Notes under the pieces: model-generated
The model's database searches: none
What the model was told of the DNA's origin: nothing
Seen by the model: the letters and a program-made list of their open reading frames with translations, nothing else
Part shown: positions 1 to 64,000 of the stretch, piece by piece
Numbering within the stretch: the first letter of the stretch is position 1
Layout: every line of letters begins with the position of its first letter
DNA from: an uncultured archaeon
GTDB lineage: Archaea; Thermoproteota; EX4484-205; JAAOZP01
NCBI GenBank assembly: GCA_938045545.1
Contig: CALIBN010000016.1
Span: 1-64,000, forward strand
Reading direction: 5' to 3'
Length of the DNA: 64,000 bases
Made by a program: the position numbers and the translations under genes

Positions 1-489
1 TTAAACGCTACTGTTGCGCCGATAATATTCGCCATGTTCGGCATTCCTGTTTTCTGCGACATGGTTGGCTTCGCCTCTCTGATTCTAGCTGTCTGGTGGA
101 TTAGGAAACTTGGAGTAGCAAGCGCGGTAGGCTTCGTTGCAACAATCATAAATTTCATCTTAAGACCTACTGGGACACACTTCTTGGGGTTTACGGCGGC
201 CAGCGTTGTGTTCGACGCTTTAGCCTGGGTGTTCCGTTACGGGAACTGTTTCGGAAGGAGAATCGTCGGCGCGGTGCTTCTACTGGTTGCTTCAACGGCT
301 TCAGCCGCGGTAGCAGGCTTCATAATAGGAGCGTTCTTCATGGCTGCCCCACAGCTAATCAGATGGGGAGGGGTGTTCGGCTGGGTTCTGCTCCACATGG
401 CTGGCGGAGCAGTGGGATGGGTCATCGGCGTAGCGCTTTTTTTAAGCCTGGAGGCTAGGGGACTGTGCAAGCAGGGGATGAGCATCTAG
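1..489 (+). CDS. Membrane protein, ECF transporter S-component-like (open at window start)
   Basis: Frame open from position 1; multiple Gly-rich hydrophobic helices. Confidence 0.55.
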   Translation, partial: LNATVAPIIFAMFGIPVFCDMVGFASLILAVWWIRKLGVASAVGFVATIINFILRPTGTHFLGFTAASVVFDALAWVFRYGNCFGRRIVGAVLLLVASTASAAVAGFIIGAFFMAAPQLIRWGGVFGWVLLHMAGGAVGWVIGVALFLSLEARGLCKQGMSI

Positions 490-903
490 ATGTTGACACG
501 TGTTCAACGAGAGCTTTTAGAGAAGGCTGTCAGCCTCCACGGGCATCTCGGCCCATTTCTAGTCATAGGTTTGAAAATGGGTTTAAAAGCGTGGAACACG
601 GTGGGCAGGCCCGTTGCGTGCGAAGTCACTGCTCCCGGGGAGAAGCCCTACTTATGCTGCGTCGACGGGCTGAAGACTGTTTTGGGTGGAAGCATTTCCG
701 TGAAGAATGGGGACTGCTTATCCGCCTGGTTTAGAAGTGCTAGCGGAAGCCAGCTTGTTCTACGGGTCAGGGCGAGCATAGTTGAGAAATACGCTATGAA
801 ATACGCTGGCACACCCTGGGAGGGGTGTGAGCAGGATGCTTTTGAAGTCGCGGATGCTAGTGACGAGGAGCTTTTCGAGCCCGAGCTGTTGAAAAGCCTC
901 TGA
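490..903 (+). CDS. FmdE/FwdE-family protein
   Basis: LHGHLGPFLVIGLKMG and CCVDG motifs typical of the FmdE family. Confidence 0.75.
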   Translation: MLTRVQRELLEKAVSLHGHLGPFLVIGLKMGLKAWNTVGRPVACEVTAPGEKPYLCCVDGLKTVLGGSISVKNGDCLSAWFRSASGSQLVLRVRASIVEKYAMKYAGTPWEGCEQDAFEVADASDEELFEPELLKSL

Positions 904-929
904 GTCGTGGTAAAACGTTCAGAATAATT

Positions 930-2269
930 CTAAACGGTTCCCACTATTAGAACGGCGTCCTCGCTAAACGGTGCTGTGAATAATCTTTTCCCTCCGCCTT
1001 CGGATTTCTCCTCGCCGGCTGCCTCGCCTGTGACTGGGTTGAGCCATTCAGCCCTAAGGCTTCCCCTCGCTCCTGAAAGATCAACCCATATGGTCAACGG
1101 GTATTCTCTCGGAACGTACACAACGTATTCAGCCCTAGGGTTTGCCAAACAGTAGCCTGTTTTAGCAAGCTCCGGGCGGGGGGTGAACCCTGCGAGGTTC
1201 AGTTTCTCCGCCAGCATGCAAGTGCAGCCCATTGCTCTCCTAATTGGCTCCCACCTGGTGTCAACCCTCCCCACGTCCTTAAGCCCTAAGCCAGTAAGCC
1301 CGCCTGCAGTGTAGCCGCTATCATACGGATCCATGAAAATGGGATTATAACCTCTGGTGAAGGACTTCCAAACCCAGCTTGCGTCTCCACCAATGCCCCA
1401 AAGGTGATCCGTATCCAAGAGGACAACCTTCACACCGTCAGCCGGAGGCGGATCATACCTGTAGCTGTAGCCGTTTCTAGCGGCAGTGTTCGGCGAAACC
1501 CATTCCGCCGGGCTTCTGAAAAGATCCTCATTATCACCCGGGCTTCCGGGAGACCATGGGACAGTCATTCCAACAGGATGCTGTTTCCCCAATTTTTTCT
1601 CAAGATCGTGTATGAAGCTAATCATATGGTATTGCCACTCCACGGATTCATTGCTGCTTTCATTCGATATCTCGTAAAGCACGTTATCCAAGTGTTAACC
1701 GTTTCAACAACCTTCTTAACATAAGCCTTGTGCAAGGAAGTGACCTCGGGAACCTTAAGCGTGTGAACTAGTCTTCCCTCCCCCGTCCCATACGGGTCAC
1801 CGTCTACATCGTTCATATTGTTGTTTCTGTTAAACGGGTGCTGGGTGACCGGGTTTGTCTCCCTACCCTTGCTCTCAACATCCCATCCTTGGAAAAGCAT
1901 TATTGAAACATAAATACCCTGTCTCCCGGCTGCGACAACCCTACTCCGCAGCCTCTCAAAATACTCCTCGTCAAACTCCGTCAGGTTAAACTTTCCGGAG
2001 GATGCCCGCCTGTAGGGTAGAGGATGAACCAGCCGCTTATCCTCGCTCCATCCATGAAGCCATTCCCCTCCAGCCCCGCATTCCCATGCCCACATCCGCA
2101 TGAAGTTATGGTAAGCTTCATAGTCAAACGGAGAATCACTCTCATATTCTTGCAGGTTGCTCCAAGTGTGGGAGCCCGTCAGATAAACTGCTTTACCTGT
2201 TGAGTCGCAGAAATATCGCGGATTAGCTGGATGAGTCTTTAAAGGGCCAAGCAAGCCGGATGAAACCAT
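930..2269 (-). pseudogene. Glycoside-hydrolase-like TIM barrel (DUF6298/DUF4038-like) with C-terminal beta domain, frameshifted
   Basis: ORFs 1622..2269 and 930..1691 join as VN(D)LDNVLYEISNE; one base missing near 1692. Confidence 0.6.
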
Positions 2270-2401
2270 GCCTTGCAGTGAAAACTATTCAAGTTAATAT
2301 TTAAGTTTTTAGGAAAAACTGATGCTGATGATTGAAGACAGATCCAGACTTCTATTTGAAATAATATTCTTCACCCGGTCGAGCTTCCTCATGCATGCGG
2401 T

Positions 2402-2659
2402 CTAGAATGAAACCGTTATCGCCTTCTGTGGACAGGCTTTCACGCATTTGCCGCAATGCGTGCAGAGTGAGAGCCAAACTGGTGTTATCTGCCAGTACTG
2501 CGGGTCGTAGGGGTTATCCTCTTTCACGTTGAAAGCCATGTGGCGTACGAAGACAGCTGGGTCGCAGGCCTGCAGGCACTTGCTGCATTGCCTAGGATCT
2601 ATTCCCCCGGTTGCGTTTCCACATTTAGAGTAGTCGATTACTATCTTCGTCTTCACCAA
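2402..2659 (-). CDS. Small ferredoxin-like 4Fe-4S protein
   Basis: CxxCxxxC and CxxCxxCxxxCP motifs. Confidence 0.75.
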   Translation of the reverse strand: MVKTKIVIDYSKCGNATGGIDPRQCSKCLQACDPAVFVRHMAFNVKEDNPYDPQYWQITPVWLSLCTHCGKCVKACPQKAITVSF

Positions 2660-2676
2660 GTGTGTTCACCCCCGGG

Positions 2677-3546
2677 TTAATACTTGCCACGTAGGAGAGG
2701 GTTCTCATTCCTAGGCAGCAGCCTTATCGCGTCGTGTGGACACCTGTCCCTGCAGAGCCCGCATCCGAAACACTTAGTAGGGTCTATCAATACTCTTTTG
2801 AGAGTGGGGCTGAACCTTATTGCGCCGAACTGGCAGCTTGCAACACACGTCTTGCAGCCCTGGCAAAGGTCAGGGTTTACTTCCGCATAGTACTCCGCCT
2901 TGTAAACAGTGTGGAGGCCGAAGTCCATTCTCAAACGTAGGCCGCCGCACTGCGGTGTCTCACACGAGCATATGGCGCATATGTAGGGCACGGGCTGGAA
3001 CCAGACTGTGGCTACTCGCCCCTTCCTGTTCTGCTCCTCCAGAGCCGCTGCTGCTTCATCACGGCTTAAACGCACCTTAGTGTTCTCAGGAATGAACCTG
3101 GGTAGTTTCTCTATTACTGTTGAGAGGACGCCGAAGTTGATGCAGCACACGTCTTTAATACCCTTCTGCATCAAGCGGCACATGCAGTAGTTCTGAATAA
3201 TGGGTTCAGCGGCAAGGTTGAGCATTATCAGCTTCGCCTCCTCAATAGGTATTACTTGGCCGAAGTGTCCGTCTGCCCTAACAGGGTTCCTGTTCTTGCT
3301 TTCAGAGTGAATCATTCCCTCGACTGCCCGCCGGATCACCCGGCCTATGATTGGCATTCTAAGCTTATAGCCCAACCCTATAGAGGAAATACCCATTATC
3401 TTCCTAATGTAGACCTGCTCGAAGTTTTTCCACTGTTCCTCCAAGTATGCTTGAAGATTCATGGCTTCCGCCAGCTCGTATGAATAGTTCCTAGCGTTCA
3501 AATACCATTTTCCACCGGCGCCATGCTTCATGCACCAGTCGCACAT
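2677..3546 (-). CDS. 4Fe-4S dicluster-domain protein
   Basis: Two C-terminal CxxCxxCxxxC motifs plus additional Cys clusters. Confidence 0.8.
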   Translation of the reverse strand: MCDWCMKHGAGGKWYLNARNYSYELAEAMNLQAYLEEQWKNFEQVYIRKIMGISSIGLGYKLRMPIIGRVIRRAVEGMIHSESKNRNPVRADGHFGQVIPIEEAKLIMLNLAAEPIIQNYCMCRLMQKGIKDVCCINFGVLSTVIEKLPRFIPENTKVRLSRDEAAAALEEQNRKGRVATVWFQPVPYICAICSCETPQCGGLRLRMDFGLHTVYKAEYYAEVNPDLCQGCKTCVASCQFGAIRFSPTLKRVLIDPTKCFGCGLCRDRCPHDAIRLLPRNENPLLRGKY

Positions 3547-3661
3547 GGTTAAACCCTTTAAAATTACTGCTGATTACTATTTAAGTCTTCTCAGCTCACG
3601 CTGTTAATATTTAAATCGTTTAAGTTGTTTTAAAAACAGGCCAGTTGTTTCAGGCCGGGCT

Positions 3662-5304
3662 ATGCCCGACAGGTTCGTCATCCTCAGGCCCAGGGGGGAA
3701 GGAGGATCGTTGAAGATAGTGAGCAGGGAGATCGGGGCTAAAAACTATGTTGCCAAGCCTGTCTCCGGAGAGATGGATGTTGAGCACGTTGAGGTTTCCC
3801 CGGAGGAGTGCCTCCAGCCCTCGCTCAGCGATGAGCATGTTCTCAGGCTTGCTGAAATCGGCCTCGCCATCGAGAAGGTTTTCGAGTGCCCGCAGGACGT
3901 GGAGTGGGCTGTCGACGCGGATAACAGTATTCTGATACTCCAGTCTAGGCCGGTGACCTCGCTCCCCAGGCAGGCTTCTGAGGACGAGGTTGTCTGGAGC
4001 AGGGGCTACTCGGACGACTACTGGAACGACCCGGTTACACCCTTGTTCTTCGAGCTCCTAGGCGACCAGCTTACGAACATTGTGAACATTGAGCTTAACA
4101 AGATCATGGGCTACTCTCAACCCGGCTCCAGGAAGACGGACCAGCTGCTGAAGCTTCACCACGCGCACGCCTACTTCAACCTTGAGGTGTTGAAGCGGAA
4201 GGTCGAGTATGAGATTCCCCCGTTCCTGCGCAACGAGGATATTTTGACTATTTCCCTGATGGAAGCGGGACGTACGGCAAGGAGACCGTGAAGAAACTGC
4301 CTTTCAGGCTTAGGAAACGGATAATGGCTGAGCTCCGCGTAATGCTTCACGATCCTAATGGCTCCGTGACTAGGACAGCATCAGCCTACGAGGAGTGGAC
4401 CCGTAGAGTGTTTAACCCTTTCTGGGAGCAGTTTGAGTCGAGGATAAGCAGGATGAGGGGTGGGGCGAGCATCAGGAACTATGTTGATCTGGCTGAGGAG
4501 CTGGATGAGCTGATGACCGGCCACTTCCGGCTGGTTAGGTATGGTATTCCGGTTCACAACATCAGCATGAACCTGCTCGCCCAATACTTGTTGAAGCGTT
4601 TCATAGGCGAGGAGGAGGCTTTGAAAACCTATCCTGTTCTAATATCCGGCTTGAAGCATAAGACGAGTGAGACGAACGAGAGGATCAGTATCCTTGCTTT
4701 CATCGCAAGCTCCTCGCCCGAGCTTAAGAGGATTATTCTTGACGATCCTTCGGAGAAACATCTGGAGAAAATAGGCTTGTTGAAAACTCCTGAAGCGCAG
4801 AGGTTCATGAATGAGTTCAACCGTTTCCTAGAGGATTTCGGAGCCCGGGGCTTCACCAGAGAGCCGTATTACCCCCGATGGGGTGAGGCGCCCCAGTATG
4901 TTTTCGACATTCTTAAGCCGCTTGTCGAGGAGGGTGGGAGCGTTGCAAAAGTGGAGCCTGAAGGCTTGAGGCAGGAGGAGGCTATGAGGATGGTTGAGCG
5001 GAGAATCAGGTCTCTCCGCTTCGGCTGGTTTAAATGGAGGCTTTTCTCAACCATCTTGGGTTTCGCCCGCAGAGAGATTCTGGTGGTGCCGCGCACAGAC
5101 CCGGGTTAGACACCAGTTTTCAGCAAGATCGGCGGCCTGATAACGGAGACAGGCGGAATGCTTTCCCACGGTGCCGTAGTATCCAGGGAATACGGGATTC
5201 CGGCTGTCACAAACGTTCCGAACGCCTGCAGGGTTTTTAAGACGGGCCGGACGGTAACCATAGACGGGAACAATTGCCTCGTCAGGGTTGAGGGGGCGGC
5301 GTGA
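3662..5304 (+). pseudogene. PEP synthase/rifampin-phosphotransferase-like PEP-utilizing enzyme, decayed
   Basis: PQDVEWA...LQSRPVT end of the ATP-grasp domain; N-terminus missing; 1-nt deletion near 4246; TAG at 5107-5109 in TDPG[W]TP; then GGMLSHGAVVSREYGIP His-swivel domain. Confidence 0.8.
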
Positions 5305-6264
5305 ATGGAGCCGTTAAAGCATAGGCCGAAGAACCATGTTGAGTGGAATGAGTCCTACTATTTTGTTTTCTACGACTTGAAGCAGGGGCTCGGCGGAATG
5401 ACTAGGCTGGGCTTCAAGCCGAACAAGAAGGAGGCCATGACTTTCCTCTTCCTGCCGGACGGCTCCGCCGCGGGATACCAGGCTGTGGAGGAGACCGGGG
5501 ACTATGGGCTTCAGGGTCTGCGCGTCGGCAAGGTTGTTCACAAGCCTCTTCCCGAAGGTGTTTGGAAATATTTTTTTGAGGGGGACATGATTGCAGTGAG
5601 GAACCCTGAAGACCTTCCTAGGACAAGGGGAAACCCTTCTCTAGCTTCAGGCGTTTTCCCTTCTAGGGTTGAGCTTTCCCTCACGCCGATTAGCGAGGTC
5701 TACGAATATAGTGCGCACATGACTCCTGAGTCCAGGATGCTTGGGGAAAAGTCTGGGGACGAGCACTGGGAGCAGATCGGCATCGTCAACGGGGAGGTTC
5801 ACTTAGGCGGGGAGACATACGGGGTTGAACAGTCTATGGGTCAGCGCGACCATACTCACGGGGTCCGCGAGTGGACCAGCATAGACTACTGGCTTTACTA
5901 CGTTGTCTGGTTTTCAAGGGAGCTTGCAGTCAACCCTGCTGCAATAATAATGGGTGACGGCAGGGTTTCCACAGGAGGCTTCCTTTTCGAAAAGGGAAGG
6001 AATATTCCGATTGAGAGAATCCGTGTTCTCGAGCAGGAGTTTCGAGACGAGGTTATACCCGTGTGCTCCAGGCTTGAGCTGGTCGACGGCCTCGGCAGAA
6101 GGCACGTGCTGGAGGCTAGAGCAGGCCCAGTGATCCCGGTGCCCTTCACTGACAGCGAGAAGAATGTTTCAATACTGGCGCAGTCCTTCGGCAGCTTTAA
6201 GCTGGACGGTGTAGAGGGTGGCTACGGTAGTTTCGAGACGCTTAGGAGGAAGCCGAGAAAATAG
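5305..6264 (+). CDS. Lipocalin/tocopherol-cyclase-like beta-barrel protein (DUF7064-like)
   Basis: WNESYYF, HWEQ and GQRDHTHGVREW motifs. Confidence 0.55.
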   Translation: MEPLKHRPKNHVEWNESYYFVFYDLKQGLGGMTRLGFKPNKKEAMTFLFLPDGSAAGYQAVEETGDYGLQGLRVGKVVHKPLPEGVWKYFFEGDMIAVRNPEDLPRTRGNPSLASGVFPSRVELSLTPISEVYEYSAHMTPESRMLGEKSGDEHWEQIGIVNGEVHLGGETYGVEQSMGQRDHTHGVREWTSIDYWLYYVVWFSRELAVNPAAIIMGDGRVSTGGFLFEKGRNIPIERIRVLEQEFRDEVIPVCSRLELVDGLGRRHVLEARAGPVIPVPFTDSEKNVSILAQSFGSFKLDGVEGGYGSFETLRRKPRK

Positions 6265-6281
6265 GGTTCCCCAAGCCGTTG

Positions 6282-7172
6282 TCAAGAGAAGCTTGTGAAC
6301 AGCCATTCCAGGAGCCCGCTGCCTGTTTCCCCGCTTTCCTCAAGACGGTGGACAGCCATGGCTTCAACAAGCTCCGTCGTGCCCCCTGGGAACCGGCGGG
6401 TGAACTTGACGAAGCTCGACGGCGACAATAGTTTCGAGCGGACAACGTATTCCTTTCCGTCTTGACAGATTACTCTGGTTGCCGCGCCGGTGGGTGTCCC
6501 CGGTTCCCCGCCGTACTCAGTCTCAACCCTAACGCTGGAAACAGGGGTGCTCCCCCGGGCTGTTGAAACCCCGCCTGAGACTGTTTTAACACCCTTGACA
6601 CTATCCATTCTAAGCCCTATGGAGAAGTCTCTGAACTGGGCGTGGAAAGCATACCAATAGTCTATGTGCCACTGTCTTGGGCCCCAGCTCTTATCCCTCT
6701 GCCCGTAACCCTGAATATTCTTCTCAACCCCTCTGATTCTAATTACCCCGGATACTTTGCCGGACTGTTCGAAGTGGCCCTCCCAGGATGTTCCGCTCCC
6801 CCGGCCGAAGCTGAACGCGGGGAACCTTCCTGTCCAAAGGATCTCCGCCTCAAGTTCAAGGCCTGAGAAAACTATGTGCCAGCTTTTCAAGGCTTCAACC
6901 AGCTGGAAGCATAGACGCCCGTCGTCTAGGCACTCGAGGGTTTCAAGGCTGAAAGGCGAGTCATGCTCCTGGTGGTAGAGATGTCTCTCACCCTCGTGGA
7001 AGACGGCGAAGACGAATTCCCTCCTGGACAAGTTTGGGTAGAGGCCTATTGTTGCGAAACCTGAAACCATGTTTTCAAGGTCTACGAAGTTGAAATAGTA
7101 GCTTTCCCTCCAGTCTTTTCTCTCGGAGGGCTTATGGTTCTGCTCGTCCCCAGGATGAGGAGTGCTCATCAT
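6282..7172 (-). CDS. Paralog of 5305..6264 (DUF7064-like); probable start MMSTPHP at 7172
   Basis: WRESYYF, HFEQ and GQRDKSWGPRQW motifs; the longer ORF-track start overlaps the upstream gene. Confidence 0.6.
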   Translation of the reverse strand: MMSTPHPGDEQNHKPSERKDWRESYYFNFVDLENMVSGFATIGLYPNLSRREFVFAVFHEGERHLYHQEHDSPFSLETLECLDDGRLCFQLVEALKSWHIVFSGLELEAEILWTGRFPAFSFGRGSGTSWEGHFEQSGKVSGVIRIRGVEKNIQGYGQRDKSWGPRQWHIDYWYAFHAQFRDFSIGLRMDSVKGVKTVSGGVSTARGSTPVSSVRVETEYGGEPGTPTGAATRVICQDGKEYVVRSKLLSPSSFVKFTRRFPGGTTELVEAMAVHRLEESGETGSGLLEWLFTSFS

Positions 7173-7180
7173 TTCAGCAT

Positions 7181-8362
7181 CTACTCCGGAAGATAGTAGA
7201 GCACCGGGTCCCTCTCCCCCAGGAAGGGAAGAACCTTCATCTTTACCGCCTTCATCTTTATGCGGGTGAACGCCGGGTCTTCGTCGTGCGTCATGAAGTA
7301 GGGCAGGTACTCCTCCTGCACCTCCCGGGATATTTCCCAGTCTATCTCGCCAGTAACCCCAACTATGTCTGTATACCTTACGAAACACCTCCAGTATGCT
7401 TCAGCCCCGGCGAGAAGCAGCTGCCTCCTATCCATTTCCGCGAACCTCATGTAGAGCTCCATCTGAGCAGCTTCAGCGGCCTCACCATAGGCGGAGAGCT
7501 CGTCGAGCTGCAGCGGCATGATGGTGTCGTTCCTCCTAGTGTAGGCTGCTATCCTCGTAACCAGCCTGCTGTAGTCCCCTGGCTCCACGATCATAGTGCC
7601 AATGTCGTTGAAGGTTGCTCTAGCCCCGCGGATGGTCATCGCAACTCCGAGGGTTGAGCTGGGGAGCTTGGCTTCCGTCGCAGACCAAGGGTGCCAGGGC
7701 CGCCTGCCGTCATAGAGATTCGTATACTCTGAGATGACGAGTATCTCGTTCTCCCCGAATGGGTATGGGCCATGGTTAACTATTTTCGCGCGGGCCTCAC
7801 ACTCGTCTATGAAAGCGTAAAGGTCTACGGAGCCTATTGCCCGCCGCGCCTTGACAACCTGGTTTTCGCCAACGGGCTGAAGGTTCTCCATGACCCAGAT
7901 TAAAGCATCTTCGTTGAGTGCGAGGTTTACTCCTCCGGATGCGGCGACAGTCGGCTTCCCAGTGTTGAAGTAGTTCGTTGCCAGGCGATACCAGTGTTCA
8001 AGCATCCATCTCCACTGTTCTCTTTTCTCAGGAGGCTCCTTGGAAGGGTCTCCCCCATACTTGTTGTATATTGTTCCCATTCTAGCTAGAGAATAGTAGA
8101 GCCAGAGGTAGGAGACTGAAAGGGCCTGTATGGGGGAGAGTAGGAACTTGCTTCTAGCAGCCAGTTCCTCCGGGGTTATTCTGCTCCAAACCCTCTTCAT
8201 AACGTCGTAGAGATGGTGATAAGTCTGGTAGAAGCCGACGCAAATATACGCGTTAACCGGGAAAAGCTTGGACTCTAGCAGGGTTCTCTGAGTCACGATG
8301 TTCAGGAAAACATTGCTGAGGTGGGCTATCTGCTCATTTATCTCAGACACCCGCATAGGCAT
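7181..8362 (-). CDS. Hypothetical protein (393 aa)
   Basis: Long intact ORF with protein-like composition; divergent from a stand-alone PEP-utilizing domain. Confidence 0.7.
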   Translation of the reverse strand: MPMRVSEINEQIAHLSNVFLNIVTQRTLLESKLFPVNAYICVGFYQTYHHLYDVMKRVWSRITPEELAARSKFLLSPIQALSVSYLWLYYSLARMGTIYNKYGGDPSKEPPEKREQWRWMLEHWYRLATNYFNTGKPTVAASGGVNLALNEDALIWVMENLQPVGENQVVKARRAIGSVDLYAFIDECEARAKIVNHGPYPFGENEILVISEYTNLYDGRRPWHPWSATEAKLPSSTLGVAMTIRGARATFNDIGTMIVEPGDYSRLVTRIAAYTRRNDTIMPLQLDELSAYGEAAEAAQMELYMRFAEMDRRQLLLAGAEAYWRCFVRYTDIVGVTGEIDWEISREVQEEYLPYFMTHDEDPAFTRIKMKAVKMKVLPFLGERDPVLYYLPE

Positions 8363-8460
8363 GGTGGGATGGTTGTAATTAGGCTAATAAGTTTTTAAAG
8401 CAAGACATATAGAACTGTCTGGCTATTCCAAGCCGGCTGCCGGGAGGAGGAGAGCGGGGC

Positions 8461-8811
8461 TTGAAAATAGTGGGCCGCGGCCTGATCACGATAAAGACGA
8501 GGGTGGAGGGGGAGCTGCGCTACGTTAAAAATGTGAGGGATGTGCTGGCCCTCTTGAAGGAGGGGGCTGCGGGTAAGATAGTGATGGTTGACGACGCTGG
8601 GGTGACGCTGCTTGGGCCAGTGCTTTCAAAGCTGGCTGGAGTAGTATGCCTTTCCGGGGGCCTCGGCTCCCACTTGGCCATAGTCAGCCGGGAGTTTTCA
8701 ATCCCAGCGTTAATGGGTACGAGGCTTGAGACGGGTAAGCAGCTTCACGGGCGGAGGGTTGTCATCGAGCCGCGGGACGGAAACAATGGTGTTCTGATGA
8801 CCGACGAGTAG
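8461..8811 (+). CDS. Stand-alone PEP-utilizing enzyme mobile (His-swivel) domain
   Basis: GGLGSHLAIVSREFSIPALMG motif. Confidence 0.8.
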   Translation: MKIVGRGLITIKTRVEGELRYVKNVRDVLALLKEGAAGKIVMVDDAGVTLLGPVLSKLAGVVCLSGGLGSHLAIVSREFSIPALMGTRLETGKQLHGRRVVIEPRDGNNGVLMTDE

Positions 8812-8962
8812 GGCGTGCTGCTGGCAGCATATTTGTTACAGGTGGGTTGGCTTACTGCAGTTTGAAATACTCTAAAAAACGTCATGACTTAGGGATCACG
8901 CGTTAAAAATGCGTTGAAACTGTTTTCATTCCTTTAAGGACCCTTTCTCGGACCATTGAGTA

Positions 8963-9160
8963 TCATACACTTATCTTTTTGAACCCGAATTTTTCATAGA
9001 ATTTGTCGATCCCCTCTTCTACTTCGGCGAATATGAGTTCCACGCCCTGTTCAAAAGCCTGTTCTGAAAATTTCTGGACAAGCGTTGAGCCTATGTCTTT
9101 TCGACTATGTTGCCTGTGCACCATCGTTGAATGTATCACTGTCTCTTTCCTCCTGCGCAC
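8963..9160 (-). pseudogene. GNAT acetyltransferase C-terminal fragment
   Basis: Motif A-like HSRKDIGSTL and FYEKFGF; too short for a full domain. Confidence 0.55.
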
Positions 9161-9208
9161 GCATTTAGAAGCAGAAATGTTTAAAAAACTCTTGACTCAG
9201 AGTAGGTC

Positions 9209-10054
9209 ATGAGCGTTAGAAAGGCGCGAATCGGTTTCATAGGCTGCGGCAGCCACGCCTCATCCTCTCTCTATCCTGCCATTCACACTATTCCGCAGAT
9301 TGAGCTTGCCGCTGTTTGCGACTTGAAGGAGGAGCTTGCGAGGAGGAATGCTAGAAGCTTCGGAGCCCTGCGCTGGTATACTGATGTTAAGGAGATGCTT
9401 AGGAGGGAGGAGCTGGACGGCGCCATAATCGTCGGCCCTCCACAGATGCACTGCGAGCTCGGGAAGCTCTGCCTCGACGCCGGCCTACCGATCCTCGTTG
9501 AGAAGCCTTCCGCCGTTTCCCACAGGGAGGCTGTTGAGCTCGCGCAGCATGCTGAGGACGCTGGACTATGGGGTGCTGTAGCTTACATGAAGCGCTACGC
9601 CGTGTGCGGATGGTGAGGAAAATAGCTTTCAGCCAGGAGTTCGGGGTATTCACTGTCTTGAGGCAAGGTTTTCAAACGGCCCCTACCCGCGATCTGGGGC
9701 ATAGAGGACCCGGCTAAAGCATTCCTAATAGGGCAGGTTGTCCATATTTTCAACTTGGCCAGGTTCTTCTGCGGGGAGATGCGGGAGGTCTATGCTAAGC
9801 TCCACTGTCTTAACCCGAACATGTTTGCCTACACCATCGTCGGCGAGTTTGAGAGCAAAGTCCCATTCGTCATGAACCTGAACTCTCTGGAGGCTGGAGA
9901 CTGGAAGATAAGCGAGAGGTTCGCCCTCTCTGGAGACGGCTGCTGGCTTGAGGTTGAAGACATGCTTCGCCTAAACTACCGTCCCAGGAGCCTCCCCCTG
10001 CAGGAGTTTAAAGTAGGCGGTAGGACGCAGACCATAAGCTGGAGAAATCGGTGA
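9209..10054 (+). pseudogene. Gfo/Idh/MocA oxidoreductase, frameshifted and truncated
   Basis: IGFIGCG Rossmann motif and ILVEKP; several indels at 9600-9700; runs into nuclease cassette at ~10041. Confidence 0.8.
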
Positions 10055-10473
10055 GGATTATGTAAGGTTTTACCGCGAGGAGGACATTAAGGAAGTTGTA
10101 TCTAGGAAGACCGGAATACCTAAGGAGGAGCTCGAGGTCGTCCAAGGGTATGAGACATGGGAACCGGACTTCTACGTTTATCATGGAAAGGGGTTATTGG
10201 CGATAGTCGAGGTCAAGACCACGACCGTATCTGATAAATATCCGAAAGAATCTTGGAAGATGCCGTTAGGGACTTTATGTCACTTCAGACTACAAAGGTG
10301 CTGAACTCGGAATCTCCGTAATTATATACCTTAGGGACTTGGATAGGATAATCGAGACGGAATTTAAAGAGGGGGTTGAGCTCATCATGCGGGGCATCAC
10401 TAAGGCCGAGCTTGAGGAGAAGGAGGTCGAGGAGATTGTGGAGGAGATCATCAGAAGCCTCGGATGGCCTTGA
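10041..10473 (+). pseudogene. PD-(D/E)XK nuclease C-terminal fragment (cassette 1)
   Basis: Translates GEIGEDYVRFYREEDIKEVVSRKTGIPKEELEVVQGYETWEPDFYVYH...AIVEVKTTT; near-identical to 49690-49860 on the minus strand. Confidence 0.75.
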
Positions 10474-10475
10474 GG

Positions 10476-11186
10476 CTAGGGCAGGTAAAGCTTCCAGCCT
10501 CTCTCCTTCTCCAATTTCTCAGCTTCGCCCTCTGAGAAGACCGCGTAGACTGTGTAATCGAGGTCGCTGATCGCATAGTATTGGTATCCAGCATCCTTAA
10601 TCAACTCGTTTATCTTCTTTATAGCTGGATCCATGTAAAGGTAATCTCTATTGCTATAGAACTCCATCAAATGCTCCTTTCCCCTAAACTCAAAGAATAC
10701 CTTAAAAATCCAACCCGCATAGGAACACCACTTTCCCAATGCCGCCTTCAACGCCGGGGGAGGCTCTTCGTCCCACTCCAACATCTCCTCCCCGATGTAC
10801 CTAGGGTTGAAAACCCCTCTAGATATCCTCGCGAGCTTCCTCAACAATATCTCACACATGTCCTTCTCTATGACCACCTCGACGTCCTCGACGAAGACTC
10901 TCTTAACGTCGAAGAAGGAAAGTTTCTTATCTACATCAAAATCGCTGGCCTTCATCCAATAATCCTCGTGCTCCTCGAGCGATTCCCTCAAGTATCGCCC
11001 GCGAGCCCCCCTCTCCTTTTTAGGCCACGTCTCAACAAACCAATCGACATCATAATCTGTTTCCCCGTTGAAAATCTTATCGAGTATCTCATCAGAAGTT
11101 AAATCGGAATAGCCCTTGAAGAAATCCATCCTCCTGAGGTACTCTATCGAATTCACGAATCGCTTCCTGAGCTCAGGGTTCATCAC
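10476..11186 (-). CDS. Conserved nuclease-partner protein (putative immunity), copy 1
   Basis: PELRKRFVNSIEYLR N-terminus and EAEKLEKERGW C-terminus shared with 36663..37340 and 48695..49454. Confidence 0.7.
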   Translation of the reverse strand: MMNPELRKRFVNSIEYLRRMDFFKGYSDLTSDEILDKIFNGETDYDVDWFVETWPKKERGARGRYLRESLEEHEDYWMKASDFDVDKKLSFFDVKRVFVEDVEVVIEKDMCEILLRKLARISRGVFNPRYIGEEMLEWDEEPPPALKAALGKWCSYAGWIFKVFFEFRGKEHLMEFYSNRDYLYMDPAIKKINELIKDAGYQYYAISDLDYTVYAVFSEGEAEKLEKERGWKLYLP

Positions 11187-11351
11187 TAATAATAATGCGG
11201 CCGTAACCTTAAAAGCATAACGCCCATAAAGATTCAGGATACTAAAGGAACCCTCTGAAGGAAATTAACAGTGCGTTGATAGACATCGCCCGCTACTAAA
11301 GCCAACTTATGACAGAAAGTATATAAAAGCAGGGTAAGATGCTTTTATCGA

Positions 11352-11436
11352 GCCGGGGTGGCAGAGTGGTTAATGCGCTGGCCTTGAGAGCCAGTGACCC
11401 GTGCGGGTCGCAAGGGTTCAATTCCCTTCCCCGGCG
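11352..11436 (+). tRNA. tRNA-Ser(TGA), intronless
   Basis: Cloverleaf GCCGGGG/CCCCGGC, anticodon arm CTGGC-CTTGAGA-GCCAG, long variable arm. Confidence 0.93.
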
Positions 11437-11769
11437 CGTCATTTTTCACGGTTGGAAATCATCCGGCTTTTGAGAATCTTTTGCAATTTTCATCCTTTAA
11501 TCTCCTTATTGCCTCTTTAATGCGTTTTCGCGCGCAAATCAGAATCGGGAGAATGGATGAAAAATGCCGAGGAGCGTATAAGACTCCTCAAGATAGACGG
11601 GAAGTCTTAGGGATTCTTGGGTGTATCTTGGTGTGGTTGTTCAAGAGAATATTCGCGCACTCTGCCACCCCGGCAGACAGCCTATTTTTCCTTTTTGAAT
11701 TAGATAAGCTTTTTCACCGGGTAACGTTTAAAAGCCGTTTTAAAAGCTGTATCTTCAACGTGGTATCTG

Positions 11770-12171
11770 TTGTCTGAAGACAAGGAGCTGGAGCGCATCC
11801 TTGAGGAGAAGAGGAAACGCCTGTTGAACAGGCTTGCCAAGAGCAGCGAGAAGAGTGAGAAAACTGCGCATCCGAAACCGGTTGACGACGTTGATAAAAC
11901 CGTTTTAAGCTTGCTGGATGAGAAGGGCAGGGAGATACTTTCGCTCGCGGAGCAGGATTTCCCGGAGGAAACCAGGAGGGCTAAGCTCCTGCTCTACGCG
12001 CTTGTCAAGAAGGGGTATGTGGACGGGCCTGTTGACGCAGGAGACCTTTACAGGTTTCTAAGATACTTGGGGATCCCAGTTAGGTACGAGCCCCGCATAA
12101 TGGTCGCAGACGGGAAGGAGAGGAAGCCTCTCTCAGAAATACTTTCTGAAAGAATGTCTGAGCTCGAATAG
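11770..12171 (+). CDS. PDCD5-like dsDNA-binding protein
   Basis: EDKELERILEEK N-terminus and overall pattern of archaeal PDCD5-like proteins. Confidence 0.55.
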   Translation: MSEDKELERILEEKRKRLLNRLAKSSEKSEKTAHPKPVDDVDKTVLSLLDEKGREILSLAEQDFPEETRRAKLLLYALVKKGYVDGPVDAGDLYRFLRYLGIPVRYEPRIMVADGKERKPLSEILSERMSELE

Positions 12172-12231
12172 CCTCTGAGCGTTAAACCAGAAACCCATAA
12201 TAGGCAGGGCAATAGGCTTGACATAGAAGAA

Positions 12232-13089
12232 TTGCGGGTTTCAATACTGCTTCCAGCGTCCGTCATAGGTGTTTCAGAAGACCTGAGGATTAAAACTTTC
12301 AGGGCTGGTCTCGTCGGGAGGGCTGCAGCAATATTCATGGTTGACGAGATTATTATTTACCTGGATAATCATGACGCGGAGTCCATGAGGAACCAGAAGG
12401 TCTTCTCAAAGCTTCTCAACTACATGGTTGTCCCCCAGTATTTAAGGAGGCTCGTGTTCAAGAAGCAGGAGGAGCTTAGGTTCGCAGGCCTGCTTCCGCC
12501 TTTGAAAATACCTTCGCACACAGTTCCAGCGTCGCTTAAGCACATTAAGCCCGGGAGCTTCAGGCTAGCCGTAGTGGTTAAGGCGGAACGCGGCCGGCTT
12601 GTTCTGGAGGCTGGACTTGAGAAAACCCTGCTGGCACCGGTCCCGGATCCTCTGCTTGAAACCAAGGTGGGCAGCATTGTTCTAGCAAAGGTTGAAGATC
12701 CTTCGAGGCTCTCCGCCAGGATAGTTAGCCCCCGGGAGTCGCCGTTCTACCTGGGCTACAGGGTTTCAACACCCAGGAATACACTTGGAGAATTCTTGAG
12801 AAGCGTGGACGCTGTTAAAATAGGGACTTCCAAGCATGGCGAGCCCGTTTGGAGAAGGCTTGGTGAGCTTAGGAGGCTTTTCTCCTCCGGGAAGAGAGTG
12901 ATGGTGGCGTTCGGCTCACCTTCGATGGGGCTTAGGGAAATGCTGGCTGGAGAGGGGGTTAGGGTTGAGGATGTTTTCAGCATTCTTGTCAACACTGTGG
13001 GAGAGCAGGGTGTTGAAACGGTGCGCACTGAGGAAGCCCTCTACATAACTCTCCCCCTTGTGGCTTCTCTGGCGAGAGGATACTGGTAG
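12232..13089 (+). CDS. SPOUT-family RNA methyltransferase (DUF171/MTH1-like)
   Basis: GLLPPLKIPSH and QGVETVRTEEA motifs; usual position upstream of rpl3. Confidence 0.88.
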   Translation: MRVSILLPASVIGVSEDLRIKTFRAGLVGRAAAIFMVDEIIIYLDNHDAESMRNQKVFSKLLNYMVVPQYLRRLVFKKQEELRFAGLLPPLKIPSHTVPASLKHIKPGSFRLAVVVKAERGRLVLEAGLEKTLLAPVPDPLLETKVGSIVLAKVEDPSRLSARIVSPRESPFYLGYRVSTPRNTLGEFLRSVDAVKIGTSKHGEPVWRRLGELRRLFSSGKRVMVAFGSPSMGLREMLAGEGVRVEDVFSILVNTVGEQGVETVRTEEALYITLPLVASLARGYW

Positions 13090-13105
13090 ACACGTGGTTT
13101 CCAAG

Positions 13106-13460
13106 TTGACACTCTCACGGCTGAAGCCGGTGGGATCCCCGGTTCGTCGCCCTGTGGGCTCACCCTACCAGGTTACGGGCTGTGTCAAAGCAGCCCCTGC
13201 CATCCGCATATAGCGAATGGCCCGCTTCATTATGTTCATCGCTCTATTATAGTCGGCTTATGAAGCAGGCTGAGATGCTTCCCAAAAAAACTCCTCGTTT
13301 CGCGCTTTTCCTCAGCTCCCGTAGTACTGTCCAACATGCCGGTATATTAGTATTCCGATCGTATTGAGACCCTAGGGGGAAGGCTTTTTAGCGGGGAAGC
13401 CTCTCGAACGTTTAAGGGCGATTCACCCCATGTCCTTCGGGCATGGGCTTTCTCGCCGGA
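13106..13460 (-). mobile_element. Internally deleted IS200/IS605-family element (tnpB 3' remnant, both end hairpins)
   Basis: Minus strand encodes ADYNRAMNIMKRAIRYMRMAGAALTQP (TnpB C-terminus), then right-end hairpin ...CGGCTTCAGCCGTGAGAGTGTCAA; left-end-like hairpin CCCATGCCCGAAGGACATGGG near 13427-13447. Confidence 0.7.
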
Positions 13461-13563
13461 TATGGTAAACAAGCCTCCAAAGGGTTTCATTCAGCGGGGG
13501 AAAAGGTTAAAACGGGTTGCTCATTCCTTTGACAACCACGCTGGCTAAAAGGGGATTAACAAG

Positions 13564-14574
13564 ATGGGCCATAGAAAGCAATCCGCCCCGAGGCACGGTT
13601 CGCTCGCGTTCCGCCCTAGAGCACGGTTTAAAAGATTAACCCCCCGGATAAGGTTCTGGCCTGAGGTTGAGGGGGAAACAAGGCTTCTAGGCTTCGCCGG
13701 CTACCGGGTGGGTATGACGCACGGCTTCACGATAGACACCTCTGACTCATCGCCCTTCAAGGGTAAGGAGGTTTTCACCCCGATTACGATTATTGAAACA
13801 CCCCCGTTAAGCATCGTTGGAGTAAGGCTCTACGGGAACAGCCCTCAGGGCCTCAGAGTAATATGGGAAGGATGGGCGAGAAACCTTCCTGAAAACGTTA
13901 AGAGGAGGATAGGCTCGCTGGCTAACCGTAAGGAACCAGCGGAGCCGCAGGTTCCAGAGGGCATTGCTGAGAAGACAAGGGAGGTCAGGGTCCTAGTGGC
14001 GACGCAGCCCCATCTCGCGGGCCTTGGGAAGAAGACGCCGGAGGTTTTTGAGATAGGCGTCGGCGGGGGGAGCGTTGCCGAGAGGATCAGCTACGCCATG
14101 TCTCTGCTTGGCAGAGAGGTTGGTGCGAAGGAGGTTCTGGAGGAGGGAGCGTACGTTGACGTTTTCGCGGTGACGAAGGGAAAGGGTTTCCAAGGTGTTG
14201 TGAAAAGGTTCAGGGTTAAGATTCTCGACAGGAAGAGCAATAAGACTAGGAGGGGAGTAGCAACGCTGGGCCCGTGGAAGCCTGCTGGAGTAATGTACAC
14301 TGTGCCGAGGCCCGGTCAAATGGGCTTCATGCAGAGGCTTGTCAGAAACCTGCAGGTTCTCAAGATCGTTGAGAACCCTGGTGAGATTAATCCTGCTGGA
14401 GGATTCCACAAGTACGGAATCATAAGGAGCCAAGCAGTTATTCTCAACGGGAGCGTCCCAGGCACGCCTAAGAGGCTTGTGAAAATAAGGGTTTCAGCCA
14501 GAAAGCATTACGCTAAGCCTAAGCAGCCGCCTGTTTTAACACACGTCAACATTAGGAGGGCTGTTGCAGCATGA
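13564..14574 (+). CDS. rpl3: 50S ribosomal protein L3
   Basis: PRHGSLAFRPR and TKGKGFQGVVKR motifs. Confidence 0.97.
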   Translation: MGHRKQSAPRHGSLAFRPRARFKRLTPRIRFWPEVEGETRLLGFAGYRVGMTHGFTIDTSDSSPFKGKEVFTPITIIETPPLSIVGVRLYGNSPQGLRVIWEGWARNLPENVKRRIGSLANRKEPAEPQVPEGIAEKTREVRVLVATQPHLAGLGKKTPEVFEIGVGGGSVAERISYAMSLLGREVGAKEVLEEGAYVDVFAVTKGKGFQGVVKRFRVKILDRKSNKTRRGVATLGPWKPAGVMYTVPRPGQMGFMQRLVRNLQVLKIVENPGEINPAGGFHKYGIIRSQAVILNGSVPGTPKRLVKIRVSARKHYAKPKQPPVLTHVNIRRAVAA

Positions 14575-15368
14575 TGAGCCTCGAGCAGGCCAGGATAAAG
14601 GTTCTCAGCGAAAAGGGGGAGGAGGATGGTGAAGCCTCAATACCCTCCTTCATTCTCCAGACGGAGGTTGAAGATTACCTTGTTAGAAGAGCCTTCCTGG
14701 CGGCGCAGTCGAGAAGACTACAGCCGCAGGGCAGGGACCCGATGGCTGGCAAGAGGACCACCGCTGAAAGCTGGGGTGTCGGCTACGGCATAGCCAGGGT
14801 TCCGAGGACTGAGAGAGGAGTCGCTAGGTTCGCCCCTATGACTGTCAAGGGCAGGGTTACACACCCGCCGCGCGTCGAGAAGAAGATAAGGAAAGAGATT
14901 AACAGGAAGGAGTATAGGAAGGCTTTCGTCTCAGCGTTGTCAGCAGTCTTCAAGAAGGAGACTGTTGAAAAGAGGGGCCACAGGCTTGGCTCAGCGAGCA
15001 TCCCAATAGTGTTCACGAAAGAGTTTGAAGACATTTCCAAGACGCGCGAGCTCGTCGTGCTCCTCGGGAAAATAGGCTTGGAGCAGGAGCTTGAAAGAGT
15101 CTACAGCAGGCCGAGAGTCAGGTGTGGAAAGTCGAAGTGGAGGGGGAGAAGGCTCAGGAGGAGAGTTGGCCCCCTGATAGTCGTTTCAACCCAGAGGGCT
15201 AGCGTCGTTAAAGCAGCCTCAGGAATACCCGGGGTTGACGTTAAGACTCCGGAGAGGCTCTCAATAATGGATCTTGCACCCGGAGGAGTCCCCGGGAGGC
15301 TGACGATATGGACGCTCCCAGCCCTCGAAAGGATTGTCGAAAGGGTGAGGAAATATGTCTCAAAGTAG
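14571..15368 (+). CDS. rpl4: 50S ribosomal protein L4
   Basis: GKRTTAESWG and LAPGGVPGRLTIWT motifs. Confidence 0.96.
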   Translation: MMSLEQARIKVLSEKGEEDGEASIPSFILQTEVEDYLVRRAFLAAQSRRLQPQGRDPMAGKRTTAESWGVGYGIARVPRTERGVARFAPMTVKGRVTHPPRVEKKIRKEINRKEYRKAFVSALSAVFKKETVEKRGHRLGSASIPIVFTKEFEDISKTRELVVLLGKIGLEQELERVYSRPRVRCGKSKWRGRRLRRRVGPLIVVSTQRASVVKAASGIPGVDVKTPERLSIMDLAPGGVPGRLTIWTLPALERIVERVRKYVSK

Positions 15369-15615
15369 CATCATAATAAGGCCGGTTTCAACGGAGAAAT
15401 CCTTCAGGCTCATCGAGAAAGAGAACAAGCTGATATTCATAGTGGACCCTAAGGCTGATAAGAATACAGTCAGAGAGGCTGTTGAAAAAAGCTTCAACGT
15501 CAAGGTTGAGAAAATCAACATTATAAGAAGCATAACCGGGGAGAAGAAAGCAGTGGTCAAGCTCGCCAAGGAATACAGCGCAATGGACCTTGCAAGCAAG
15601 CTTAAAATAGTGTAG
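15355..15615 (+). CDS. rpl23: 50S ribosomal protein L23
   Basis: PVSTEKS, ENKLIFIV and KKAVVKL motifs; operon position. Confidence 0.95.
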   Translation: MSQSSIIIRPVSTEKSFRLIEKENKLIFIVDPKADKNTVREAVEKSFNVKVEKINIIRSITGEKKAVVKLAKEYSAMDLASKLKIV

Positions 15616-15630
15616 GAGGATGACGCCTAA

Positions 15631-16362
15631 ATGGGTAAGAGACCAATAGTAAGGAGGCGCGGCAGATCGCCGAACTTCATGGCCCCAACCCACAGAAGGA
15701 TAGCACCAGCCAAATACCCGACCCTGGCTAAAGGAGAAAGACTCGAAGGAACCCTTGTAGCACTACACCACGACCCGGGTAGAGGAGCACCCCTCGCGGA
15801 AATCAGGCTCGACAACGGGAAAGTCTTCCACACAGTTGCCGTCGAATCCATGTATTTAGGGCAGAGAATATCAATAGGGCCGGGAAGCCCGCTCGCAATA
15901 GGAAACATAATACCGCTCGGCGAAGCGCCCGAGGGAATAATGCTCTCGAACATTGAGCGGAAACCAGCCGACGGCGGCGCACTCTTCAGAGCCTCAGGCA
16001 GCTACGCAGTCTTAATCGGGAAGACGAATGGAACAGCCATCCTACAAGACCCCAAGGCGAGAACATTCGTCGTCGACGCAAACTCGCTTGGAACAATCGG
16101 AGTAATAGCAGGAGGAGGAAGAACAGAAAAACCATTCCTCAAAGCAGGAACAAAACTTAAACTCATGAAAAGCAGAGGAAGACACTACCCAATAGTAAGA
16201 GGAGTAGCAATGATAAGTGTTTATCACAAATTCGGTGGGGGAAGGCATCAGCATGTGGGAGGCCCTTCATCGGTTAGCCGTAATGCTCCACCTGGCGCTA
16301 AGGTTGGCTTGATTGCCCCAAGGAAGACCGGTAGGAAGAAGGCTAGAAGAGCATCTGGATAG
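15631..16362 (+). CDS. rpl2: 50S ribosomal protein L2
   Basis: HDPGRGAPLA, VRGVAM and PPGAKVGLIA motifs. Confidence 0.97.
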   Translation: MGKRPIVRRRGRSPNFMAPTHRRIAPAKYPTLAKGERLEGTLVALHHDPGRGAPLAEIRLDNGKVFHTVAVESMYLGQRISIGPGSPLAIGNIIPLGEAPEGIMLSNIERKPADGGALFRASGSYAVLIGKTNGTAILQDPKARTFVVDANSLGTIGVIAGGGRTEKPFLKAGTKLKLMKSRGRHYPIVRGVAMISVYHKFGGGRHQHVGGPSSVSRNAPPGAKVGLIAPRKTGRKKARRASG

Positions 16363-16755
16363 AGATTTAAAACCTTCAAAATTTAGAAATTATTTTTAAT
16401 TTTAAATCCTGCTACTTGTTTGCATGGGTGCGGTTAACGAGAAGATGGTTTACGATGTGGTTGAGAAACTCATGGCTAAGTTGATTCAGAAGGAACTTTT
16501 AATAAGTCTTGAAATAAATGTATGATGAACTGAAGCTTTATATTTTCTAGGCTCCTTATATTTCTTATGTCATTAGTTGATAATTATCCTATGGAGTTAA
16601 CGCTATATAATGGGCTAATGAATGAAAATCCTCTAAATCATATTCAAAAATATAGTGAGGTTGCCAATTGGTCTAATATTCCTCAAGAGGTAAAGATGTA
16701 TATATTAATAAAATGTCAAGCAGGCGATCCTACGATATACGCCACCCCCCATTAA

Positions 16756-17254
16756 GCTGAGTGAGGACTACCGAGTGTTCGAGTACACTTTGAAGGAAGC
16801 GTTGGTCGTCGAGTACGAGGATAGTAGAGGGATTCATAGGAGCGTTATTGGCTTAAGCAAACCGGCTCCCGGATAAAGTACTCAAAGAGCCCCAGCACGT
16901 CGCCGCGAAGCTGTTTACGAAAGAGTATTTGAAGGCATGGAATACAGAATCCTCGAGGAGGAAAAGCATCTTAAGGGAAAGAGGGTATTTCTTGATTTCT
17001 TTGTAGAAACGCCCAGCGGTAAGCTGGCAATAGTAGAGTGTAAGCATGGGGACGAAAGCTCTGACGATCTTGTAGGCCAAGCTTACAAATACCTTGAAAT
17101 TGCCAAGGAAAACGGTTGGAAACTGATCTACAGTTTCCTGCATGCTCCTCAGACCTCTGAAGCCCAAGAATTGCTTAACCACCTGATTGAACTTATGAGG
17201 CAACATCAGGATATGGTGGAGATTTATATAGGAGGGGTGAAATATGGAGGGTAG
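16756..17254 (+). pseudogene. PD-(D/E)XK nuclease domain, remnant of a longer frameshifted gene
   Basis: FLDFFVETPSGKLAIVECK...QAYKY; coding-like frameshifted sequence upstream of 16937. Confidence 0.6.
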
Positions 17255-17259
17255 TAAAG

Positions 17260-17934
17260 ATGACTGAATACTGGATGGTGATCAAGCCCGAGCCTAAGGC
17301 TTCGAGGCGGGTGAGGGAGGAAGTTAGGAAAATGCACACAGTACTAGCCGGAGAGGACTGGCTTATGGAGAAAAAGGGGTTGAGATATATTCCTGCTATC
17401 ATCCGTTCGGCTTATGCTTACGGGAGGAAGGAGGTTGAGGAGGCTAAGAAAGACCCGATCGTCTCCGAGCTGATGTCCAAGGTAAACGTGATGATTAAAA
17501 AGTCCCCCGACAATATCAGAATTGATAGAGAAACATATGGTTCTGGTTTAAAGTTCTTCTGGCCGGTTGAAGTCCTAGAGGTCAAGGAGGTTAAGGATGA
17601 GTTGGAAATGTTGCTGATGAAAAGCTTCTTTTCGAAGGATAATCCAGAGGATAGGAGGATAGCTGAGGAATACATTAAGAGGACGGGGCTCTCATATGGG
17701 GAAGAGCAGATGACGCCTGAACAGCGCATCGATGACCGCATACCTTACATGAATGCATACCTGAGGGAATGCGGGGAATTTTTCGAGAGGGCTTACGAGA
17801 TCTATAAGCAGCATAACGTTAAGATTGGTTTCACGTCGAGGGGGTTTAGAAGCTCTGATGCGCTCTGGTTTCACCATCCTATTAATAATGATGAAGCCGA
17901 GCTTTTAAGGACGACTATGCTTCAGCGCTGCTAA
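17260..17934 (+). CDS. Hypothetical protein directly downstream of nuclease (possible immunity)
   Basis: Intact 224-aa ORF, 5-nt gap after the nuclease stop, GGAGG upstream. Confidence 0.6.
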   Translation: MTEYWMVIKPEPKASRRVREEVRKMHTVLAGEDWLMEKKGLRYIPAIIRSAYAYGRKEVEEAKKDPIVSELMSKVNVMIKKSPDNIRIDRETYGSGLKFFWPVEVLEVKEVKDELEMLLMKSFFSKDNPEDRRIAEEYIKRTGLSYGEEQMTPEQRIDDRIPYMNAYLRECGEFFERAYEIYKQHNVKIGFTSRGFRSSDALWFHHPINNDEAELLRTTMLQRC

Positions 17935-18202
17935 AGGAAGCAGCATACTAGTCTGGCGCCGGCAAACCTTTTACAATACTAACAAACTTCGAAACATAAT
18001 AGGAACCGGAAACGCATCCTTCAACACTTAAATACTATAAAGGGAAAAAATTTATCGGCTGCACTAGGATTATCTGTTTCTCTTGCTGAGGTTAGCTTCG
18101 CAGTGGTAGCGTTTTCCTTTTACTCAGTATACTGGTAGTGCATGCTGAATCCCGGTGCACGCTATACATTTTGAACATAAGTTAAAAATTTAAGCGGTTT
18201 TA

Positions 18203-18311
18203 TGGGGGCGCTGGGATTTGAACCCAGGTTTCCCTCGTAGCGGGGCTCTCTCACGCAACCTTTCTCGTGGGCCCGAGCCACGGAGCCTCGACCAAGCTAG
18301 CAGACGCCCCC
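18203..18311 (-). tRNA. tRNA-Pro(CGG) with ~30-33 nt intronic insert in the variable region
   Basis: GGGGGCG/CGCCCCC acceptor; CGTGG-CTCGGGC-CCACG anticodon arm; CTGGG-TTCAAAT-CCCAG T arm; 38 nt between anticodon and T stems. Confidence 0.85.
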
Positions 18312-18660
18312 ATCAGGCCTTTTTTATTCCTTGTAATTTAAAAAGATTTTGTTAATCCCACAGATGGTTTACGAGCCATGGAGCCTACAAAGTTAGCCGG
18401 TTTTCACCATTTAGACCAGCCCGTCGCAGCCTGCCTAATCCCAGCGTCTTTAAAAGTATTTCCGAAAGACGAGTTTACCACATTCCCCGAGCAGACCCGT
18501 TGGGATGGGCTTTAAGCATTAGACCGTTTTATCAGATCGGATTATCCTCGTGAAGACACGGGGCGCCGCGGTTAACAGCCCTCTTAACATGGTAATTGGA
18601 GGATTAGTGTGCAGCATTAAGTTAAAATAGTTTTACCTCATTGTGCAGAATATCATTAAG

Positions 18661-20553
18661 ATGGAGGAGGAAAGCAAGGGTTTCAAAACGTTGAGCGACA
18701 TCTTTAAAGCATTAGGATTTCCAGTGCGGGTTGAAATACTAAAAATACTGGAGAGGAACCCGCTTAGATACAGTGAGCTGATGAAGACCGTTAGGCTTGA
18801 CAGGTTCAGCGACGCCGGGAAGTTCGCATATCATTTGAGCAAGCTTATGGAGAACGGCCTCGTTGAGTATAAGCCTGAGAGCAAGATATACGTGATAACT
18901 CCGCTCGGCAAGGATGTTCTGAACCACGCTATGAATCTTTTCGAGTCGCTCAGAAGGAAGGAGAATGTGTTACTCGTTAGGAGAACAGACTCCTCCATTG
19001 AGCTTTTCGATAGGAAAAGGATTGAAGAGTGTCTAGTCAGGGAGGCTGGGATGGATCAGGATACTGCAGAAACAATAGCCTTGGAGATAGAGGAGAGACT
19101 ATATTCTCTTGGAGTGAAGTATCTGACGGCGCCGTTGATCAGGGAGTATGTTAACGCCGTCCTCCTTGAAAAGAAGATGGAAAACTATAGGCACAGGTTG
19201 ACGAGGCTCGGGTTGCCAGTGCACGATGTGTCTGAACTGATATCTGTTAAGCGGGGACTTGACGATGTTGTGAACGAGGCTGGCGAAGAGGTTTTGAGAC
19301 AGTACGCTTTTCTCGTCAAGCTTCCGAGGGAATTGGGTGATGCGCATCTCAGTGGAATGGTCAATATTAATCATTTAGCCAGTTTCATGTTTAAGCCTGA
19401 AGAGCCTGTAAACTCTCTGGAAAGCCTAAGCCTTGTGAAAACCTACTCCTACATTCCTTTTTCCAGTGGCCAGTCTCCGCTTAAGCAAGTCGCGTGGAGG
19501 ATTGTCGAAGCGTTCAGCAGCTCCTCTATGCATGCTAACAGCCTTCTCGTAAACACGGATGATCTTGAGCTTGTAGAAGAGTTTTTAAAAAGCATTGCAA
19601 TAAGCCAGCGGAAGTGGAATGTTATCTTAAGCGCGAAGCTGGAATCCGTTGTTTTTGAGATCTTAAGAAGTCTTGCTGAAATAGCTGAGAAAACGGTTTT
19701 GCCCAATTTTTCTCTTTCACTAGTCGGCTATGATAAGAAGGTTTCTGAAGAGGGTTTTGCAAACACTTTAACAAAGTTTTTAAACGCGGGGGGTGCCCTT
19801 ATATTGGCTGGTTCTCAAAACTCGTGTCCAACCCACCATCTTACTGTTTTGAACGAAGACGCTGACAACTATGTTAGAACCGGTGTCTTGAGCTCGGTAA
19901 GCCTGAACCTGCCGCGTATTCTCGAGAACGCTTCTCTGAACGAGGATGCTTTCTGGGAAAACCTTGGCGAGATTGTGAGCAGGATTGTCGAGGCTTTAGA
20001 GCTTAAAAGGGAGAGCTTGAGAAGCATTATAGAAGACAGGAAGCTCCTTCCACTATCCTGCAGGATTAACGGTGAAACATACTTCCTAGTTGAGAAAGGC
20101 TGCTCAATAATAGAGTTGACAGGGCTTTATGATGCTTCCTGCAGACTTGTCGGCTCTCAGGATGCTTCAGCCAGTTTCCCGGAGGCTGAGAAGATTGTTA
20201 AAAAGGTGAACGAGCTTGCCCATAAGTCTTCCAAGAGGGAAAACAGGGTGCTAGTCAGCCTTGTAAGCCACGAGGAGGCTGTGCAGAGGTTTGGAGGAAC
20301 CCGTGTGAACGTGTTCCCGAGAAACATGACTTTTGAAGAATGGTTTAGGTTTGAATCCAGGCTTAAGAGCCTCACTCCTGAGTCTAACATTATCCACCTG
20401 CAGGGTTTAGAGGAGCTTGGAAGCCTTAGGAAAGCGGGCAGGGCCAGTTTCCTAATGTATTCTCCGAAAACAATGTGTGCGAGCTGCGGGAGGATATATC
20501 CTGCTTCTGAAGAAAAGTGCTTCTGCGGATCATATTTAAGAACTGCTTTCTAG
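18661..20553 (+). CDS. ArsR-type wHTH + ATP-cone + degenerate NrdD-like domain fusion
   Basis: IFKALGFPVRVEILKIL HTH; VRRTDSSIELFDRKRI ATP cone; DAHLSGMVNINHL and SVSLNLPRI NrdD-like motifs; C-terminal Zn ribbon. Confidence 0.8.
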   Translation: MEEESKGFKTLSDIFKALGFPVRVEILKILERNPLRYSELMKTVRLDRFSDAGKFAYHLSKLMENGLVEYKPESKIYVITPLGKDVLNHAMNLFESLRRKENVLLVRRTDSSIELFDRKRIEECLVREAGMDQDTAETIALEIEERLYSLGVKYLTAPLIREYVNAVLLEKKMENYRHRLTRLGLPVHDVSELISVKRGLDDVVNEAGEEVLRQYAFLVKLPRELGDAHLSGMVNINHLASFMFKPEEPVNSLESLSLVKTYSYIPFSSGQSPLKQVAWRIVEAFSSSSMHANSLLVNTDDLELVEEFLKSIAISQRKWNVILSAKLESVVFEILRSLAEIAEKTVLPNFSLSLVGYDKKVSEEGFANTLTKFLNAGGALILAGSQNSCPTHHLTVLNEDADNYVRTGVLSSVSLNLPRILENASLNEDAFWENLGEIVSRIVEALELKRESLRSIIEDRKLLPLSCRINGETYFLVEKGCSIIELTGLYDASCRLVGSQDASASFPEAEKIVKKVNELAHKSSKRENRVLVSLVSHEEAVQRFGGTRVNVFPRNMTFEEWFRFESRLKSLTPESNIIHLQGLEELGSLRKAGRASFLMYSPKTMCASCGRIYPASEEKCFCGSYLRTAF

Positions 20554-20593
20554 ATGGAGAAAAATTTAATAGTGGGGTTCTCGTCCTTCTTCC

Positions 20594-20731
20594 GGTTACC
20601 GGCCATAGGAGCTGTGGAAACACCCGTACAGGGGGAACCCGCGGAGCCGTTCCGAACACGGAAGTTAAACACAGCTCCGTTTCAAACATTAGTGTGGTCT
20701 TCGGCCACGCGAGGTTTGAAAGCCGGTAACC
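20594..20731 (+). rRNA. rrf: 5S rRNA (138 nt including a 17-nt insertion)
   Basis: Terminal helix GGTTACCGGC/GCCGGTAACC; GGCCATAG and CCGAACACGGAAGTTAA 5S signatures. Confidence 0.93.
20630..20646 (+). other. Putative BHB (HBh') intron in 5S rRNA
   Basis: CCGT-AC|A-GGG-GGAA-CCC-GCGG-AG|C; removal gives a 121-nt 5S with canonical CCCGTACCCGTTCCGAAC. Confidence 0.8.
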
Positions 20732-20816
20732 ATCCTTCGATTTGTTAATTAACCATAAAATTTTCATTAAAGGCTTAAATATTCTCCGGCTGGAAAAACC
20801 AGCGGCGTAAAGATAG

Positions 20817-21920
20817 ATGCAAACACCATTATTCCTCGGGCAGGACAACACGGACATCGGCTACATAATTAACGTACTTTACATAGCGATGTTTCTAGTG
20901 CTAGTTTTCTGGGGTGAGAAAATACAGACGAGGATTCGGCTCCGAGACATCGAGTATGCTCTTGAAAGACTACGCCTAATGAGAGATGAGTCGGTTAAAT
21001 TCACTAAGGAGAAGCTGAAGAAATACGGCAGAGAGGAGATAAACAGATTCTTGGATAACTATCTCGAATTCGTAACCATTCCCCCGGTCGACATGGATCC
21101 AGCCGGCGTGGTTTGGAAGCTCGACCATATAGTTAAGACTGCTGAGGACAGGGTTAGGGGCGAGATAAAGCAGATAATCCCAGATCTTGATGAAAGCCAT
21201 GTTTTAAACATAATGAACCTTTTCGAAGCATCCTATGCTTTAAACTATTATTATAAGGTTGTGAGGCACTACTATATTCTAAGCAAGAAGACTTCAAGCT
21301 ACATCCTGATAATACAGTTGCAGGCTATTCTCCCGCAGGTGATGATGGAAGCAGAAGCATACTTAGGGGCGCTGCAAGCGTTTTCAAGCGGCCAGCCGAT
21401 TGGCGACGGGGCGGGAGCGCTTGTCGCAGCCCGACTTATGAGGGGCGGCGAGATATTCGATATTGAGAGGGATAACGTGTACACTGTTAAGAACATTCAG
21501 GGGAGAAGAATATACTTCATGAAGGCAAAGGGCCCGGGAGGGGCTGTGGGCACCCCGGGAGATGCTCTCATGAAGCTCAGTGAAAAAGAGAGCTTCAAAA
21601 TGATATTTATGGTTGACGCGGGGCTCAAGCTGGAGGGTGAGAAAACAGGAAGCATTGCTGAAGGGGTTGGAGCAATCATCGGTGGAATAGGGACTGAAAA
21701 ATACAAGATTGAGGAGGTTGCAACTAAGAAGGCGATCCCCCTCTACGGAATGATTATAAAAATGTCTTTGAAAGAGGCTATCACGCCCATGACTAAGGAC
21801 GTTCTTAACGGCGTCGAAGAGGCTCATCAGCTTCTTTTAAAGAGAATAGTTGAGAAGTCTTCGGAAGGAGATACGGTGATGGTAATAGGGGTTGGTAACA
21901 CTATGGGCATCGCTCAGTAG
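20817..21920 (+). CDS. DUF1512-family protein
   Basis: PVDMDPAG, GQPIGDG, DAGLKLEGEKTG and IGVGNTMGIAQ motifs. Confidence 0.85.
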   Translation: MQTPLFLGQDNTDIGYIINVLYIAMFLVLVFWGEKIQTRIRLRDIEYALERLRLMRDESVKFTKEKLKKYGREEINRFLDNYLEFVTIPPVDMDPAGVVWKLDHIVKTAEDRVRGEIKQIIPDLDESHVLNIMNLFEASYALNYYYKVVRHYYILSKKTSSYILIIQLQAILPQVMMEAEAYLGALQAFSSGQPIGDGAGALVAARLMRGGEIFDIERDNVYTVKNIQGRRIYFMKAKGPGGAVGTPGDALMKLSEKESFKMIFMVDAGLKLEGEKTGSIAEGVGAIIGGIGTEKYKIEEVATKKAIPLYGMIIKMSLKEAITPMTKDVLNGVEEAHQLLLKRIVEKSSEGDTVMVIGVGNTMGIAQ

Positions 21921-21924
21921 GAGG

Positions 21925-22359
21925 GTGAGTGCATTGGAGAAAAGCCCGGTTAGTCTTCTCGTCCCATTCTACTTCTTTCTACTCGGCCTACTAATTCTTT
22001 TTTCACTAATCCTTCTTGTTCAAGGGGTCACGGGTACAGGCAGGAATGACAGTGTTACCAACATGCTTTTCATAATGACTGGTTTAACCGGTCTGGTTTC
22101 AACATTCTACATGATAAGAAGATACCAGCTTAGCATGCAGAAAATGCTGAAGGAGAGGAAAATAGTTGTTTTAACCGTTGAAGAATGTTCCAAATGCAGC
22201 TACAAGGCCGTTAGGCCTTTCCGCGAGGGAGACTACGTTTACGGATATGGTGAGGAGTGTCCCAGGTGTCCCAAGAGTTTAGGCGACACGGGTGTTGAAA
22301 ACAGAATGGTGATTACAGCTATATACTTAGAGGGGGGGCGTCAAGAGGAGCGTTACTAA
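21925..22359 (+). CDS. Membrane protein with C-terminal Zn ribbon
   Basis: Two TM helices; CSKC...RPFREGDYV...CPRC. Confidence 0.7.
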   Translation: MSALEKSPVSLLVPFYFFLLGLLILFSLILLVQGVTGTGRNDSVTNMLFIMTGLTGLVSTFYMIRRYQLSMQKMLKERKIVVLTVEECSKCSYKAVRPFREGDYVYGYGEECPRCPKSLGDTGVENRMVITAIYLEGGRQEERY

Positions 22360-23267
22360 CCCGTTTCCGAAGTCAGGTTTACAGCGGAGTCCTCAAGTAT
22401 TAGAAAAGTATCCTCGGCCTGCGCAATTTTCCTCCCACTTCTCTCAACCAGAACCGGGTATGAAATCAGGTTTTTCCCTAAGTCTTCAATAATCCTGTTG
22501 AAGATGCTTCCGCCAGCATCCTTGAAGATGCTTGAAAACCATCTTTCGCAGAAGGGAAGTGTTCTGAACAAGCTCTGCATCCTCCCCACCTGATTGCTGA
22601 ACCCTCCCTTGTAGTCTAGGGGGAAGTGTTTGAAACGATATATGTAGACATGTCCAGCCTCGCTGACCTCGCCCAAACCGTCGGCAAGCGTTACGAACGG
22701 CTCTATTGCTACAACCATGTCTCTCCTAAGTTTCTCCATGTTGAAAGTTTTAAGATTCGGGATTGAGAGCCCTGCGTGAAGGTTGAAACGGTCTATCTGG
22801 TGGCCGGTTAGGTTTCTTATCACTCTGAAGCCCCTCGACTTGACGACGCTTTCAACCGCCTCACCGATCTGGTTGATTTTAACACCGCTCCTCAGCACTC
22901 CGGATGCTTTTTCAAGACTTTTCTCAGCAGCCTCAACAATCTCCCTGTCCCCCTGCGAGAGAGGTATTGTGAACGCGGTGTCAACAATGCAGCCGTCAAC
23001 GTGGACACCCAGATCCACTTTAACCAGCGAACCTTGAGGAATCTCGCCTTCAAAATCGGGGGGCGGGGTGAAGTGAGCTGCGACCTCGTCTAAACCTATG
23101 TTGCACGGGAAAGCCGGTAGGCCGCCGAGCTGCCTTATGCGACCCTCAATTTCTTCGCAAAGGTCGACGAGCCTTACCCCAGCCTTAACGCGTTGACGCG
23201 CCTCCTTCTTAACCCTTTTCGCGATCTCGCCTGCTGCAAAGTATTTCTCTTTCTCCTCCTCGTTCAA
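22356..23267 (-). CDS. map: Type II methionine aminopeptidase
   Basis: AFPCN, AAHFTP, KVDLGVHVDGCIVDTA, NLTGH and AIEPF motifs; start set at TTG 23267. Confidence 0.93.
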   Translation of the reverse strand: MNEEEKEKYFAAGEIAKRVKKEARQRVKAGVRLVDLCEEIEGRIRQLGGLPAFPCNIGLDEVAAHFTPPPDFEGEIPQGSLVKVDLGVHVDGCIVDTAFTIPLSQGDREIVEAAEKSLEKASGVLRSGVKINQIGEAVESVVKSRGFRVIRNLTGHQIDRFNLHAGLSIPNLKTFNMEKLRRDMVVAIEPFVTLADGLGEVSEAGHVYIYRFKHFPLDYKGGFSNQVGRMQSLFRTLPFCERWFSSIFKDAGGSIFNRIIEDLGKNLISYPVLVERSGRKIAQAEDTFLILEDSAVNLTSETG

Positions 23268-23342
23268 CAGCCGGCTTCCAATTCTGGGGAAAGGCTTTAA
23301 ATGGGTTTCCAAGTCTCCTAAGCCATTGTTAAGAGGAAGACT

Positions 23343-23783
23343 GTGATACTGGGCGGCACTTTCGACAGGTTTCACAGGGGGCATATGCTCCTCCTAGGGC
23401 TGGCAGCAGCACTTGGGAGGAGTATAATCGTCGGAGTCACATCAGACGAGTTTGCAGGCAGCAAGCCCCACAGGGTTGAGCCTTTCTCCGAGCGCTTCGA
23501 GAAGGTTTCAGGTTTTCTAAGGAGCATCGGGTGTAGGGGGTTCAGTATTTTGAAGCTGGATGACTATGCTGGCCCAGCGGCAACCTTAGATGGGGGATCC
23601 CTTCTAGTGACCTTTAACACTTTAAAAAATGGCCTGCTTATAAATAGGGTTAGGGTTGAAAAAGGCCTGCCTCCTCTAGAGATTCTTATAGCACCCCTCC
23701 TAGAGGCTGAGGATTCTGCACCGATATCCAGCACCAGGGTTAGAATGGGAGAGATTGATGAGAAGGGGTTTTTAAACCGTTAA
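23343..23783 (+). CDS. coaD: Phosphopantetheine adenylyltransferase (archaeal type)
   Basis: GGTFDRFHRGH and ISSTRVRMGEID motifs. Confidence 0.88.
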   Translation: MILGGTFDRFHRGHMLLLGLAAALGRSIIVGVTSDEFAGSKPHRVEPFSERFEKVSGFLRSIGCRGFSILKLDDYAGPAATLDGGSLLVTFNTLKNGLLINRVRVEKGLPPLEILIAPLLEAEDSAPISSTRVRMGEIDEKGFLNR

Positions 23784-23812
23784 AGCTTAAAAGCAACGGG
23801 CATTCCTCCTAA

Positions 23813-23957
23813 CCTAGCCGTCCGAAAGCGGATCTAACCGAGCATAGGGCTTAAGCTCTGCTGTGAGGGAGGAGGACCCAGGGCGGCGAAACAGCAGAGC
23901 TCGGTTAAAGAGGCCTTAGAGCATGCGTTAGGCATGCTGTGAAAAAGGACGTCAGGC
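23813..23957 (+). ncRNA. Candidate structured small RNA
   Basis: TATA-like box ~25 nt upstream; nested stems CGTCC/GGACG, AACCGA/TCGGTT, GCTCTGCTGT/ACAGCAGAGC and AGCATGC/GCATGCT. Confidence 0.4.
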
Positions 23958-23962
23958 CGAGC

Positions 23963-24391
23963 TTAAAAAACCTCCTGCTCGGTTTTGCTCGTGATAAAAC
24001 TGGGTATGCCTTCAACATCCTTAGCGGAGCCGCCTAGAGCCTGTTTAAGCCTATACTTATACTCTGTGTTAACCCTTACTCGCCCTGAGCAGATCTTCCT
24101 TATTTTCACGCTGTGCGACCTTCCCCTCCTGTCGAAATCTGTTAGGACAACTATTTCCGAAAGCTTTTCCTTCTCAAGCCAGTCTGTGGATGCAAGCCTG
24201 ATGAAGCTTCTAAGAGTCATTATCTTGGCTTTAACCCCGAGTTTAACCAGCGCCTGCCTGTCCTTTACACCCTCAACCACTATGAGCAGTCCCGCGTCGC
24301 CGAGGTTCAGCTCCTGAATAATCCTGCCTATTGTTTCTGCTGAAGCAGTGTCGCGCCTGCTCCCTGTCTTCCCAAGCCTGGGCAATAGCAC
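23963..24391 (-). CDS. Small Toprim-domain protein
   Basis: IVVEGVKD and LTDFDRRG motifs. Confidence 0.85.
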   Translation of the reverse strand: MLLPRLGKTGSRRDTASAETIGRIIQELNLGDAGLLIVVEGVKDRQALVKLGVKAKIMTLRSFIRLASTDWLEKEKLSEIVVLTDFDRRGRSHSVKIRKICSGRVRVNTEYKYRLKQALGGSAKDVEGIPSFITSKTEQEVF

Positions 24392-24510
24392 TCGCTTTGG
24401 TCAAAGCAGTCCGGGATAAAAAGTTTAAATCCCCTTTAAAGGCTTAGGATGACAGTGATGCTTAATGAGGTTAGTGAAAGCATGCTTATCCGTAGTGGCA
24501 AGGAGGCTTG

Positions 24511-25703
24511 ATGGAAATGGGGTCTGAACAGCCCCCGCCGATTACGAAGTACGTGATTAGGGTGGAGTTTGAAGTCGAGGGGGTTGTGGAGAGAATCTTC
24601 TTCAAAAGGGAAGGTTCCCGCATAAACACGATATTATAGGAGCCATATTCGGACAGACTGAAGGTCTGTTCGGAGACACCCTCGACTTGAAGAAACTCCA
24701 GAAGAGTGGCAAGCTTGGAAGAATAGACGTTGATCTGAAGAAGGAGGATAAGAAGACCGTTGGAAACGTGACTATCCCTAATAATCTTGATCAGCCTACT
24801 GCAGCGCTTCTAGCGGCGACGCTGGAAAGCATAGAGAGGGTTGGACCTTACGACGCCTGGTTTAAACTAGTTAGCGTTGAAGACATGAGGGAAGAGAAGA
24901 GGAGGAGGATCATGGAGAGAGCGAAGGACATTATGCAGAGATGGTCAGCCTCCCAGAGGAGCGAAGTAATACAGATGATAAGCCAGGTTAGTGAGGTCAG
25001 TGACGTTGGCAAAATAGTTAGTCTCGCTGCCGATGTTGAAGGCGGGCCTGAGGCTGAGTCGAGTGAAACACTGTTCATCGTTGAGGGCCGAGCTGATTTA
25101 ACCACTCTTATGAAGGCGGGCGTTAAGAACGTGGTTGCGACCAACGGTGTGAACATTTCCCAGTATGTGGTTAACCTGACCCATAAGAAGAAGGAGGTTA
25201 CAGTTCTGGCTGACGGCGACAGGGTTGGCGACATGATTGTGAAAGAGCTTCTGAGAAGAGGGGCGAAAATAGACTACGTAGGCAAGGCTCCTCAAGGGAG
25301 GGAGGTTGAGGAGATGAAGCCTATTGAAATCCTAGACATGATAAGCAGGAGGGTTGACGTTAAGACTTATCTCGCAACCTTGCAGGCGACGGCTAAGCCG
25401 GCTGCCCCGGAAAACCTTCTGAACGTTATGAAGACGCTTAGGGACAGGGTGAAGGAGTCCTTCACCGCGATTCTTCTAGACGATGAGGGAGAGATTATGG
25501 ACGAGGTCCCTGTGAGCCAGCTTTTCGAAAGGCTGAGTGAGCTTGACAACGTTGCCGGAGTTATTTTCGACGGTATTGTTTCCCAAAGGCTTCTCGACCT
25601 TGCTCAAAGCAAGAATGTGAAAATCATGGTCGGCGAGAGAATAGGCATCGTGGAGAAGATGCCTAGAGAGATAGTTGTCAAGACCCTCGACGAATTAAAA
25701 TAG
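24511..25703 (+). CDS. dnaG: Archaeal DnaG (exosome-associated primase-like); two exons 24511..24591 and 24624..25703, 386 aa spliced
   Basis: AGGAGG RBS; exon 1 KYVIRVEFEVEGVVE; exon 2 KHDIIGAIFGQTEGL...IVEGRAD...DGDRVG. Confidence 0.93.
24592..24623 (+). other. Putative BHB mRNA intron in dnaG (32 nt)
   Basis: GTT-GTGG-AG|A-GAATCTTCTT-CAAAA-GGGAAGGTTC-CCGC-AT|A-AAC: complete hBHBh' motif whose cut sites restore the frame. Confidence 0.88.
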
Positions 25704-25747
25704 TTTAAGCCGCACGCTAGAAGCCAGCCTGAGCTAGGTTTCCGGGT

Positions 25748-26251
25748 TTACTCCAGCAGCTCGCGATTAAGATCTAAGAAGGAACTGCCCCATTTGAATT
25801 TTGAAAGAATGCTCAACGCCTGCTCTGGGAAACCAAGTATGAAGAGGGCTGCAGCCAGTGCCTCCGCGCTTGAGAGAATGTTTGGAGCACCGTAGTTAAC
25901 AGGGTTCGCCGCCAGCAGCCTGGGCAGCCTCCTCTGGAATGGTGCTTTAAGAAGATGGAAGACACTATTGTCTGTGGATTTCCAAGAGGTGTCTATAACT
26001 GTCACCCCATGTTTAACCGCAACATCCCTGTCTACTGGTGAAAGCGTTGTCAAAGCCTCAGGGTTTAAAATTATCGAGCGCTTCGGAACCTGAGATATTT
26101 TGGAGAAAACCTTAATCAGGCCGTGCTTCTTCAAGACAAGGGTTGTGCACTTCCTCGGGTCATCCGCGTGCAGATGGAGAGCGTAGAGGCAGGGGGGATG
26201 TTGAGAGTAACCCCTTTTCTGTTCGAGACGGGATTCGACTAAGCGGCCCAC
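25748..26251 (-). CDS. tsr3: 16S rRNA aminocarboxypropyltransferase Tsr3 (start uncertain)
   Basis: DDPRKCT, IDTSW and RRLPRLLAANPVNYG...LSSAEALAAAL...FKWG motifs. Confidence 0.9.
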   Translation of the reverse strand: MGRLVESRLEQKRGYSQHPPCLYALHLHADDPRKCTTLVLKKHGLIKVFSKISQVPKRSIILNPEALTTLSPVDRDVAVKHGVTVIDTSWKSTDNSVFHLLKAPFQRRLPRLLAANPVNYGAPNILSSAEALAAALFILGFPEQALSILSKFKWGSSFLDLNRELLE

Positions 26252-26496
26252 CTGGCCATCATGCGGGTTACTCATCTGGCCTGTTTGGCCTTGCTTGCCG
26301 CAGGCTGAGCCCGTTTCACACCCACTCCGAGGGTCGTCAGCGTTCTTCATCCACATTCCTCCCGGATGGGTTCCGTTTCTGTCCCAGCCTAGGGGTCTCC
26401 CCCTGCGCCTCACGACGCTGCAGCACCCGCATCAAGAAGGGAGTTTCCTCAGGCCCTCTTCGAGCCCGACACCCGTCCTTCAACTTCCCCCCTGCC
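26188..26496 (-). ncRNA. rnpB: RNase P RNA
   Basis: P1 GGCAGGGGGGA/TCCCCCCTGCC; GAGGAAACTCC and AACAGAAAAGGGGTTA conserved regions; TTTAAA promoter upstream. Confidence 0.92.
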
Positions 26497-26532
26497 TGAA
26501 GCATAGTGTCAAATAACGTTTAAAAAATTTTT

Positions 26533-29700
<3,168 letters not shown>

Positions 29701-29762
29701 CACAGCCCAAAATTATTGGGCTCATGCATTCGCCTAAGCGTTAAGCTTAGGGTCATTACAAC

Positions 29763-31352
<1,590 letters not shown>

Positions 31353-31646
31353 AGACTCTTTCGAGTCCTCAAGATATGTATCCACACATGGAGCCCCCTT
31401 ATCATACCTGGTGCATACCAGTGTCCCGGGGGCACGCCGTTCCAGTGTGGCCCGAAGTATAGTGAACCAGACGCTTATTTAAGCATTTCTAACGCGTTAA
31501 CGACGTTTAAAAAGGCTTGAGAAACCCGTTGGAAGACCCCCGTCTTTTAACAGCGTATTCTCCAGTGGAAACCAGGGAGGACGTGGCTGTAGTCTCCATA
31601 ATCGTCAACGCTACGGCTTAAGTACTCCGGCGGCCATGGTTGCTTT

Positions 31647-32564
31647 ATGAGGATTCGAACAGTGTTGGGGGATATTTCCCCTGAGGAGTTTGGACTAGCG
31701 CTGGTGCATGAGCACATTCTCTGCGATTTCATCGGGACAGATAAAGTCAGCAGGAACCGTTACGACGCGCAGGAAGTCTTCAACGTCATGCTGCCATATT
31801 TGAACGAGATTAAGCAGCTGGGCGTATCCGGTTTCGTAGACTGCACGCCGGCGTTCATCGGAAGAGACCCGCTGCTGCTTGCCAGCCTTTCGAAAGCCTC
31901 GGGAATTCATATTTTAACCAACACGGGCCTGTATAAGGAGCCTTTCCTCCCCAAGTATGCTTTCGAATACTCCGTTGAACAGTTAGCCAGCATGTGGGTC
32001 AGAGAGATCGAGCAGGGGATTGAGGAAACACCTGTTAAAGCAGGCTTCGTGAAGATCGCTGTAAACCCGGGCCGCATAATCCCGATACAGCGGAAAATCG
32101 TGAGAGCAGCTGCAAGATGCAGCCTGTCCACCGGAGCCGCAATAGTCTGCCACACTGCCAACGGCGTGGCGGCGATGGATCTCTTGAACATAATCGGCGA
32201 GGAGGGGCTTGACCCCGCTAAGGTAATAGTTGCACACTGCGATGCAGAAGAGGATTGGAACAACCATCTCGAAATACTTAAGCGGGGCGCATGGGTTGAA
32301 TACGACGGTATTAGTGAAGCCACGTCTACGAAAGTCTTGAACATGATACGGCTAGTGGTTGAGAATGGTTTCAGCAACAGGCTTCTACTTTCTCAGGACG
32401 CAGGATGGTATAACGTTGGCGAGAACAAGGGAGGCAGCATCCGACCTTACAGCTACCTGGTGAAGCATTTCATCCCAATCATGCTTAGGGAAGGGTTCAG
32501 CCGAAGCCTGGTGGACGAGGTTTTAGCCAAGAACCCGGCTCAAGCATTTCAGATAAAACAGTGA
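31647..32564 (+). CDS. Phosphotriesterase-family amidohydrolase
   Basis: LVHEHI, GFVKIA, CHT, AHCD and LLLSQDAG motifs. Confidence 0.9.
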   Translation: MRIRTVLGDISPEEFGLALVHEHILCDFIGTDKVSRNRYDAQEVFNVMLPYLNEIKQLGVSGFVDCTPAFIGRDPLLLASLSKASGIHILTNTGLYKEPFLPKYAFEYSVEQLASMWVREIEQGIEETPVKAGFVKIAVNPGRIIPIQRKIVRAAARCSLSTGAAIVCHTANGVAAMDLLNIIGEEGLDPAKVIVAHCDAEEDWNNHLEILKRGAWVEYDGISEATSTKVLNMIRLVVENGFSNRLLLSQDAGWYNVGENKGGSIRPYSYLVKHFIPIMLREGFSRSLVDEVLAKNPAQAFQIKQ

Positions 32565-32636
32565 AGAAACAGCTCGTGATGATTCAGCACGTTTACAGCA
32601 GATTCTGTATACCGGCGCCAGATAATTGCTTAGAAA

Positions 32637-32723
32637 TGGACCGGGAGGGACTCGAACCCTCGACCCTTCGAGGTCACCCATTCCGAGTGCAAGTCGGACA
32701 TTCTACCACTGAACTACCGGCCC
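32637..32723 (-). tRNA. tRNA-Ala(TGC) with 15-nt intron at 44/45 (32666..32680)
   Basis: G3:U70 pair; BHB TCGG-AA|T-GG-GTGA-CC-TCGA-AG|G restores the AGGTC variable loop. Confidence 0.92.
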
Positions 32724-33194
32724 TGAGGCTTCTACTTCCCTCAAGGATATATAAATGCTTCCCATGAGGAAGGGAAAGTTTAAAACGGGACTTCAACGTT
32801 TAATTTTTTGCATGATCTCTCAGGATTAGTATACATAGCATCAAGTAAACCACTCATGCGCCGGGTGTATCTTAAAAAGGGCTAAGCCAGTATACGAGCA
32901 GATAAGTGACGAGATAAGGAAGACCTAGGAGAAGCAAGTAGAATGGTTCATCAGTAGCGGTGCCCTGATGCTGAGGGTCGTAGTTGGTCTGCTCAAGACC
33001 AGCCTTCCGCTCAAATGGAGCATTATCTACCTTTTCAAAGAAGCCCTTAGAAAGATTCTTAAAAAGAAACTGGGCCTCAGGGATATTGCCAACTTCTGCT
33101 ATGAACTGAGGCATGAGAACTGATCGTGGTATGAGATTGACGCATGTTTTTCCATGCTTTTTTAAAACTTTTTAAAGAAAAGATGGGGGGTTTG

Positions 33195-36100
33195 ATGAGA
33201 ATGCGTATTGCGCACGGCCCTTTGAAGTGTGGGAAGTCATGCCGCAGGTGCGATTACCTTAAGCTCGGGTTATGCGCTGGATGCCACCTTCCCAAGAGGA
33301 ACCTCTGCTTGGCTTACCAGTGCATCGTAGGAAGGTTAGAATCATGGGAATAACCCTCAGATGTAGGGCCTGCCCGCTTGCCCCGGCTTGCGTAAAGTCC
33401 GGCAGGTTCACCCCGCGCGCGCGATAGCGAGAACGTGACGAAGGTTGAGGAGAAAGGTGTGCACAGCTTCCTCGAGTACGATGGTCAAATACTGCTCTCA
33501 ACCATAATGCCGGACAAGCTCCTAACCGAGGAAACCTTCAACTTCACCGTAAGCTTTGTGAAGAAAGGGGGCTTCGACGGAGTAGTCGGGTGGGACATGC
33601 CCGTTTACGCTGACTATCCCAAGGCATTAAACCTATCCAATTTGGTTAAGGCTACGCTCCTGACGATGAGGTATGTGGAGGAGGGGATACCAACAATACC
33701 ATTGTTGAAAGGCGGAGACTCTTCTGAGATAGCGCTTCACGCCGAGTGGTTGGAGAAAATAGGCTTCAAGAGGATTGGGCTCCACGCCACTGAGTATATT
33801 CTAGCTAGAACTCGTGGCGGCATTGGGATTTATGGAGACTTAGCTAAAGTCGCCAACAACCTCTACTCACTGGTGCTGGTGAAAATATACGAGATTGGAG
33901 CGAAGCCACTGATAATGGGAGCCTTAAGCCCCAGGGGCCTCCGCGACTACCACGAGTCCGTGGAGAGATCTCTCTAGCGGGAATGTCTTGGCTAATAGAG
34001 GCTAGGAAGTGGCGTGCTTACGTGGGCACATCCTCTGGCCTGGGCATCGTAGACCTAGGGAGGGGCATCATGGAGTGTAAGTGCAAGGCATGTTTAGGCA
34101 AGTCTCCGAGTCAGGTCGTTGAAAACCAGGATGACATAGCGTGGCATAACTTGGTCCTGCTCAAGGAGTATGCGGAGAAGGGTAAGCTTGATGAAACGCC
34201 TGTTTACAACATGATACTGGGGAAGGATGATACCTTGGCGGTTGTGGGGGATCTGCACATAGGCATCTCCCAATCCCTTTGGCTGCCGTGTTTGAGGATG
34301 CTTAGGAAAATCCACCCAACCCACCTGGTTCTCCTAGGGGACGTGTTCGACTTCATAAGGGGGAAGCCGGAAGCATCGCAAGTCATTAGCTTCCTCAATC
34401 TCCTGAAAAACCTAAACGTCCGCATAGGATACGTATCAGGATGCTCGGATTCATACGCCTCCAGGTTTCTAGAGGCTCTGGCGAGGCTCGCATTTACGGA
34501 GGGGCCGAGGGAACCCCAGCTCTACAATCCACAACTAACGCTGGTGGAGGCAATGAGGATTCCTCCCTGCTGATGATGACGGGAGACCTGTCGGAGGAGG
34601 AGAAGCAAGAAATAGAGGAACATATGAAGGAGGAGCGTGAGGAGCATGAGGTAGTAACGTCCAATAGGTTCGTCCTTCTGCAAGGACCTGGGGAAGAAGA
34701 GGAGGAAAAGGAGGAAGTAACTCCTCTAACGCTCGACTGGGAGATAAGGGAGATTGAGGCACTGGCCGAGGGGTATCCTCAGATGATCGAGAAGCTGGAG
34801 AATCTGGAAGAGGTATTGAACGAGGAGGAGAAGAGACAGGAGGAACTACTTAGGGAGGAGTTGTTCGAAAGTATTGCGAGGAAGTTGAGGAGGAGGCGGA
34901 ATCAGAAACTCCTCTTGAAAGACTGTTTAAAGAAGCTGAGGAACTGGCGGGAATCAAAGAGGTTGGGAAGCAGGTTGAAAAACCTCTTGAAAAGCCTGTG
35001 GAATACGAGAAACCCGAAGAGACGCATTATGAAGAGCCCGTAGAAGAGCTCGATATCCTAAAGGAAGAATTCGAAAAGCTAATGGGAGGAGAAGAACCTG
35101 TTGAAGAAATCGCCGAGGGCTTCGAAGAGGCTTGTGGAGAAGAGCTGGAGGAGAAAGTCGAGCTGATTGAGGAAGTTGAGGAAGAAGCCGGTGAGTTAAT
35201 TGAAGAGGTTGTTGAGGAGGAGCTGGAGGAAAGGGCTGAGCTAGTTGAGGAGGCTAGAGAAGAAGTTGAGGAAGTGGTTGAGGAGGTAGCCGAGGAAGCT
35301 GGAGAATTTGTTGAGGAAACTGCTGAGAAAGTTGTTGAGGAGGTTGGGAGAGAGGAAGAAGCCGAAGAGAAAGAGGAGTTGCTTGAAGAAGAAATTGGAG
35401 AGACTGCCGAAGAAGTCGTTGAGGAAGTCGAGGAAGTCGGTGAGTTAATTGAAGAGATTGAAAAAGAACCTGAGGAAGGGGCTAAAGAAGAGATTACAGA
35501 ATACGAGAAACCTAAGGAAGAGTTAGAAGGACACCGGAGGCAGTGGCTGCAGGAGAAGGGGAGGGGCCTGAGAAGGAAGAGGTCGAGAAGATTGTTGAAG
35601 AAAAACTGAGGAAGTAATCGTTGATAGGTTTGAAAGAACGATATTCAAGTCCGGCCATATAGAGCGTCACGGGGAGTTTGAAAAAGGCCTTTACTTGATC
35701 AGAGTAAAGACAAAAGATGGAAAAATCTTCGAGTGGTCAACTAGGAAGGATAAAAAAGACAATGCCCTTAACACTTGAGTTCCTGGGGAATTCTTAAAGG
35801 AACTAGTTGGAAAGAATGTGGAGATTACTATCGTCAAATACAATTACTTACTGCACTTTCAAAAGGTTCGAACTTCTACTTCTGTCCAAGAGAGGGGCTT
35901 ATTGTAGAGGGAAAGAAGATAGAATTAGAAAAGGTCGAGCCACTGAGCTGGAGTGAGAGGCATGGAGCATCTATGATGGTCAAGCTGGTGAAGAAAAGCA
36001 TGCAGGGCGCCGAAATATACCTCGCATTCTTTGAGGACGGAGAAGTTAGTATAGTCCTCAGCAAAGAATCTTCTATATATGGAACTATGTTTAGGGTTAC

Positions 36101-36650
36101 ATTAAGAGTTGAGGGGGGCTTCTTGATAATAAAATACAAGGATCAAGAAGTGTGGATCCCGATTATTAAGCTTTGGCAAGGCTCATGGGAGCTTAGCGAC
36201 GAAGAAATTAGGAGAATTAAAGAAGTTACAGATAATGCAACAAGACTAGGAAATGCTGGGAGAGATAAGGTTGAGGCCGTCATACGAGCTGGAGGGATTC
36301 CGGAAATAGAAAACGCGAAAGAAATATACAAGGAAGTCTACATCAGAAACGGGCACGGAAGAATTATAGGAAAGGTAGACTTGGTAGTTGAAAAAGAGAA
36401 CGAGCGCTTAACAGTCTTAGAAGTTAAGACGACCACGATTTCTGATTACCTTGAGGATAATCTTAAGGATGGTATAGAGGATTTGGAGGAAAAATATAAG
36501 TTGCTGATCAATAAGTACAGCCTCGATTTGAGAAAGATCGGCTTAGGCGTGAAGAAGGCGGAAGATATTGAAGCCTACATAAGCTTCTCGGTCTATTTCG
36601 ACATAAAGAACAAGAAGGCAAATGCAATATGGAGCGCATTATCGCCTTAA
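33195..36650 (+). pseudogene. Fragmented polyprotein: Cys-rich N-terminus, TGT-like barrel, metallophosphoesterase, Glu-rich linker, PD-(D/E)XK nuclease (cassette A)
   Basis: CxxCxxC repeats; CKCKAC...WHNL; GDLHIG...LLGDVFD; E-rich run 34570-35610; VDLVVEKENERLTVLEVKTTT; pieces joined across frameshifts. Confidence 0.65.
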
Positions 36651-36662
36651 AATAGATAGGAA

Positions 36663-37340
36663 TTAAACGAGATACTCGAAGCTCCAGCCCCTTTCCTTCT
36701 CCAGCTTCTCAGCTTCTTCCTTCGTCAGCACTACTACAATTATACGCATTATATCCCTACACTTGACCTGATAATCCTGGTACTCAGTGTCCTCAATGAG
36801 CTCGTTCAATTCTCTGAGACCCATGTCCTGGATGTAGTCGTGCAACAAGGCGATCTCAATGCTATGCCTCCTGCCTCTAAAGTCGAAGCTGACTTCCTGT
36901 ATTAGCCACTTGGATGCCGAGGGCGTTAACCACCTTGAGCTTATATTCGTAGGCTGAAAAACTCCCCTCGATATCCTTGCAAGCCTTTCCAAGATAGCCC
37001 TTCCCATCTCCTCGTCCAGCATCGTCTCCGCATCTTCCTCTAAGATCCTCTTGGTGTCGAAGACTATCAGTGTCCCGTCTATTTCAGTATCACTCTTTTC
37101 CATCCAATCCTTCTCATATTTCATGAGGGACTCTCTGAGAAGAATTCCATGAGACGCCCCATATATCGACTTCTCCTTCTCATCCCACCATCTATGTGAA
37201 TAGTTTATCTCTCCGTTAAAAATCTTCTTCAATATTTCCTCAGAGGATAGGTCAGAATAGTCCTGGAAGAAGCTCATCTTCCTAAGATATTCAATCGAAT
37301 TTACAAATCGTTTCCTGAGCTCAGGATCTACCATTCTCAT
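36663..37340 (-). CDS. Conserved nuclease-partner protein (putative immunity), copy 2
   Basis: DPELRKRFVNSIEYLRKMSFF...EAEKLEKERGW. Confidence 0.7.
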   Translation of the reverse strand: MRMVDPELRKRFVNSIEYLRKMSFFQDYSDLSSEEILKKIFNGEINYSHRWWDEKEKSIYGASHGILLRESLMKYEKDWMEKSDTEIDGTLIVFDTKRILEEDAETMLDEEMGRAILERLARISRGVFQPTNISSRWLTPSASKWLIQEVSFDFRGRRHSIEIALLHDYIQDMGLRELNELIEDTEYQDYQVKCRDIMRIIVVVLTKEEAEKLEKERGWSFEYLV

Positions 37341-37493
37341 TAACAATTAACGAAACTCCAGTTTTTAAGCGTAACTATCCTCAAATCAAATATATCCTTC
37401 TCAGCATTACTACTACGCCTTGATTGGCCATTAAGCATTCCCATAACAATTACGATCACTTGATACTGAAACTGGAAAGAAACAAGCCAAAAA

Positions 37494-37594
37494 GGCCGCC
37501 GCCGCGATTTGAACGCGGAATCAGTGGCTCCACAGGCCACCGCGTTAACCTGGTTTAGCGGTGGTTTTTAGCACGCACATACGCCACAGCGGCC
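37494..37594 (-). tRNA. tRNA-His(GTG), encoded G-1, 25-nt D-loop intron at 14/15 (37555..37579)
   Basis: GTGGC-CTGTGGA-GCCAC anticodon arm; HBh' GGCG-TA|T-GTG...CAC-CGCT-AA|A. Confidence 0.9.
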
Positions 37595-37935
37595 ACGGTA
37601 GATTAAACGTTGAAGCCCCGTTTTAAACTTTCTCCTCCTTGAGAAGCTGAAGAAAGAGAGGTTGGAAGTTCGAATCTCGGCAGCGGCCCTTTAACAACCA
37701 ATATTTGGAAACAAGCCTCCTGATGCGAGTAATGTGGATTAGAAAATAATTAATTCCAATATTTACTGAGATTAAGGAATAAATAATACTGTAGACTAAC
37801 ACTCCTATTCCGCTTATTTCTAAATCTTCCCCTCGAACCACCACTAGCTTCAAACATGCTCGACCCAGCCTGCCCACCTTCTAAAGGGTTTTCGGCGAAA
37901 ACGTTTTAAGCCCCTTTTCCAAAGAAAACTGTTGA

Positions 37936-38027
37936 GCCTCGGTAACTCAGCCTGGTAGAGTGGCAGCCTTGTAAGCGGAAAAGGCTGAGAAAGCTGTTAG
38001 GCGAGGGTTCGAATCCCTCCCGAGGCT
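37936..38027 (+). tRNA. tRNA-Thr(TGT) with canonical 37/38 intron (37974..37991)
   Basis: CTTG-TA|A-GC...GC-TGAG-AA|A BHB; full cloverleaf. Confidence 0.92.
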
Positions 38028-38890
38028 TCCTTCAAAAATATGGATCATTAAGGTTGTTGTTGAGCCCAGCTGGACGTGTCTGCTTAAATCTTGGAAGTGT
38101 TGAGGAGCAGGTGTGGGTTTGATTGCGTAAGCTGCCCCTATTTTAAGAAACCTTGTATCGGCTGTGTGATTGAGACTCGCTTGGTGGATAAATGCGTCAG
38201 GGACACTTCCTACACTGGGATAACGCATCCCAAGGGCTCCTGCAGGCTTAGGCCGTATTGACCGATTGGAAGCAGGGATAGGCCTCCCACGATGCTGATT
38301 TCATCTCCTAGGAAGAAAGTAAATGACAAGGATAAGGATCCCTAGGTTTGTGCTTGAGATTGATATCACTGGTCAAAGGTCCTTGATACGGGGACATGGT
38401 TTCCAAGTATCGACAGTTTTCCTGCCCCTATGGCAACTGTTTGCAAATGAATTTAGCGCACGCTGATGACGAGGAAAAGAGAACATATAGACATAGCCTG
38501 TCATTTGTGAAAGAAGCTACGAAAAAGGGAGCAAATTCCCATTCAGAAATTTAAGAATCAACAGAAGGTAAAGCCTCACTCGAAGGAGAGAAAACTCGCA
38601 ATAACCTCGGCCACCTCAGTATTCTGTGAGCTAGAATCAACGCTCTTTAATAAGGTAATTATGTGGGCAGGCAATTGCGACCTCCAATCTCTCTTGGACT
38701 ACATTCACTTCCTTGCCAATGGATTAGTTGAACATAAGATTGCCACCCGCATAATAGGATACGATTTGGAAAACAACACTGAGAAATTAGCGATCGAAGA
38801 TTTGTATACAGAGGAAAACAGAGTAAAAGAGGTTTTCCTATGGCTGGCTTAATGCGGATGCTTGACGCATTACGACGTTCAGCTTAAACG

Positions 38891-38983
38891 AGCCCCAGGT
38901 GGGCTTCGAACCCACGCCCTCCTCCATTGACGCTTTTCCAGCATTACCAAGGAGGCGCTCTAACCAGGCTGAGCTACTGGGGC
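38891..38983 (-). tRNA. tRNA-Thr(GGT) with 18-nt intron, best fit at 38/39 (38926..38943)
   Basis: CCTCC/GGAGG stem; TGGT-AA|T-GC...GC-GTCA-AT|G motif. Confidence 0.9.
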
Positions 38984-39187
38984 TGCAGTACTCCTGGTTT
39001 CAGGCTGTTTTAAGCTTTTTGACGAGGGTTTTTAATTTCGCGTTTAAGCTTTGTGGCTGAGCCGGTTGCCGGAGGAATGTGTTTAGAAATTGATGCTGCA
39101 TCGCTTTTTCAGGAATTTTTCTGAATAAACTAGTAAAGAAGATTGTATTGAAACCATTATAAAAAGCCATATAAGTCAGTCCCTGCA

Positions 39188-39601
39188 GTGGAAATGATGC
39201 TAAAGATGCTTGTACAAGATGTCAAGGGTGAGGAGTCCTCGGAGTCCGAGACCCTTGTTTCCGAGGTTCTTGAAATAATGAGTATGATGAAAACCGTTAA
39301 GAGAAGAATTGGCGAGTTGAAAAACGGTGGGAATAGTGATCCGGATACGAGTGTTGATAAGCTGGAGAATCTTCTTCAAACGCTCAGGCTTGAAATGGTT
39401 AAAAGGTGCATTCTCCTTGCCCAGAAACACGGCATAGGGTTTAAGCCTCCAGCAGCCCCAGCTCTTTTAAACGGTGGCGGCAAGCATGTTTCCAAGGAGC
39501 CCGACTTCATTTTGGGCGACTTGTCTAGGCTTGAAGAAGAGTTGAACAGGGCTTATCGTGTTGCCAGGGAAACCCTGAGCAACCTGAGCCGGCTGGTTTG
39601 A
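39188..39601 (+). CDS. Hypothetical coiled-coil protein
   Basis: Intact ORF ending 4 nt before rpiA. Confidence 0.6.
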   Translation: MEMMLKMLVQDVKGEESSESETLVSEVLEIMSMMKTVKRRIGELKNGGNSDPDTSVDKLENLLQTLRLEMVKRCILLAQKHGIGFKPPAAPALLNGGGKHVSKEPDFILGDLSRLEEELNRAYRVARETLSNLSRLV

Positions 39602-39605
39602 AGAG

Positions 39606-40316
39606 ATGACAAGCCTCGCTGACCTGAGGAGGCTGGCAGCAGAGAAGGCTCTAACCCATGTTGAATCCGGGATGATTATTGGCCTTGGCTCCGGAACCAC
39701 GATGGCAGATGTTTTCCTGCCTCTGCTGGCTGAGAGGATCAGGACGGGCGTTATTAGAGATGTTCGCCTCGTCCCGTCTTCTCGCCAAATAGAGTTTAAG
39801 ATTTTCGAGGAGGGTTTAGAAGCCGCTAGCTTCAACCAGATAGACCATGTGGATATTACTATAGATAGTGCAGACCTTGTTGAAAGAGAATCTTTGACCG
39901 CGATAAAAGGCAGGGGAGGCGCCCTGCTTCTTGAGAAGGTTCTGAGCTCGGTTTCCAGCAAGATGGTTCTGATTCTGGATGAGAGGAAGATTGCTGAAAG
40001 AGTTCCGCCGGGGTTCCCAATACCGGTGGAGGTTCTTCAAAACCTGGTTCTCTTGGTTAAAAAGAGGGTTGAAAAGGCTCTTGGAGTAAGCGTAAGAATT
40101 AGGACGGGAAGCGGCAAGGTTGGGCCTGTAATAACCGACTCTGGAAACGCTATTATCGACGTCCCCCTGCCTGAAAACCGTAGCCTCGAGTGGCTGGACG
40201 ATTTCTTCAACAATACGCCTGGGATTCTGGAGAACGGTATCTTCGAAGGCGTCGTAAGCTATGCTTATGTAGGTACGAGCAGCGGAGTATTAGAATTAAA
40301 GGGGAGAAGAGGATGA
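39606..40316 (+). CDS. rpiA: Ribose-5-phosphate isomerase A
   Basis: IGLGSGTT, IKGRGGALLLEK and GPVITDSGN motifs. Confidence 0.93.
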   Translation: MTSLADLRRLAAEKALTHVESGMIIGLGSGTTMADVFLPLLAERIRTGVIRDVRLVPSSRQIEFKIFEEGLEAASFNQIDHVDITIDSADLVERESLTAIKGRGGALLLEKVLSSVSSKMVLILDERKIAERVPPGFPIPVEVLQNLVLLVKKRVEKALGVSVRIRTGSGKVGPVITDSGNAIIDVPLPENRSLEWLDDFFNNTPGILENGIFEGVVSYAYVGTSSGVLELKGRRG

Positions 40317-41035
40317 AGATAGAGCCCGCAGGCAGCATGGAGAGGGTGAAGCTTCTGCTCAGGGAGTCTTTGACCGACATAGAACTAGTATCCTACGACC
40401 TTGAGAAGATCGTTAGGAACCTGAGGAGGAAGGACAGCGAGTACCTTGAGAAGATAAGTATTCTTCTCGAAAAGAATGATCATGACAGGGCTAAGGCCTA
40501 TGCCGAAGAGATAGCTATGCTTAGAAGGGTTGCTAAACTTATCTACCAGTCCAGTCTGCTCGTGTTAACCATTAAGCTTAGGCTTGAAACAATGGTGGAG
40601 TCCGAGGAGCTGTACGGCATGCTTCCGCAGCTGGCGAGACTTCTCTCCAGGATAAGTGAGACAAGCCCACTGCCGGATCTTGAAAAGGAGTTCACCGGGG
40701 TTAAGGCTAAGCTTGAGGAAGCAGCCTCAATAATAACTAGGTCGACAGACATAAGAGCTGAAGCCGTTGACGTTGAGGCTGAGAAAGTCATCAAGGAGGC
40801 GGAGAGACTTGCCTCGCTGAAGCTTGAGACAACTTTTCCAAAGGTGCCTAGCTATGATTTAAGGGAGGAGGCTAAGCAAAGGGTTTTAGAATACCTTAAG
40901 ACAAACGCGGATTCCTTCAACATAGAGAGATGCGCGAAAGAGCTTTCGATGGAGAAGAGTGAGGTTGAAAGCCTTTTGAACGAGCTCATTAAGGAGAGGA
41001 GGGTTGTTGTAAAACGCGAGGAGGAGCTTGTTTAA
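40313..41035 (+). CDS. cdvB: ESCRT-III/CdvB with C-terminal winged helix
   Basis: Snf7-like RAKAYAEEIAMLRRV...LRLET; C-terminal wH VLEYLK...CAKEL; ATGA overlap with rpiA. Confidence 0.8.
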   Translation: MKIEPAGSMERVKLLLRESLTDIELVSYDLEKIVRNLRRKDSEYLEKISILLEKNDHDRAKAYAEEIAMLRRVAKLIYQSSLLVLTIKLRLETMVESEELYGMLPQLARLLSRISETSPLPDLEKEFTGVKAKLEEAASIITRSTDIRAEAVDVEAEKVIKEAERLASLKLETTFPKVPSYDLREEAKQRVLEYLKTNADSFNIERCAKELSMEKSEVESLLNELIKERRVVVKREEELV

Positions 41036-42195
41036 GCAGAACCCCTTTCCTTCCTCCACTCCTCCATTTTAGCAAGGCTCTCCCTGCTTATGCTGCTGCC
41101 CCTGTTTCTAATCGCCTTGACGAGATCCTCCATGCTGACGGGCCTAGGGTCGCCTTTCATCGGGTCACCTTGCTCAAAGAATTCTTCAATCGTCATCTTG
41201 AAAGCATCTTTACATATGTTTTCAATATCGTGAGCAGAATACCCTTCTGTTAAACGCGCCAGCTCATCGTAGTGTATTGGTGGCTTAAGGCTGAGCTTGG
41301 ATGTGAAATACATGAAGAGTTTTTTCCTAGCCGTAATGTCTGGAGGAGGCACGTAAAGGCGTTCCTCAAACCTTCTTAGGAATGAGTCCGGCAGGAGCCA
41401 CGGGTTGTTCGTCGCCGCTATCACATACACGTGTTCCACACGACCCTTGCTCGCAAGACCATCCATCTCCTGCTGGAGCTGCAATCTGGCTCTAGATTCT
41501 CCACCTGTTTCATAAATATGGGTTCCGACAATGCTTTCAACTTCATCTATGAAAAGTATAGCAGGCTCGCTGGAGCTGCTGTTCCTCCTAGCGTGTTCGA
41601 AAAGCTTGGCAATGTTCTTCTCCGACTCTCCCAGCCATTTAGAAAGTACTGAGGAAGCTTTAACCAAGTAGAAGGTAGCCCTGATGCTGTTGGCTAGGGC
41701 TGCTGCCAAGAGTGTTTTTCCACATCCCGGGGGGCCGTAGAAAAGGATCCCTGTGGACCAGGGCAGCTTGTAGACATCAGGGCGGATAGTTGGAAAGATC
41801 ACGTTGACGTACAGCTTCTTCTTAGCCTCCTCCAGGTCTATTATATCCTCCCACCTGACAGAAGGCTTCTCTATCAGGACAACGTCTTGGAGCCACTTGT
41901 CCTCTCCCTCTTTTGACTCTGTTTTATTAATGTAAACAACCTCCTCCTTCCTCTTCATAAATCCTTCAAGCTTCTCAACTCTTTTCTGATACTCCCTTAT
42001 CCTGTCCAGATAGACCCTTTTCATACTGTCATTATCAGTCAGCGTGTAAAGCTGCATGAGTATTTCAATTGTTTCCCTATAGAGTTTCAGGGCAGACTTG
42101 TAGTCTCCTTGGCTGTCCATTGTAACTGCCTCATGTGCCTTTCTTATCGCAGTTTTCTCAAGCTCGCTCCGCCAGCTCAAGCTGGATACTTCCAC
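41032..42195 (-). CDS. cdvC: Vps4/CdvC AAA+ ATPase with MIT domain
   Basis: N-terminal MIT domain; GPPGCGKT, SKWLGESEKN, FIDE and ATNNPW motifs. Confidence 0.9.
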   Translation of the reverse strand: MEVSSLSWRSELEKTAIRKAHEAVTMDSQGDYKSALKLYRETIEILMQLYTLTDNDSMKRVYLDRIREYQKRVEKLEGFMKRKEEVVYINKTESKEGEDKWLQDVVLIEKPSVRWEDIIDLEEAKKKLYVNVIFPTIRPDVYKLPWSTGILFYGPPGCGKTLLAAALANSIRATFYLVKASSVLSKWLGESEKNIAKLFEHARRNSSSSEPAILFIDEVESIVGTHIYETGGESRARLQLQQEMDGLASKGRVEHVYVIAATNNPWLLPDSFLRRFEERLYVPPPDITARKKLFMYFTSKLSLKPPIHYDELARLTEGYSAHDIENICKDAFKMTIEEFFEQGDPMKGDPRPVSMEDLVKAIRNRGSSISRESLAKMEEWRKERGSA

Positions 42196-42298
42196 TCCTG
42201 CTTGACACCAATAAAGGATTCCTATTAAGTTTTATCTACCTTAAAGTAAAGATTTATTGTATCACTAAAAATATTTAAGCCACGGTTTAAAGCGGATA

Positions 42299-42928
42299 GT
42301 GATAAAGATGAGCCCGTTATTCGGCAGGAAGCCTCAACCGCCCCCGCAACCAGCGGACCAGCATGCATTTCAAGACGCCTTGAGGGAAGCAGTTGCAATG
42401 CTTAAGATTCAGGAGCAGAATCTCGACAGGATATACCACAGGATTAAGATGAGAGACGAGCAGCTTTTCAAAGAAGTCGAGAAGGCTCTTGTTGAACGAG
42501 ATAATTCCCGCGCCCAAGTTTATGCGAACGAGGTTGCTCAGGTAAGGAAGATGGGTAAGATAATTCTTAGCAACAGGCTTGCACTTGAAAGAGTAATACT
42601 TAGGCTTGAAGATACTATAGACTTTAAGGAGACTCTGAAGATCCTTGGACCGGTTGTTAACGTAGTAAACAGGGTTGGAAACGAGATAAGGAATGTTGCT
42701 CCACAAGTTGCAGACAGTCTCAGACAAGTAGAGGACATGATGAACAGGGTGCTTATACAGGCTGGCGAGGTCACAGGCTACGAGACATATATTGCGCCCG
42801 ACAGCGAGGCAGACCAGATTTTGAAGGAAGCATCCATCCTGGCTTCTCAGAAAATGAAATCAAGCTTCCCAGAGATACCTGAGGCTGTTAGACAACACAT
42901 GGAAGAAACCGGTTCCCGGACTCAGTAA
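42299..42928 (+). CDS. ESCRT-III paralog (CdvB1/B2-like, no wH)
   Basis: RAQVYANEVAQVRKM...LERVILRLE; EADQILKEA...FPEIP. Confidence 0.85.
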   Translation: MIKMSPLFGRKPQPPPQPADQHAFQDALREAVAMLKIQEQNLDRIYHRIKMRDEQLFKEVEKALVERDNSRAQVYANEVAQVRKMGKIILSNRLALERVILRLEDTIDFKETLKILGPVVNVVNRVGNEIRNVAPQVADSLRQVEDMMNRVLIQAGEVTGYETYIAPDSEADQILKEASILASQKMKSSFPEIPEAVRQHMEETGSRTQ

Positions 42929-43122
42929 GCTTAATGATTTCACATCAGCTCTTTGAAAACTAGTCGACCATCAGGGGGCTTGCGCAGTTTTTTTAAAAAC
43001 CATTGGAATTGGCCGTCTTAGAGGTTTAAATACTGGAATGCTCATCATCCTAATTCCTAAAGGGCTGGCGCTGTTGAGGAAACCGATAAATAGACACTCG
43101 TGAGAGAAACAGGGTCGTTCAG

Positions 43123-43419
43123 ATGAGTGGAAAAGTAGTTGTTTCAAAAGAGGAGGTTCTGCATTACGCTAAGCTCTGCAAGATCTCTCTGACCGAGGCT
43201 GACGTGGAAAGGCTCCAGAAAGATGTTAACGAGATACTAGAGTATTTCAACATTGTGAGAAGCCTGCAGCTGGATGTTGAGCCAATGGTGTATGTGACTG
43301 GTTTCAGCGAAGCCCTGAGGGAAGACGAGCCGGCTGAAACCCTTTCAGAGGATGATGTTTTTAAGAATGCTGGAGAGAAGGATGAGAAATGGTTTGTGTC
43401 GGGCCAAGTGTTAGGTTAA
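43123..43419 (+). CDS. gatC: Amidotransferase subunit C
   Basis: EVLHYAKLCKI...ILEYF...LREDEP; upstream of gatA. Confidence 0.88.
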   Translation: MSGKVVVSKEEVLHYAKLCKISLTEADVERLQKDVNEILEYFNIVRSLQLDVEPMVYVTGFSEALREDEPAETLSEDDVFKNAGEKDEKWFVSGQVLG

Positions 43420-44840
43420 ACAGCTTATCAGAACAGTTTTTGGATTCAGTTGACCCAGTTGAGAAAGTCTATAAGACTCTTGAAAGGATTGAGAAAACAA
43501 GAGGACTGAATGCTTTCATAACGGTCGATAAGGAGGGTGCCCTTAGAAGTGCAGAGGAGCTTAAGCGTAGAATCAGGATGGGTGGGAAAACAGGTAGGCT
43601 AGCCGGTCTCCTGGTTGCTGTTAAAGACAACATTTCCACTAGGGGGCTTAGGACGACGTGCGCCTCAAGAATGCTTGAAAACTATGTTCCGGTTTATGAT
43701 GCTACTGTTGTTGAGAAAATAAAGATGGAAGATGGCATCGTAATTGGAAAGACAAACATGGATGAGTTCGCAATGGGCTCAAGCACCGAAACCTCCTTCT
43801 TCGGTCCGACGAGAAACTTTTTTGACCATTCTAGGGTTTCCGGGGGAAGCAGTGGTGGAAGCGCGGTCTCCCTCGCAACCGGGGCTGTGGAGCTTGCTCT
43901 CGGAAGCGATACGGGAGGATCGATAAGGAATCCTGCAGCCTTCAACTCGGTGGTTGGGTTAAAGCCGACTTACGGCAGGGTTTCACGCTACGGTTTAATA
44001 GCCTATGCTAGCAGTCTCGACCAGGTAGGGCCGATGGCTAGAGACACGTTGTCAACAGCCCTGCTGCTTCAGGTAATAGCCGGCAGTGACCCAAGGGATT
44101 TAACCACTTCAAGCCGAGAGCCCTCGAATTACGTTGAAGAAGCCACGCGCGGGACCAGGGGTCTGAGGATCGGCATTGTTAAAGAGGGTTTCATGAATAT
44201 TGATGAGAAAATTTCGGCAAAGGTTTACGATGCCATAGGTGTTCTTGAGAAAAACGGTTGCTCAGTTGAGGAAGTATCGTTTCCCTTTATGAAGTATGCT
44301 CTCCCAGCATACTACATCATAGCCATGGCGGAATGTTCAAGCAACCTTGCAAGGTTCGACGGGATCCGTTACGGAGGGAGGTGTGCCGAAGGCAGGTGGG
44401 AGGAGAGGATTGTTAAGATTAGGACCGAAGGCTTCGGGGAGGAGGTTAAGAGAAGAATATTCCTAGGAACCTTTGTGCTCTCCGCAGGCTATAAGGAGGA
44501 TTTCTACATGAAGGCCTGCAGGGTCAGGAGGAAGATACATGATGATTTTAAGCTCCTGTTTAGAGACTTCGATGCTCTGGCGATGCCAACCATGCCCGTC
44601 CTCCCTTGGAGAACAGGAGAAATAGTGTCGCCGCTTGAAATGTACATGATGGATTTTGAAACAGTCGCCGTCAATCTGGCTGGGCTTCCCGCTATAAGTA
44701 TTCCGGCAGGCTTTGTCAACTCGCTTCCAGTAGGTCTTCAACTCGTAGGAGACCATTTTGAGGAGGTTACGCTGCTCAGGCTATCCTACGGCTACGAGGC
44801 TGAAACCGGTTTCACCAAGTGGCTCAGGACCCACGGCTAG
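43389..44840 (+). CDS. gatA: Amidotransferase subunit A
   Basis: GKTNMDEFAMGSS, GGSSGGS, LGSDTGGSIR and SSNLARFDG motifs. Confidence 0.95.
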   Translation: MVCVGPSVRLNSLSEQFLDSVDPVEKVYKTLERIEKTRGLNAFITVDKEGALRSAEELKRRIRMGGKTGRLAGLLVAVKDNISTRGLRTTCASRMLENYVPVYDATVVEKIKMEDGIVIGKTNMDEFAMGSSTETSFFGPTRNFFDHSRVSGGSSGGSAVSLATGAVELALGSDTGGSIRNPAAFNSVVGLKPTYGRVSRYGLIAYASSLDQVGPMARDTLSTALLLQVIAGSDPRDLTTSSREPSNYVEEATRGTRGLRIGIVKEGFMNIDEKISAKVYDAIGVLEKNGCSVEEVSFPFMKYALPAYYIIAMAECSSNLARFDGIRYGGRCAEGRWEERIVKIRTEGFGEEVKRRIFLGTFVLSAGYKEDFYMKACRVRRKIHDDFKLLFRDFDALAMPTMPVLPWRTGEIVSPLEMYMMDFETVAVNLAGLPAISIPAGFVNSLPVGLQLVGDHFEEVTLLRLSYGYEAETGFTKWLRTHG

Positions 44841-44881
44841 CTTGGGAAAGGGTTAAAAACTTTTTCAACATTGCTCCGGGG

Positions 44882-45985
44882 ATGAACCGGAAAACCCAGA
44901 TGCTGCTAATTCCTGGTCCAATAACACTGCCAGAAAGGGTTTTGAAAGCGATGGCTAAACCCATCGTAAACCATAGGGGGGATGAGTTTCACGCTCTCTA
45001 CGAGAGAATTGAAGAAGGCTTGAGAAATGTTTTCAAGACTGAGAACAACGTCTACATCATAAGTGGCTCTGGAACCGCGGGAGTGGACATGGTTTTCCAG
45101 AACTTCGTGTACGAGGGTGAGAAGGTGCTTATACCGGATTTCGGAGAATTCACGGAGAGGGTTATGGAGAATGCTTTGAAGGTTGGTGCTGAGCCTGTTG
45201 CCGTGAAATCAGAGTGGGGAAGCCTGCCGAGCCTCAGGAATATTGCGGAGGCGGTTGAGAACAATAATGTTGGAAGCATTTTCATAGTGCATAACGAGAC
45301 CTCTACGGGAGTAACTTTCAGAATGATGGAAGAGGTTGCTAACATTGCTAGGAAAGAGGGGATACTGGTTTTCGCAGACACTGTTTCAGACCTGGGTGTT
45401 GAACCCTTCTACACGGATAAGCTGGGTGTTGACGTCTGTGTGACTGCAAGCCAGAAGGGCCTCGGAGGGCCTCCGGGCTTATCCTTCGTCTCAGTGAGCG
45501 GAAAAGCGTTAGATAAGGGTTTAAACAATCCTAGGAGGAGAAGCTTCTATCTGGATGTTGAGAAGATTCACAGGTTCCATCTCAAGAGGGAGACTCCTTT
45601 CACGCCCGCGGTGCCACTGCTATACGGCATGGCTGAAGCGCTTGAAATTTTGAAAGAAGAGGGCTATGAGGAACGGATAAGAAGGCACTCTGAGAATGCT
45701 AGAATGATATATGAATTCTTAGAGTCTGAGAACATTGAGATTTTCCCACGCAATAGAGAATACTGGTCTACAGCGGTAATAGTCTTCAAAAACAGGGGGC
45801 TTAATGCCGACATAATAATCAGGAGGCTGTACGAAGAGTATAGGATACTGATAGCGAGAGGAATGGGTAGGCTGAGGAATGAAACAACCAGAATAGGCAA
45901 CGTAGGCTACGAGGGGAGAGCTGAGATAGAGTATTTCCTAGACTCGTTTAGAAAAGTGTTGAAGGATGCTGGCAGGCAACCTTGA
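44882..45985 (+). CDS. Class V PLP aminotransferase (alanine/serine-glyoxylate type)
   Basis: LIPGP, VHNETSTGV, ASQKGLGGPPG and TPFTP motifs. Confidence 0.9.
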   Translation: MNRKTQMLLIPGPITLPERVLKAMAKPIVNHRGDEFHALYERIEEGLRNVFKTENNVYIISGSGTAGVDMVFQNFVYEGEKVLIPDFGEFTERVMENALKVGAEPVAVKSEWGSLPSLRNIAEAVENNNVGSIFIVHNETSTGVTFRMMEEVANIARKEGILVFADTVSDLGVEPFYTDKLGVDVCVTASQKGLGGPPGLSFVSVSGKALDKGLNNPRRRSFYLDVEKIHRFHLKRETPFTPAVPLLYGMAEALEILKEEGYEERIRRHSENARMIYEFLESENIEIFPRNREYWSTAVIVFKNRGLNADIIIRRLYEEYRILIARGMGRLRNETTRIGNVGYEGRAEIEYFLDSFRKVLKDAGRQP

Positions 45986-46080
45986 TTAAACACGCGTAAC
46001 AAGCATAATTCTCATTTTTAGCATGCGTGTCAAAGAACCAGGGGTAATGCTTAACTACGTTCTCACTAGTCCTTTGAAGC

Positions 46081-48512
46081 GTGATTGACATGGGAACCAT
46101 GTTTTCAGCCGGCCTATTCAAGGTTGAAACGGAAGAATCTGTTTGGAATCTCTCCTCCTCGCAGTGGCCCGGGTTTAAAATAGGATCGTTAACATGCCAC
46201 GTATGCTTAAGTGGGCAGAAGCATTACCCGGAGAAGCTTAGAGTAGAGAGGCTGGATAACGAGGAAGGCTTAAGAATGACTTGGACGTTTAAAAAGGCTG
46301 GTGCGAAAATAGTTCAGAAAATCACTAGCCGTCCGAAACATCTTGAAATAAGCAGCTTCTTCCAAAACCTTTCGACTAGGGCCGCCTGTCTCAGCGAGCT
46401 GACTCTACTCGAATCCGCGGAGCCGGGTGAAACCTCGTTTGGAACAAGACATGGGGAAGCCCGGGTTTACGAGGATGGTGGCTACTGGGGACTTGTCCGA
46501 AAGCTAAGCCGGAGCCCGAAGCCGAGTGGTGAAACGGCGGAGCAGGCTTCAAGCAGCGAGATCCAGGGGTCTTCTCAAGTCTGTTGGGAAGTCTACAACC
46601 CGTTTGACAGAATGGCTTTCTTAGCGGGTTTCCTAACGTTTGAAAGATGGCTAGGCATGGTTGAAACAAAGTTCAAAGCATCACTTGGAGTAATCGGGTG
46701 GAAGATGGGTTTTGACGCTGGCGACGTAATAGTCGACCCCAGGGAGACCGTTAAGCTGGAAGACGTTGCATTCATGCTTGGGCGGGACCCTTGGCTTCTT
46801 CTAGAAGAGTTTGGAAACCTGGTTAAAGAAAGATACTGCATTAGGCCTTTGGAAAGACCTCCGATAAGCTGGTGCAGCTGGTACCCCTTCCGCTTAAGCG
46901 TCAGCGAGGAACGCGTCTTGGATAACGCCAGGATCGGGGCTGAGCGTTTAAAGAGCCTTGGGCTTAAGAATATTCAGGTCGACCTAGGCTGGGAGAAGAA
47001 CCACCTGCCAAGCTCATACGATGAGAACGAGCAGTTCTCCCACGGGTTGAAATGGCTGTCGCAGCAGCTTGAGAAAATGGGTTTCAACCTGGGGGTCTGG
47101 AAGGCTCCTTTCACAATAAGCGAGCTCGACACGGTTGCTGTCAAACACCCGGAGTGGCTTCTTGGAGACGAGAAGGAGAAGCCAGCCCCATACTGGACAT
47201 GGTTCTGGAAGCCGTATGGAAAGGTTTACGCCCTGGATCTTACGCATCCAGGGGCACAGAACTATCTTCGTGAAGAAATAGCTTCAAATACGTCAAATAC
47301 TTCAGGCTCGACTTTATGGGTGGCCCGTGTAACCCGCGTCTACGCAACGGGTACAACCGGAGAATCGTAGCCGGAGGAGGTGTTGAGGCTGCACGACTAG
47401 GATGTAGAATAATCTCTGAAACCCTGAGGAGCATTGACCCGGAGTGCCTAGTGTTGAACTGCAACCCGTATGAGCCTTGCGGCGTAGGGTTTTTCCAGCT
47501 GCTCTACACCTGCAACGACACGGGTAACACCGGATACGTCACTTGGCAGTTTATGAAGGAAAACTATAGGTCTGTCGCGTCCCACCTGTGGAAAAACCAT
47601 AGGTGGGGGATAATCCAGCCCTCCTGTCTCTCCGTCGGCCTACCTGGCACACTTGAGGAGGCAAGGATCGCGCCACGGTAGCATACTTCTCGGGTGGCGA
47701 GATCAGTATTGGCGACAACCTTGCTACTCTGCCTGAAGACAGGTGGCAAGTCTTACTCTCAGTGCTGCCGCCAGCCGGAGCCTCAGCCAAGCCCGTGGAC
47801 CTTTTCGAACCAATTACCGTTGAACAATTGTCGTATGAAGATATGAGCCGCAGCGGTAGCGAGGCCACGGTAGGAAGCATTGAGGAAGACGGGGGGAACA
47901 TCTGGTGCAACAGGTGGAGACTGAATGGGACAGCTGGATCATCGCCAGCCTGTTTGCTTGGGAGCCTCCTAAAACTAAAGAGGGGAGGGAGCACCTGATA
48001 ACCAGGTTCAACATCCCGTGGAGCCTGCTGGGTTTAAACCCTCGCAGGAAATACTGGGTCTACGAGTTCTGGTCAGGCCAGTTCCTAGGGGAAACCCCTC
48101 GACACGTAGGCTGGACGGCTACACACATCCCGGGGACGCTGGGAAACTCCTATGGGATGCCATGGAAGAGTCTCTGAAAGTTACGTTCTTCGGCCTTGCG
48201 GTCAGAGTGTTAGCAATACGGGAAACGCGCCCACACCCTTGGATCGTTGGAACGAGTTTCCATTTAACAAGCGGCGGAGAATTGCGGAACGTAGCCTGGG
48301 ATGAGTCGAAAAAAGTTTTGAAGGGCGAGCTACAGCGGCCACCGGGCCAGCTGGGCTTCATAGTTGCAGCCGGCATCCCTACTAGACAGGTTAGAACCAT
48401 TGTTGACAACCGCCCAGCGATCGCGCTGCCGGGGGCTAATGGCTCCCTAGTAATCCCGATGATTTCCAGCGAGAACCCTTTACTCTGGGAAATACGCTTC
48501 GAAGAACAGTAA
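46081..48512 (+). pseudogene. GH36/GH27-like alpha-galactosidase, multiply frameshifted
   Basis: WCSWY, IQVDLGW, LDLTHP and YFRLDF motifs; indels near 47282, 47670, 47910 and 48100. Confidence 0.8.
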
Positions 48513-48597
48513 GCCAATCCTGTCAGATACTTTAAACGTCGGATGAGTAAGACGGGGCTCGAACGACATTGCATAATGGTGATCTTTCGAATCGCAG

Positions 48598-48622
48598 GTC
48601 GGGGTAGCCGAGCCTGGTAAGG
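48598..48622 (+). repeat. Imperfect copy of a tRNA-Ser 5' end (att-like remnant)
   Basis: GTCGGGGTAGCCGAGCCTGGTAAGG versus GTCGGGGTAGCCAAACCTGGTTAAGG at 51104. Confidence 0.7.
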
Positions 48623-48694
48623 TACAGTCATCTTAAGGTTTTTACAGCATGCTTACGAAGGATGTTTTAAGTTTTAGAAATAAGTTATGCTTAA

Positions 48695-49454
48695 ATGAGC
48701 CTCATGAGCATTAATAATGGGATGGTAAATCCCGAGCTCAGGAAACTTTTCGTCGATTCAATAGAGTACCTTAGAAAAATGGATTTCTTCAAGGATTACT
48801 CAAATCTATCCTCGGAGGAGATTTTCGACAAGATCCTTAGTGGGGAAATAGACTATGGGGACCAGTGGTTCATCGAGGAGTGGCCCGAGGAGGAGCGGAG
48901 GAAATTCAGTACTCAAGGGCAAATCTTGAGGGAGCTACTTAAAGGCGCGAAGAACACTGGATGAAGAAAAGCATTTACGAAGTGGATTTGGAGGTGGCGT
49001 CTTTCGATACCAAGAGGATCTTTATAGAGGATCCTAAGACGGTCGTAAGAAAGGGGATATGTAAGATGTTGCACATGAAGCTCGCGAGGATCTCCAGGGG
49101 AGCTTTCAATTCCAGGTACATTAAGGAGGAGTTGATAGAATGGGAGAAACCCCCTCCGGTGTTGAGGGCGGCGTTGGGGAAATGGTGTTCCCCTACGGTG
49201 GCTTTATCTTCAAGGTATGCTTTGAGTTCGGAGGGAAGGAGCATCTGGCCGAGTTCTACAATAACTGGAAATACCTTTACATGGTCCCGCTCATAGAGAG
49301 GATAAATGAGCTGATCAAGGATACCGGATATCAATATTACGGGTTGCATAATGAGGACATAATCTTAGTTGTCCTAAGGGAAGACGAGGCCGAGAAGCTT
49401 AAAAAGGAGAGGGGTTGGGCACTTTACTTGCCTCAAGTTAAGGCTCATGCTTAG
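48695..49454 (+). pseudogene. Conserved nuclease-partner protein, copy 3 (two frameshifts)
   Basis: NPELRKLFVDSIEYLRKMDFF, KPPPVLRAALGKWC and EAEKLKKERGW segments spread over three frames. Confidence 0.75.
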
Positions 49455-50879
49455 GTTTCTCCACAATGTTCTCTACAGTCTCCTCAATATCGTCTAAGGT
49501 GCATTTAACACCCTCTTTAAACTCAGTCTCGATAATTTTATTCAGGTTCTCAAGGCATATAGCTACCGGAATGCCAAACGCGGCTTCCCATAAATGCTTC
49601 CACTTATCCTCGGTGAAATAATTATTCAGATCTTTCTTTGCTCTGCTTAAGCTACGTTGATAATAATCGGATACGATCGTGGTCTTGACCTCAACTATCG
49701 CTACTCACTTCCCCTTATGGTAAACGTAGAAGTCCGGTCCCTCTGTCTCATATCCCTGGACGACCTTGAGCTCTTCCTTAGGTATTCCGGTCTTCCTAGA
49801 TACTACCTCCTTAACGTCTTCCTCTCGGTAAAATCTTGCATAATCCCAGCCGATTTCCCCAACCGGTCCTTTAACCCTTGGATCGTCTATCGAAAACCCT
49901 TTGTTAATTAGGCCCCCTACATCTTCAACCCTCACCACCAGAACCTTCTCGGGGTCCTCCAGGAATACCTCGTAGCGAGATGCGGCTTCCCCCACCCCCA
50001 TATAGTATTCTATCGTGAGCTTCTTTCTATCCACCTCGTATTTTGTGATTTTAATCCGCCTATATTTGCTGATCATTATCCTTGGAATGTATTCCTTGGA
50101 CTTCCTGTAGACCAGCTTGATTAGGTGCTCCTTACCTTTGTAATCCTTAATCGCGAAGGTGACGGCTGGTCCATGTTCCGATCTGTCGTAATGCGGGTTC
50201 CTCTCCAACGTCAATTTGCAAACCTCCTTCCCATCCACGACCAGCTTATATTCGCCTGAGCTGAATGCGATGTCGAAGGACGCATTCGCTTCCTTAAACA
50301 CGGTTTTAACGAACTCATGGGTGGTGATTTTGACGATCTTTATCTCAACCTCCTCACCACTCCGACCTATGTTGCTTGGAAGGTCGAACTCAAATGTCGG
50401 CCCATATTTCTTGTAAAATGTCCTTCTCTTGACCTCGATTTTCACTCAACATGATTCCCTCCAAGGTACTGCTTGAGTTGTTCGCTGGGTATTCTAATCC
50501 TCAAGTTATCTTTATTCCGCCTAAAAACGCATCTCACCTTAAGGCCCTCCGGGTAATTAGCGAGCTCGCTGGGCTCCTCCCGTGCTGGCTCTCCGCCCTC
50601 CCGCGCGCGCAAGACTCCAGCATCAGGCTTAGCTTGAGATATGCACCCGCCCTTGGGGGGGACGAACCTGCCCGACTTAACGCAGGCCGAGGCGAGCTGG
50701 CAGGCCCTGCATCTAAGAGTTAGCCCCACGATTTTCACCTTTCCTACGATACACTGGTAAACCAGGCATAAATTCCTCCTCGATGAGTGGCATCCAGTGC
50801 ATAATCCGAGCCTAAGGTAATCGCATTTGCGACAAGGCTTTCCGCACTTGAGGGGCCCGTGCGCGACTTGCATTCTCAT
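49438..50879 (-). pseudogene. Internally deleted cassette B gene: Cys-rich N-terminus joined to PD-(D/E)XK nuclease tip
   Basis: MRMQVAHGPLKCGKPCRKC homologous to 33195 onward; PDFYVYHKGK*VAIVEVKTT with premature TGA at 49705-49707. Confidence 0.75.
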
Positions 50880-51103
50880 GAACTCATCACCTTTTCTTTA
50901 AAAGTTTTAAAAAGCATGGGAAAATACACTAGGTATCGTCGGAAAGGGATTCGCCTCATCTAGGGTCTTTATAGAGTCGCCCAGCCTTCGTGGTTTCAGG
51001 TCGCCATTCTTACCACTGAGAGGGTCTCGTCGTACCTCAGGTATTTTTTTATAAACGAGGAGTAAAAGCTTTATTTGGCCTCTGCATCAACCTTACTTTA
51101 GAC

Positions 51104-51230
51104 GTCGGGGTAGCCAAACCTGGTTAAGGCGCGAGATGCGCGATGTACGCGAGCCTGCTAAGCTCGTGGCCCATGAGAGTTCCATGATGGAACCACGAGG
51201 GCCGTGCGGGTTCAAATCCCGCCCCCGACG
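51104..51230 (+). tRNA. tRNA-Ser(GCT) with two introns: 30/31 (51136..51153) and variable arm (51178..51199)
   Basis: CGCG-AG|A-TGC...GTA-CGCG-AG|C and CATG-AG|A-GTTCCA...TGGAAC-CACG-AG|G motifs; spliced product folds normally. Confidence 0.88.
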
Positions 51231-51461
51231 TTTTCCCCTTACAGTTATTGTTTCAGAAAAACCTGGTTGTTATCTCTTCCGATGATCTGTTTTACAGGTT
51301 TCTGGAACTTAGGCCGTTCTTCACGCGCGTTAATCGAGGGCCCTGCTTAATCTTATGGCTGGATGGTTTAACCTTGTTTTTTTGTCAGTATTCTCCCGTT
51401 GATTAAGCTGAAAAAAGTCGTTTTAATGTTTTAATACCTGTGACTCTGGTTTAAGCTCCGC

Positions 51462-54080
51462 ATGGAGAAAAGGAAGGAAAGGAAGGTTGTTAAGAGAGAC
51501 GGCAGGGTCGTGGATTTCGACCCTAACAGGATTAGGAACGCTATTGCAAAGGCAATGGCGAGTGTGAAACAGTATGATGAGAAGACTTTGGAGAAGGTTG
51601 TTAACTACGTGTTAAACGTTTTAAACGGGAAGTATGAGGCCGGGGAGACTCCGCATGTCGAGGATATTCAGGATGTGGTTGAGCTTGCCCTTATGAAGTT
51701 TGATCTTTACGATGTTGCTAAAGCCTATATTCTTTACAGGAAGGAGAGGGAGAGGGTAAGGGAGGAGAAGAAGGCTCTTCTTCAGAAAAGCTTTGTGGAC
51801 GAGGTTGATAAGGAGTTTTCTGTTAACGCGATCAGGCTGCTTGTGAACCGCTACCTTCTTAAAGATGAGAACGGTAAGCTCGTCGAGTCGCCTAAACAGT
51901 TGTTTCAAAGAGTAGCCTTAACCGTTGTGATACCGGATATTCTTCACGACCCGAGGGTGTTCTCTAAGGATGGAGGATTAACGGTGTTTCCGAGAGAGGA
52001 TTTCAACGCCAGCCACTATGCGAATAAGCTTGGCCTAGGAAAGAGCGGCAACGAGTATGCTGTCACCTGGAACGAGTATCATTTGGAACGCATGAAGGCT
52101 CTTTACGACGAGCTTAATTCTCAAGGCAGGATGAAGGTTTCTTGGAGCGGTTTTCTCAGAATGCTTCTTTCAGGCGAGTTTGAAAACTATTACGAGAATT
52201 TCAGGGCCTATTATGATCTTATGGTTTCTAAGAAGTTCATGCCAAATTCACCGACGCTGTTTAACGCTGGGACTAGGCTTGGCCAGCTTTCAGCTTGCTT
52301 CGTGTTGGATGTTGAGGACAATATCGAGTCTATTATGAATGCTGCAACCCAGGCGGCCATCATCTTCAAATCCGGTGGAGGCATTGGGATAAACTATTCT
52401 AAGCTGAGGCCCGCGGGCGACATTGTCTCAAGCACCTCAGGAGTGGCGAGTGGCCCCGTTTCATTCATGAGGATAATAGACACCGTCACAGACGTGGTTA
52501 AACAGGGAGGTAGGAGAAGGGGGGCGAACATGGGGATTCTCGAGGTTAACCATCCGGATATAGAGATGTTTATAACGGCCAAGTCTGAACGGGGGAGGCT
52601 TGAAAACTTCAACATATCTGTCCTCATAAATGATGATTTCTGGGACTACTTGGAGAAGGATGTACCATATCCGCTTGCAAACCCAAGGGATAGGAGGGTT
52701 TGGAAGACTATTCGTGCCAGAGACGTTTTCTGGAAGATTGCGGAGATGGCTTGGAGAACAGGCGACCCGGGTGTCCTCTTCTTGGAAAACATCAACAGGA
52801 GAAACATAATGGCGAAAAATAAGGGTCCAATAAAGTCCACTAACCCCTGCGGAGAGGAACCCTTGTATCCCTATGAATCCTGCAACCTGGGTTCGATAAA
52901 CCTGTATGCGTTCGTGAAAAGAAGTAGAGAAGAAGCTGTCTTCGACTGGGAGGAGTTTAGCCGAGTAGTTGGGATCGCCCTCAGGTTTCTAGACAACGTG
53001 ATAGATGTGAACAAGCTTCCTTTAAACGAGATAGAGCGTGCGACTAAGCTTACGAGGAAGGTTGGCCTAGGTGTCATGGGCTTGGCCGACTTACTTTTCG
53101 CCCTGAGAATACCTTACAACAGCGAGGAGGGCTTCAGGCTGATGGGCAGAATAGCGGAACACTTGACTTTCTACGCTATGAAGGAGTCTTGCATGCTTTC
53201 TAAGGAGCGCGGCGCCTTCCCGCTGTATGCTGAATCATCTTACCCTGACGGCGAGATGCCGATTGAAGGCTACTATCATAAGGACTGGCAGACTCTCCCC
53301 TGGAGCGACCTGCAGCAGGAGATAACAAGGTTTGGAATAAGGAATGCGGAGGTGACCACCATCGCTCCAACCGGCTCTATTTCCATGCTGGTTGACGTTT
53401 CCTCTGGGATAGAGCCCCAGTTTGCCCTAATATATGAGAAGAGGGTTAGCGTAGGAACATTCTATTACGTGGATGTTGAGTTTGAGAAAGCACTTAGGGA
53501 AAATGGTCTTTACGACGAGAAGACGCTTAAGCTGATTTCAGACAACGGCGGTTCGCTCGTGGGCCTCGACTTACCCGAGGAGCTACGCCGCGTGTTCCTA
53601 ACCGCATACGATATACCCTGGTGGGACCATGTGAGGGCTCAGGCAGAGTTCACGAAATGGATTTGCGCCGCGGTCAGTAAAACCATAAACATGCCGAACT
53701 GGGTTACTGTAGAGGATGTTCAGAAGGCTTTCACTCTGGCACGTGCAATGAGAGTAAAGGGAGTCACCATTTACCGTGACGGCTCCCTCCCGTATCAGGT
53801 CTTAGTCACACCTTCCTCGAAACTAGGAAAGTATGCGAAGATCGTGGACAACTCGACTATTGAAATCGCAAGGACCCTGGGAGTCGAAATAAAAGATTTC
53901 GGAGAAGAATCGGAAGGCAAGACATCAAAAACGGCAGCCGCCTCGGAGAAACCTGTTCTAATTCTTAACGAGAATAATAAGTCTGACCAATGTCCGAGCT
54001 GTGGCAGTAAAAGGCTCATCATGGAGGGCGGGTGCCTAACCTGCATCGACTGCGGTTGGAGCGTATGCCCCATTTCCTAG
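51462..54080 (+). CDS. nrdJ: Class II (AdoCbl) ribonucleotide reductase with ATP cone
   Basis: VVKRDG, PNSPTLFN, QLSACF, TNPCGE, SCNLGS and TIAPTG motifs; C-terminal Zn ribbon. Confidence 0.95.
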   Translation: MEKRKERKVVKRDGRVVDFDPNRIRNAIAKAMASVKQYDEKTLEKVVNYVLNVLNGKYEAGETPHVEDIQDVVELALMKFDLYDVAKAYILYRKERERVREEKKALLQKSFVDEVDKEFSVNAIRLLVNRYLLKDENGKLVESPKQLFQRVALTVVIPDILHDPRVFSKDGGLTVFPREDFNASHYANKLGLGKSGNEYAVTWNEYHLERMKALYDELNSQGRMKVSWSGFLRMLLSGEFENYYENFRAYYDLMVSKKFMPNSPTLFNAGTRLGQLSACFVLDVEDNIESIMNAATQAAIIFKSGGGIGINYSKLRPAGDIVSSTSGVASGPVSFMRIIDTVTDVVKQGGRRRGANMGILEVNHPDIEMFITAKSERGRLENFNISVLINDDFWDYLEKDVPYPLANPRDRRVWKTIRARDVFWKIAEMAWRTGDPGVLFLENINRRNIMAKNKGPIKSTNPCGEEPLYPYESCNLGSINLYAFVKRSREEAVFDWEEFSRVVGIALRFLDNVIDVNKLPLNEIERATKLTRKVGLGVMGLADLLFALRIPYNSEEGFRLMGRIAEHLTFYAMKESCMLSKERGAFPLYAESSYPDGEMPIEGYYHKDWQTLPWSDLQQEITRFGIRNAEVTTIAPTGSISMLVDVSSGIEPQFALIYEKRVSVGTFYYVDVEFEKALRENGLYDEKTLKLISDNGGSLVGLDLPEELRRVFLTAYDIPWWDHVRAQAEFTKWICAAVSKTINMPNWVTVEDVQKAFTLARAMRVKGVTIYRDGSLPYQVLVTPSSKLGKYAKIVDNSTIEIARTLGVEIKDFGEESEGKTSKTAAASEKPVLILNENNKSDQCPSCGSKRLIMEGGCLTCIDCGWSVCPIS

Positions 54081-54094
54081 AGGAGGCGTGACCC

Positions 54095-54604
54095 TTGGGT
54101 AAAGTATTCCTCTATACTGGAACAGGAGCGGGTAAGACGACTAACGCGATAGGTTTAGCCGTCAGGGCAGTCGGCCACGGTTTGAAAGCCGTGATAATAC
54201 AGTTTATGAAGGGATGGAGGAACACCGGAGAATACTTGATAGCTGAACGCTTACAGCCCGAGTATGAGATTCATCTGGCTGGAAGAGAAGAGTGGGTGGA
54301 CCTTAAAAACCCGTCTGAGGAGGACAAGAAGATGGCTGGAAAAGGCATTAACCTAGCTAGGGAAAAACTAAAGGAGAAGCCGGCTCTCCTAGTGTTAGAC
54401 GAGATAGGCCTAGCCGCCTTTATAGGCTTAGTTTCTGTCGAAGACGTTTTAAAGCTGTTAGACGAAGTGCCTGAGGAAACAGACGTGGTTTTAACAGGCA
54501 GGTACGTGCCCCCTGAGCTCGTCAACAGGGCTGACTTCGTGAATCTGGTGGTGGAGGTTAAGAGCCCGAGAGAACTCTACACTAAAATAGGCATAACACA
54601 TTAA
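54095..54604 (+). CDS. cobO: Cob(I)alamin adenosyltransferase (CobO/BtuR type)
   Basis: YTGTGAGKTT, IQFMKG, VLDEI and VLTGR motifs. Confidence 0.9.
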   Translation: MGKVFLYTGTGAGKTTNAIGLAVRAVGHGLKAVIIQFMKGWRNTGEYLIAERLQPEYEIHLAGREEWVDLKNPSEEDKKMAGKGINLAREKLKEKPALLVLDEIGLAAFIGLVSVEDVLKLLDEVPEETDVVLTGRYVPPELVNRADFVNLVVEVKSPRELYTKIGITH

Positions 54605-55383
54605 ACACTGTTCTCCAGACTCGATGAATTAAAGCTACTTGCATACTCCAGAGCCCCCTTTAAGGCTTTGCAGTTAATATTTTTAAAATCGCCAAACTCG
54701 TTTTGCAAAAGTGTTCCACTTATTAGCAGGAATAGGGTGTTCTCCACATCGAGCCGCCGGTTAAAGGCTTTTGAAAACTACCAAATACAGAAGGTTAAAT
54801 AGCTTAGACGGTTGAATGAGAGTGGTTGGCTCGCAACAATCGTGTTTCCCAAGAAATTCTTCATCCGTAATGGATCTTTTAATCGTTTCAACTTATGGTT
54901 TTTGAAAACGGCCTGATTTCAAGCTACTAACCTGAAAAATCCTGTTGAATCTGATGATCTCTCAGATTTAGCGTTGCTTGAAAATAGGGTGCAGGGTTGC
55001 TTTAAAAATAAATATTCTGATGTTGAGCATTTTACAAATTAACTGCTCCATGGTAAAAATGTTTTCTGAAAACAGCTCATCCCAGTGTAGCCATCGTCAA
55101 TCAAGCTCGATTCACAGCCTGTTTCACAAACAACTTTTATTCTTTAAAGAAACTCGTAGCTGCATGATTTTCTCCGGGAGTAGCCAGAAGCATCGCCGTT
55201 AATAAAGACGAGAAGAGAGGAATATCGTTTTTACAGGAGAATGATAGCCGTAAGAATCCGTGTTCCCTTAAAAAAGAAAAAGCTTTTTGAATCGTCGAAC
55301 ATAGGAAAGAAGGGCCACTTTTTAAACGGCAAAATAGATTTAATTATAGGATAAAATTTATATTTTACCATTTTTCAATCCTG

Positions 55384-56466
55384 TTGGAAACGAAGAGCAC
55401 TTACTACGTGTTAGTTGAGGAGGAAGAGCCCATTACGATAGGTGTTGAAATAGAATTCTATACTATTTTAAATAGCGAGGGAAAAATATCGAGACGCGTT
55501 ATTATCCCGGATGTAAAGCCTTCAAAGACAGGAGAAAGGTTTACCGTTGACAAGAGCATAGGCACGGAATATGTTTCCAAGCCCTTTGAAAACGTGAGAG
55601 AAGCCTTGCAAACCATAAGCGCTGGACTCGAGAAGTATGCTGATTCACCCATAGCTGACAACGTTCTTCCACTGCCAGTAGGAGGATGGAACGACAGGTT
55701 TGCAGGCACCCATTTCCACCTGGGTTTTAAGGATAGGGGCTTAAGCAGAGAAGAAGCTGGAAGCCTGGCAAGCTACATTCACGATCATATTCCTTTTATC
55801 ATAGCGGTTTCCGCCAACTCGCCTGTCTGGAGGAGAAGAATAACACCATACTCGTCTAACAGGCTGCTGCGCGGCGGCGGTAAATACTGCATCCCTGTTG
55901 CCAAAGGAGAGTTAAACCAGAATCATTACAGGGAGATGAATTTCAACCCTGAGAATAAGCATAAACCTTCAACGCTTGAACTCAGAGTTTGCGACAGCAA
56001 TATTCCACCTTATGTTTGCACCGTCATGACTATACTCAGGATCCTGGCTTTAGCTTGGAGAAATGGTAGAGATCCTTGCAACGAGTTGACGCATGAAGCA
56101 TACCTTGAAACAAGGGCTGAGGCTGCGCGGAGAGGCGCCGCTGCGAAGCTCTATTGGAATGGAAACCATGTTACTGTAGGCGAATATTTAACACTTCTAC
56201 TCGACAATTACTGTGAAGAAGCCGGCATGCTGGACATTCCCAAGGATGTCGTCGAAGTCTTTAACCTTCTTGAAGCAAAGTTGAATAACGCGGAGGCTCT
56301 TAGACATACCGCGGTAAAACTGCAGAGGAGATTCGGGGGAAACTGGGAGGGAAAAATGGCTTTTAAACTGGCTTCCGCTTTGAAAACCCTGTTGAAAGGG
56401 GGGTCGCTTAGAGACTATCACGAGGCGCTTGGGCTAAGGGTCTCAAGCTGGTTTAAAAACGCATAG
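55384..56466 (+). CDS. Glutamate-cysteine ligase family 2-like carboxylate-amine ligase
   Basis: TIGVEIEF, GTHFHLG, AVSANSP and TLELRVCD motifs. Confidence 0.8.
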   Translation: METKSTYYVLVEEEEPITIGVEIEFYTILNSEGKISRRVIIPDVKPSKTGERFTVDKSIGTEYVSKPFENVREALQTISAGLEKYADSPIADNVLPLPVGGWNDRFAGTHFHLGFKDRGLSREEAGSLASYIHDHIPFIIAVSANSPVWRRRITPYSSNRLLRGGGKYCIPVAKGELNQNHYREMNFNPENKHKPSTLELRVCDSNIPPYVCTVMTILRILALAWRNGRDPCNELTHEAYLETRAEAARRGAAAKLYWNGNHVTVGEYLTLLLDNYCEEAGMLDIPKDVVEVFNLLEAKLNNAEALRHTAVKLQRRFGGNWEGKMAFKLASALKTLLKGGSLRDYHEALGLRVSSWFKNA

Positions 56467-56512
56467 ATTTATCAGCCCGAGGAGCATTTTTAAAACGGAA
56501 TCCGAGGAGGAA

Positions 56513-58120
56513 ATGAAGGAAAGCGGGGAGACATTATTCGTCGAACTCGCCAAGCTTTGCGAGAAGCTTTCCGAGACAACGAGGAGGCTTGAGAAGATTA
56601 GGATGATAGGAGAGTTTCTGAAGGGTTTGAGAAGGGAGGAGATAAGCCCGGCTGTTCTGCTGATAGTCGGAGAAATATTTCCGGAAGCTTCTTCCAAGAC
56701 CCTTGAAATAGGATACGCTACGATAAGCAAGATCATCGAATCTCCCTCTCAGACTCCCCTCTTCCAGAAGCCTCTGACAATCCTGAACGTTGCAGAATAT
56801 TTTGAAAAGATTGCGAAAGCCACCGGCTCAGGGTCGAGGGAGAACAAGGAGCTCGTCTTAAGATCCATGCTTGAGAGAGCCTCTGAGCTTGAAGCCAAAT
56901 ATATTGTTAAGAATATTTTTGGAGAAATGCAGCATGGAGTTGGAGAGGGAGTTATGCTCGAGGCTATTGCAAGAGCCTCAGGAACTAGTCTGGACCTCGT
57001 AAGGAGGGCTCTCATGTTCTCGGGCAACCTGGGAAAGGTCGCCGAGGCAGCTTTAACCTCTGGCGAAGAAGGCTTGAAAAGAATAGGCCTAACCCTCTTT
57101 AATCCGGTGAAGCCCATGCTTGCACAGATGGTCTACAGCGTGGAAGAGGTCTTCAAGTATCACGAGAAAGCTGCTTTCGAATACAAGTTCGACGGAGCTC
57201 GCGTACAGATTCATAAGAAGAACAGTATGATTAGGATTTTCAGCAGGCGTTTGACAGACGTTACTGTCAGCATACCTGAAATAGTTGATGAGGCTATAAA
57301 CGGGGTTAATGCTGAGGAGGCGATACTCGACGGAGAGGTTATAGCTGTCGGTTTAAACGGCAGACCACTCCCCTTCCAGGATTTGATGAGAAGGTTCACT
57401 AAAGTTAAGAATATTGAAGAAGAGATGAAAAGAATACCTCTTAAACTGTATCTTTTCGACTTGATCTACTTGAACGGTAGGCAGCTGATAGATGAACCCT
57501 ACTCGCAGAGATGGAGCATGCTTGAACAGGTTGGGAGAAACATGAACCTCGCCCCGAGAATAGTGACTTCAAGCATCAGTGAAGCCAAGGAGTTTTTGAA
57601 GAAAGCTTTAGAAGAAGGCCACGAAGGAGTTGTCGCCAAGGCTCTCAACAGTCCTTACGTGCCAGGAACCAGGGGGAGGCTCTGGCTTAAACTGAAGACA
57701 GCTGATTACCTTGACCTAGTCATTATCGGTGCCCAATGGGGCTACGGGAGGAGGACAGGCTGGTTAAGCGACTATTTCCTAGCGGCGCTGAACGAGGAAA
57801 CTGGGGGCTACGAGATAGTGGGCAAGACCTTCAAAGGCTTGACTGACGAGGAATTCGAGGAAATGACCAGAAGGCTGCTGAAGCTCAAGGTAAGAGAGGA
57901 GGATAATACTGTCTGGGTAAAGCCGGAGATAGTTGTTGAGGTAGCATACAGTGAAATCCAGAGGAGCCCAAGGTACAAGTCTGGGTTCGCACTGAGGTTT
58001 GCGAGAATAACTCGAATAAGGAGTGATAAGGCTCCGTCTGAGGCAGATACTTTAAAAAGGGTTAGAGAGCTCTACGAGGGTCAGAAGAAGAGAAAAGGAG
58101 CTCTGGAGCAAGAATATTAA
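56513..58120 (+). CDS. lig: ATP-dependent DNA ligase
   Basis: EYKFDGAR, ILDGE, EGVVAK, WLKLK and LRFARITRIRSDK motifs. Confidence 0.95.
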   Translation: MKESGETLFVELAKLCEKLSETTRRLEKIRMIGEFLKGLRREEISPAVLLIVGEIFPEASSKTLEIGYATISKIIESPSQTPLFQKPLTILNVAEYFEKIAKATGSGSRENKELVLRSMLERASELEAKYIVKNIFGEMQHGVGEGVMLEAIARASGTSLDLVRRALMFSGNLGKVAEAALTSGEEGLKRIGLTLFNPVKPMLAQMVYSVEEVFKYHEKAAFEYKFDGARVQIHKKNSMIRIFSRRLTDVTVSIPEIVDEAINGVNAEEAILDGEVIAVGLNGRPLPFQDLMRRFTKVKNIEEEMKRIPLKLYLFDLIYLNGRQLIDEPYSQRWSMLEQVGRNMNLAPRIVTSSISEAKEFLKKALEEGHEGVVAKALNSPYVPGTRGRLWLKLKTADYLDLVIIGAQWGYGRRTGWLSDYFLAALNEETGGYEIVGKTFKGLTDEEFEEMTRRLLKLKVREEDNTVWVKPEIVVEVAYSEIQRSPRYKSGFALRFARITRIRSDKAPSEADTLKRVRELYEGQKKRKGALEQEY

Positions 58121-58150
58121 TAAACGGGTAATTGAAAGGTTTGCATTACA

Positions 58151-59041
58151 TTGGATGTTGCCGTTAAAGAAAGCCGGGATCCAGATAAGGTCGCCAGGCT
58201 GTTCGAGCAGCATAAGGACAGCCCGTTCACATACTTAACAAATATTCCGCTTGTGAAGATGCTGAGCCAACTGGAATCATTCAAAATATTTGTGGCGGAG
58301 GTTGATGGCGAAACAGTCGGTTGTATTCACTCCTTAAGCTACATTTATGACTGTGGGTATGTCGGGGGGCTTCTAGTCCACAAAGATTTCAGGAGGAAAG
58401 GAATTGGAAGTAGCCTGCTGGATGCAGCCTTAAACAGTTTGAACACGAGGTATGTTTACCTCTTCGTCGAGGAGAAGAATACTGCGGCGGTAAGGCTCGT
58501 TGAAAAAACAGGTTTTAAAAGAATCTATAAAGGGCGCCGATATATTGTTTCAACCCAGCTGGATGAGGCTTCAGGAGGCCTGAGAATAACTAATGATGTT
58601 GACTGGGCCTCTTTGAAGAGGAGCATCGGCTTCAAGGAGAGGAACGGGGCTGTTAACCTTGGCTACTATCCTGTTAAGATGAGGGAGAAAGCATTCGAAG
58701 ACCTAAGAGCTAGCAACAGGATCATAAGATGCGGCGGTGTTATAGCGATCGTTGAGAATTCTTACGGATTGACTATTGGAGACCATCTTTACGCTTTTAA
58801 CGATCACATCGTCAGGAGCCTGCGATGCGTCGACACGTCGAGAAGAATTGTCGAAGTAAACCCCTTCTACACGAAGCCTAGATTATCAGACTTGATTAAT
58901 ATGGTGAACTATTTAGTATCGCTGGGAGAAGTACACGTTAAGACTTATGATGGAGACCCTGTGGCCAGTAGACTTCCTTTAACAGGAAGAATAGGGGCAT
59001 TGACGATGGAATATGAAAAACGGGGGTTTAATATGTTTTAA
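58151..59041 (+). CDS. GNAT-family acetyltransferase
   Basis: VHKDFRRKGIGSSLL and NTAAVRLVEKTGF motifs. Confidence 0.85.
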   Translation: MDVAVKESRDPDKVARLFEQHKDSPFTYLTNIPLVKMLSQLESFKIFVAEVDGETVGCIHSLSYIYDCGYVGGLLVHKDFRRKGIGSSLLDAALNSLNTRYVYLFVEEKNTAAVRLVEKTGFKRIYKGRRYIVSTQLDEASGGLRITNDVDWASLKRSIGFKERNGAVNLGYYPVKMREKAFEDLRASNRIIRCGGVIAIVENSYGLTIGDHLYAFNDHIVRSLRCVDTSRRIVEVNPFYTKPRLSDLINMVNYLVSLGEVHVKTYDGDPVASRLPLTGRIGALTMEYEKRGFNMF

Positions 59042-59054
59042 GAGAAATGTTGAA

Positions 59055-60029
59055 CTATTTTTCCTGTCTCTTTGTGAACACCATGTATGAGGCCACTAGG
59101 AAAACTATTGGGAAAACAATGAGCACTATGATGTCTATCAAGCGTGTTGAAAGCACCGTAGGGATGCTGGCTATCGTTCTCTCCCTCTGCCCGAATCCAA
59201 GAGGCCCTGCAGCAAAGCCGAAAAGCGAATCGGTGATCTGTGTATAATGATAGTTTATTGAAAAAGCCTGTATTATGCTTGAAATCTCCGCCGCCTTCCT
59301 CATGTAGCTTAAGTACTCCTCCAATTCTGAAGCCGGGACTCCTGGGGATGTGAAGTTTCCAAATCCCCTTCGCGTCCTATTGAAAACAGCAATGGCTCTA
59401 GTGGGGGGAGGACCCAAGACCGCGATTGTGACGAAGCTACTTATTATAGATAGTATGAACGCGAAGAAAATCCAAATGCCTATACTGATTATTAGTGAGT
59501 GGCTCGACTTGTTTGAGAATGTTGAAATGAAGAGCGAGAAAGCATAGTATGCAAACGATAGAACTATTGAGAAAACGATGAAGATGCAGATCCTCGCAAC
59601 ATCGTCAAGCGTTACAGCAACCTTATGCAACAGTATTGAGACCGATACGGATGCTAATGAGGACACTGCTATGGTTAAGCCTATTACGGCGAGCGCCGAT
59701 ATTATCTTGCCGTTGACCACATCCTCCCTATATATTGGTCTTGAAAGCAGAATCCTAAGGGTTCCACGTTCCCTTTCTCCTGATATAGCGTCAAAGGCTA
59801 ATGCTATGCCAAGCAGCGGAGCCATATATGCCATTGTTGAAGCTATTGTTGAAGCTATCTGAGCCATCGGCCTCACTGCTTGCTGACCCCCAATCATGAA
59901 GCTAAAGGACGTTGAATACGTGCTGGCTATTGAAAACAGTAGAAATATTCCTGCTATCAGCCAAAGCCTTTTACTGGTTATAGTGTCGGTAAATTCTTTA
60001 CGCGCAATTGAGAAAGCGTTTTTCATCAT
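59055..60029 (-). CDS. ABC-2 type transporter permease
   Basis: IARKEF and FDAISGERERGTLRILLSRP motifs; multiple TM helices. Confidence 0.9.
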   Translation of the reverse strand: MMKNAFSIARKEFTDTITSKRLWLIAGIFLLFSIASTYSTSFSFMIGGQQAVRPMAQIASTIASTMAYMAPLLGIALAFDAISGERERGTLRILLSRPIYREDVVNGKIISALAVIGLTIAVSSLASVSVSILLHKVAVTLDDVARICIFIVFSIVLSFAYYAFSLFISTFSNKSSHSLIISIGIWIFFAFILSIISSFVTIAVLGPPPTRAIAVFNRTRRGFGNFTSPGVPASELEEYLSYMRKAAEISSIIQAFSINYHYTQITDSLFGFAAGPLGFGQRERTIASIPTVLSTRLIDIIVLIVFPIVFLVASYMVFTKRQEK

Positions 60030-60032
60030 CCT

Positions 60033-60989
60033 TCATCCCCCTTCCTGATAGAACCGGTATATCTCCTCCCAAGATGGCTCTACGGGTGTCAAGGATTCAA
60101 CAAGATCCTTATACGGGCTTTTCGTTATCAACGAGAAAAGGCTGCTTCCCATATCATTCTTTGACAAAATGGTTACGCGGTTATCGCTCTGTGTTATCTC
60201 CACCACGCTAGGCATGGACCTTATTTCCTGCAACGGTATCTCGCTACCAGGTTTAACGCGAATCTCGTAGCGAAAACCCTTCTCCTTCCTGACTGACTGG
60301 TATAATTCATCCACGCTTCCCTGCACCAGTAGTCTTCCTTCACGTATTATTGCAGCATGAGTGCATATCATGCCTACTTCATACAAGAGGTGTGTAGACA
60401 GCATGACCGTCTTCCCCTCTCTGTTCATTCTTCTAACCAGGTTTCTGAATTCAGCAGCCCCCTCCGGGTCTATCCCAACCGTCGGCTCGTCGAATATTAG
60501 AAGCTCAGGATCCTTCAGCAAGGCTTGAGCTATCCCCAGCCTCTGCCTCATGCCGCGTGAGAATGTTGAAACCTTAGCGTCAGCCCTATCTTTTAAGCCG
60601 ACTGTTTCAAGCGCTCTTAATGCTCTCTTCTTCCTCTGATCAGAAGGAATTCCGTCGAGAGTGGCAAGAAAAGTCAGGTTCTCAAGGGCAGTCATATGAT
60701 CGTAGAAGCCGAAGCCTTCTGGAAGCAAGCCGACCCTCCTCCTTATTTCAACAGAGTGTTTAGTAGCGTCGAAGCCCAGCACCCTAGCGCTTCCACTCGT
60801 CGGCAACAATAATCCGACTAGGATTGAGATTAAAGTTGTCTTCCCAGACCCGTTGGGACCGAAGAGCCCGAAGACGCTTGCCTTAGGGACCTTCATATCG
60901 ATGCTGTTGAGCGCCTTCACCATAGACTTTCCGTTTCCGTAAATCTTAACCAGTTTCTCAGTCTCTATGGCTAGACTCATAGTTTTCAC
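60033..60989 (-). CDS. ABC transporter ATP-binding protein
   Basis: GPNGSGKTT, FSRGMRQR and IFDEPT motifs. Confidence 0.93.
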   Translation of the reverse strand: MKTMSLAIETEKLVKIYGNGKSMVKALNSIDMKVPKASVFGLFGPNGSGKTTLISILVGLLLPTSGSARVLGFDATKHSVEIRRRVGLLPEGFGFYDHMTALENLTFLATLDGIPSDQRKKRALRALETVGLKDRADAKVSTFSRGMRQRLGIAQALLKDPELLIFDEPTVGIDPEGAAEFRNLVRRMNREGKTVMLSTHLLYEVGMICTHAAIIREGRLLVQGSVDELYQSVRKEKGFRYEIRVKPGSEIPLQEIRSMPSVVEITQSDNRVTILSKNDMGSSLFSLITKSPYKDLVESLTPVEPSWEEIYRFYQEGG

Positions 60990-62749
60990 CTTCTTCCATA
61001 TCTACGGTAGATCAGGAGCATTGCTCCAACCATGATAATCACGATCAACGCTCCTATCAGCATGACCTCCCCCCTCTGCTTAACGTAAATATGGAGGCTA
61101 CGAGTAGCTGCCTGACTCTGATCTGCCTTAAGGCTTAAAGTAGCATAGTAGTCTCCCGCGCTTATGTCAGCATCGCTAGTAATGGTCAGTGAGAAAACAA
61201 CGTTTTCCTGAGGCTTAAGCAGCGATACGAGACTCGGGTCGACCTTAATGTTGAACCCGCTTGGCGCGTCAGATACATCGAGCTTAAGATTTGAAAGCGA
61301 GCTGTAACCGGTGTTCTTAACCTCAACCTGGAAAACAATAGTCTCGCCGGCTGTTGTCTCGCAGTAGAAATTCTGAGTCATGTATGCGACGCTATACCAG
61401 CCTAGTATTCCCAATCCTAGGTTCAGCCTGTCGAAAGATCCATTTGCACTAGCCTCCAAAACTATTGACAACACGTCCGGCTCAGCCAGCGGAGGTATGC
61501 TTACAACCACGTTAAGCTTCCTGGTTTCACCGGCTTTCACGTAAAGCTTAGATACAACGCTTCCAGAAGAATCCTTCACCACCCAGTTGTAGCCTGAGGG
61601 AAGCCCAGTTATGCTGATGCTTACAACCCCGTCTGAGTCCCCCGTGTTTTCAACCTCTATAGGATAAGTGGCAGCACCCCCAGCGTAAGCATCAACGTAA
61701 GGCGTGTCCGTTCGAAGCCTCAACCTAGGAGAACCCTTAACAACTATTACGGTAAGGGGAAACGTTGAGTCGAAATCTTTTGTTTTAAAGAGGATGGTGA
61801 CCTCGTAACTTCCAGGAGCAGCGTCTAAAGGCACGTTTATCTTCGCCTTAATGTTAACTGATTCGCTTGAGCCTAGTGAGACACCGTAAAGGACGCTGCC
61901 GTCGCTTTTAACAACGCTGCCCGTCCAGCCGGCTGGGAGGCCTAAGGATATTGTCCCCGTTAGCCTTTCAGACAAAACGTTCCTGACGGTTAGGTCGAAG
62001 ACTACTGTGGAGCCTGGTTGAGCCTGAGCAACAGGGTAGGTTGAGGTTAAGATTTGAAGACTTTTCTTCTCAACGTATAGGGAGACAGTTTTCTCCTGGA
62101 TTATTGAGCCTAAAACCCTTATTTTCAGATTGTAGACCCCTTGCGCGTTGTATGGAATCTTTATCTTAAGGTTAAGGTTTTGAACGCTTCCCCGGCTCAG
62201 CGTCAGGTTTACTATTTCAGCTGAACCCGAGTATACTCCTGCCTCCCATCCCTCTGGAGCCTCAACCAGGATTGTTACCGTCTCCTCTTCCGACCCCTTG
62301 TTCTCCATGGAGACCGGAATACTGACTTCGGAGAAGGATTCAACCTTCAGATAGGTTTGAGATATTGAAACCTTGGGTGAAAAGTCCAGAATGATTTCCC
62401 CCAGATCTACGGAGGGCCTGTTTAGGCTGACGGTTATAGTCTTGCCTTCATACCCTTTTTTCTCCAGCTGAATTCTATAGGTACCACGGTCAAGACTTAT
62501 CGCAAACCCTCCGTTGACGAGAGTCCATATTTTAGTTATGAATGCTCCCGAGGAATCGTAAATGGTGACGGCCACGTTGCTTAAAGGATTACCGTTGAAG
62601 TCCTTCACTGAGCCTAGAAGCGTGTATGATTCCCCGGAAACAGGGATTGATTGATAGAGAGCCAGCAGCATTATTATGGAGATGATAAACCGGGTTTGCC
62701 GTTTAACACTTGTTTTAGCAATGCCTATTTTCTTATCCCATGTTTCCAT
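60986..62749 (-). CDS. Secreted/anchored protein with carboxypeptidase-regulatory-like and repeated NEW3 (Ig-like) domains
   Basis: Signal peptide; repeated V.N.G...P.GW...G.Y units; C-terminal TM followed by RRYGRR. Confidence 0.8.
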   Translation of the reverse strand: METWDKKIGIAKTSVKRQTRFIISIIMLLALYQSIPVSGESYTLLGSVKDFNGNPLSNVAVTIYDSSGAFITKIWTLVNGGFAISLDRGTYRIQLEKKGYEGKTITVSLNRPSVDLGEIILDFSPKVSISQTYLKVESFSEVSIPVSMENKGSEEETVTILVEAPEGWEAGVYSGSAEIVNLTLSRGSVQNLNLKIKIPYNAQGVYNLKIRVLGSIIQEKTVSLYVEKKSLQILTSTYPVAQAQPGSTVVFDLTVRNVLSERLTGTISLGLPAGWTGSVVKSDGSVLYGVSLGSSESVNIKAKINVPLDAAPGSYEVTILFKTKDFDSTFPLTVIVVKGSPRLRLRTDTPYVDAYAGGAATYPIEVENTGDSDGVVSISITGLPSGYNWVVKDSSGSVVSKLYVKAGETRKLNVVVSIPPLAEPDVLSIVLEASANGSFDRLNLGLGILGWYSVAYMTQNFYCETTAGETIVFQVEVKNTGYSSLSNLKLDVSDAPSGFNIKVDPSLVSLLKPQENVVFSLTITSDADISAGDYYATLSLKADQSQAATRSLHIYVKQRGEVMLIGALIVIIMVGAMLLIYRRYGRR

Positions 62750-62818
62750 TGTTACTACCGATTGTAGTAACATCCCTTTATAAACGTTACTATTCCGTGT
62801 AGTAAGGGTTAAATAATC

Positions 62819-63289
62819 ATGTTCAGAGTAATATTGAGAAAAATGCACCGAGGAGCCGCAAAAATATCTCAGTACAACATCGAAGGAAAGGAGCTTCAAG
62901 CCTTCTTAGGTCCATTAGAGACAAGTATAATAGAGGTCATGTGGAGTGCTAAGCAGCCCCTCACTGTCAGAGATGTTTATGAGAGGCTCAAGCGGAAAAA
63001 AAGAATCGCGTACACCACTGTTATGACAACGATGGATAGACTTTACGATAAAGGGCTGCTTGACAGGCGGGTGGAGAAAGGGAGGGGTGGAGTCCTCTAC
63101 GTATATTGGCCAAAGTTTGAAGAACATAATTTCAAGAAATCCGCTGTCCACGAGGTTTTAAATAGCCTCTTGGAAAATTTTGGAGATATTGTTGCAAGCT
63201 ACCTGGTTGAAAGAATCTCTTCGGAGGAGAAAGAGTTTAAAGATTTGAAGGATAAGTTGGAGAAAGCATTAAGGGGGAAAAGAGGTTGA
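62819..63289 (+). CDS. BlaI/MecI/CopY-family transcriptional repressor
   Basis: LGPLETSIIEVMW and AYTTVMTTMDRLYDKGLL motifs. Confidence 0.9.
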   Translation: MFRVILRKMHRGAAKISQYNIEGKELQAFLGPLETSIIEVMWSAKQPLTVRDVYERLKRKKRIAYTTVMTTMDRLYDKGLLDRRVEKGRGGVLYVYWPKFEEHNFKKSAVHEVLNSLLENFGDIVASYLVERISSEEKEFKDLKDKLEKALRGKRG

Positions 63290-63295
63290 CGAAGG

Positions 63296-64000
63296 ATGTT
63301 ATCTATTGACCTAAACTATATTCTTATCCAGCTTTTCCAGCCCTACTTCTACTACTCTACCACCCTACTGGTGGTTTCATTCGTATGCGTCAAGGCACTT
63401 GTGAAATACAATCGTCTACTCACAGCCGAGGTGAAAAGCCTGTGCTACCTATTTCCACTTACAATCCCCGTTTTACTCGTGGCGCTTACTTCCCCCTGGT
63501 TGATCACGAGGCTGCTCCTAGAGATCAAGGTAAGCAACAACCCGCATAGAATACTGCTAGCTACACCTCTAAATCCCCGTATTGCCGGGCTTCCTCCCCC
63601 GATAGTTTTCAACCATGTTAAGCTGCTTGACAACCCGCCTGTGGCAAACATGCTTCTTGCAGCCGGGTTAACGCTATCGTTATTTTACCTATTTACAACA
63701 ATAACCTTAAACGACAGGGTTGCTAAAAGAGTTTTCCGCATAGTTGAGCTTGAACCCAGCGAATACAAATCGCTACAGAAAAAAGTTGGAGAATTGTCCA
63801 AGAAGCTTGGAATCAACCCTCCCAGGGTTGGGCTCGTGGAGGATTTAAGGCCAAACGCCTTCACAGTGGGATATGGGCAGAGGACGATGCTAGTGTTCTC
63901 CTTAGGCATTCTCCAGACTCTGAATGAAAGAGAACTGGCTGCAGTCACAGCCCACGAGCTGGCTCATGTGAAAAACAATGATTTCTTATTTAAGACAATA
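63296..64000 (+). CDS. M56/M48-family membrane zinc metallopeptidase (runs off window)
   Basis: Manual translation: TM helices, PNAFTVG and ELAAVTAHELAH (HExxH). Confidence 0.88.
   Translation, partial: MLSIDLNYILIQLFQPYFYYSTTLLVVSFVCVKALVKYNRLLTAEVKSLCYLFPLTIPVLLVALTSPWLITRLLLEIKVSNNPHRILLATPLNPRIAGLPPPIVFNHVKLLDNPPVANMLLAAGLTLSLFYLFTTITLNDRVAKRVFRIVELEPSEYKSLQKKVGELSKKLGINPPRVGLVEDLRPNAFTVGYGQRTMLVFSLGILQTLNERELAAVTAHELAHVKNNDFLFKTI

Follow-up and report, generated by a model that had tools for sequence, protein, structure and literature searches.

Short BHB introns are present in archaeal 16S and 23S rRNA genes, in Thermoproteales, and the cbf5 pre-mRNA intron of Crenarchaeota was reportedly the subject of further studies by Watanabe in 2002 and Yoshinari in 2006. 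As described in the available part of the source, the cbf5 intron is bounded by a BHB, short, ORF-less and variable in length, lies in the coding region and has been precisely lost in some lineages (Yokobori 2009, PMC2738675). In Haloferax volcanii, a BHB intron lies in the 5' UTR of HVO_1309, whose mRNA is processed by EndA, and reviews, as far as their accessible text extends, name cbf5 and HVO_1309 alone among archaeal mRNAs as spliced by EndA, with the expectation that others exist (PMC7714728; PMC10485636). Non-canonical and multiple tRNA introns are reported for 70% of tRNAs in Thermoproteales and for 92-95% in Atabeyarchaeia and Freyarchaeia (PMC11291895; bioRxiv 10.64898/2026.10.13.758758); the accessible sections of these two sources do not mention tRNA introns of Brockarchaeota, and the second, a 2026 Asgard preprint, treats intron gain and loss there as an open question. 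A paper on such introns in 5S rRNA or dnaG was not found in the literature.

The DNA analyzed here, called the window, is a stretch of 64,000 nt from a genome that groups with Ca. Brockarchaeota; its host is a hot-spring archaeon. At least nine short introns had been proposed for it in a first-pass annotation, and nine BHB-bounded inserts were located (Table 1), including all those placed in His, Ser(GCT), Ala and both Thr tRNAs. It was also correct that six of the seven tRNAs of the window are interrupted, with tRNA-Ser(TGA) the sole intact one. The insert reported in the variable region of tRNA-Pro was only partly borne out: 14 nt form a BHB intron, but the remaining 20 nt fit no BHB by either one- or two-step removal. 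Genome G014 has this remainder too, as do the two Pro genes of genome G012; Pro introns differ among genomes of one genus. Once the introns are taken out at their BHB cut sites, the tRNAs regain their cloverleaves, Pro in part only. Genome-wide, 36 of 44 parsed tRNA loci (about 82%) are interrupted according to our own cloverleaf score, which was used solely for counting interrupted genes and misplaces some boundaries (the second Thr GGT call, Lys TTT, Tyr, Gln CTG, Arg CCT and Ile). A relaxed ARAGORN search allowing long introns returned 506 genes, mostly false, and was set aside. In their high load, their D-loop, V-loop and T-loop sites and the occurrence of two introns per gene, these tRNAs resemble those of Thermoproteales, Atabeyarchaeia and Freyarchaeia as portrayed in the accessible literature, from which they differ in belonging to a further lineage and in the fraction of loci interrupted.

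Table 1. Genes, introns and control loci in the window, with positions counted from its first nucleotide.
Feature	Position	Strand	Remarks
tRNA-Ser(TGA)	11352..11436	+	uninterrupted
tRNA-Pro(CGG)	18203..18311	-	34-nt insert within variable region
Rest of Pro insert, 20 nt	18230-18249	-	hairpin-like; no BHB intron fit
Pro intron, 14 nt	18250-18263	-	at 45/46; central helix 4/4, flanking helix almost absent
5S rRNA gene	20595..20731	+	single match in assembly
5S intron, 17 nt	20630..20646	+	HBh', in loop C
dnaG exon 1	24517..24591	+	25 codons; conserved N-terminal KY motif; second ATG at 24511
dnaG intron, 32 nt	24592..24623	+	strict hBHBh' (helix 4 bp, inner stem 10 bp, outer helix 3 bp); breaks the frame
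dnaG exon 2	24624..25703	+	joined exons encode 384 aa
RNase P RNA, 23S, 16S rRNA genes	26196..31302	-	negative control; intron-sized insert absent
tRNA-Ala(TGC)	32637..32723	-	15-nt intron at 44/45, 32666-32680
tRNA-His(GTG)	37494..37594	-	25-nt intron at 14/15, 37555-37579
tRNA-Thr(TGT)	37936..38027	+	18-nt intron at 37/38, 37974-37991
tRNA-Thr(GGT)	38891..38983	-	18-nt intron at 38/39, 38926-38943
tRNA-Ser(GCT)	51104..51230	+	two introns
Ser(GCT) intron, 18 nt	51136-51153	+	at 30/31
Ser(GCT) intron, 22 nt	51178-51199	+	variable arm; automatic parse chose 27-nt alternative

The inserts are 14-32 nt long, against a range of 15-32 nt given earlier, of which the upper end held, and are ORF-less, as had been claimed. 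Mobile homing-endonuclease or group I/II introns were rejected as candidates on these lengths and on the absence of any Rfam intron family from the window. A common geometry of a 4-bp helix with 3-nt bulges had been proposed; the central helix is complete in eight of nine inserts (three of four pairs in the Ser variable-arm intron), but the flanking helices are often relaxed, both being at least 2 bp in just four of nine. Several introns were said to start with A and end in AG, which agrees with the counts (A start in 6/9, AG end in 5/9, both in 4/9); the dnaG insert ends in AT in this genome. The description of the introns as unrelated in sequence is mostly valid inside the window, where 2 of 45 pairs beat shuffles, but fails genome-wide. 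One 31-nt D-loop intron family, judged by eye, is common to Phe, Met/Ile and Lys tRNAs, so similar introns occur across isotypes of one genome, which is the Thermoproteales-type pattern in the accessible descriptions. In a structure-only scan of the genome, BHBs were no more frequent than mirror or wrong-bulge geometries, and the case therefore depends on conservation and on the restoration of the host genes. When 20 distinct dnaG introns and 13 distinct 5S introns were each compared with shuffled inserts, the observed geometry was matched at p<=0.006 in every dnaG case and at p<=0.0035 in every 5S case; these tests are not independent, because the insert sequences of each gene are related.

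The insert claimed in dnaG proved to be a BHB intron. Read unspliced, the frame ends after 40 codons (stop at 24637), and exon joining gives a DnaG frame matching outgroups; a homology alignment blind to BHB recovers identical boundaries. In archaea, DnaG is a subunit of the exosome and binds RNA through its N-terminal KY motif; since this motif is encoded in exon 1, full-length DnaG would require splicing. Of 26 class genomes, 23 have a DnaG match, and all 23, which represent each of the four families, carry the insert at one and the same codon boundary. So do all 11 close metagenome loci, which are partly redundant; all conservation counts given here come from related, non-independent genomes. 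It is absent from the 150 listed of 297 outgroup matches and from 8 outgroup dnaG genes read across the site. The central helix is complete in 21 of 23 genomes and in 19 of 20 distinct introns, with inner stems of 3-11 bp that differ in sequence. Like the cbf5 intron, that of dnaG is a short, ORF-less BHB intron of variable length in a coding region of an (alpha-beta)2 host; it differs in host gene, phase 0, strict hBHBh' form and long inner stem. The HVO_1309 intron, as the accessible text has it, lies in a leader and not in coding sequence, and is served by an alpha2 enzyme. In two sequencing runs, X1 and X2, exactly the bases 24592-24623 are missing. Their depth is flat, RNase P is not in excess and 5S is unspliced, so that both are DNA-like and appear to be DNA from a relative, about 90% identical, whose dnaG has lost the intron. 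The dnaG joint is absent from the contigs of RNA run X3, which may not cover the site, and the predicted junction fold is not better than shuffles (z=-1.6). We infer that dnaG mRNA is spliced.

The 5S insert, also claimed before, was located in loop C, and its removal yields a 120-nt 5S, as in intron-free relatives. It is found in 15 of 24 genomes, 2 others (family f2) have an insert of the same geometry at a second site and 7 have none. Presence and absence follow exact boundaries, inner stems are compensatory, and the 4-bp central helix with 3-nt bulges is formed in 13 of 13 distinct introns. In one contig of RNA run X3 (depth 5), the last 12 nt of 5S exon 1, a side that lies inside a back-joint, directly precede 20647, which weakly suggests joining. 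The 5S insert resembles the 16S and 23S BHB introns in rRNA host and EndA mechanism, and differs from them in that the host is 5S; 16S and 23S are uninterrupted here, and such inserts are absent from the RNase P and SRP RNAs.

A broad-specificity endonuclease had been invoked, and EndA was accordingly typed as (alpha-beta)2 with a broad-specificity loop. Two subunits are encoded: an alpha subunit (E=5e-46 against A. pernix 3p1z_B) that carries the Crenarchaea-specific loop and residues equivalent to K44, Y125 and H133, and a second subunit without the catalytic His. This loop confers broad specificity, according to the accessible part of the source (PMC5829648). An RtcB ligase gene is also present. 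With the positions, geometry, host-gene restoration, conservation and enzymes observed, all nine inserts are very probably protein-spliced archaeal BHB introns, nearly neutral in stable RNAs and accompanied by few old mRNA introns. The precursor RNA would form a 4-bp helix flanked by 3-nt bulges, in each bulge the host EndA would presumably cleave past the second base, leaving RtcB to ligate the exons. With a relaxed EndA, inserts in abundant stable RNAs may be close to neutral, and tRNA and 5S introns could therefore be gained, copied and lost within a genus, while mRNA would retain a few old ones in dnaG, cbf5 and probably the rtcB leader.

Other readings of the dnaG and 5S inserts were considered. 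The 10-bp hairpin close to the 5' end of the dnaG coding region, for which no spliced RNA was seen, could be imagined to direct programmed frameshifting or read-through, but this is very unlikely: insert lengths at the one site (18, 19, 21, 23, 24, 29, 30, 32 and 41 nt) fall in all three phases rather than at a constant offset, in-frame versions contain stops in 6 of 6 cases, and no single recoding event fits both facts; moreover, X1 and X2 hold a natural form without exactly these 32 bases. That dnaG is misassembled or a decayed pseudogene has a negligible probability, since it is single-copy, both exons are conserved over 23 genomes and the insert recurs in independent assemblies, even if the assembly includes some foreign contigs and the window other broken ORFs. 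For 5S, a loop C expansion that is retained and never removed is unlikely. Haloarchaea are known to carry large retained 5S insertions, a precedent for such an expansion, the outer helix is absent, and in the predicted precursor fold native helix III is kept and not the BHB, the insert forming a side hairpin that leaves the native helices undisturbed. Against it, every one of the 13 distinct introns has the same 4 bases ahead of its 3' boundary, and in each these pair with exon 1, a pairing that the mature fold does not have; the second site repeats the geometry, and the joined form is present in X3.

An active invasion spreading introns into many protein genes, as the first-pass annotation had envisaged, would fit the tRNA load, the families common to different isotypes and the variation of Pro and 5S introns within one genus, but is distinctly unlikely. 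Spread beyond tRNA stood as far as 5S, dnaG, cbf5, probably the rtcB leader and the turnover of tRNA and 5S introns within a genus are concerned, but no recent mRNA spread was seen; nor did the expected many further split genes appear. Among 1,090 aligned loci, 17 weak-to-strong BHB hits stood against 17 mirror hits, and dnaG alone was strong. This screen was blind to cbf5 because outgroup G161 carries that intron as well; a shared-intron screen of 1,106 loci, in the run filtered against rRNA shadow frames, was added, and cbf5 and dnaG alone scored >50 on both sides. Of inserts planted as a test, the mRNA screens recover 53%, and 20% of those close to gene ends, so a few more introns are possible, and the within-class screen covered about 0.4 of 1.8 Mb of reference G004. 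Strict BHBs in non-coding sequence numbered 10 true and 10 mirror, and glyA, carB, hypD and uppS are intact in this genome. A coding-model join test (361 true and 347 mirror candidates, mostly gene-to-gene junctions) was rejected. The remaining protein genes look almost entirely intron-free.

A check for further BHB insertions outside the window did find the cbf5 intron, in the catalytic Asp codon, and a probable BHB intron in the rtcB leader, for which HVO_1309, likewise a leader case in the accessible text, is the model. Of the 24 class genomes read, 23 have the cbf5 intron at its published site, and it also occurs in other classes, which extends its range beyond the Desulfurococcales and Sulfolobales named in the accessible report. 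Its presence beyond the class and that of the dnaG intron in all four families indicate that both are old, which also speaks against invasion. dnaG, cbf5 and rtcB all serve RNA metabolism.

If the BHB intron reading holds, the class-wide dnaG intron would follow that of cbf5 as a second case within a coding region, 5S would be a new rRNA host, and a heavy tRNA intron load without many mRNA introns is a meaningful negative. Presence/absence variants in close relatives offer a natural test of intron gain and loss. A tentative and rather doubtful proposal is that mRNA introns are confined to dnaG, cbf5 and the rtcB leader because they persist in RNA-processing genes as a feedback circuit, in which EndA/RtcB activity gates the RNA maturation and degradation machinery. 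Splicing would then control the supply of the machinery that matures and degrades heavily interrupted tRNAs and 5S. This would amount to a prokaryotic regulon under splicing control, and 5S rRNA would join it as a new spliced host. Annotations of these genomes consequently record DnaG and Cbf5 as truncated and overlook or mistype 5S and tRNA genes.

Removal of 24592-24623 from the dnaG region yields a DnaG of 384 aa, while the unspliced frame meets a stop after 40 codons; alignment of the annotated open reading frame to the DnaG model starts only at position 38, and the missing N-terminus was found in an upstream frame. The window DnaG is 77-98% identical to that of 14 genomes, several of them Candidatus Brockarchaeota. 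Across the class (26 genomes in four families, f1-f4), all 23 genomes with a DnaG match carry an insert at the same codon boundary, with lengths of 18 (two genomes), 19, 21, 23, 24 (two), 29 (four), 30, 32 (ten) and 41 nt, and the central helix of the bulge-helix-bulge (BHB) splice motif is complete in 21 of the 23. The six in-frame inserts all contain stops. Parsing succeeded at 30 of 34 loci and gave 20 distinct introns, each with an inner stem of at least 3 bp; shuffled sequences match the geometry at p<=0.006. Close metagenome loci also have the insert (11/11; a twelfth, 30% identical, was left out). Outside the class, no interruption was seen in the 150 listed matches of 297, which begin at model position 1 and are stop-free. 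The site is read across without an insert in eight of ten genomes from lower-scoring families; of the other two, one matched 1-270 stop-free and the second was truncated at the end of its contig. Programmed recoding is ruled out because the phase of the insert varies, and decay because of the conservation. In the outgroup genome G161 (within loci L072-L171), dnaG is uninterrupted at the intron site and its conserved N-terminus lacks an upstream ATG, GTG or TTG, reflecting either an unusual start codon or a sequence error. A small Toprim-only gene (23963-24391, minus strand), divergent from dnaG, is not a second DnaG.

Three sequencing runs with small shares of the dnaG region were compared as contigs over 11000-26560. 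Two of them (X1 and X2, depth 63 and 35) omit exactly the dnaG intron, one 2,865-nt contig spanning the site. Both runs show flat depth, no RNase P excess and a retained 5S intron, and we therefore take them to be DNA from a relative (about 90% identical) with precise loss of the dnaG intron; the skip confirms the intron boundaries, not splicing. The third run, X3, is RNA-like (RNase P bin 2,900-fold, versus about 10 elsewhere). In one X3 contig (depth 5), a single record inside a back-joint, the 12 nt that end 5S exon 1 abut 20647, as in the joined form; these 12 nt differ in the three intron-free f1 genomes. No dnaG joint was found in X3 contigs, which may not cover the site.

A 5S match was obtained in 24 of the 26 class genomes; in 15 of these (12 f1, 3 f4) an insert of 17-20 nt occupies the same site as in the window, and seven have none. 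In two f2 genomes (G001 and G002; loci L055 and L057) the insert, of 18-20 nt, lies ten bases further downstream, at a second site independent of the first. All 13 distinct inserts at site 1 show pairing of exon 1 with the four bases preceding the 3' boundary, and their inner stems vary on both sides. Folding of the precursor is predicted to retain native helix III instead of forming the BHB, which counts against splicing.

The window's RNA genes (Rfam plus script) are seven tRNAs, 5S with its insert, RNase P, 23S and 16S. The nine inserts named by the first-pass annotation in tRNAs, 5S and dnaG were all recovered, at 14-32 nt and with BHB geometry at each, the central 4-bp helix being complete in eight (the Ser variable-arm intron has 3/4 pairs). 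BHB shape by itself is not enriched, and proves little, since genome-wide counts equal those of a mirror-geometry control. On sequence comparison, the window introns are real and well supported, and dnaG and 5S would be new hosts of a known splicing system; a search of mostly non-subscription literature found no paper on dnaG, 5S rRNA or Brockarchaeota introns.

Of the 34-nt tRNA-Pro(CGG) insert, 14 nt were resolved as an intron at 45/46, and the remaining 20 nt gave no BHB solution by one- or two-step removal. In the class genome G012 the entire insert occurs in Pro(CGG) as well as in Pro(TGG), most other f1 genomes having an anticodon-loop intron in tRNA-Pro instead, and the Pro intron position differs among species of one genus. 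Fifty Rfam matches gave 44 parsed tRNAs, two bacterial-looking genes and four fragments being left out; removal of a BHB segment improves 36 of the 44 (three of which 44 may be foreign), seven are intact and one is unparsed yet visibly interrupted. A 31-nt intron family is common to three isotypes. Relative to G161, 16S and 23S contain no insert >5 nt; SRP RNA is 312 nt long. Beyond the window, at 88430-88546 of the same contig (C16), lies a tRNA-Asn(GTT) that the Rfam search did not pick up and that seems to have introns in the D-loop and the T-loop. Five contigs of the assembly (C20, C32, C36, C41, C49) look foreign, with bacterial-type tRNAs, a second rRNA set and duplicate isoacceptors; another copy of cbf5, its intron 36 nt long, also lies on the foreign-looking contigs.

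Residual, known and candidate elements in the assembly (G000)
Feature	Location	Strand	Remark
tRNA-Pro(CGG): 20-nt hairpin remaining once the 14-nt intron is removed	window 18230-18249	-	
cbf5 13-nt intron	G000:C10:59570-59582 (L208)	-	known site
Candidate hBH motif just upstream of rtcB	G000:C12:90342-90356 (L231)	-	genome's top-ranked strict non-coding BHB

The stronger proposal, that active intron gain has spread beyond tRNA and split further genes genome-wide, is not supported for mRNA, where the screens gave only dnaG and cbf5. The homology screen aligned G161 open reading frames (2.0 of 2.15 Mb covered) to 1,090 loci, intron state being called blind to BHB; frame-breaking inserts with some BHB support numbered 17, versus 17 for mirror geometry. 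Among these, dnaG alone was a strong case, and its boundaries were exact. In 763 trials with planted inserts the recovery rate was 53%, falling to 20% near gene ends, and cbf5 was missed because G161 shares its intron. A shared-intron screen of 1,106 loci, against G161 and 0.4 Mb of G004 (a class genome), gave five true versus seven mirror loci, only cbf5 and dnaG exceeding 50 on both sides. The strict structure-only list outside coding regions was headed by the rtcB leader and dnaG, and below them did no better than the mirror control (10 versus 10). Checked individually, glyA, carB, hypD and uppS are uninterrupted. Partial or family-less frames run through 930-10054 and 33435-35609 (a split PEP-utilising enzyme, a partial oxidoreductase); their joins lack a strong BHB in the coding-join test and homology screen, and they probably represent decay.

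A 13-16-nt intron interrupts the cbf5 catalytic Asp codon, at the published site (PMC2738675), in 23 class genomes; the only other one with a match, the 24th, has no readable locus. G161 and four of five other Thermoproteota families sampled have the gene broken at this position too, a distribution well past the published range. The rtcB-leader motif (13-17 nt, outer helix 8-10 bp) occurs in all 12 f1 genomes inspected (three skipped) and in none of four from f3/f4.

The assembly encodes two EndA proteins. One, of 187 aa, resembles the alpha subunit of Aeropyrum pernix (E=5e-46 to 3p1z_B) and keeps equivalents of K44, Y125 and H133, while the other, of 200 aa, is without the His; the pair is of the (alpha-beta)2 type, whose loop gives broad specificity according to PMC5829648. 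RtcB was found in 19 of 26 class genomes, including this one, where its 984-aa frame probably contains an intein. All of these introns are highly likely to be excised by EndA, with RtcB joining the exons, and a relaxed enzyme tolerating them would account for the turnover in tRNA and 5S; those in mRNA are few and old. Archaeal DnaG is described as an exosome subunit whose K6/Y7 are required for RNA binding (PMC4227792), and the matching KY motif would sit in exon 1. The products of dnaG, cbf5 and rtcB all act on RNA, which may point to regulation, or only to where introns are visible and survive.

What the first reader, a model, noticed from the sequence alone, without database searches (positions are those of the whole stretch)
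20630..20646. Putative BHB intron inside the 5S rRNA gene
Seen: the 5S gene is 138 nt, with a 17-nt insert in the otherwise conserved helix III/loop C region. It forms CCGT/GCGG (4 bp), an ACA bulge and a GGG-GGAA-CCC stem, followed by AG|C. This is the relaxed HBh' motif used by non-canonical tRNA introns. The predicted cuts remove exactly the insert, leaving 121 nt and the canonical CCCGTAC-CCGTTCCGAAC. Known: archaeal BHB introns are described in tRNA, 16S, 23S and cbf5. The 5S insertions I know of (haloarchaea) are retained expansion segments. I am not aware of a spliced 5S intron, so novelty needs a literature check.
Basis: partly seen in the sequence, partly recalled or inferred. Interest (0 to 1): 0.88.

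Follow-up and report, generated by a model that had tools for sequence, protein, structure and literature searches.

The report
Likely BHB intron in 5S rRNA
The only 5S ribosomal RNA gene of this archaeon carries a 17-base insert shaped like the sites cut by the tRNA-splicing enzyme, and one RNA-library contig shows it removed, which would make it the first intron of this kind seen in a 5S gene.

Summary
Rfam places a 5S gene at 20595-20731 (+), 137 nt, with 24 nt where the model's loop C has 7. The extra 17 nt are 20630-20646. It is the only 5S hit in the genome. The same-site insert occurs in 15 of 24 class genomes that have a 5S hit. Two more carry an insert at a second loop C site, and 7 have none. 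No hit outside the class in a 151-genome phylum sample exceeds 122 nt. The insert fits a relaxed bulge-helix-bulge (HBh') motif: 4-bp helix CCGU/GCGG, 3-nt bulges, and an inner stem that covaries. Cutting after the second base of each bulge gives exactly the loop C of insert-free relatives. This conformer is the predicted MFE at 55 and 70 C. The genome has two EndA paralogs and RtcB. One contig from an RNA library joins 20629 directly to 20647. That contig has depth 5 and an unexplained permuted join. I found no report of a 5S BHB intron. Verdict: probably a spliced intron (about 0.75). A retained mini-expansion is the main rival.

The parts
20595..20731 (+). 5S rRNA gene (precursor form, 137 nt), the only 5S hit in the genome
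   Evidence: Rfam RF00001, 49.7 bits, model 1-120. One match in G000.
20557..20572 (+). Archaeal BRE/TATA-like promoter element (GAGAAAAATTTAATAG). Its TATA core is centred about 27 nt upstream of the 5S 5' end.
   Evidence: Read. The element is conserved at the same distance upstream of 5S in all 15 same-genus genomes shown, and in similar form in G019 and G023. Promoter function is inferred from the usual archaeal TATA-to-start spacing (recalled).
20595..20629 (+). Exon 1 (35 nt), ending ...CCCGTAC
   Evidence: Comparison with insert-free 5S of relatives. Its last 12 nt are joined to exon 2 in the X3 contig.
20624..20627 (+). H(a): CCGU, the exon strand of the central 4-bp BHB helix. In mature 5S it is the helix III 5' strand.
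   Evidence: Pairs with 20641-20644. Paired in 18 of 18 variants but invariant. In the MFE at 55 and 70 C.
20628..20630 (+). Bulge 1 (A C | A). Predicted 5' cut between 20629 and 20630.
   Evidence: Unpaired in the BHB conformer. The 'after second bulge base' rule was checked on tRNA-Thr of this window.
20630..20646 (+). Predicted intron, 17 nt
   Evidence: Absent from insert-free relatives with the same flanks. Skipped exactly in the RNA-library contig of X3.
20631..20640 (+). h': inner hairpin GGG-GGAA-CCC
   Evidence: 54 of 54 cells paired across the 3 pairs. 2 of 3 pairs show changes on both sides (GC, AU, GU, CG types). Pair probability 0.88.
20641..20644 (+). H(b): GCGG, the intron strand of the central helix
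   Evidence: Invariant in 18 of 18 distinct variants, while the neighbouring stem and loop vary.
20645..20647 (+). Bulge 2 (A G | C). Predicted 3' cut between 20646 and 20647. Not closed by an outer helix, hence the relaxed HBh' form.
   Evidence: It reads A(A/G)C in all 18 variants.
20647..20731 (+). Exon 2 (85 nt), starting CCGTTCCGAAC
37974..37991 (+). Control: 18-nt BHB intron at the canonical position of tRNA-Thr(TGT) in the same window
   Evidence: The same scanner and cut rule give a clean 78-nt tRNA-Thr in ARAGORN. The Rfam tRNA match has a 20-nt insertion there.
32666..32680 (-). Control: 15-nt intron at a non-canonical position of tRNA-Ala(TGC)
   Evidence: The Rfam alignment shows the insertion after the anticodon arm. 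A BHB candidate with H TCGG/TCGA gives a 72-nt tRNA-Ala. A second candidate also gave a tRNA-Ala, so the exact ends are less certain.

Best explanation
The 17 nt at 20630-20646 are an archaeal bulge-helix-bulge (BHB) intron in the sole 5S rRNA gene. The gene is transcribed from its own TATA-type promoter. In the precursor, the helix III strand CCGU pairs with GCGG of the insert instead of with its mature partner ACGG. This forms a 4-bp helix flanked by the bulges ACA and AGC and capped by a 3-bp hairpin (a relaxed HBh' motif). The heterotetramer-type splicing endonuclease (two EndA paralogs) cuts after the second base of each bulge. RtcB then joins the exons, CCGU re-pairs into helix III, and a canonical 120-nt 5S results. 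Shown here: the anatomy, its conservation and covariation, the exact match of the predicted product to insert-free relatives, the presence of the enzymes, and one RNA-library contig with the junction. Inferred: that EndA and RtcB are the agents, and that the spliced form is the one in ribosomes.
For: (1) Exact geometry. H CCGU/GCGG, two 3-nt bulges and an adjacent 3-bp stem sit at the site fixed independently by alignment to insert-free 5S. Shuffled inserts reach this in 74 of 100000 trials. (2) 18 distinct variants: 126 of 126 cells paired, 2 of 3 inner-stem pairs covary, and 0 of 500 shuffles reach the covariation score. The loop sequence and length vary, while GCGG and both bulges stay fixed. 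RNAalifold predicts the same structure on its own. (3) The BHB conformer lies 0.5 kcal/mol above the MFE at 37 C and is the MFE at 55 and 70 C. The H helix is in the MFE in 10 of 14 genomes at 55 C and 13 of 14 at 70 C. The RNA runs that share words with the query region are labelled hot spring, microbial mat or sediment. (4) A second insert site (CCGAA|...|CAYGG) in both genomes of a sister family has H UCCG/CGGG and 3-nt bulges whose cuts again give the canonical sequence. (5) The insert is complementary to the 5S core. The survey of 5S expansion segments notes that retained expansions lack such complementarity (PMC7812874, passage). (6) It is the only 5S copy in 17 of 17 insert-bearing genomes. 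(7) Two EndA paralogs are present, one with Tyr/His/Lys-like residues by eye and one with weak hits to beta-subunit models, plus RtcB. Non-canonical tRNA introns occur in the same window. (8) X3, an RNA library, holds a contig that reads 20618-20629 directly followed by 20647-20722, 88 of 88 bases identical to the exons, with zero depth on the flanks. (9) No insert-free DNA with these exons was found. All 59 insert-free metagenome contigs have unlike exons (at most 28/35 and 62/85 identities), and 10 of 10 genus-like contigs carry the insert.
Against: The central helix never varies, so covariation neither supports nor opposes it. At 37 C the MFE keeps helix III and shows the insert as a small hairpin in loop C, an expansion-like fold. 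My relaxed BHB scanner finds 3 to 45 motif-like hits per 5S sequence by chance, so the motif alone is weak. H alone arises in 13386 of 100000 shuffles for this G-rich insert. Bulge 2 has no closing outer helix. The RNA evidence is one contig at depth 5.07, whose two ends repeat 30 nt and which contains an unexplained join 20722->20618. DNA in the library cannot be excluded. X1 shows only an insert-bearing form, but at the same depth as flanking DNA and is flagged as probably DNA. X4 and X21 laid nothing. Loop C positions 34-37 tolerate retained expansions in bacteria (PMC7812874). By my own recalled numbering, the type-1 site falls there.
Confidence: 0.75

Rival explanations
1. Retained mini-expansion segment. 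The 17 nt stay in the mature 5S as a small hairpin projecting from loop C, and the ribosome tolerates or uses it.
For: The 37 C MFE keeps helix III with the insert as a separate hairpin. Retained 5S expansions of 13-109 nt are documented, and loop C 34-37 is described as the least obstructed site in bacteria (PMC7812874 abstract and passages). The inner hairpin's covariation fits this reading equally well. The only direct RNA evidence against it is a single low-depth contig.
Against: It does not explain the invariant GCGG complementary to the helix III strand, the fixed 3-nt spacers, or why a second insert at another site also shows BHB geometry. The insert splits conserved loop C motifs. The survey says expansions avoid such motifs in all but one case, and it found archaeal expansions only in Halobacteriales. 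The X3 contig lacks exactly these 17 nt.
Confidence: 0.17
2. Intervening sequence that is cut out but not ligated. The mature 5S would be two pieces (35 + 85 nt) held together by helices I-III.
For: Fragmented rRNAs made by removing intervening sequences are known in bacteria (mentioned in the PMC7812874 passage). The BHB geometry only predicts cleavage.
Against: The X3 contig shows a continuous join of 20629 to 20647. RtcB is present. Archaeal BHB cleavage products are normally ligated (established knowledge, recalled).
Confidence: 0.03
3. Disabled or silent gene copy, with a normal 5S gene lying in the unassembled part of the genome.
For: The genome is 92% complete in 51 contigs, so a second copy could be missing.
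Against: 17 of 17 insert-bearing genomes show exactly one 5S hit. The exons are almost invariant and the promoter element is conserved. Folding z-score is -6.18. 10 of 10 genus-like metagenome contigs carry the insert and none lacks it.
Confidence: 0.02

Closest known systems
Archaeal BHB introns at non-canonical positions of tRNA genes (relaxed HBh'/hBH motifs cut by (alpha-beta)2 or epsilon2 EndA)
   Same: Same size range (the window's tRNA introns are 15-18 nt; one search also gave a 20-nt candidate in a third tRNA whose ends stayed ambiguous). Same 4-bp helix with 3-nt bulges, same cut rule, and the same enzymes are present. [quoted passage not shown]
   Different: The host gene is 5S rRNA, not a tRNA. 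The exon strand of the central helix is the helix III strand of 5S, so the intron competes with a helix of the mature RNA.
BHB introns in archaeal 16S and 23S rRNA genes, and BHB processing stems of pre-16S/23S
   Same: rRNA host and the same endonuclease/ligase pathway. BHB motifs in rRNA precursors are described in PMC7714728 and PMC10515664 (abstracts and passages).
   Different: As I recall, those introns are usually tens to hundreds of nt and may encode homing endonucleases. This one is 17-20 nt, non-coding, and sits in 5S. None of the papers I searched reports one there.
5S rRNA expansion segments (Halococcus morrhuae 108/109-nt insert; clostridial loop C inserts)
   Same: [quoted passage not shown]
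   Different: Those inserts are retained in ribosomes (Halococcus, by cryo-EM; abstract of PMC7530397). They are described as lacking complementarity to the core and were found in archaea only in Halobacteriales. Here the insert pairs with the core, has BHB spacing, and is missing from an RNA-library contig.
cbf5 pre-mRNA BHB intron of Crenarchaeota
   Same: An example of a BHB intron outside tRNA and large rRNA, with patchy gain and loss among relatives (PMC2738675 abstract).
   Different: That host is protein-coding, and there is no sequence relationship.

Membership tests
5S rRNA (Rfam RF00001) | Score above the gathering threshold over the full model | tested here: met
   49.7 bits against a threshold of 38, model 1-120, with one 17-nt insertion in loop C.
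Archaeal BHB intron | Two 3-nt bulges on opposite strands separated by a 4-bp helix (strict hBHBh'), or the relaxed form with one flanking helix | tested here: met
   The relaxed HBh' form is met: H CCGU/GCGG, bulges ACA and AGC, h' 3 bp. The outer helix h is 0 bp, so the strict form is not met.
Archaeal BHB intron | Cuts within the bulges leave exons that join into the functional RNA | tested here: met
   Cutting after the second base of each bulge removes 20630-20646 and gives the loop C of insert-free relatives. The rule reproduces tRNA-Thr of the same window.
Archaeal BHB intron | Structure kept by compensatory change among homologues | tested here: inconclusive
   The inner stem covaries (2 of 3 pairs). 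The central helix is invariant in 18 of 18 variants, so it is uninformative.
Archaeal BHB intron | Splicing endonuclease of a broad-specificity type, and RtcB ligase, encoded in the genome | tested here: met
   Two PF01974 genes are present (187 and 200 aa). The second has weak hits to subunit-beta models, all below their cut-offs. RtcB scores 486 bits. The subunit architecture is inferred, not shown.
Archaeal BHB intron | The intron is absent from the mature RNA and the exons are ligated | tested here: inconclusive
   One contig of RNA run X3 joins 20629 to 20647 (88 of 88 identities, depth 5.07) but has an unexplained permuted join. No raw reads were laid.
Archaeal BHB intron | Cleavage by EndA in vitro or in vivo | not testable with these tools
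   This needs a recombinant enzyme assay.
5S rRNA expansion segment | The insert is retained in ribosomal 5S | tested here: inconclusive
   The only RNA contig lacks it. There is no quantitative read data.
5S rRNA expansion segment | A self-contained helix without complementarity to the core that does not interrupt conserved motifs (as described in PMC7812874) | tested here: not met
   GCGG of the insert pairs with the helix III strand CCGU (pair probability 0.31 at 37 C, 0.62 at 55 C). The insert splits the conserved loop C sequence.

The most novel reading that the evidence does not exclude
A whole archaeal class (its MAGs are titled Brockarchaeota/Thermoproteota) makes its only 5S rRNA by tRNA-type splicing. 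Introns were gained at two separate loop C sites. Because the intron holds the helix III strand captive, splicing would act as a folding or assembly checkpoint that ties 5S maturation, and so 50S biogenesis, to EndA/RtcB activity. The permuted 88-nt contig would then hint at circular RNAs derived from spliced 5S.
Probability: 0.2. Interest if true: 0.85.

Novelty: new variant of a known kind. Interest (0 to 1): 0.72.

Why it matters
As far as my searches and recollection go, BHB introns are known in tRNA, 16S and 23S rRNA and a few mRNAs. 5S rRNA has been treated as intron-free, and its known archaeal insertions as retained expansions. A spliced 5S intron would add a third rRNA to the substrates of the archaeal splicing machinery. 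It would make 5S maturation in a whole lineage depend on EndA and RtcB. It would also give a natural case in which an intron competes with a helix of the mature RNA. Practically, it matters for annotation, because Rfam scores these genes barely above threshold (46-55 bits against 69-101 for the insert-free genes of this class listed). It also warns that 5S 'expansions' in archaea should be checked for BHB geometry. The patchy distribution (15 type 1, 2 type 2 and 7 without, of 24 genomes) offers material for studying intron gain and loss.

Tried and rejected

2. The search at class level returned the same 26 genomes as the order level and added nothing.

3. I looked for copies of the intron elsewhere in the genome, as a sign of intron transposition. 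There were 13 places within 3 mismatches including the 5S itself, none closer than 2 mismatches. The full signature occurs only in the 5S, so there is no evidence of paralogous introns.

4. The relaxed BHB scanner, used as a stand-alone detector, gave 3-45 hits per 5S, including insert-free ones. I rejected it as evidence by itself and used only the test at the alignment-defined site.

5. RNA runs: X4 (contigs) and X21 (raw reads, about 3 in 100 of the run read) laid nothing on the stretch, so they are no test. X1 gave only an insert-bearing 95-nt contig of a related variant, at depth 35.6, equal to the 36.4 of a contig that runs into the upstream flank. The tool flags this run as probably DNA, so it says nothing about splicing.

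6. I checked by hand whether the odd join 20722->20618 in the X3 contig could itself be a BHB site. Neither arrangement gives a 4-bp helix, so I rejected that. A circular RNA derived from 5S remains possible: such circles are reported in Sulfolobus (PMC3326292, passages). A circularised cDNA from library preparation is also possible. Neither was tested.

7. Literature: 24 papers hold '5S rRNA' + 'intron' + 'bulge-helix-bulge', and none of the 23 listed is about a 5S intron by title or abstract start. '5S rRNA intron' + archaea gave 0 papers. Brockarchaeota + intron gave 1 unrelated paper. The two broader searches listed nothing relevant. Supplemental Table S1 of PMC7812874, the list of expanded 5S rRNAs, could not be seen. 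The abstract limits the archaeal cases to Halobacteriales.

8. The name Brockarchaeota comes from 3 of the 14 record titles. Anything I know about that lineage beyond this is recalled. The E. coli numbering of the insert site (about 36/37 for type 1, 46/47 for type 2) is my own count from a recalled sequence, not a tool result.

Full report
**The observation.** Rfam finds one 5S rRNA gene at window 20595-20731 on the + strand (49.7 bits, gathering score 38). It matches the full model, except that loop C holds 24 nt where the model has 7. Read directly, the 17 extra bases are 20630-20646. The window also holds a 16S-23S-RNase P RNA cluster on the other strand and several tRNAs with insertions, so this is an archaeon.

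**Is it the working gene?** It is the only 5S hit in the 2.03-Mb, 92%-complete genome. Each of the 17 class genomes whose 5S carries an insert also shows exactly one 5S hit. A BRE/TATA-like element (20557-20572) is conserved upstream across the genus, with its TATA core about 27 nt from the 5' end. The exons are nearly invariant, and the whole RNA folds far better than shuffles (z = -6.18). A silent copy is therefore unlikely.

**Distribution.**
- The class equals one order of 26 genomes, of which 24 have a 5S hit.
- 15 carry an insert at the same site, which I call type 1: 12 of 15 in the window's genus, 2 of 2 in g4, and 1 of 1 in g6.
- 2 of 2 in g3 carry an insert at a different loop C site, which I call type 2.
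- 7 have none: 3 in the genus, 3 in g5 and 1 in g2.
- In a sample of 151 genomes of the phylum, no hit outside the class is longer than 122 nt.
- An exon-specific pattern scan of one genome for each of 185,579 species found 14 stretches.
- A metagenome scan found 78 contigs with the flanking pattern: 19 with inserts of 17-19 nt and 59 without.

**Anatomy and the BHB test.** The ends of the insert are fixed independently of any structure. The sister genus g5 (G024) has the same flanks without the 17 nt, and shifting the deletion by one base in either direction changes the product. At exactly those ends the sequence satisfies a relaxed BHB:
- a 4-bp helix H (CCGU/GCGG);
- bulge 1, AC|A;
- an adjacent 3-bp stem h';
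- bulge 2, AG|C.

No outer helix closes bulge 2, so this is the HBh' form. Cutting after the second base of each bulge removes exactly 20630-20646. I derived that rule from memory of canonical tRNA introns. I then checked it on this window's tRNA-Thr(TGT), where it gives a clean 78-nt tRNA. Shuffling the insert's letters gives such a motif at this site in 74 of 100000 trials. H alone arises in 13% of shuffles, and the scanner run freely finds 3-45 motif-like hits per 5S. The motif therefore counts only because it falls on the pre-defined site.

**Comparative support.** There are 18 distinct type-1 variants from genomes and metagenomes, and they align in register. All 126 pair cells are standard pairs. 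The inner stem shows changes on both sides in 2 of 3 pairs (GC, AU, GU, CG). 0 of 500 shuffles reach the covariation score, and sliding the partners drops pairing to 37-45%. RNAalifold independently returns H + bulge + h'. Loop sequence and length vary freely, while GCGG, ACA and A(A/G)C never change. This pattern is expected if GCGG must pair with an exon strand that is itself fixed by helix III. It is not expected for a free-standing expansion hairpin. H is invariant, however, so it offers no covariation evidence.

**A second site.** In G018 and G020 the insert lies between CCGAA and CAYGG. Both have H UCCG/CGGG and 3-nt bulges (AA|A, then CG|C or AA|C). The predicted cuts give the canonical sequence. 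G018 also has a 4-bp outer helix, and G020 has a 4-bp inner stem with one extra base. Shuffles give the H helix at this site in about 2.7% of trials. Two different sites with the same geometry are hard to explain by an expansion segment.

**Energetics.** At 37 C the MFE keeps helix III and shows the insert as a small hairpin. The BHB conformer is only 0.5 kcal/mol higher, with H pair probability about 0.31. At 55 and 70 C it is the MFE. Among the 14 type-1 genomes folded, H is in the MFE in 4 at 37 C, 10 at 55 C and 13 at 70 C. The RNA runs that share words with the query region are labelled hot spring, microbial mat or sediment.

**Enzymes.** The genome has two PF01974 genes. One encodes a 187-aa protein with Tyr/His/Lys-like residues by eye. 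The other encodes a 200-aa protein that lacks the His and gives weak, below-cut-off hits to subunit-beta models. This is the pattern of the (alpha-beta)2 enzyme. According to the abstract of PMC5829648, that is one of the two types able to cut non-canonical introns. RtcB is present. The same window has a non-canonical tRNA-Ala intron and other tRNA genes with inserts.

**RNA evidence.** Of four runs laid, X3, an RNA library from sediment, gave one 118-nt contig at depth 5.07. On the + strand it reads 20693-20722, then the 12 letters AAACACCCGTAC, then 20647-20722. Those 12 letters are window 20618-20629 (checked). The end of exon 1 is therefore joined directly to the start of exon 2, skipping exactly 20630-20646, with 88 of 88 identities. 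The flanks of the gene have zero depth. No DNA seen anywhere has these exons without the insert. The three insert-free genus members have about 108 of 120 positions identical to these exons by my hand count of the sequences printed. All 59 insert-free metagenome contigs have unlike exons.

The weaknesses are these. It is a single low-depth contig. Its two ends repeat the same 30 nt, as a cyclic assembly path would. The join 20722->20618 is unexplained. It could be a circular RNA derived from 5S, as reported in Sulfolobus (PMC3326292), or a circularised cDNA; neither was tested. X1 shows an insert-bearing variant at the same depth as flanking sequence and is flagged as probably DNA. X4 and X21 laid nothing.

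**Comparison with what is known.** The survey of prokaryotic 5S expansions (PMC7812874; abstract and passages) found archaeal cases only in Halobacteriales. It describes expansions as lacking complementarity to the core, and it says that sequence data alone cannot tell expansions from introns. Five literature searches found no report of a BHB intron in 5S. Supplements were closed.

**Verdict.** This is most likely (about 0.75) a genuine BHB intron in 5S rRNA: a new host for a known kind of intron, present at two sites in one archaeal class. The main rival (about 0.17) is a retained 17-nt expansion in a tolerant part of loop C. Counting junction reads against insert reads in the remaining RNA runs, or an EndA cleavage assay, would settle it.

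Noticed in passing
window 26196-26488 (-), next to 23S 26575-29658 (-) and 16S 29805-31302 (-): The RNase P RNA gene lies 87 nt downstream of the 23S gene on the same strand. It may be co-transcribed with the 16S-23S operon, an arrangement described for one operon of Methanococcus maripaludis (PMC10515664). The 5S gene is unlinked, on the opposite strand, with its own promoter.
   Followed up: no
window 51104-51230 (+): A tRNA match of 127 nt (39.4 bits) that ARAGORN cannot read. It probably carries two or more introns. One trial removal gave only an implausible tRNA-Ser.
   Followed up: partly
window 38891-38983 (-): A tRNA with a roughly 20-nt insert. Two neighbouring BHB candidates give either tRNA-Pro(TGG) or tRNA-Thr(GGT). 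The better one is a relaxed HBh' with no outer helix, like the 5S motif.
   Followed up: partly
G000:C12:87383-90181 (-), loci L041/L042: RtcB is one 984-aa open frame. Its Pfam match is split into model positions 3-50 and 46-426, about 1.5 kb apart. This looks like an intein inserted in the ligase gene.
   Followed up: no
RNA run X3, contig laid on window 20618-20722: The contig is cyclic-looking (the same 30 nt at both ends), with circumference 88 nt. It joins 20722 back to 20618 of the spliced 5S. This may be a circular 5S fragment or a library artefact.
   Followed up: partly
G004, G005, G013 5S genes (loci L018, L015, L017): The three insert-free members of the genus differ from the insert-bearing ones at four positions within 8 nt around the former splice site (CCCGCTC|TCG against CCCGTAC|CCG). 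They also carry the compensating change in the helix III partner. This is consistent with relaxed constraint after intron loss, but it is a single event.
   Followed up: no
window about 31040-31124 (-), 16S model positions about 193-198: The 16S alignment shows a roughly 20-nt insertion relative to the archaeal model in a variable hairpin. I did not examine it for BHB geometry.
   Followed up: no

What the first reader, a model, noticed from the sequence alone, without database searches (positions are those of the whole stretch)
24592..24623. BHB micro-intron interrupting the dnaG protein-coding gene
Seen: exon 1 ends ...EGVVE and exon 2 begins KHDIIGAIFGQTEG in another frame. Between them lie 32 nt that fold into a complete hBHBh': outer GTT/AAC, central 4-bp GTGG/CCGC, 3-nt bulges AGA and ATA, and a 10-bp inner stem. 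Cutting after the second base of each bulge, the rule for archaeal EndA, gives GTT GTG GAG|AAA CAC, the conserved DnaG VVEK(H/P)D. Unspliced RNA stops at TAG after ~42 codons. Known: archaeal mRNA introns are established chiefly for cbf5 of Crenarchaeota. Inference: dnaG expression here depends on the tRNA splicing machinery, which may couple an exosome subunit to RNA-processing capacity. Standard gene callers would truncate this gene.
Basis: partly seen in the sequence, partly recalled or inferred. Interest (0 to 1): 0.92.

Follow-up and report, generated by a model that had tools for sequence, protein, structure and literature searches.

The report
Spliced micro-intron inside archaeal dnaG gene
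A 32-base intron of the kind normally cut out of archaeal tRNAs interrupts the dnaG gene of a hot-spring archaeon and all its known relatives, making dnaG a new example of the very rare protein-coding genes in archaea that must be spliced.

Summary
Window 24592-24623 is a 32-nt insert that breaks the frame of archaeal dnaG. It folds as a bulge-helix-bulge (BHB): 4-bp helix GTGG/CCGC, 3-nt bulges AGA and ATA, a 10-bp inner stem and a 3-bp outer helix. Cutting after the second base of each bulge joins ...EVEGVVE to KHDIIGAIFGQTEG..., colinear with uninterrupted DnaG.

BHB-like motifs are common by chance in this genome, so the evidence comes from elsewhere:
- All 23 relatives with a dnaG hit, out of 26 genomes in the class (records titled Brockarchaeota), carry an insert at the same codon boundary. 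Lengths run 18-41 nt, the central helix is kept, and the inner stems differ between families.
- The codons on both sides are under protein-level selection.
- Contigs from two runs labelled metatranscriptomic join 24591 directly to 24624, while DNA runs keep the 32 nt.
- The genome encodes two EndA paralogs and RtcB, and carries the published type of intron in cbf5.

Caveats: the two runs probably also hold DNA, and one RNA-Seq run shows only the unspliced form.

Verdict: a real EndA/RtcB-type mRNA intron (confidence about 0.9), a new host gene for a known mechanism. I found no report of it. Gene callers truncate the gene. The proposed regulatory coupling is untested.

The parts
24502..24506 (+). 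GGAGG, a Shine-Dalgarno-like motif upstream of the exon-1 start codons
   Evidence: Read from the sequence. It is kept as 'ggagg' or 'aggtg' in the upstream sequence of the same-genus loci printed. Inference only.
24511..24591 (+). dnaG exon 1, 27 codons if the start is ATG 24511 (ORF listing starts at TTG 24508; ATG 24517 is the start codon best kept in relatives). It ends ...EFEVEGVVE.
   Evidence: The last 9 residues are nearly invariant across the class. Exon 1 is colinear with the N-terminus of uninterrupted DnaG in 7 of 7 outgroup loci read.
24583..24627 (+). The complete BHB motif: outer helix 24583-85/24625-27, central helix 24586-89/24618-21, bulges 24590-92 and 24622-24, inner stem 24593-602/24608-17, loop 24603-07
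   Evidence: Within the genus, 97.5% of the cells pair, against 41-66% when the 3' partners are slid by 1-3 columns.
24592..24623 (+). The 32-nt intron. The 5' cut lies between 24591 and 24592, the 3' cut between 24623 and 24624. Because 24592 and 24624 are both A, the joint is ambiguous by one base.
   Evidence: Predicted from the rule of cutting after the second bulge base. The joint 24591->24624, 'skips 32', is seen in contigs of runs X13 and X14 (table 5).
24624..25703 (+). dnaG exon 2: 359 codons plus the TAG stop, beginning KHDIIGAIFGQTEG and containing the Toprim domain
   Evidence: P0001. Pfam Toprim families match. NCBIfam NF003108 'DNA primase DnaG' scores 352.9 bits against a cut-off of 300 and matches profile positions 16-272, so the first 15 profile positions are missing from exon 2.
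24637..24639 (+). TAG that ends the exon-1 frame if the intron is not removed
24687..24689 (+). TTG, the first ATG/GTG/TTG codon in the exon-2 frame. A start here would drop 21 conserved codons. This is the start gene callers use in several relatives (the 338-aa products).
   Evidence: Across the genus, the 21 codons upstream of it show 50 synonymous and 12 non-synonymous codon changes against the window.

Best explanation
Window 24592-24623 is a genuine archaeal bulge-helix-bulge intron inside the coding sequence of dnaG. dnaG encodes the Toprim protein that NCBIfam names DNA primase DnaG; from the literature it is known as an RNA-binding subunit of the archaeal exosome.

Proposed mechanism:
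1. The primary transcript folds so that the last exon-1 codons (GTT GTG GAG) pair with the 3' end of the intron and the first exon-2 bases. This presents two 3-nt bulges 4 bp apart.
2. The splicing endonuclease EndA cuts after the second base of each bulge. In this genome EndA is the two-paralog form, most likely an (alpha-beta)2 heterotetramer.
3. RtcB ligates the exons and probably circularises the 32-nt intron.
4. Only the spliced mRNA encodes full-length DnaG of about 384-386 aa. The unspliced RNA gives a 43-aa peptide.

The intron was present in the common ancestor of the class whose records are titled Brockarchaeota, and it is found in every member examined.

Shown here: the structure, its position, its conservation, the coding constraint on both sides, the presence of the machinery, and molecules carrying the exact junction. 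Inferred: that EndA and RtcB are the enzymes, that the junction molecules are RNA, and that the intron is circularised.
For: Anatomy. The motif is a canonical 3-4-3 BHB, and the canonical cut rule restores the frame and the conserved ...VVE-KxD... sequence.

Conservation.
- The class equals one order of 26 genomes. Of these, 23 have a dnaG hit. The 3 without one are 70, 80 and 77% complete.
- All 23 carry an insert at the same codon boundary. Lengths are 32 nt (10 genomes), 29 (4), 30, 18 (2), 19, 21, 24 (2), 41 and 23.
- 21 of the 23 have a 4/4-paired central helix GTGG/CCRC with 3-nt bulges at the right cut sites.
- Inner stems are unrelated in sequence between families but always pair, over 3-11 bp.
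- 7 of 7 outgroup loci read are uninterrupted.
- Within the genus, 97.5% of cells pair, there are 12 further pair types, and 1 of 500 shuffles reaches the observed score.

Coding constraint. The 21 exon-2 codons that precede any start codon show 50 synonymous against 12 non-synonymous codon changes.

Junction. Contigs of X13 (742 nt, depth 62.8, 29 nt on the short side) and X14 (2865 nt, depth 35.4, 142 nt on the short side) join 24591 to 24624. Both libraries are recorded as METATRANSCRIPTOMIC. X13 also holds the unspliced form at depth 23.2. The DNA run X2 holds the 32 nt with no differences. All 23 genome assemblies keep the insert.

Machinery. There are two EndA paralogs: one is closest to PDB chains 3p1z_B and 3ajv_B, the other aligns to the N-terminal repeat and weakly to 'subunit beta' models. 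RtcB is present. ARAGORN flags 21 of 39 tRNA genes as intron-bearing.

Precedent in the same genome. cbf5 carries a 36-nt insert with an in-frame TAA, between the first and second base of the catalytic Asp codon. That is the published position of the crenarchaeal cbf5 intron (PMC2738675, passage in section 7).
Against: The tool marks X13 and X14 as 'RNA? (probably DNA)'. Their longest contigs are 81-86 kb, and the joined X14 contig runs 2 kb upstream across genes on both strands. The joined form could therefore be an intron-less DNA allele.

The one run recorded as plain RNA-Seq (X20) shows only an unspliced 239-nt contig over the intron (depth 10.5, 13 differences) and no joined contig. Contigs drop rare variants, and DNA may be present in that library.

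All laid sequences are contigs about 94% identical to the window, so they come from close relatives and not from this organism.

The outer helix is only 3 bp here and is absent in 3 of 23 relatives. In 2 of 23 the central helix has one mismatch.

BHB-like motifs are as frequent in control sequence as in the genome, and the fold z-score is modest.

No enzyme assay, protein N-terminus or intron circle has been seen. A scan of JGI metagenome contigs for the junction motif found only an unrelated uninterrupted dnaG.
Confidence: 0.9

Rival explanations
1. The joined contigs are DNA. Some strains would have lost the 32 nt precisely, while strains that carry the insert have a dnaG that is not spliced and is expressed only as an N-terminally truncated protein starting inside exon 2, or not at all.
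For: X13 and X14 are flagged 'probably DNA' and hold 81-86 kb contigs. X20 (RNA-Seq) shows only the unspliced form. Gene callers find 338-356-aa ORFs inside exon 2.
Against: None of the 23 genome assemblies of the class lacks the insert. The 21 exon-2 codons upstream of the first start codon, and the end of exon 1, are kept at the protein level, which a truncated product would not require. A deletion falling exactly at the two predicted EndA cut sites is what loss through a spliced RNA copy would give, so this reading also implies splicing. Depth along the X13 contigs is uneven (31, 63, 37), which is unlike single-genome DNA.
Confidence: 0.05
2. Translational bypass or programmed frameshifting. 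Ribosomes would hop over the 32 nt, as in phage T4 gene 60 (recalled), without any RNA splicing.
For: There is a stable hairpin at the gap, and a stop codon lies shortly after it in the exon-1 frame.
Against: There are no matching take-off and landing codons (GAG before the gap, AAA after it). What is conserved is the BHB geometry: a 4-bp helix and two 3-nt bulges with cut sites that restore the frame, in inserts ranging from 18 to 41 nt. A nucleic-acid molecule lacking exactly the 32 nt exists.
Confidence: 0.02
3. Sequencing or assembly artefact, or a decaying pseudogene.
For: The window comes from a metagenome-assembled genome (92% complete, 51 contigs).
Against: The insert is present in 23 independently assembled genomes from several sources and in the contigs of a second DNA run with no differences. 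dnaG was found in 397 of 401 sampled genomes of the phylum (that tally includes G409, which is flagged unpublished). Both exons are under purifying selection.
Confidence: 0.01

Closest known systems
cbf5 pre-mRNA intron of Crenarchaeota (Desulfurococcales, Sulfolobales): PMC2738675, passages read; Watanabe 2002 and Yoshinari 2006 seen only as references
   Same: Both are short BHB-type introns inside a coding sequence. Both are cut between the 2nd and 3rd bulge residues by a hetero-oligomeric EndA, and splicing is needed to obtain the full protein. The host gene is an RNA-processing protein, and the lineage is rich in tRNA introns.
   Different: The host gene and the site differ: dnaG after the VVE codons, not the catalytic Asp codon of cbf5. 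The motif here is a strict 3-4-3 BHB, whereas the paper describes most cbf5 motifs as unconventional. The lineage is different (Brockarchaeota-titled MAGs). It is retained in every member examined, whereas cbf5 shows both gain and loss.
Canonical archaeal tRNA intron (hBHBh' at position 37/38)
   Same: The geometry and the cut rule are the same, and the same enzymes are inferred. The size range is that of small tRNA introns.
   Different: It lies in an mRNA. The exon strands of the helices are constrained by codons (GTT GTG GAG / AAA CAC). The outer helix is short or missing in some relatives.
HVO_1309 mRNA of Haloferax volcanii, cleaved by EndA (PMC10485636, passage read; PMC7714728, search listing and abstract only)
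   Same: It is a non-cbf5 archaeal mRNA processed at a BHB by the splicing endonuclease.
   Different: It is in a euryarchaeon with an alpha2-type enzyme. As far as I read, it is not reported as a frame-restoring intron conserved across a class.
HAC1/XBP1 unconventional mRNA splicing in eukaryotes (recalled; PMC8718801 abstract mentions RtcB and XBP-1)
   Same: A protein endonuclease and an RtcB-type ligase remove a small intron from an mRNA and change the reading frame.
   Different: The endonuclease is different (Ire1) and recognises stem-loops rather than a BHB. That splicing is regulated by stress. No regulation is shown here.

Membership tests
Archaeal BHB intron (EndA/RtcB splicing) | Two 3-nt bulges on opposite strands, separated by a 4-bp helix | tested here: met
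   GTGG/CCGC with bulges AGA and ATA. The same holds in 21 of 23 relatives; the other 2 have 3 of 4 central pairs.
Archaeal BHB intron (EndA/RtcB splicing) | Flanking helices h and h' (the strict hBHBh' form) | tested here: met
   The inner stem is 10 bp and the outer helix 3 bp in the window. The outer helix is absent in 3 of 23 relatives, which therefore have the relaxed form.
Archaeal BHB intron (EndA/RtcB splicing) | Cutting after the second base of each bulge yields a functional product | tested here: met
   The joined frame is open and colinear with uninterrupted DnaG. NF003108 positions 1-15 are missing from exon 2 alone.
Archaeal BHB intron (EndA/RtcB splicing) | Structure maintained in evolution while the sequence changes | tested here: met
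   Within the genus, 97.5% of cells pair, against 41-66% for slid partners, and there are 12 further pair types but only 1 pair with changes on both sides. Between families the inner stems are entirely different and still pair.
Archaeal BHB intron (EndA/RtcB splicing) | Molecules with the exact exon-exon junction exist | tested here: met
   The joint 24591->24624 appears in one contig each of X13 and X14.
Archaeal BHB intron (EndA/RtcB splicing) | The junction molecules are RNA, and the DNA of the same cells keeps the intron | tested here: inconclusive
   The libraries are recorded as METATRANSCRIPTOMIC but flagged 'probably DNA'. X20 RNA-Seq shows only the unspliced form.
Archaeal BHB intron (EndA/RtcB splicing) | The host encodes the splicing endonuclease and the RtcB ligase | tested here: met
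   Two PF01974 genes with PDB and NCBIfam matches. RtcB scores 486 bits.
Archaeal BHB intron (EndA/RtcB splicing) | Cleavage by the cognate EndA in vitro or in vivo, and a circular intron | not testable with these tools
   Needs bench work or raw circRNA reads.
cbf5-type mRNA intron | Located in cbf5, between the 1st and 2nd base of the catalytic Asp codon | tested here: not met
   The insert is in dnaG. It works like the cbf5 intron but is not a member of that family. The genome's own cbf5 does meet this feature.
Archaeal DnaG (NCBIfam NF003108) | Score above the curated cut-off, and a Toprim domain | tested here: met
   352.9 bits against a cut-off of 300 for exon 2 alone. Toprim families match.

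The most novel reading that the evidence does not exclude
The dnaG intron may not be an isolated relic. It could be part of a wider, systematically missed set of EndA-dependent mRNA introns that sit preferentially in RNA-processing genes of intron-rich archaea. The observations behind this idea:
- dnaG is interrupted at two different sites in two unrelated lineages.
- cbf5 carries an insert at the published intron site.
- A TruB-family paralog carries a 13-nt insert that is present in some species of the genus and absent in others.

The unbroken retention of the dnaG intron across a whole class would then reflect function, for example tying the supply of the exosome subunit DnaG to the cell's splicing capacity, or providing a stable circular RNA, rather than merely a low rate of precise loss.
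Probability: 0.2. Interest if true: 0.88.

Novelty: new member of a known kind. Interest (0 to 1): 0.8.

Why it matters
Splicing of protein-coding RNA in archaea rests on very few cases. A 2023 review passage (PMC10485636) counts two genes, cbf5 and HVO_1309, and expects more. The reference list of a 2025 endonuclease paper (PMC12397907) still cites only the cbf5 work for introns in protein-coding genes.

A class-wide intron in dnaG, supported by structure, would add a second coding gene that cannot be expressed without the tRNA-splicing enzymes. The central BHB helix of this substrate is fixed by codons, which makes it a clean test case for EndA specificity.

It also shows that automatic annotation mis-calls an essential conserved gene throughout a lineage: all 26 of 26 close database proteins lack exon 1.

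The second dnaG insertion site, in another family, makes intron gain, sliding and loss in archaeal mRNAs something that can be studied by comparison.

Tried and rejected
Genome-wide search for further mRNA introns.
- BHB-plus-open-frame scans are not specific. They passed 11,586 candidates, then 174 after coding-potential filters, and 846 in 547 loci with a relaxed motif.
- dnaG ranks second in both filtered lists.
- I tested 5 other top loci with Pfam. Four are simply adjacent unrelated genes: Spt5/L11, cation efflux/PAC2, NTP transferase/epimerase, dCTP deaminase/isocitrate dehydrogenase. One, a glucuronyl-esterase-like gene at C47 27716-28701, remains an unresolved frame break.
- The scans missed the cbf5 insert, so they are not sensitive either.
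I rewrote it with numpy.

Junction motif in JGI metagenome contigs. There was 1 hit, an unrelated uninterrupted dnaG (41% identical) that happens to encode VVEKHDIIGAIFGQ. It gives no evidence on splicing either way.

Phylum survey. Only 150 of the 522 match rows were listed, so other interrupted dnaG genes may have been missed. G156 looked short but sits at a contig end, and I did not pursue it.

Fold z-score and motif frequency. Neither shows that the motif is special on its own.

Literature. The searches found no paper that reports an intron in dnaG. The single paper holding 'DnaG', 'bulge-helix-bulge', 'intron' and 'archaea' (PMC7667871) I saw only as title and abstract, and it concerns exosome substrates. 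The only paper holding both 'Brockarchaeota' and 'intron' (PMC11291895, passages read) speaks of tRNA introns in Asgard archaea. References 39 and 50 of PMC2738675, which predicted introns in other genes, were not read.

Full report
WHAT IS THERE. The window holds an archaeal rRNA operon, RNase P RNA, 5S rRNA and several intron-bearing tRNA genes. At 24508-25703 on the + strand lies a gene whose main part (24624-25703, protein P0001, 359 aa) has a Toprim domain. It scores 352.9 bits against NCBIfam NF003108 'DNA primase DnaG', whose cut-off is 300, but only from profile position 16 onwards. The first ATG/GTG/TTG in that frame is TTG 24687, 21 codons into the conserved sequence. Upstream, in another frame, a short ORF from 24508/24511 reads ...KYVIRVEFEVEGVVE and then runs into TAG 24637-24639.

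Between the two frames lie 32 nt, 24592-24623. They fold with their flanks into a bulge-helix-bulge:
- outer helix GTT/AAC;
- central helix GTGG/CCGC;
- bulges AGA and ATA;
- a 10-bp inner stem with three G.U pairs;
- loop CAAAA.

Cutting after the second base of each bulge joins GAG to AAA and gives ...EVEGVVE-KHDIIGAIFGQTEG....

IS IT MORE THAN CHANCE? Not as a motif. The fold z-score is -2.12. Strict BHB-like motifs are as common in reversed control sequence (667) as in the genome (641). The argument has to rest on position and conservation.

COMPARATIVE EVIDENCE. Relatives' records are titled Candidatus Brockarchaeota, Thermoproteota or Nitrososphaerota MAGs.
- In the genome collection the window's class consists of one order with 26 genomes in 4 families and 6 genera. 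23 have a dnaG hit. The three without are 70, 80 and 77% complete.
- All 23 are interrupted at the identical codon boundary, VVE|K or VVE|R.
- Insert lengths are 32 (10 genomes), 29 (4), 30, 18 (2), 19, 21, 24 (2), 41 and 23 nt.
- In 21 of 23 the central helix GTGG/CCRC is fully paired, with 3-nt bulges placed so that the canonical cuts restore the frame. In the two genomes of genus g4 it has one G.A mismatch.
- The inner stems have unrelated sequences in the different families and pair in all of them, over 3-11 bp. The outer helix is 2-5 bp in 18 and absent in 3.
- Within the genus, 97.5% of structure cells pair, against 41-66% when partners are slid. There are 12 additional pair types, mostly through G.U intermediates, and one pair changed on both sides.
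- Seven of seven outgroup dnaG loci from other families of the phylum read straight through...VEKPD......VERPD....
- An unrelated metagenomic dnaG even encodes VVEKHDIIGAIFGQ without interruption.

CODING CONSTRAINT. The 21 exon-2 codons that no internal start could translate show 50 synonymous and 12 non-synonymous codon changes across the genus. The end of exon 1 (EFEVEGVVE) is nearly invariant across the class. Both pieces are therefore translated, each in its own frame, which requires that they be joined.

DIRECT EVIDENCE FOR THE JUNCTION. Of the 21 runs listed for the locus (20 of which hold the stretch or part of it), I laid four.
- X13 and X14, recorded as METATRANSCRIPTOMIC, each contain a contig that goes from 24591 directly to 24624 ('skips 32'). 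In X13 it is 742 nt at depth 62.8. In X14 it is 2865 nt at depth 35.4, with 142 nt on the short side of the joint.
- X13 also contains the unspliced path at depth 23.2.
- A DNA run from the probable source study (X2) holds the 32 nt with no differences.
- The contigs are about 94% identical to the window, so they come from a sister species whose genome assemblies carry the insert.

The caveats are real. The tool flags both runs as probably containing DNA (contigs up to 86 kb). The X14 contig crosses genes on both strands. The only plain RNA-Seq run (X20) shows just the unspliced form at depth 10.5.

If the joined form were DNA, it would be an allele with the insert removed exactly at the two predicted cut sites. 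That is itself the signature of loss through a spliced RNA. None of the 23 assemblies has such an allele. I therefore take the joint as good, though not final, evidence of splicing.

MACHINERY AND PRECEDENT IN THE SAME GENOME.
- The genome (2.03 Mb, 92% complete) has two EndA-family genes. The 187-aa one is closest to PDB chains 3p1z_B, 3ajv_B and 2zyz_B, and aligns to the C-terminal repeat of two-repeat models. The 200-aa one aligns to the N-terminal repeat and weakly to 'subunit beta' models. This is what a heterotetrameric (alpha-beta)2 enzyme would look like.
- By the abstract of PMC5829648 (listed), that type is one of the two that cleave non-canonical introns, and the cbf5 papers link it to mRNA splicing.
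- RtcB is present, split by an in-frame insertion of about 1.5 kb.
- ARAGORN flags 21 of 39 tRNA genes as intron-bearing.
- The genome's cbf5 (contig C32) has a 36-nt insert with an in-frame TAA between GHGGTL and DPKVTG. Its boundary falls between the first and second base of the Asp codon. That is the published site of the crenarchaeal cbf5 intron (PMC2738675). It folds as a BHB with one mismatch in the central helix; I read this by eye.

ANNOTATION. All 26 database proteins that are at least 73% identical to exon 2 are 262-356 aa long, whereas more distant DnaG proteins are mostly 376-412 aa with full coverage. The seven close ones I fetched begin inside exon 2 or are fragments, and none contains exon 1. 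Sources name them 'DNA primase DnaG' or 'toprim domain-containing protein'.

WHAT IS KNOWN. The mechanism is known from cbf5 and, for cleavage, from HVO_1309. A 2023 review counts these two genes and expects more. Five full-text searches found no report of an intron in dnaG or in Brockarchaeota. This is therefore a new host gene for a known kind of intron. It is notable for its strict BHB geometry, its small size, and its retention in every examined member of a class-level lineage.

WHAT REMAINS INFERRED.
- That EndA and RtcB are the enzymes.
- That the joined molecules are RNA.
- That the intron is released as a circle.
- Any regulatory meaning.

A hint that dnaG is a recurrent target: in another family of the phylum (f33, 4 of 4 genomes, 2 genera) dnaG carries a different short insert ten codons downstream, between GALFGQ and TEG. 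It is 33 nt with an in-frame TAA in one genus and shorter and frame-shifting in the other. Its fold is BHB-like but not canonical.

Noticed in passing
G000 contig C32, about 798-1175, minus strand (outside the window; locus L049): cbf5 carries a 36-nt insert with an in-frame TAA between GHGGTL and DPKVTG. The boundary falls between base 1 and base 2 of the catalytic Asp codon, the published cbf5 intron site. Read by eye, it is a BHB with outer helix GGGA/TCCT, a central helix with one U.U mismatch, bulges AGA and AAA, and a 5-bp inner stem. This would extend the cbf5 intron to this lineage.
   Followed up: partly
G000 contig C10, about 59274-59570, minus strand (locus L061): A second TruB/Cbf5-like gene has a frame-shifting 13-nt insert at the same Asp codon: outer helix GGGA/TCCC, central helix CCCT/GGGG, bulges TGA and CGA, and only a 6-nt loop. 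In the Pfam scan of the order, the gene is split in two frames in several species of the genus and continuous in others, so presence of the insert looks polymorphic.
   Followed up: partly
Loci L062-L065 (G354, G225, G324, G135; family f33 of the same phylum): dnaG has a different short insert between GALFGQ and TEGIF, ten codons downstream of the site studied here, in 4 of 4 genomes. It is 33 nt with an in-frame TAA in G354, and shorter and frame-shifting in the other genus. Each has a hairpin and a BHB-like fold, but the canonical cut rule fits only partly.
   Followed up: partly
G000 contig C12, 87383-90181, minus strand (loci L047, L048): RtcB matches in two pieces (profile 3-50 and 46-426) about 1.5 kb apart within one 984-aa open frame. 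This looks like an intein in the RNA ligase gene.
   Followed up: no
window 23963-24391, minus strand: A small 142-aa Toprim protein lies divergently next to dnaG. It has weak matches to PRK04017 'hypothetical protein' models, and dnaG itself weakly matches RNase M5 models. So there are two Toprim genes back to back.
   Followed up: no
window 51104-51230, plus strand: Rfam finds a 127-nt tRNA match here that ARAGORN does not report in the window. A long or multiple-intron tRNA gene is likely. Genome-wide, ARAGORN flags 21 of 39 tRNA genes as having introns.
   Followed up: no
G000 contig C47, 27716-28701, plus strand (locus L060): A glucuronyl-esterase-like gene matches its Pfam profile only from position 83 onwards. 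An upstream piece in another frame and a BHB-like motif lie at the break. Whether this is a frameshift, an error or an intron is undecided.
   Followed up: partly
Locus L023/L052 (G020 contig C33, 83-1228): Besides the 41-nt insert at VVE|R, this dnaG has an extra in-frame stretch of about 72 nt between query residues 269 and 269-358. It contains no stop.
   Followed up: no
window 25748-26413, minus strand, versus 26196-26488, minus strand: The listed 221-aa ORF with a ribosome-biogenesis C-terminal domain overlaps the RNase P RNA gene at its 5' end. The true start of the protein gene is probably further downstream.
   Followed up: no
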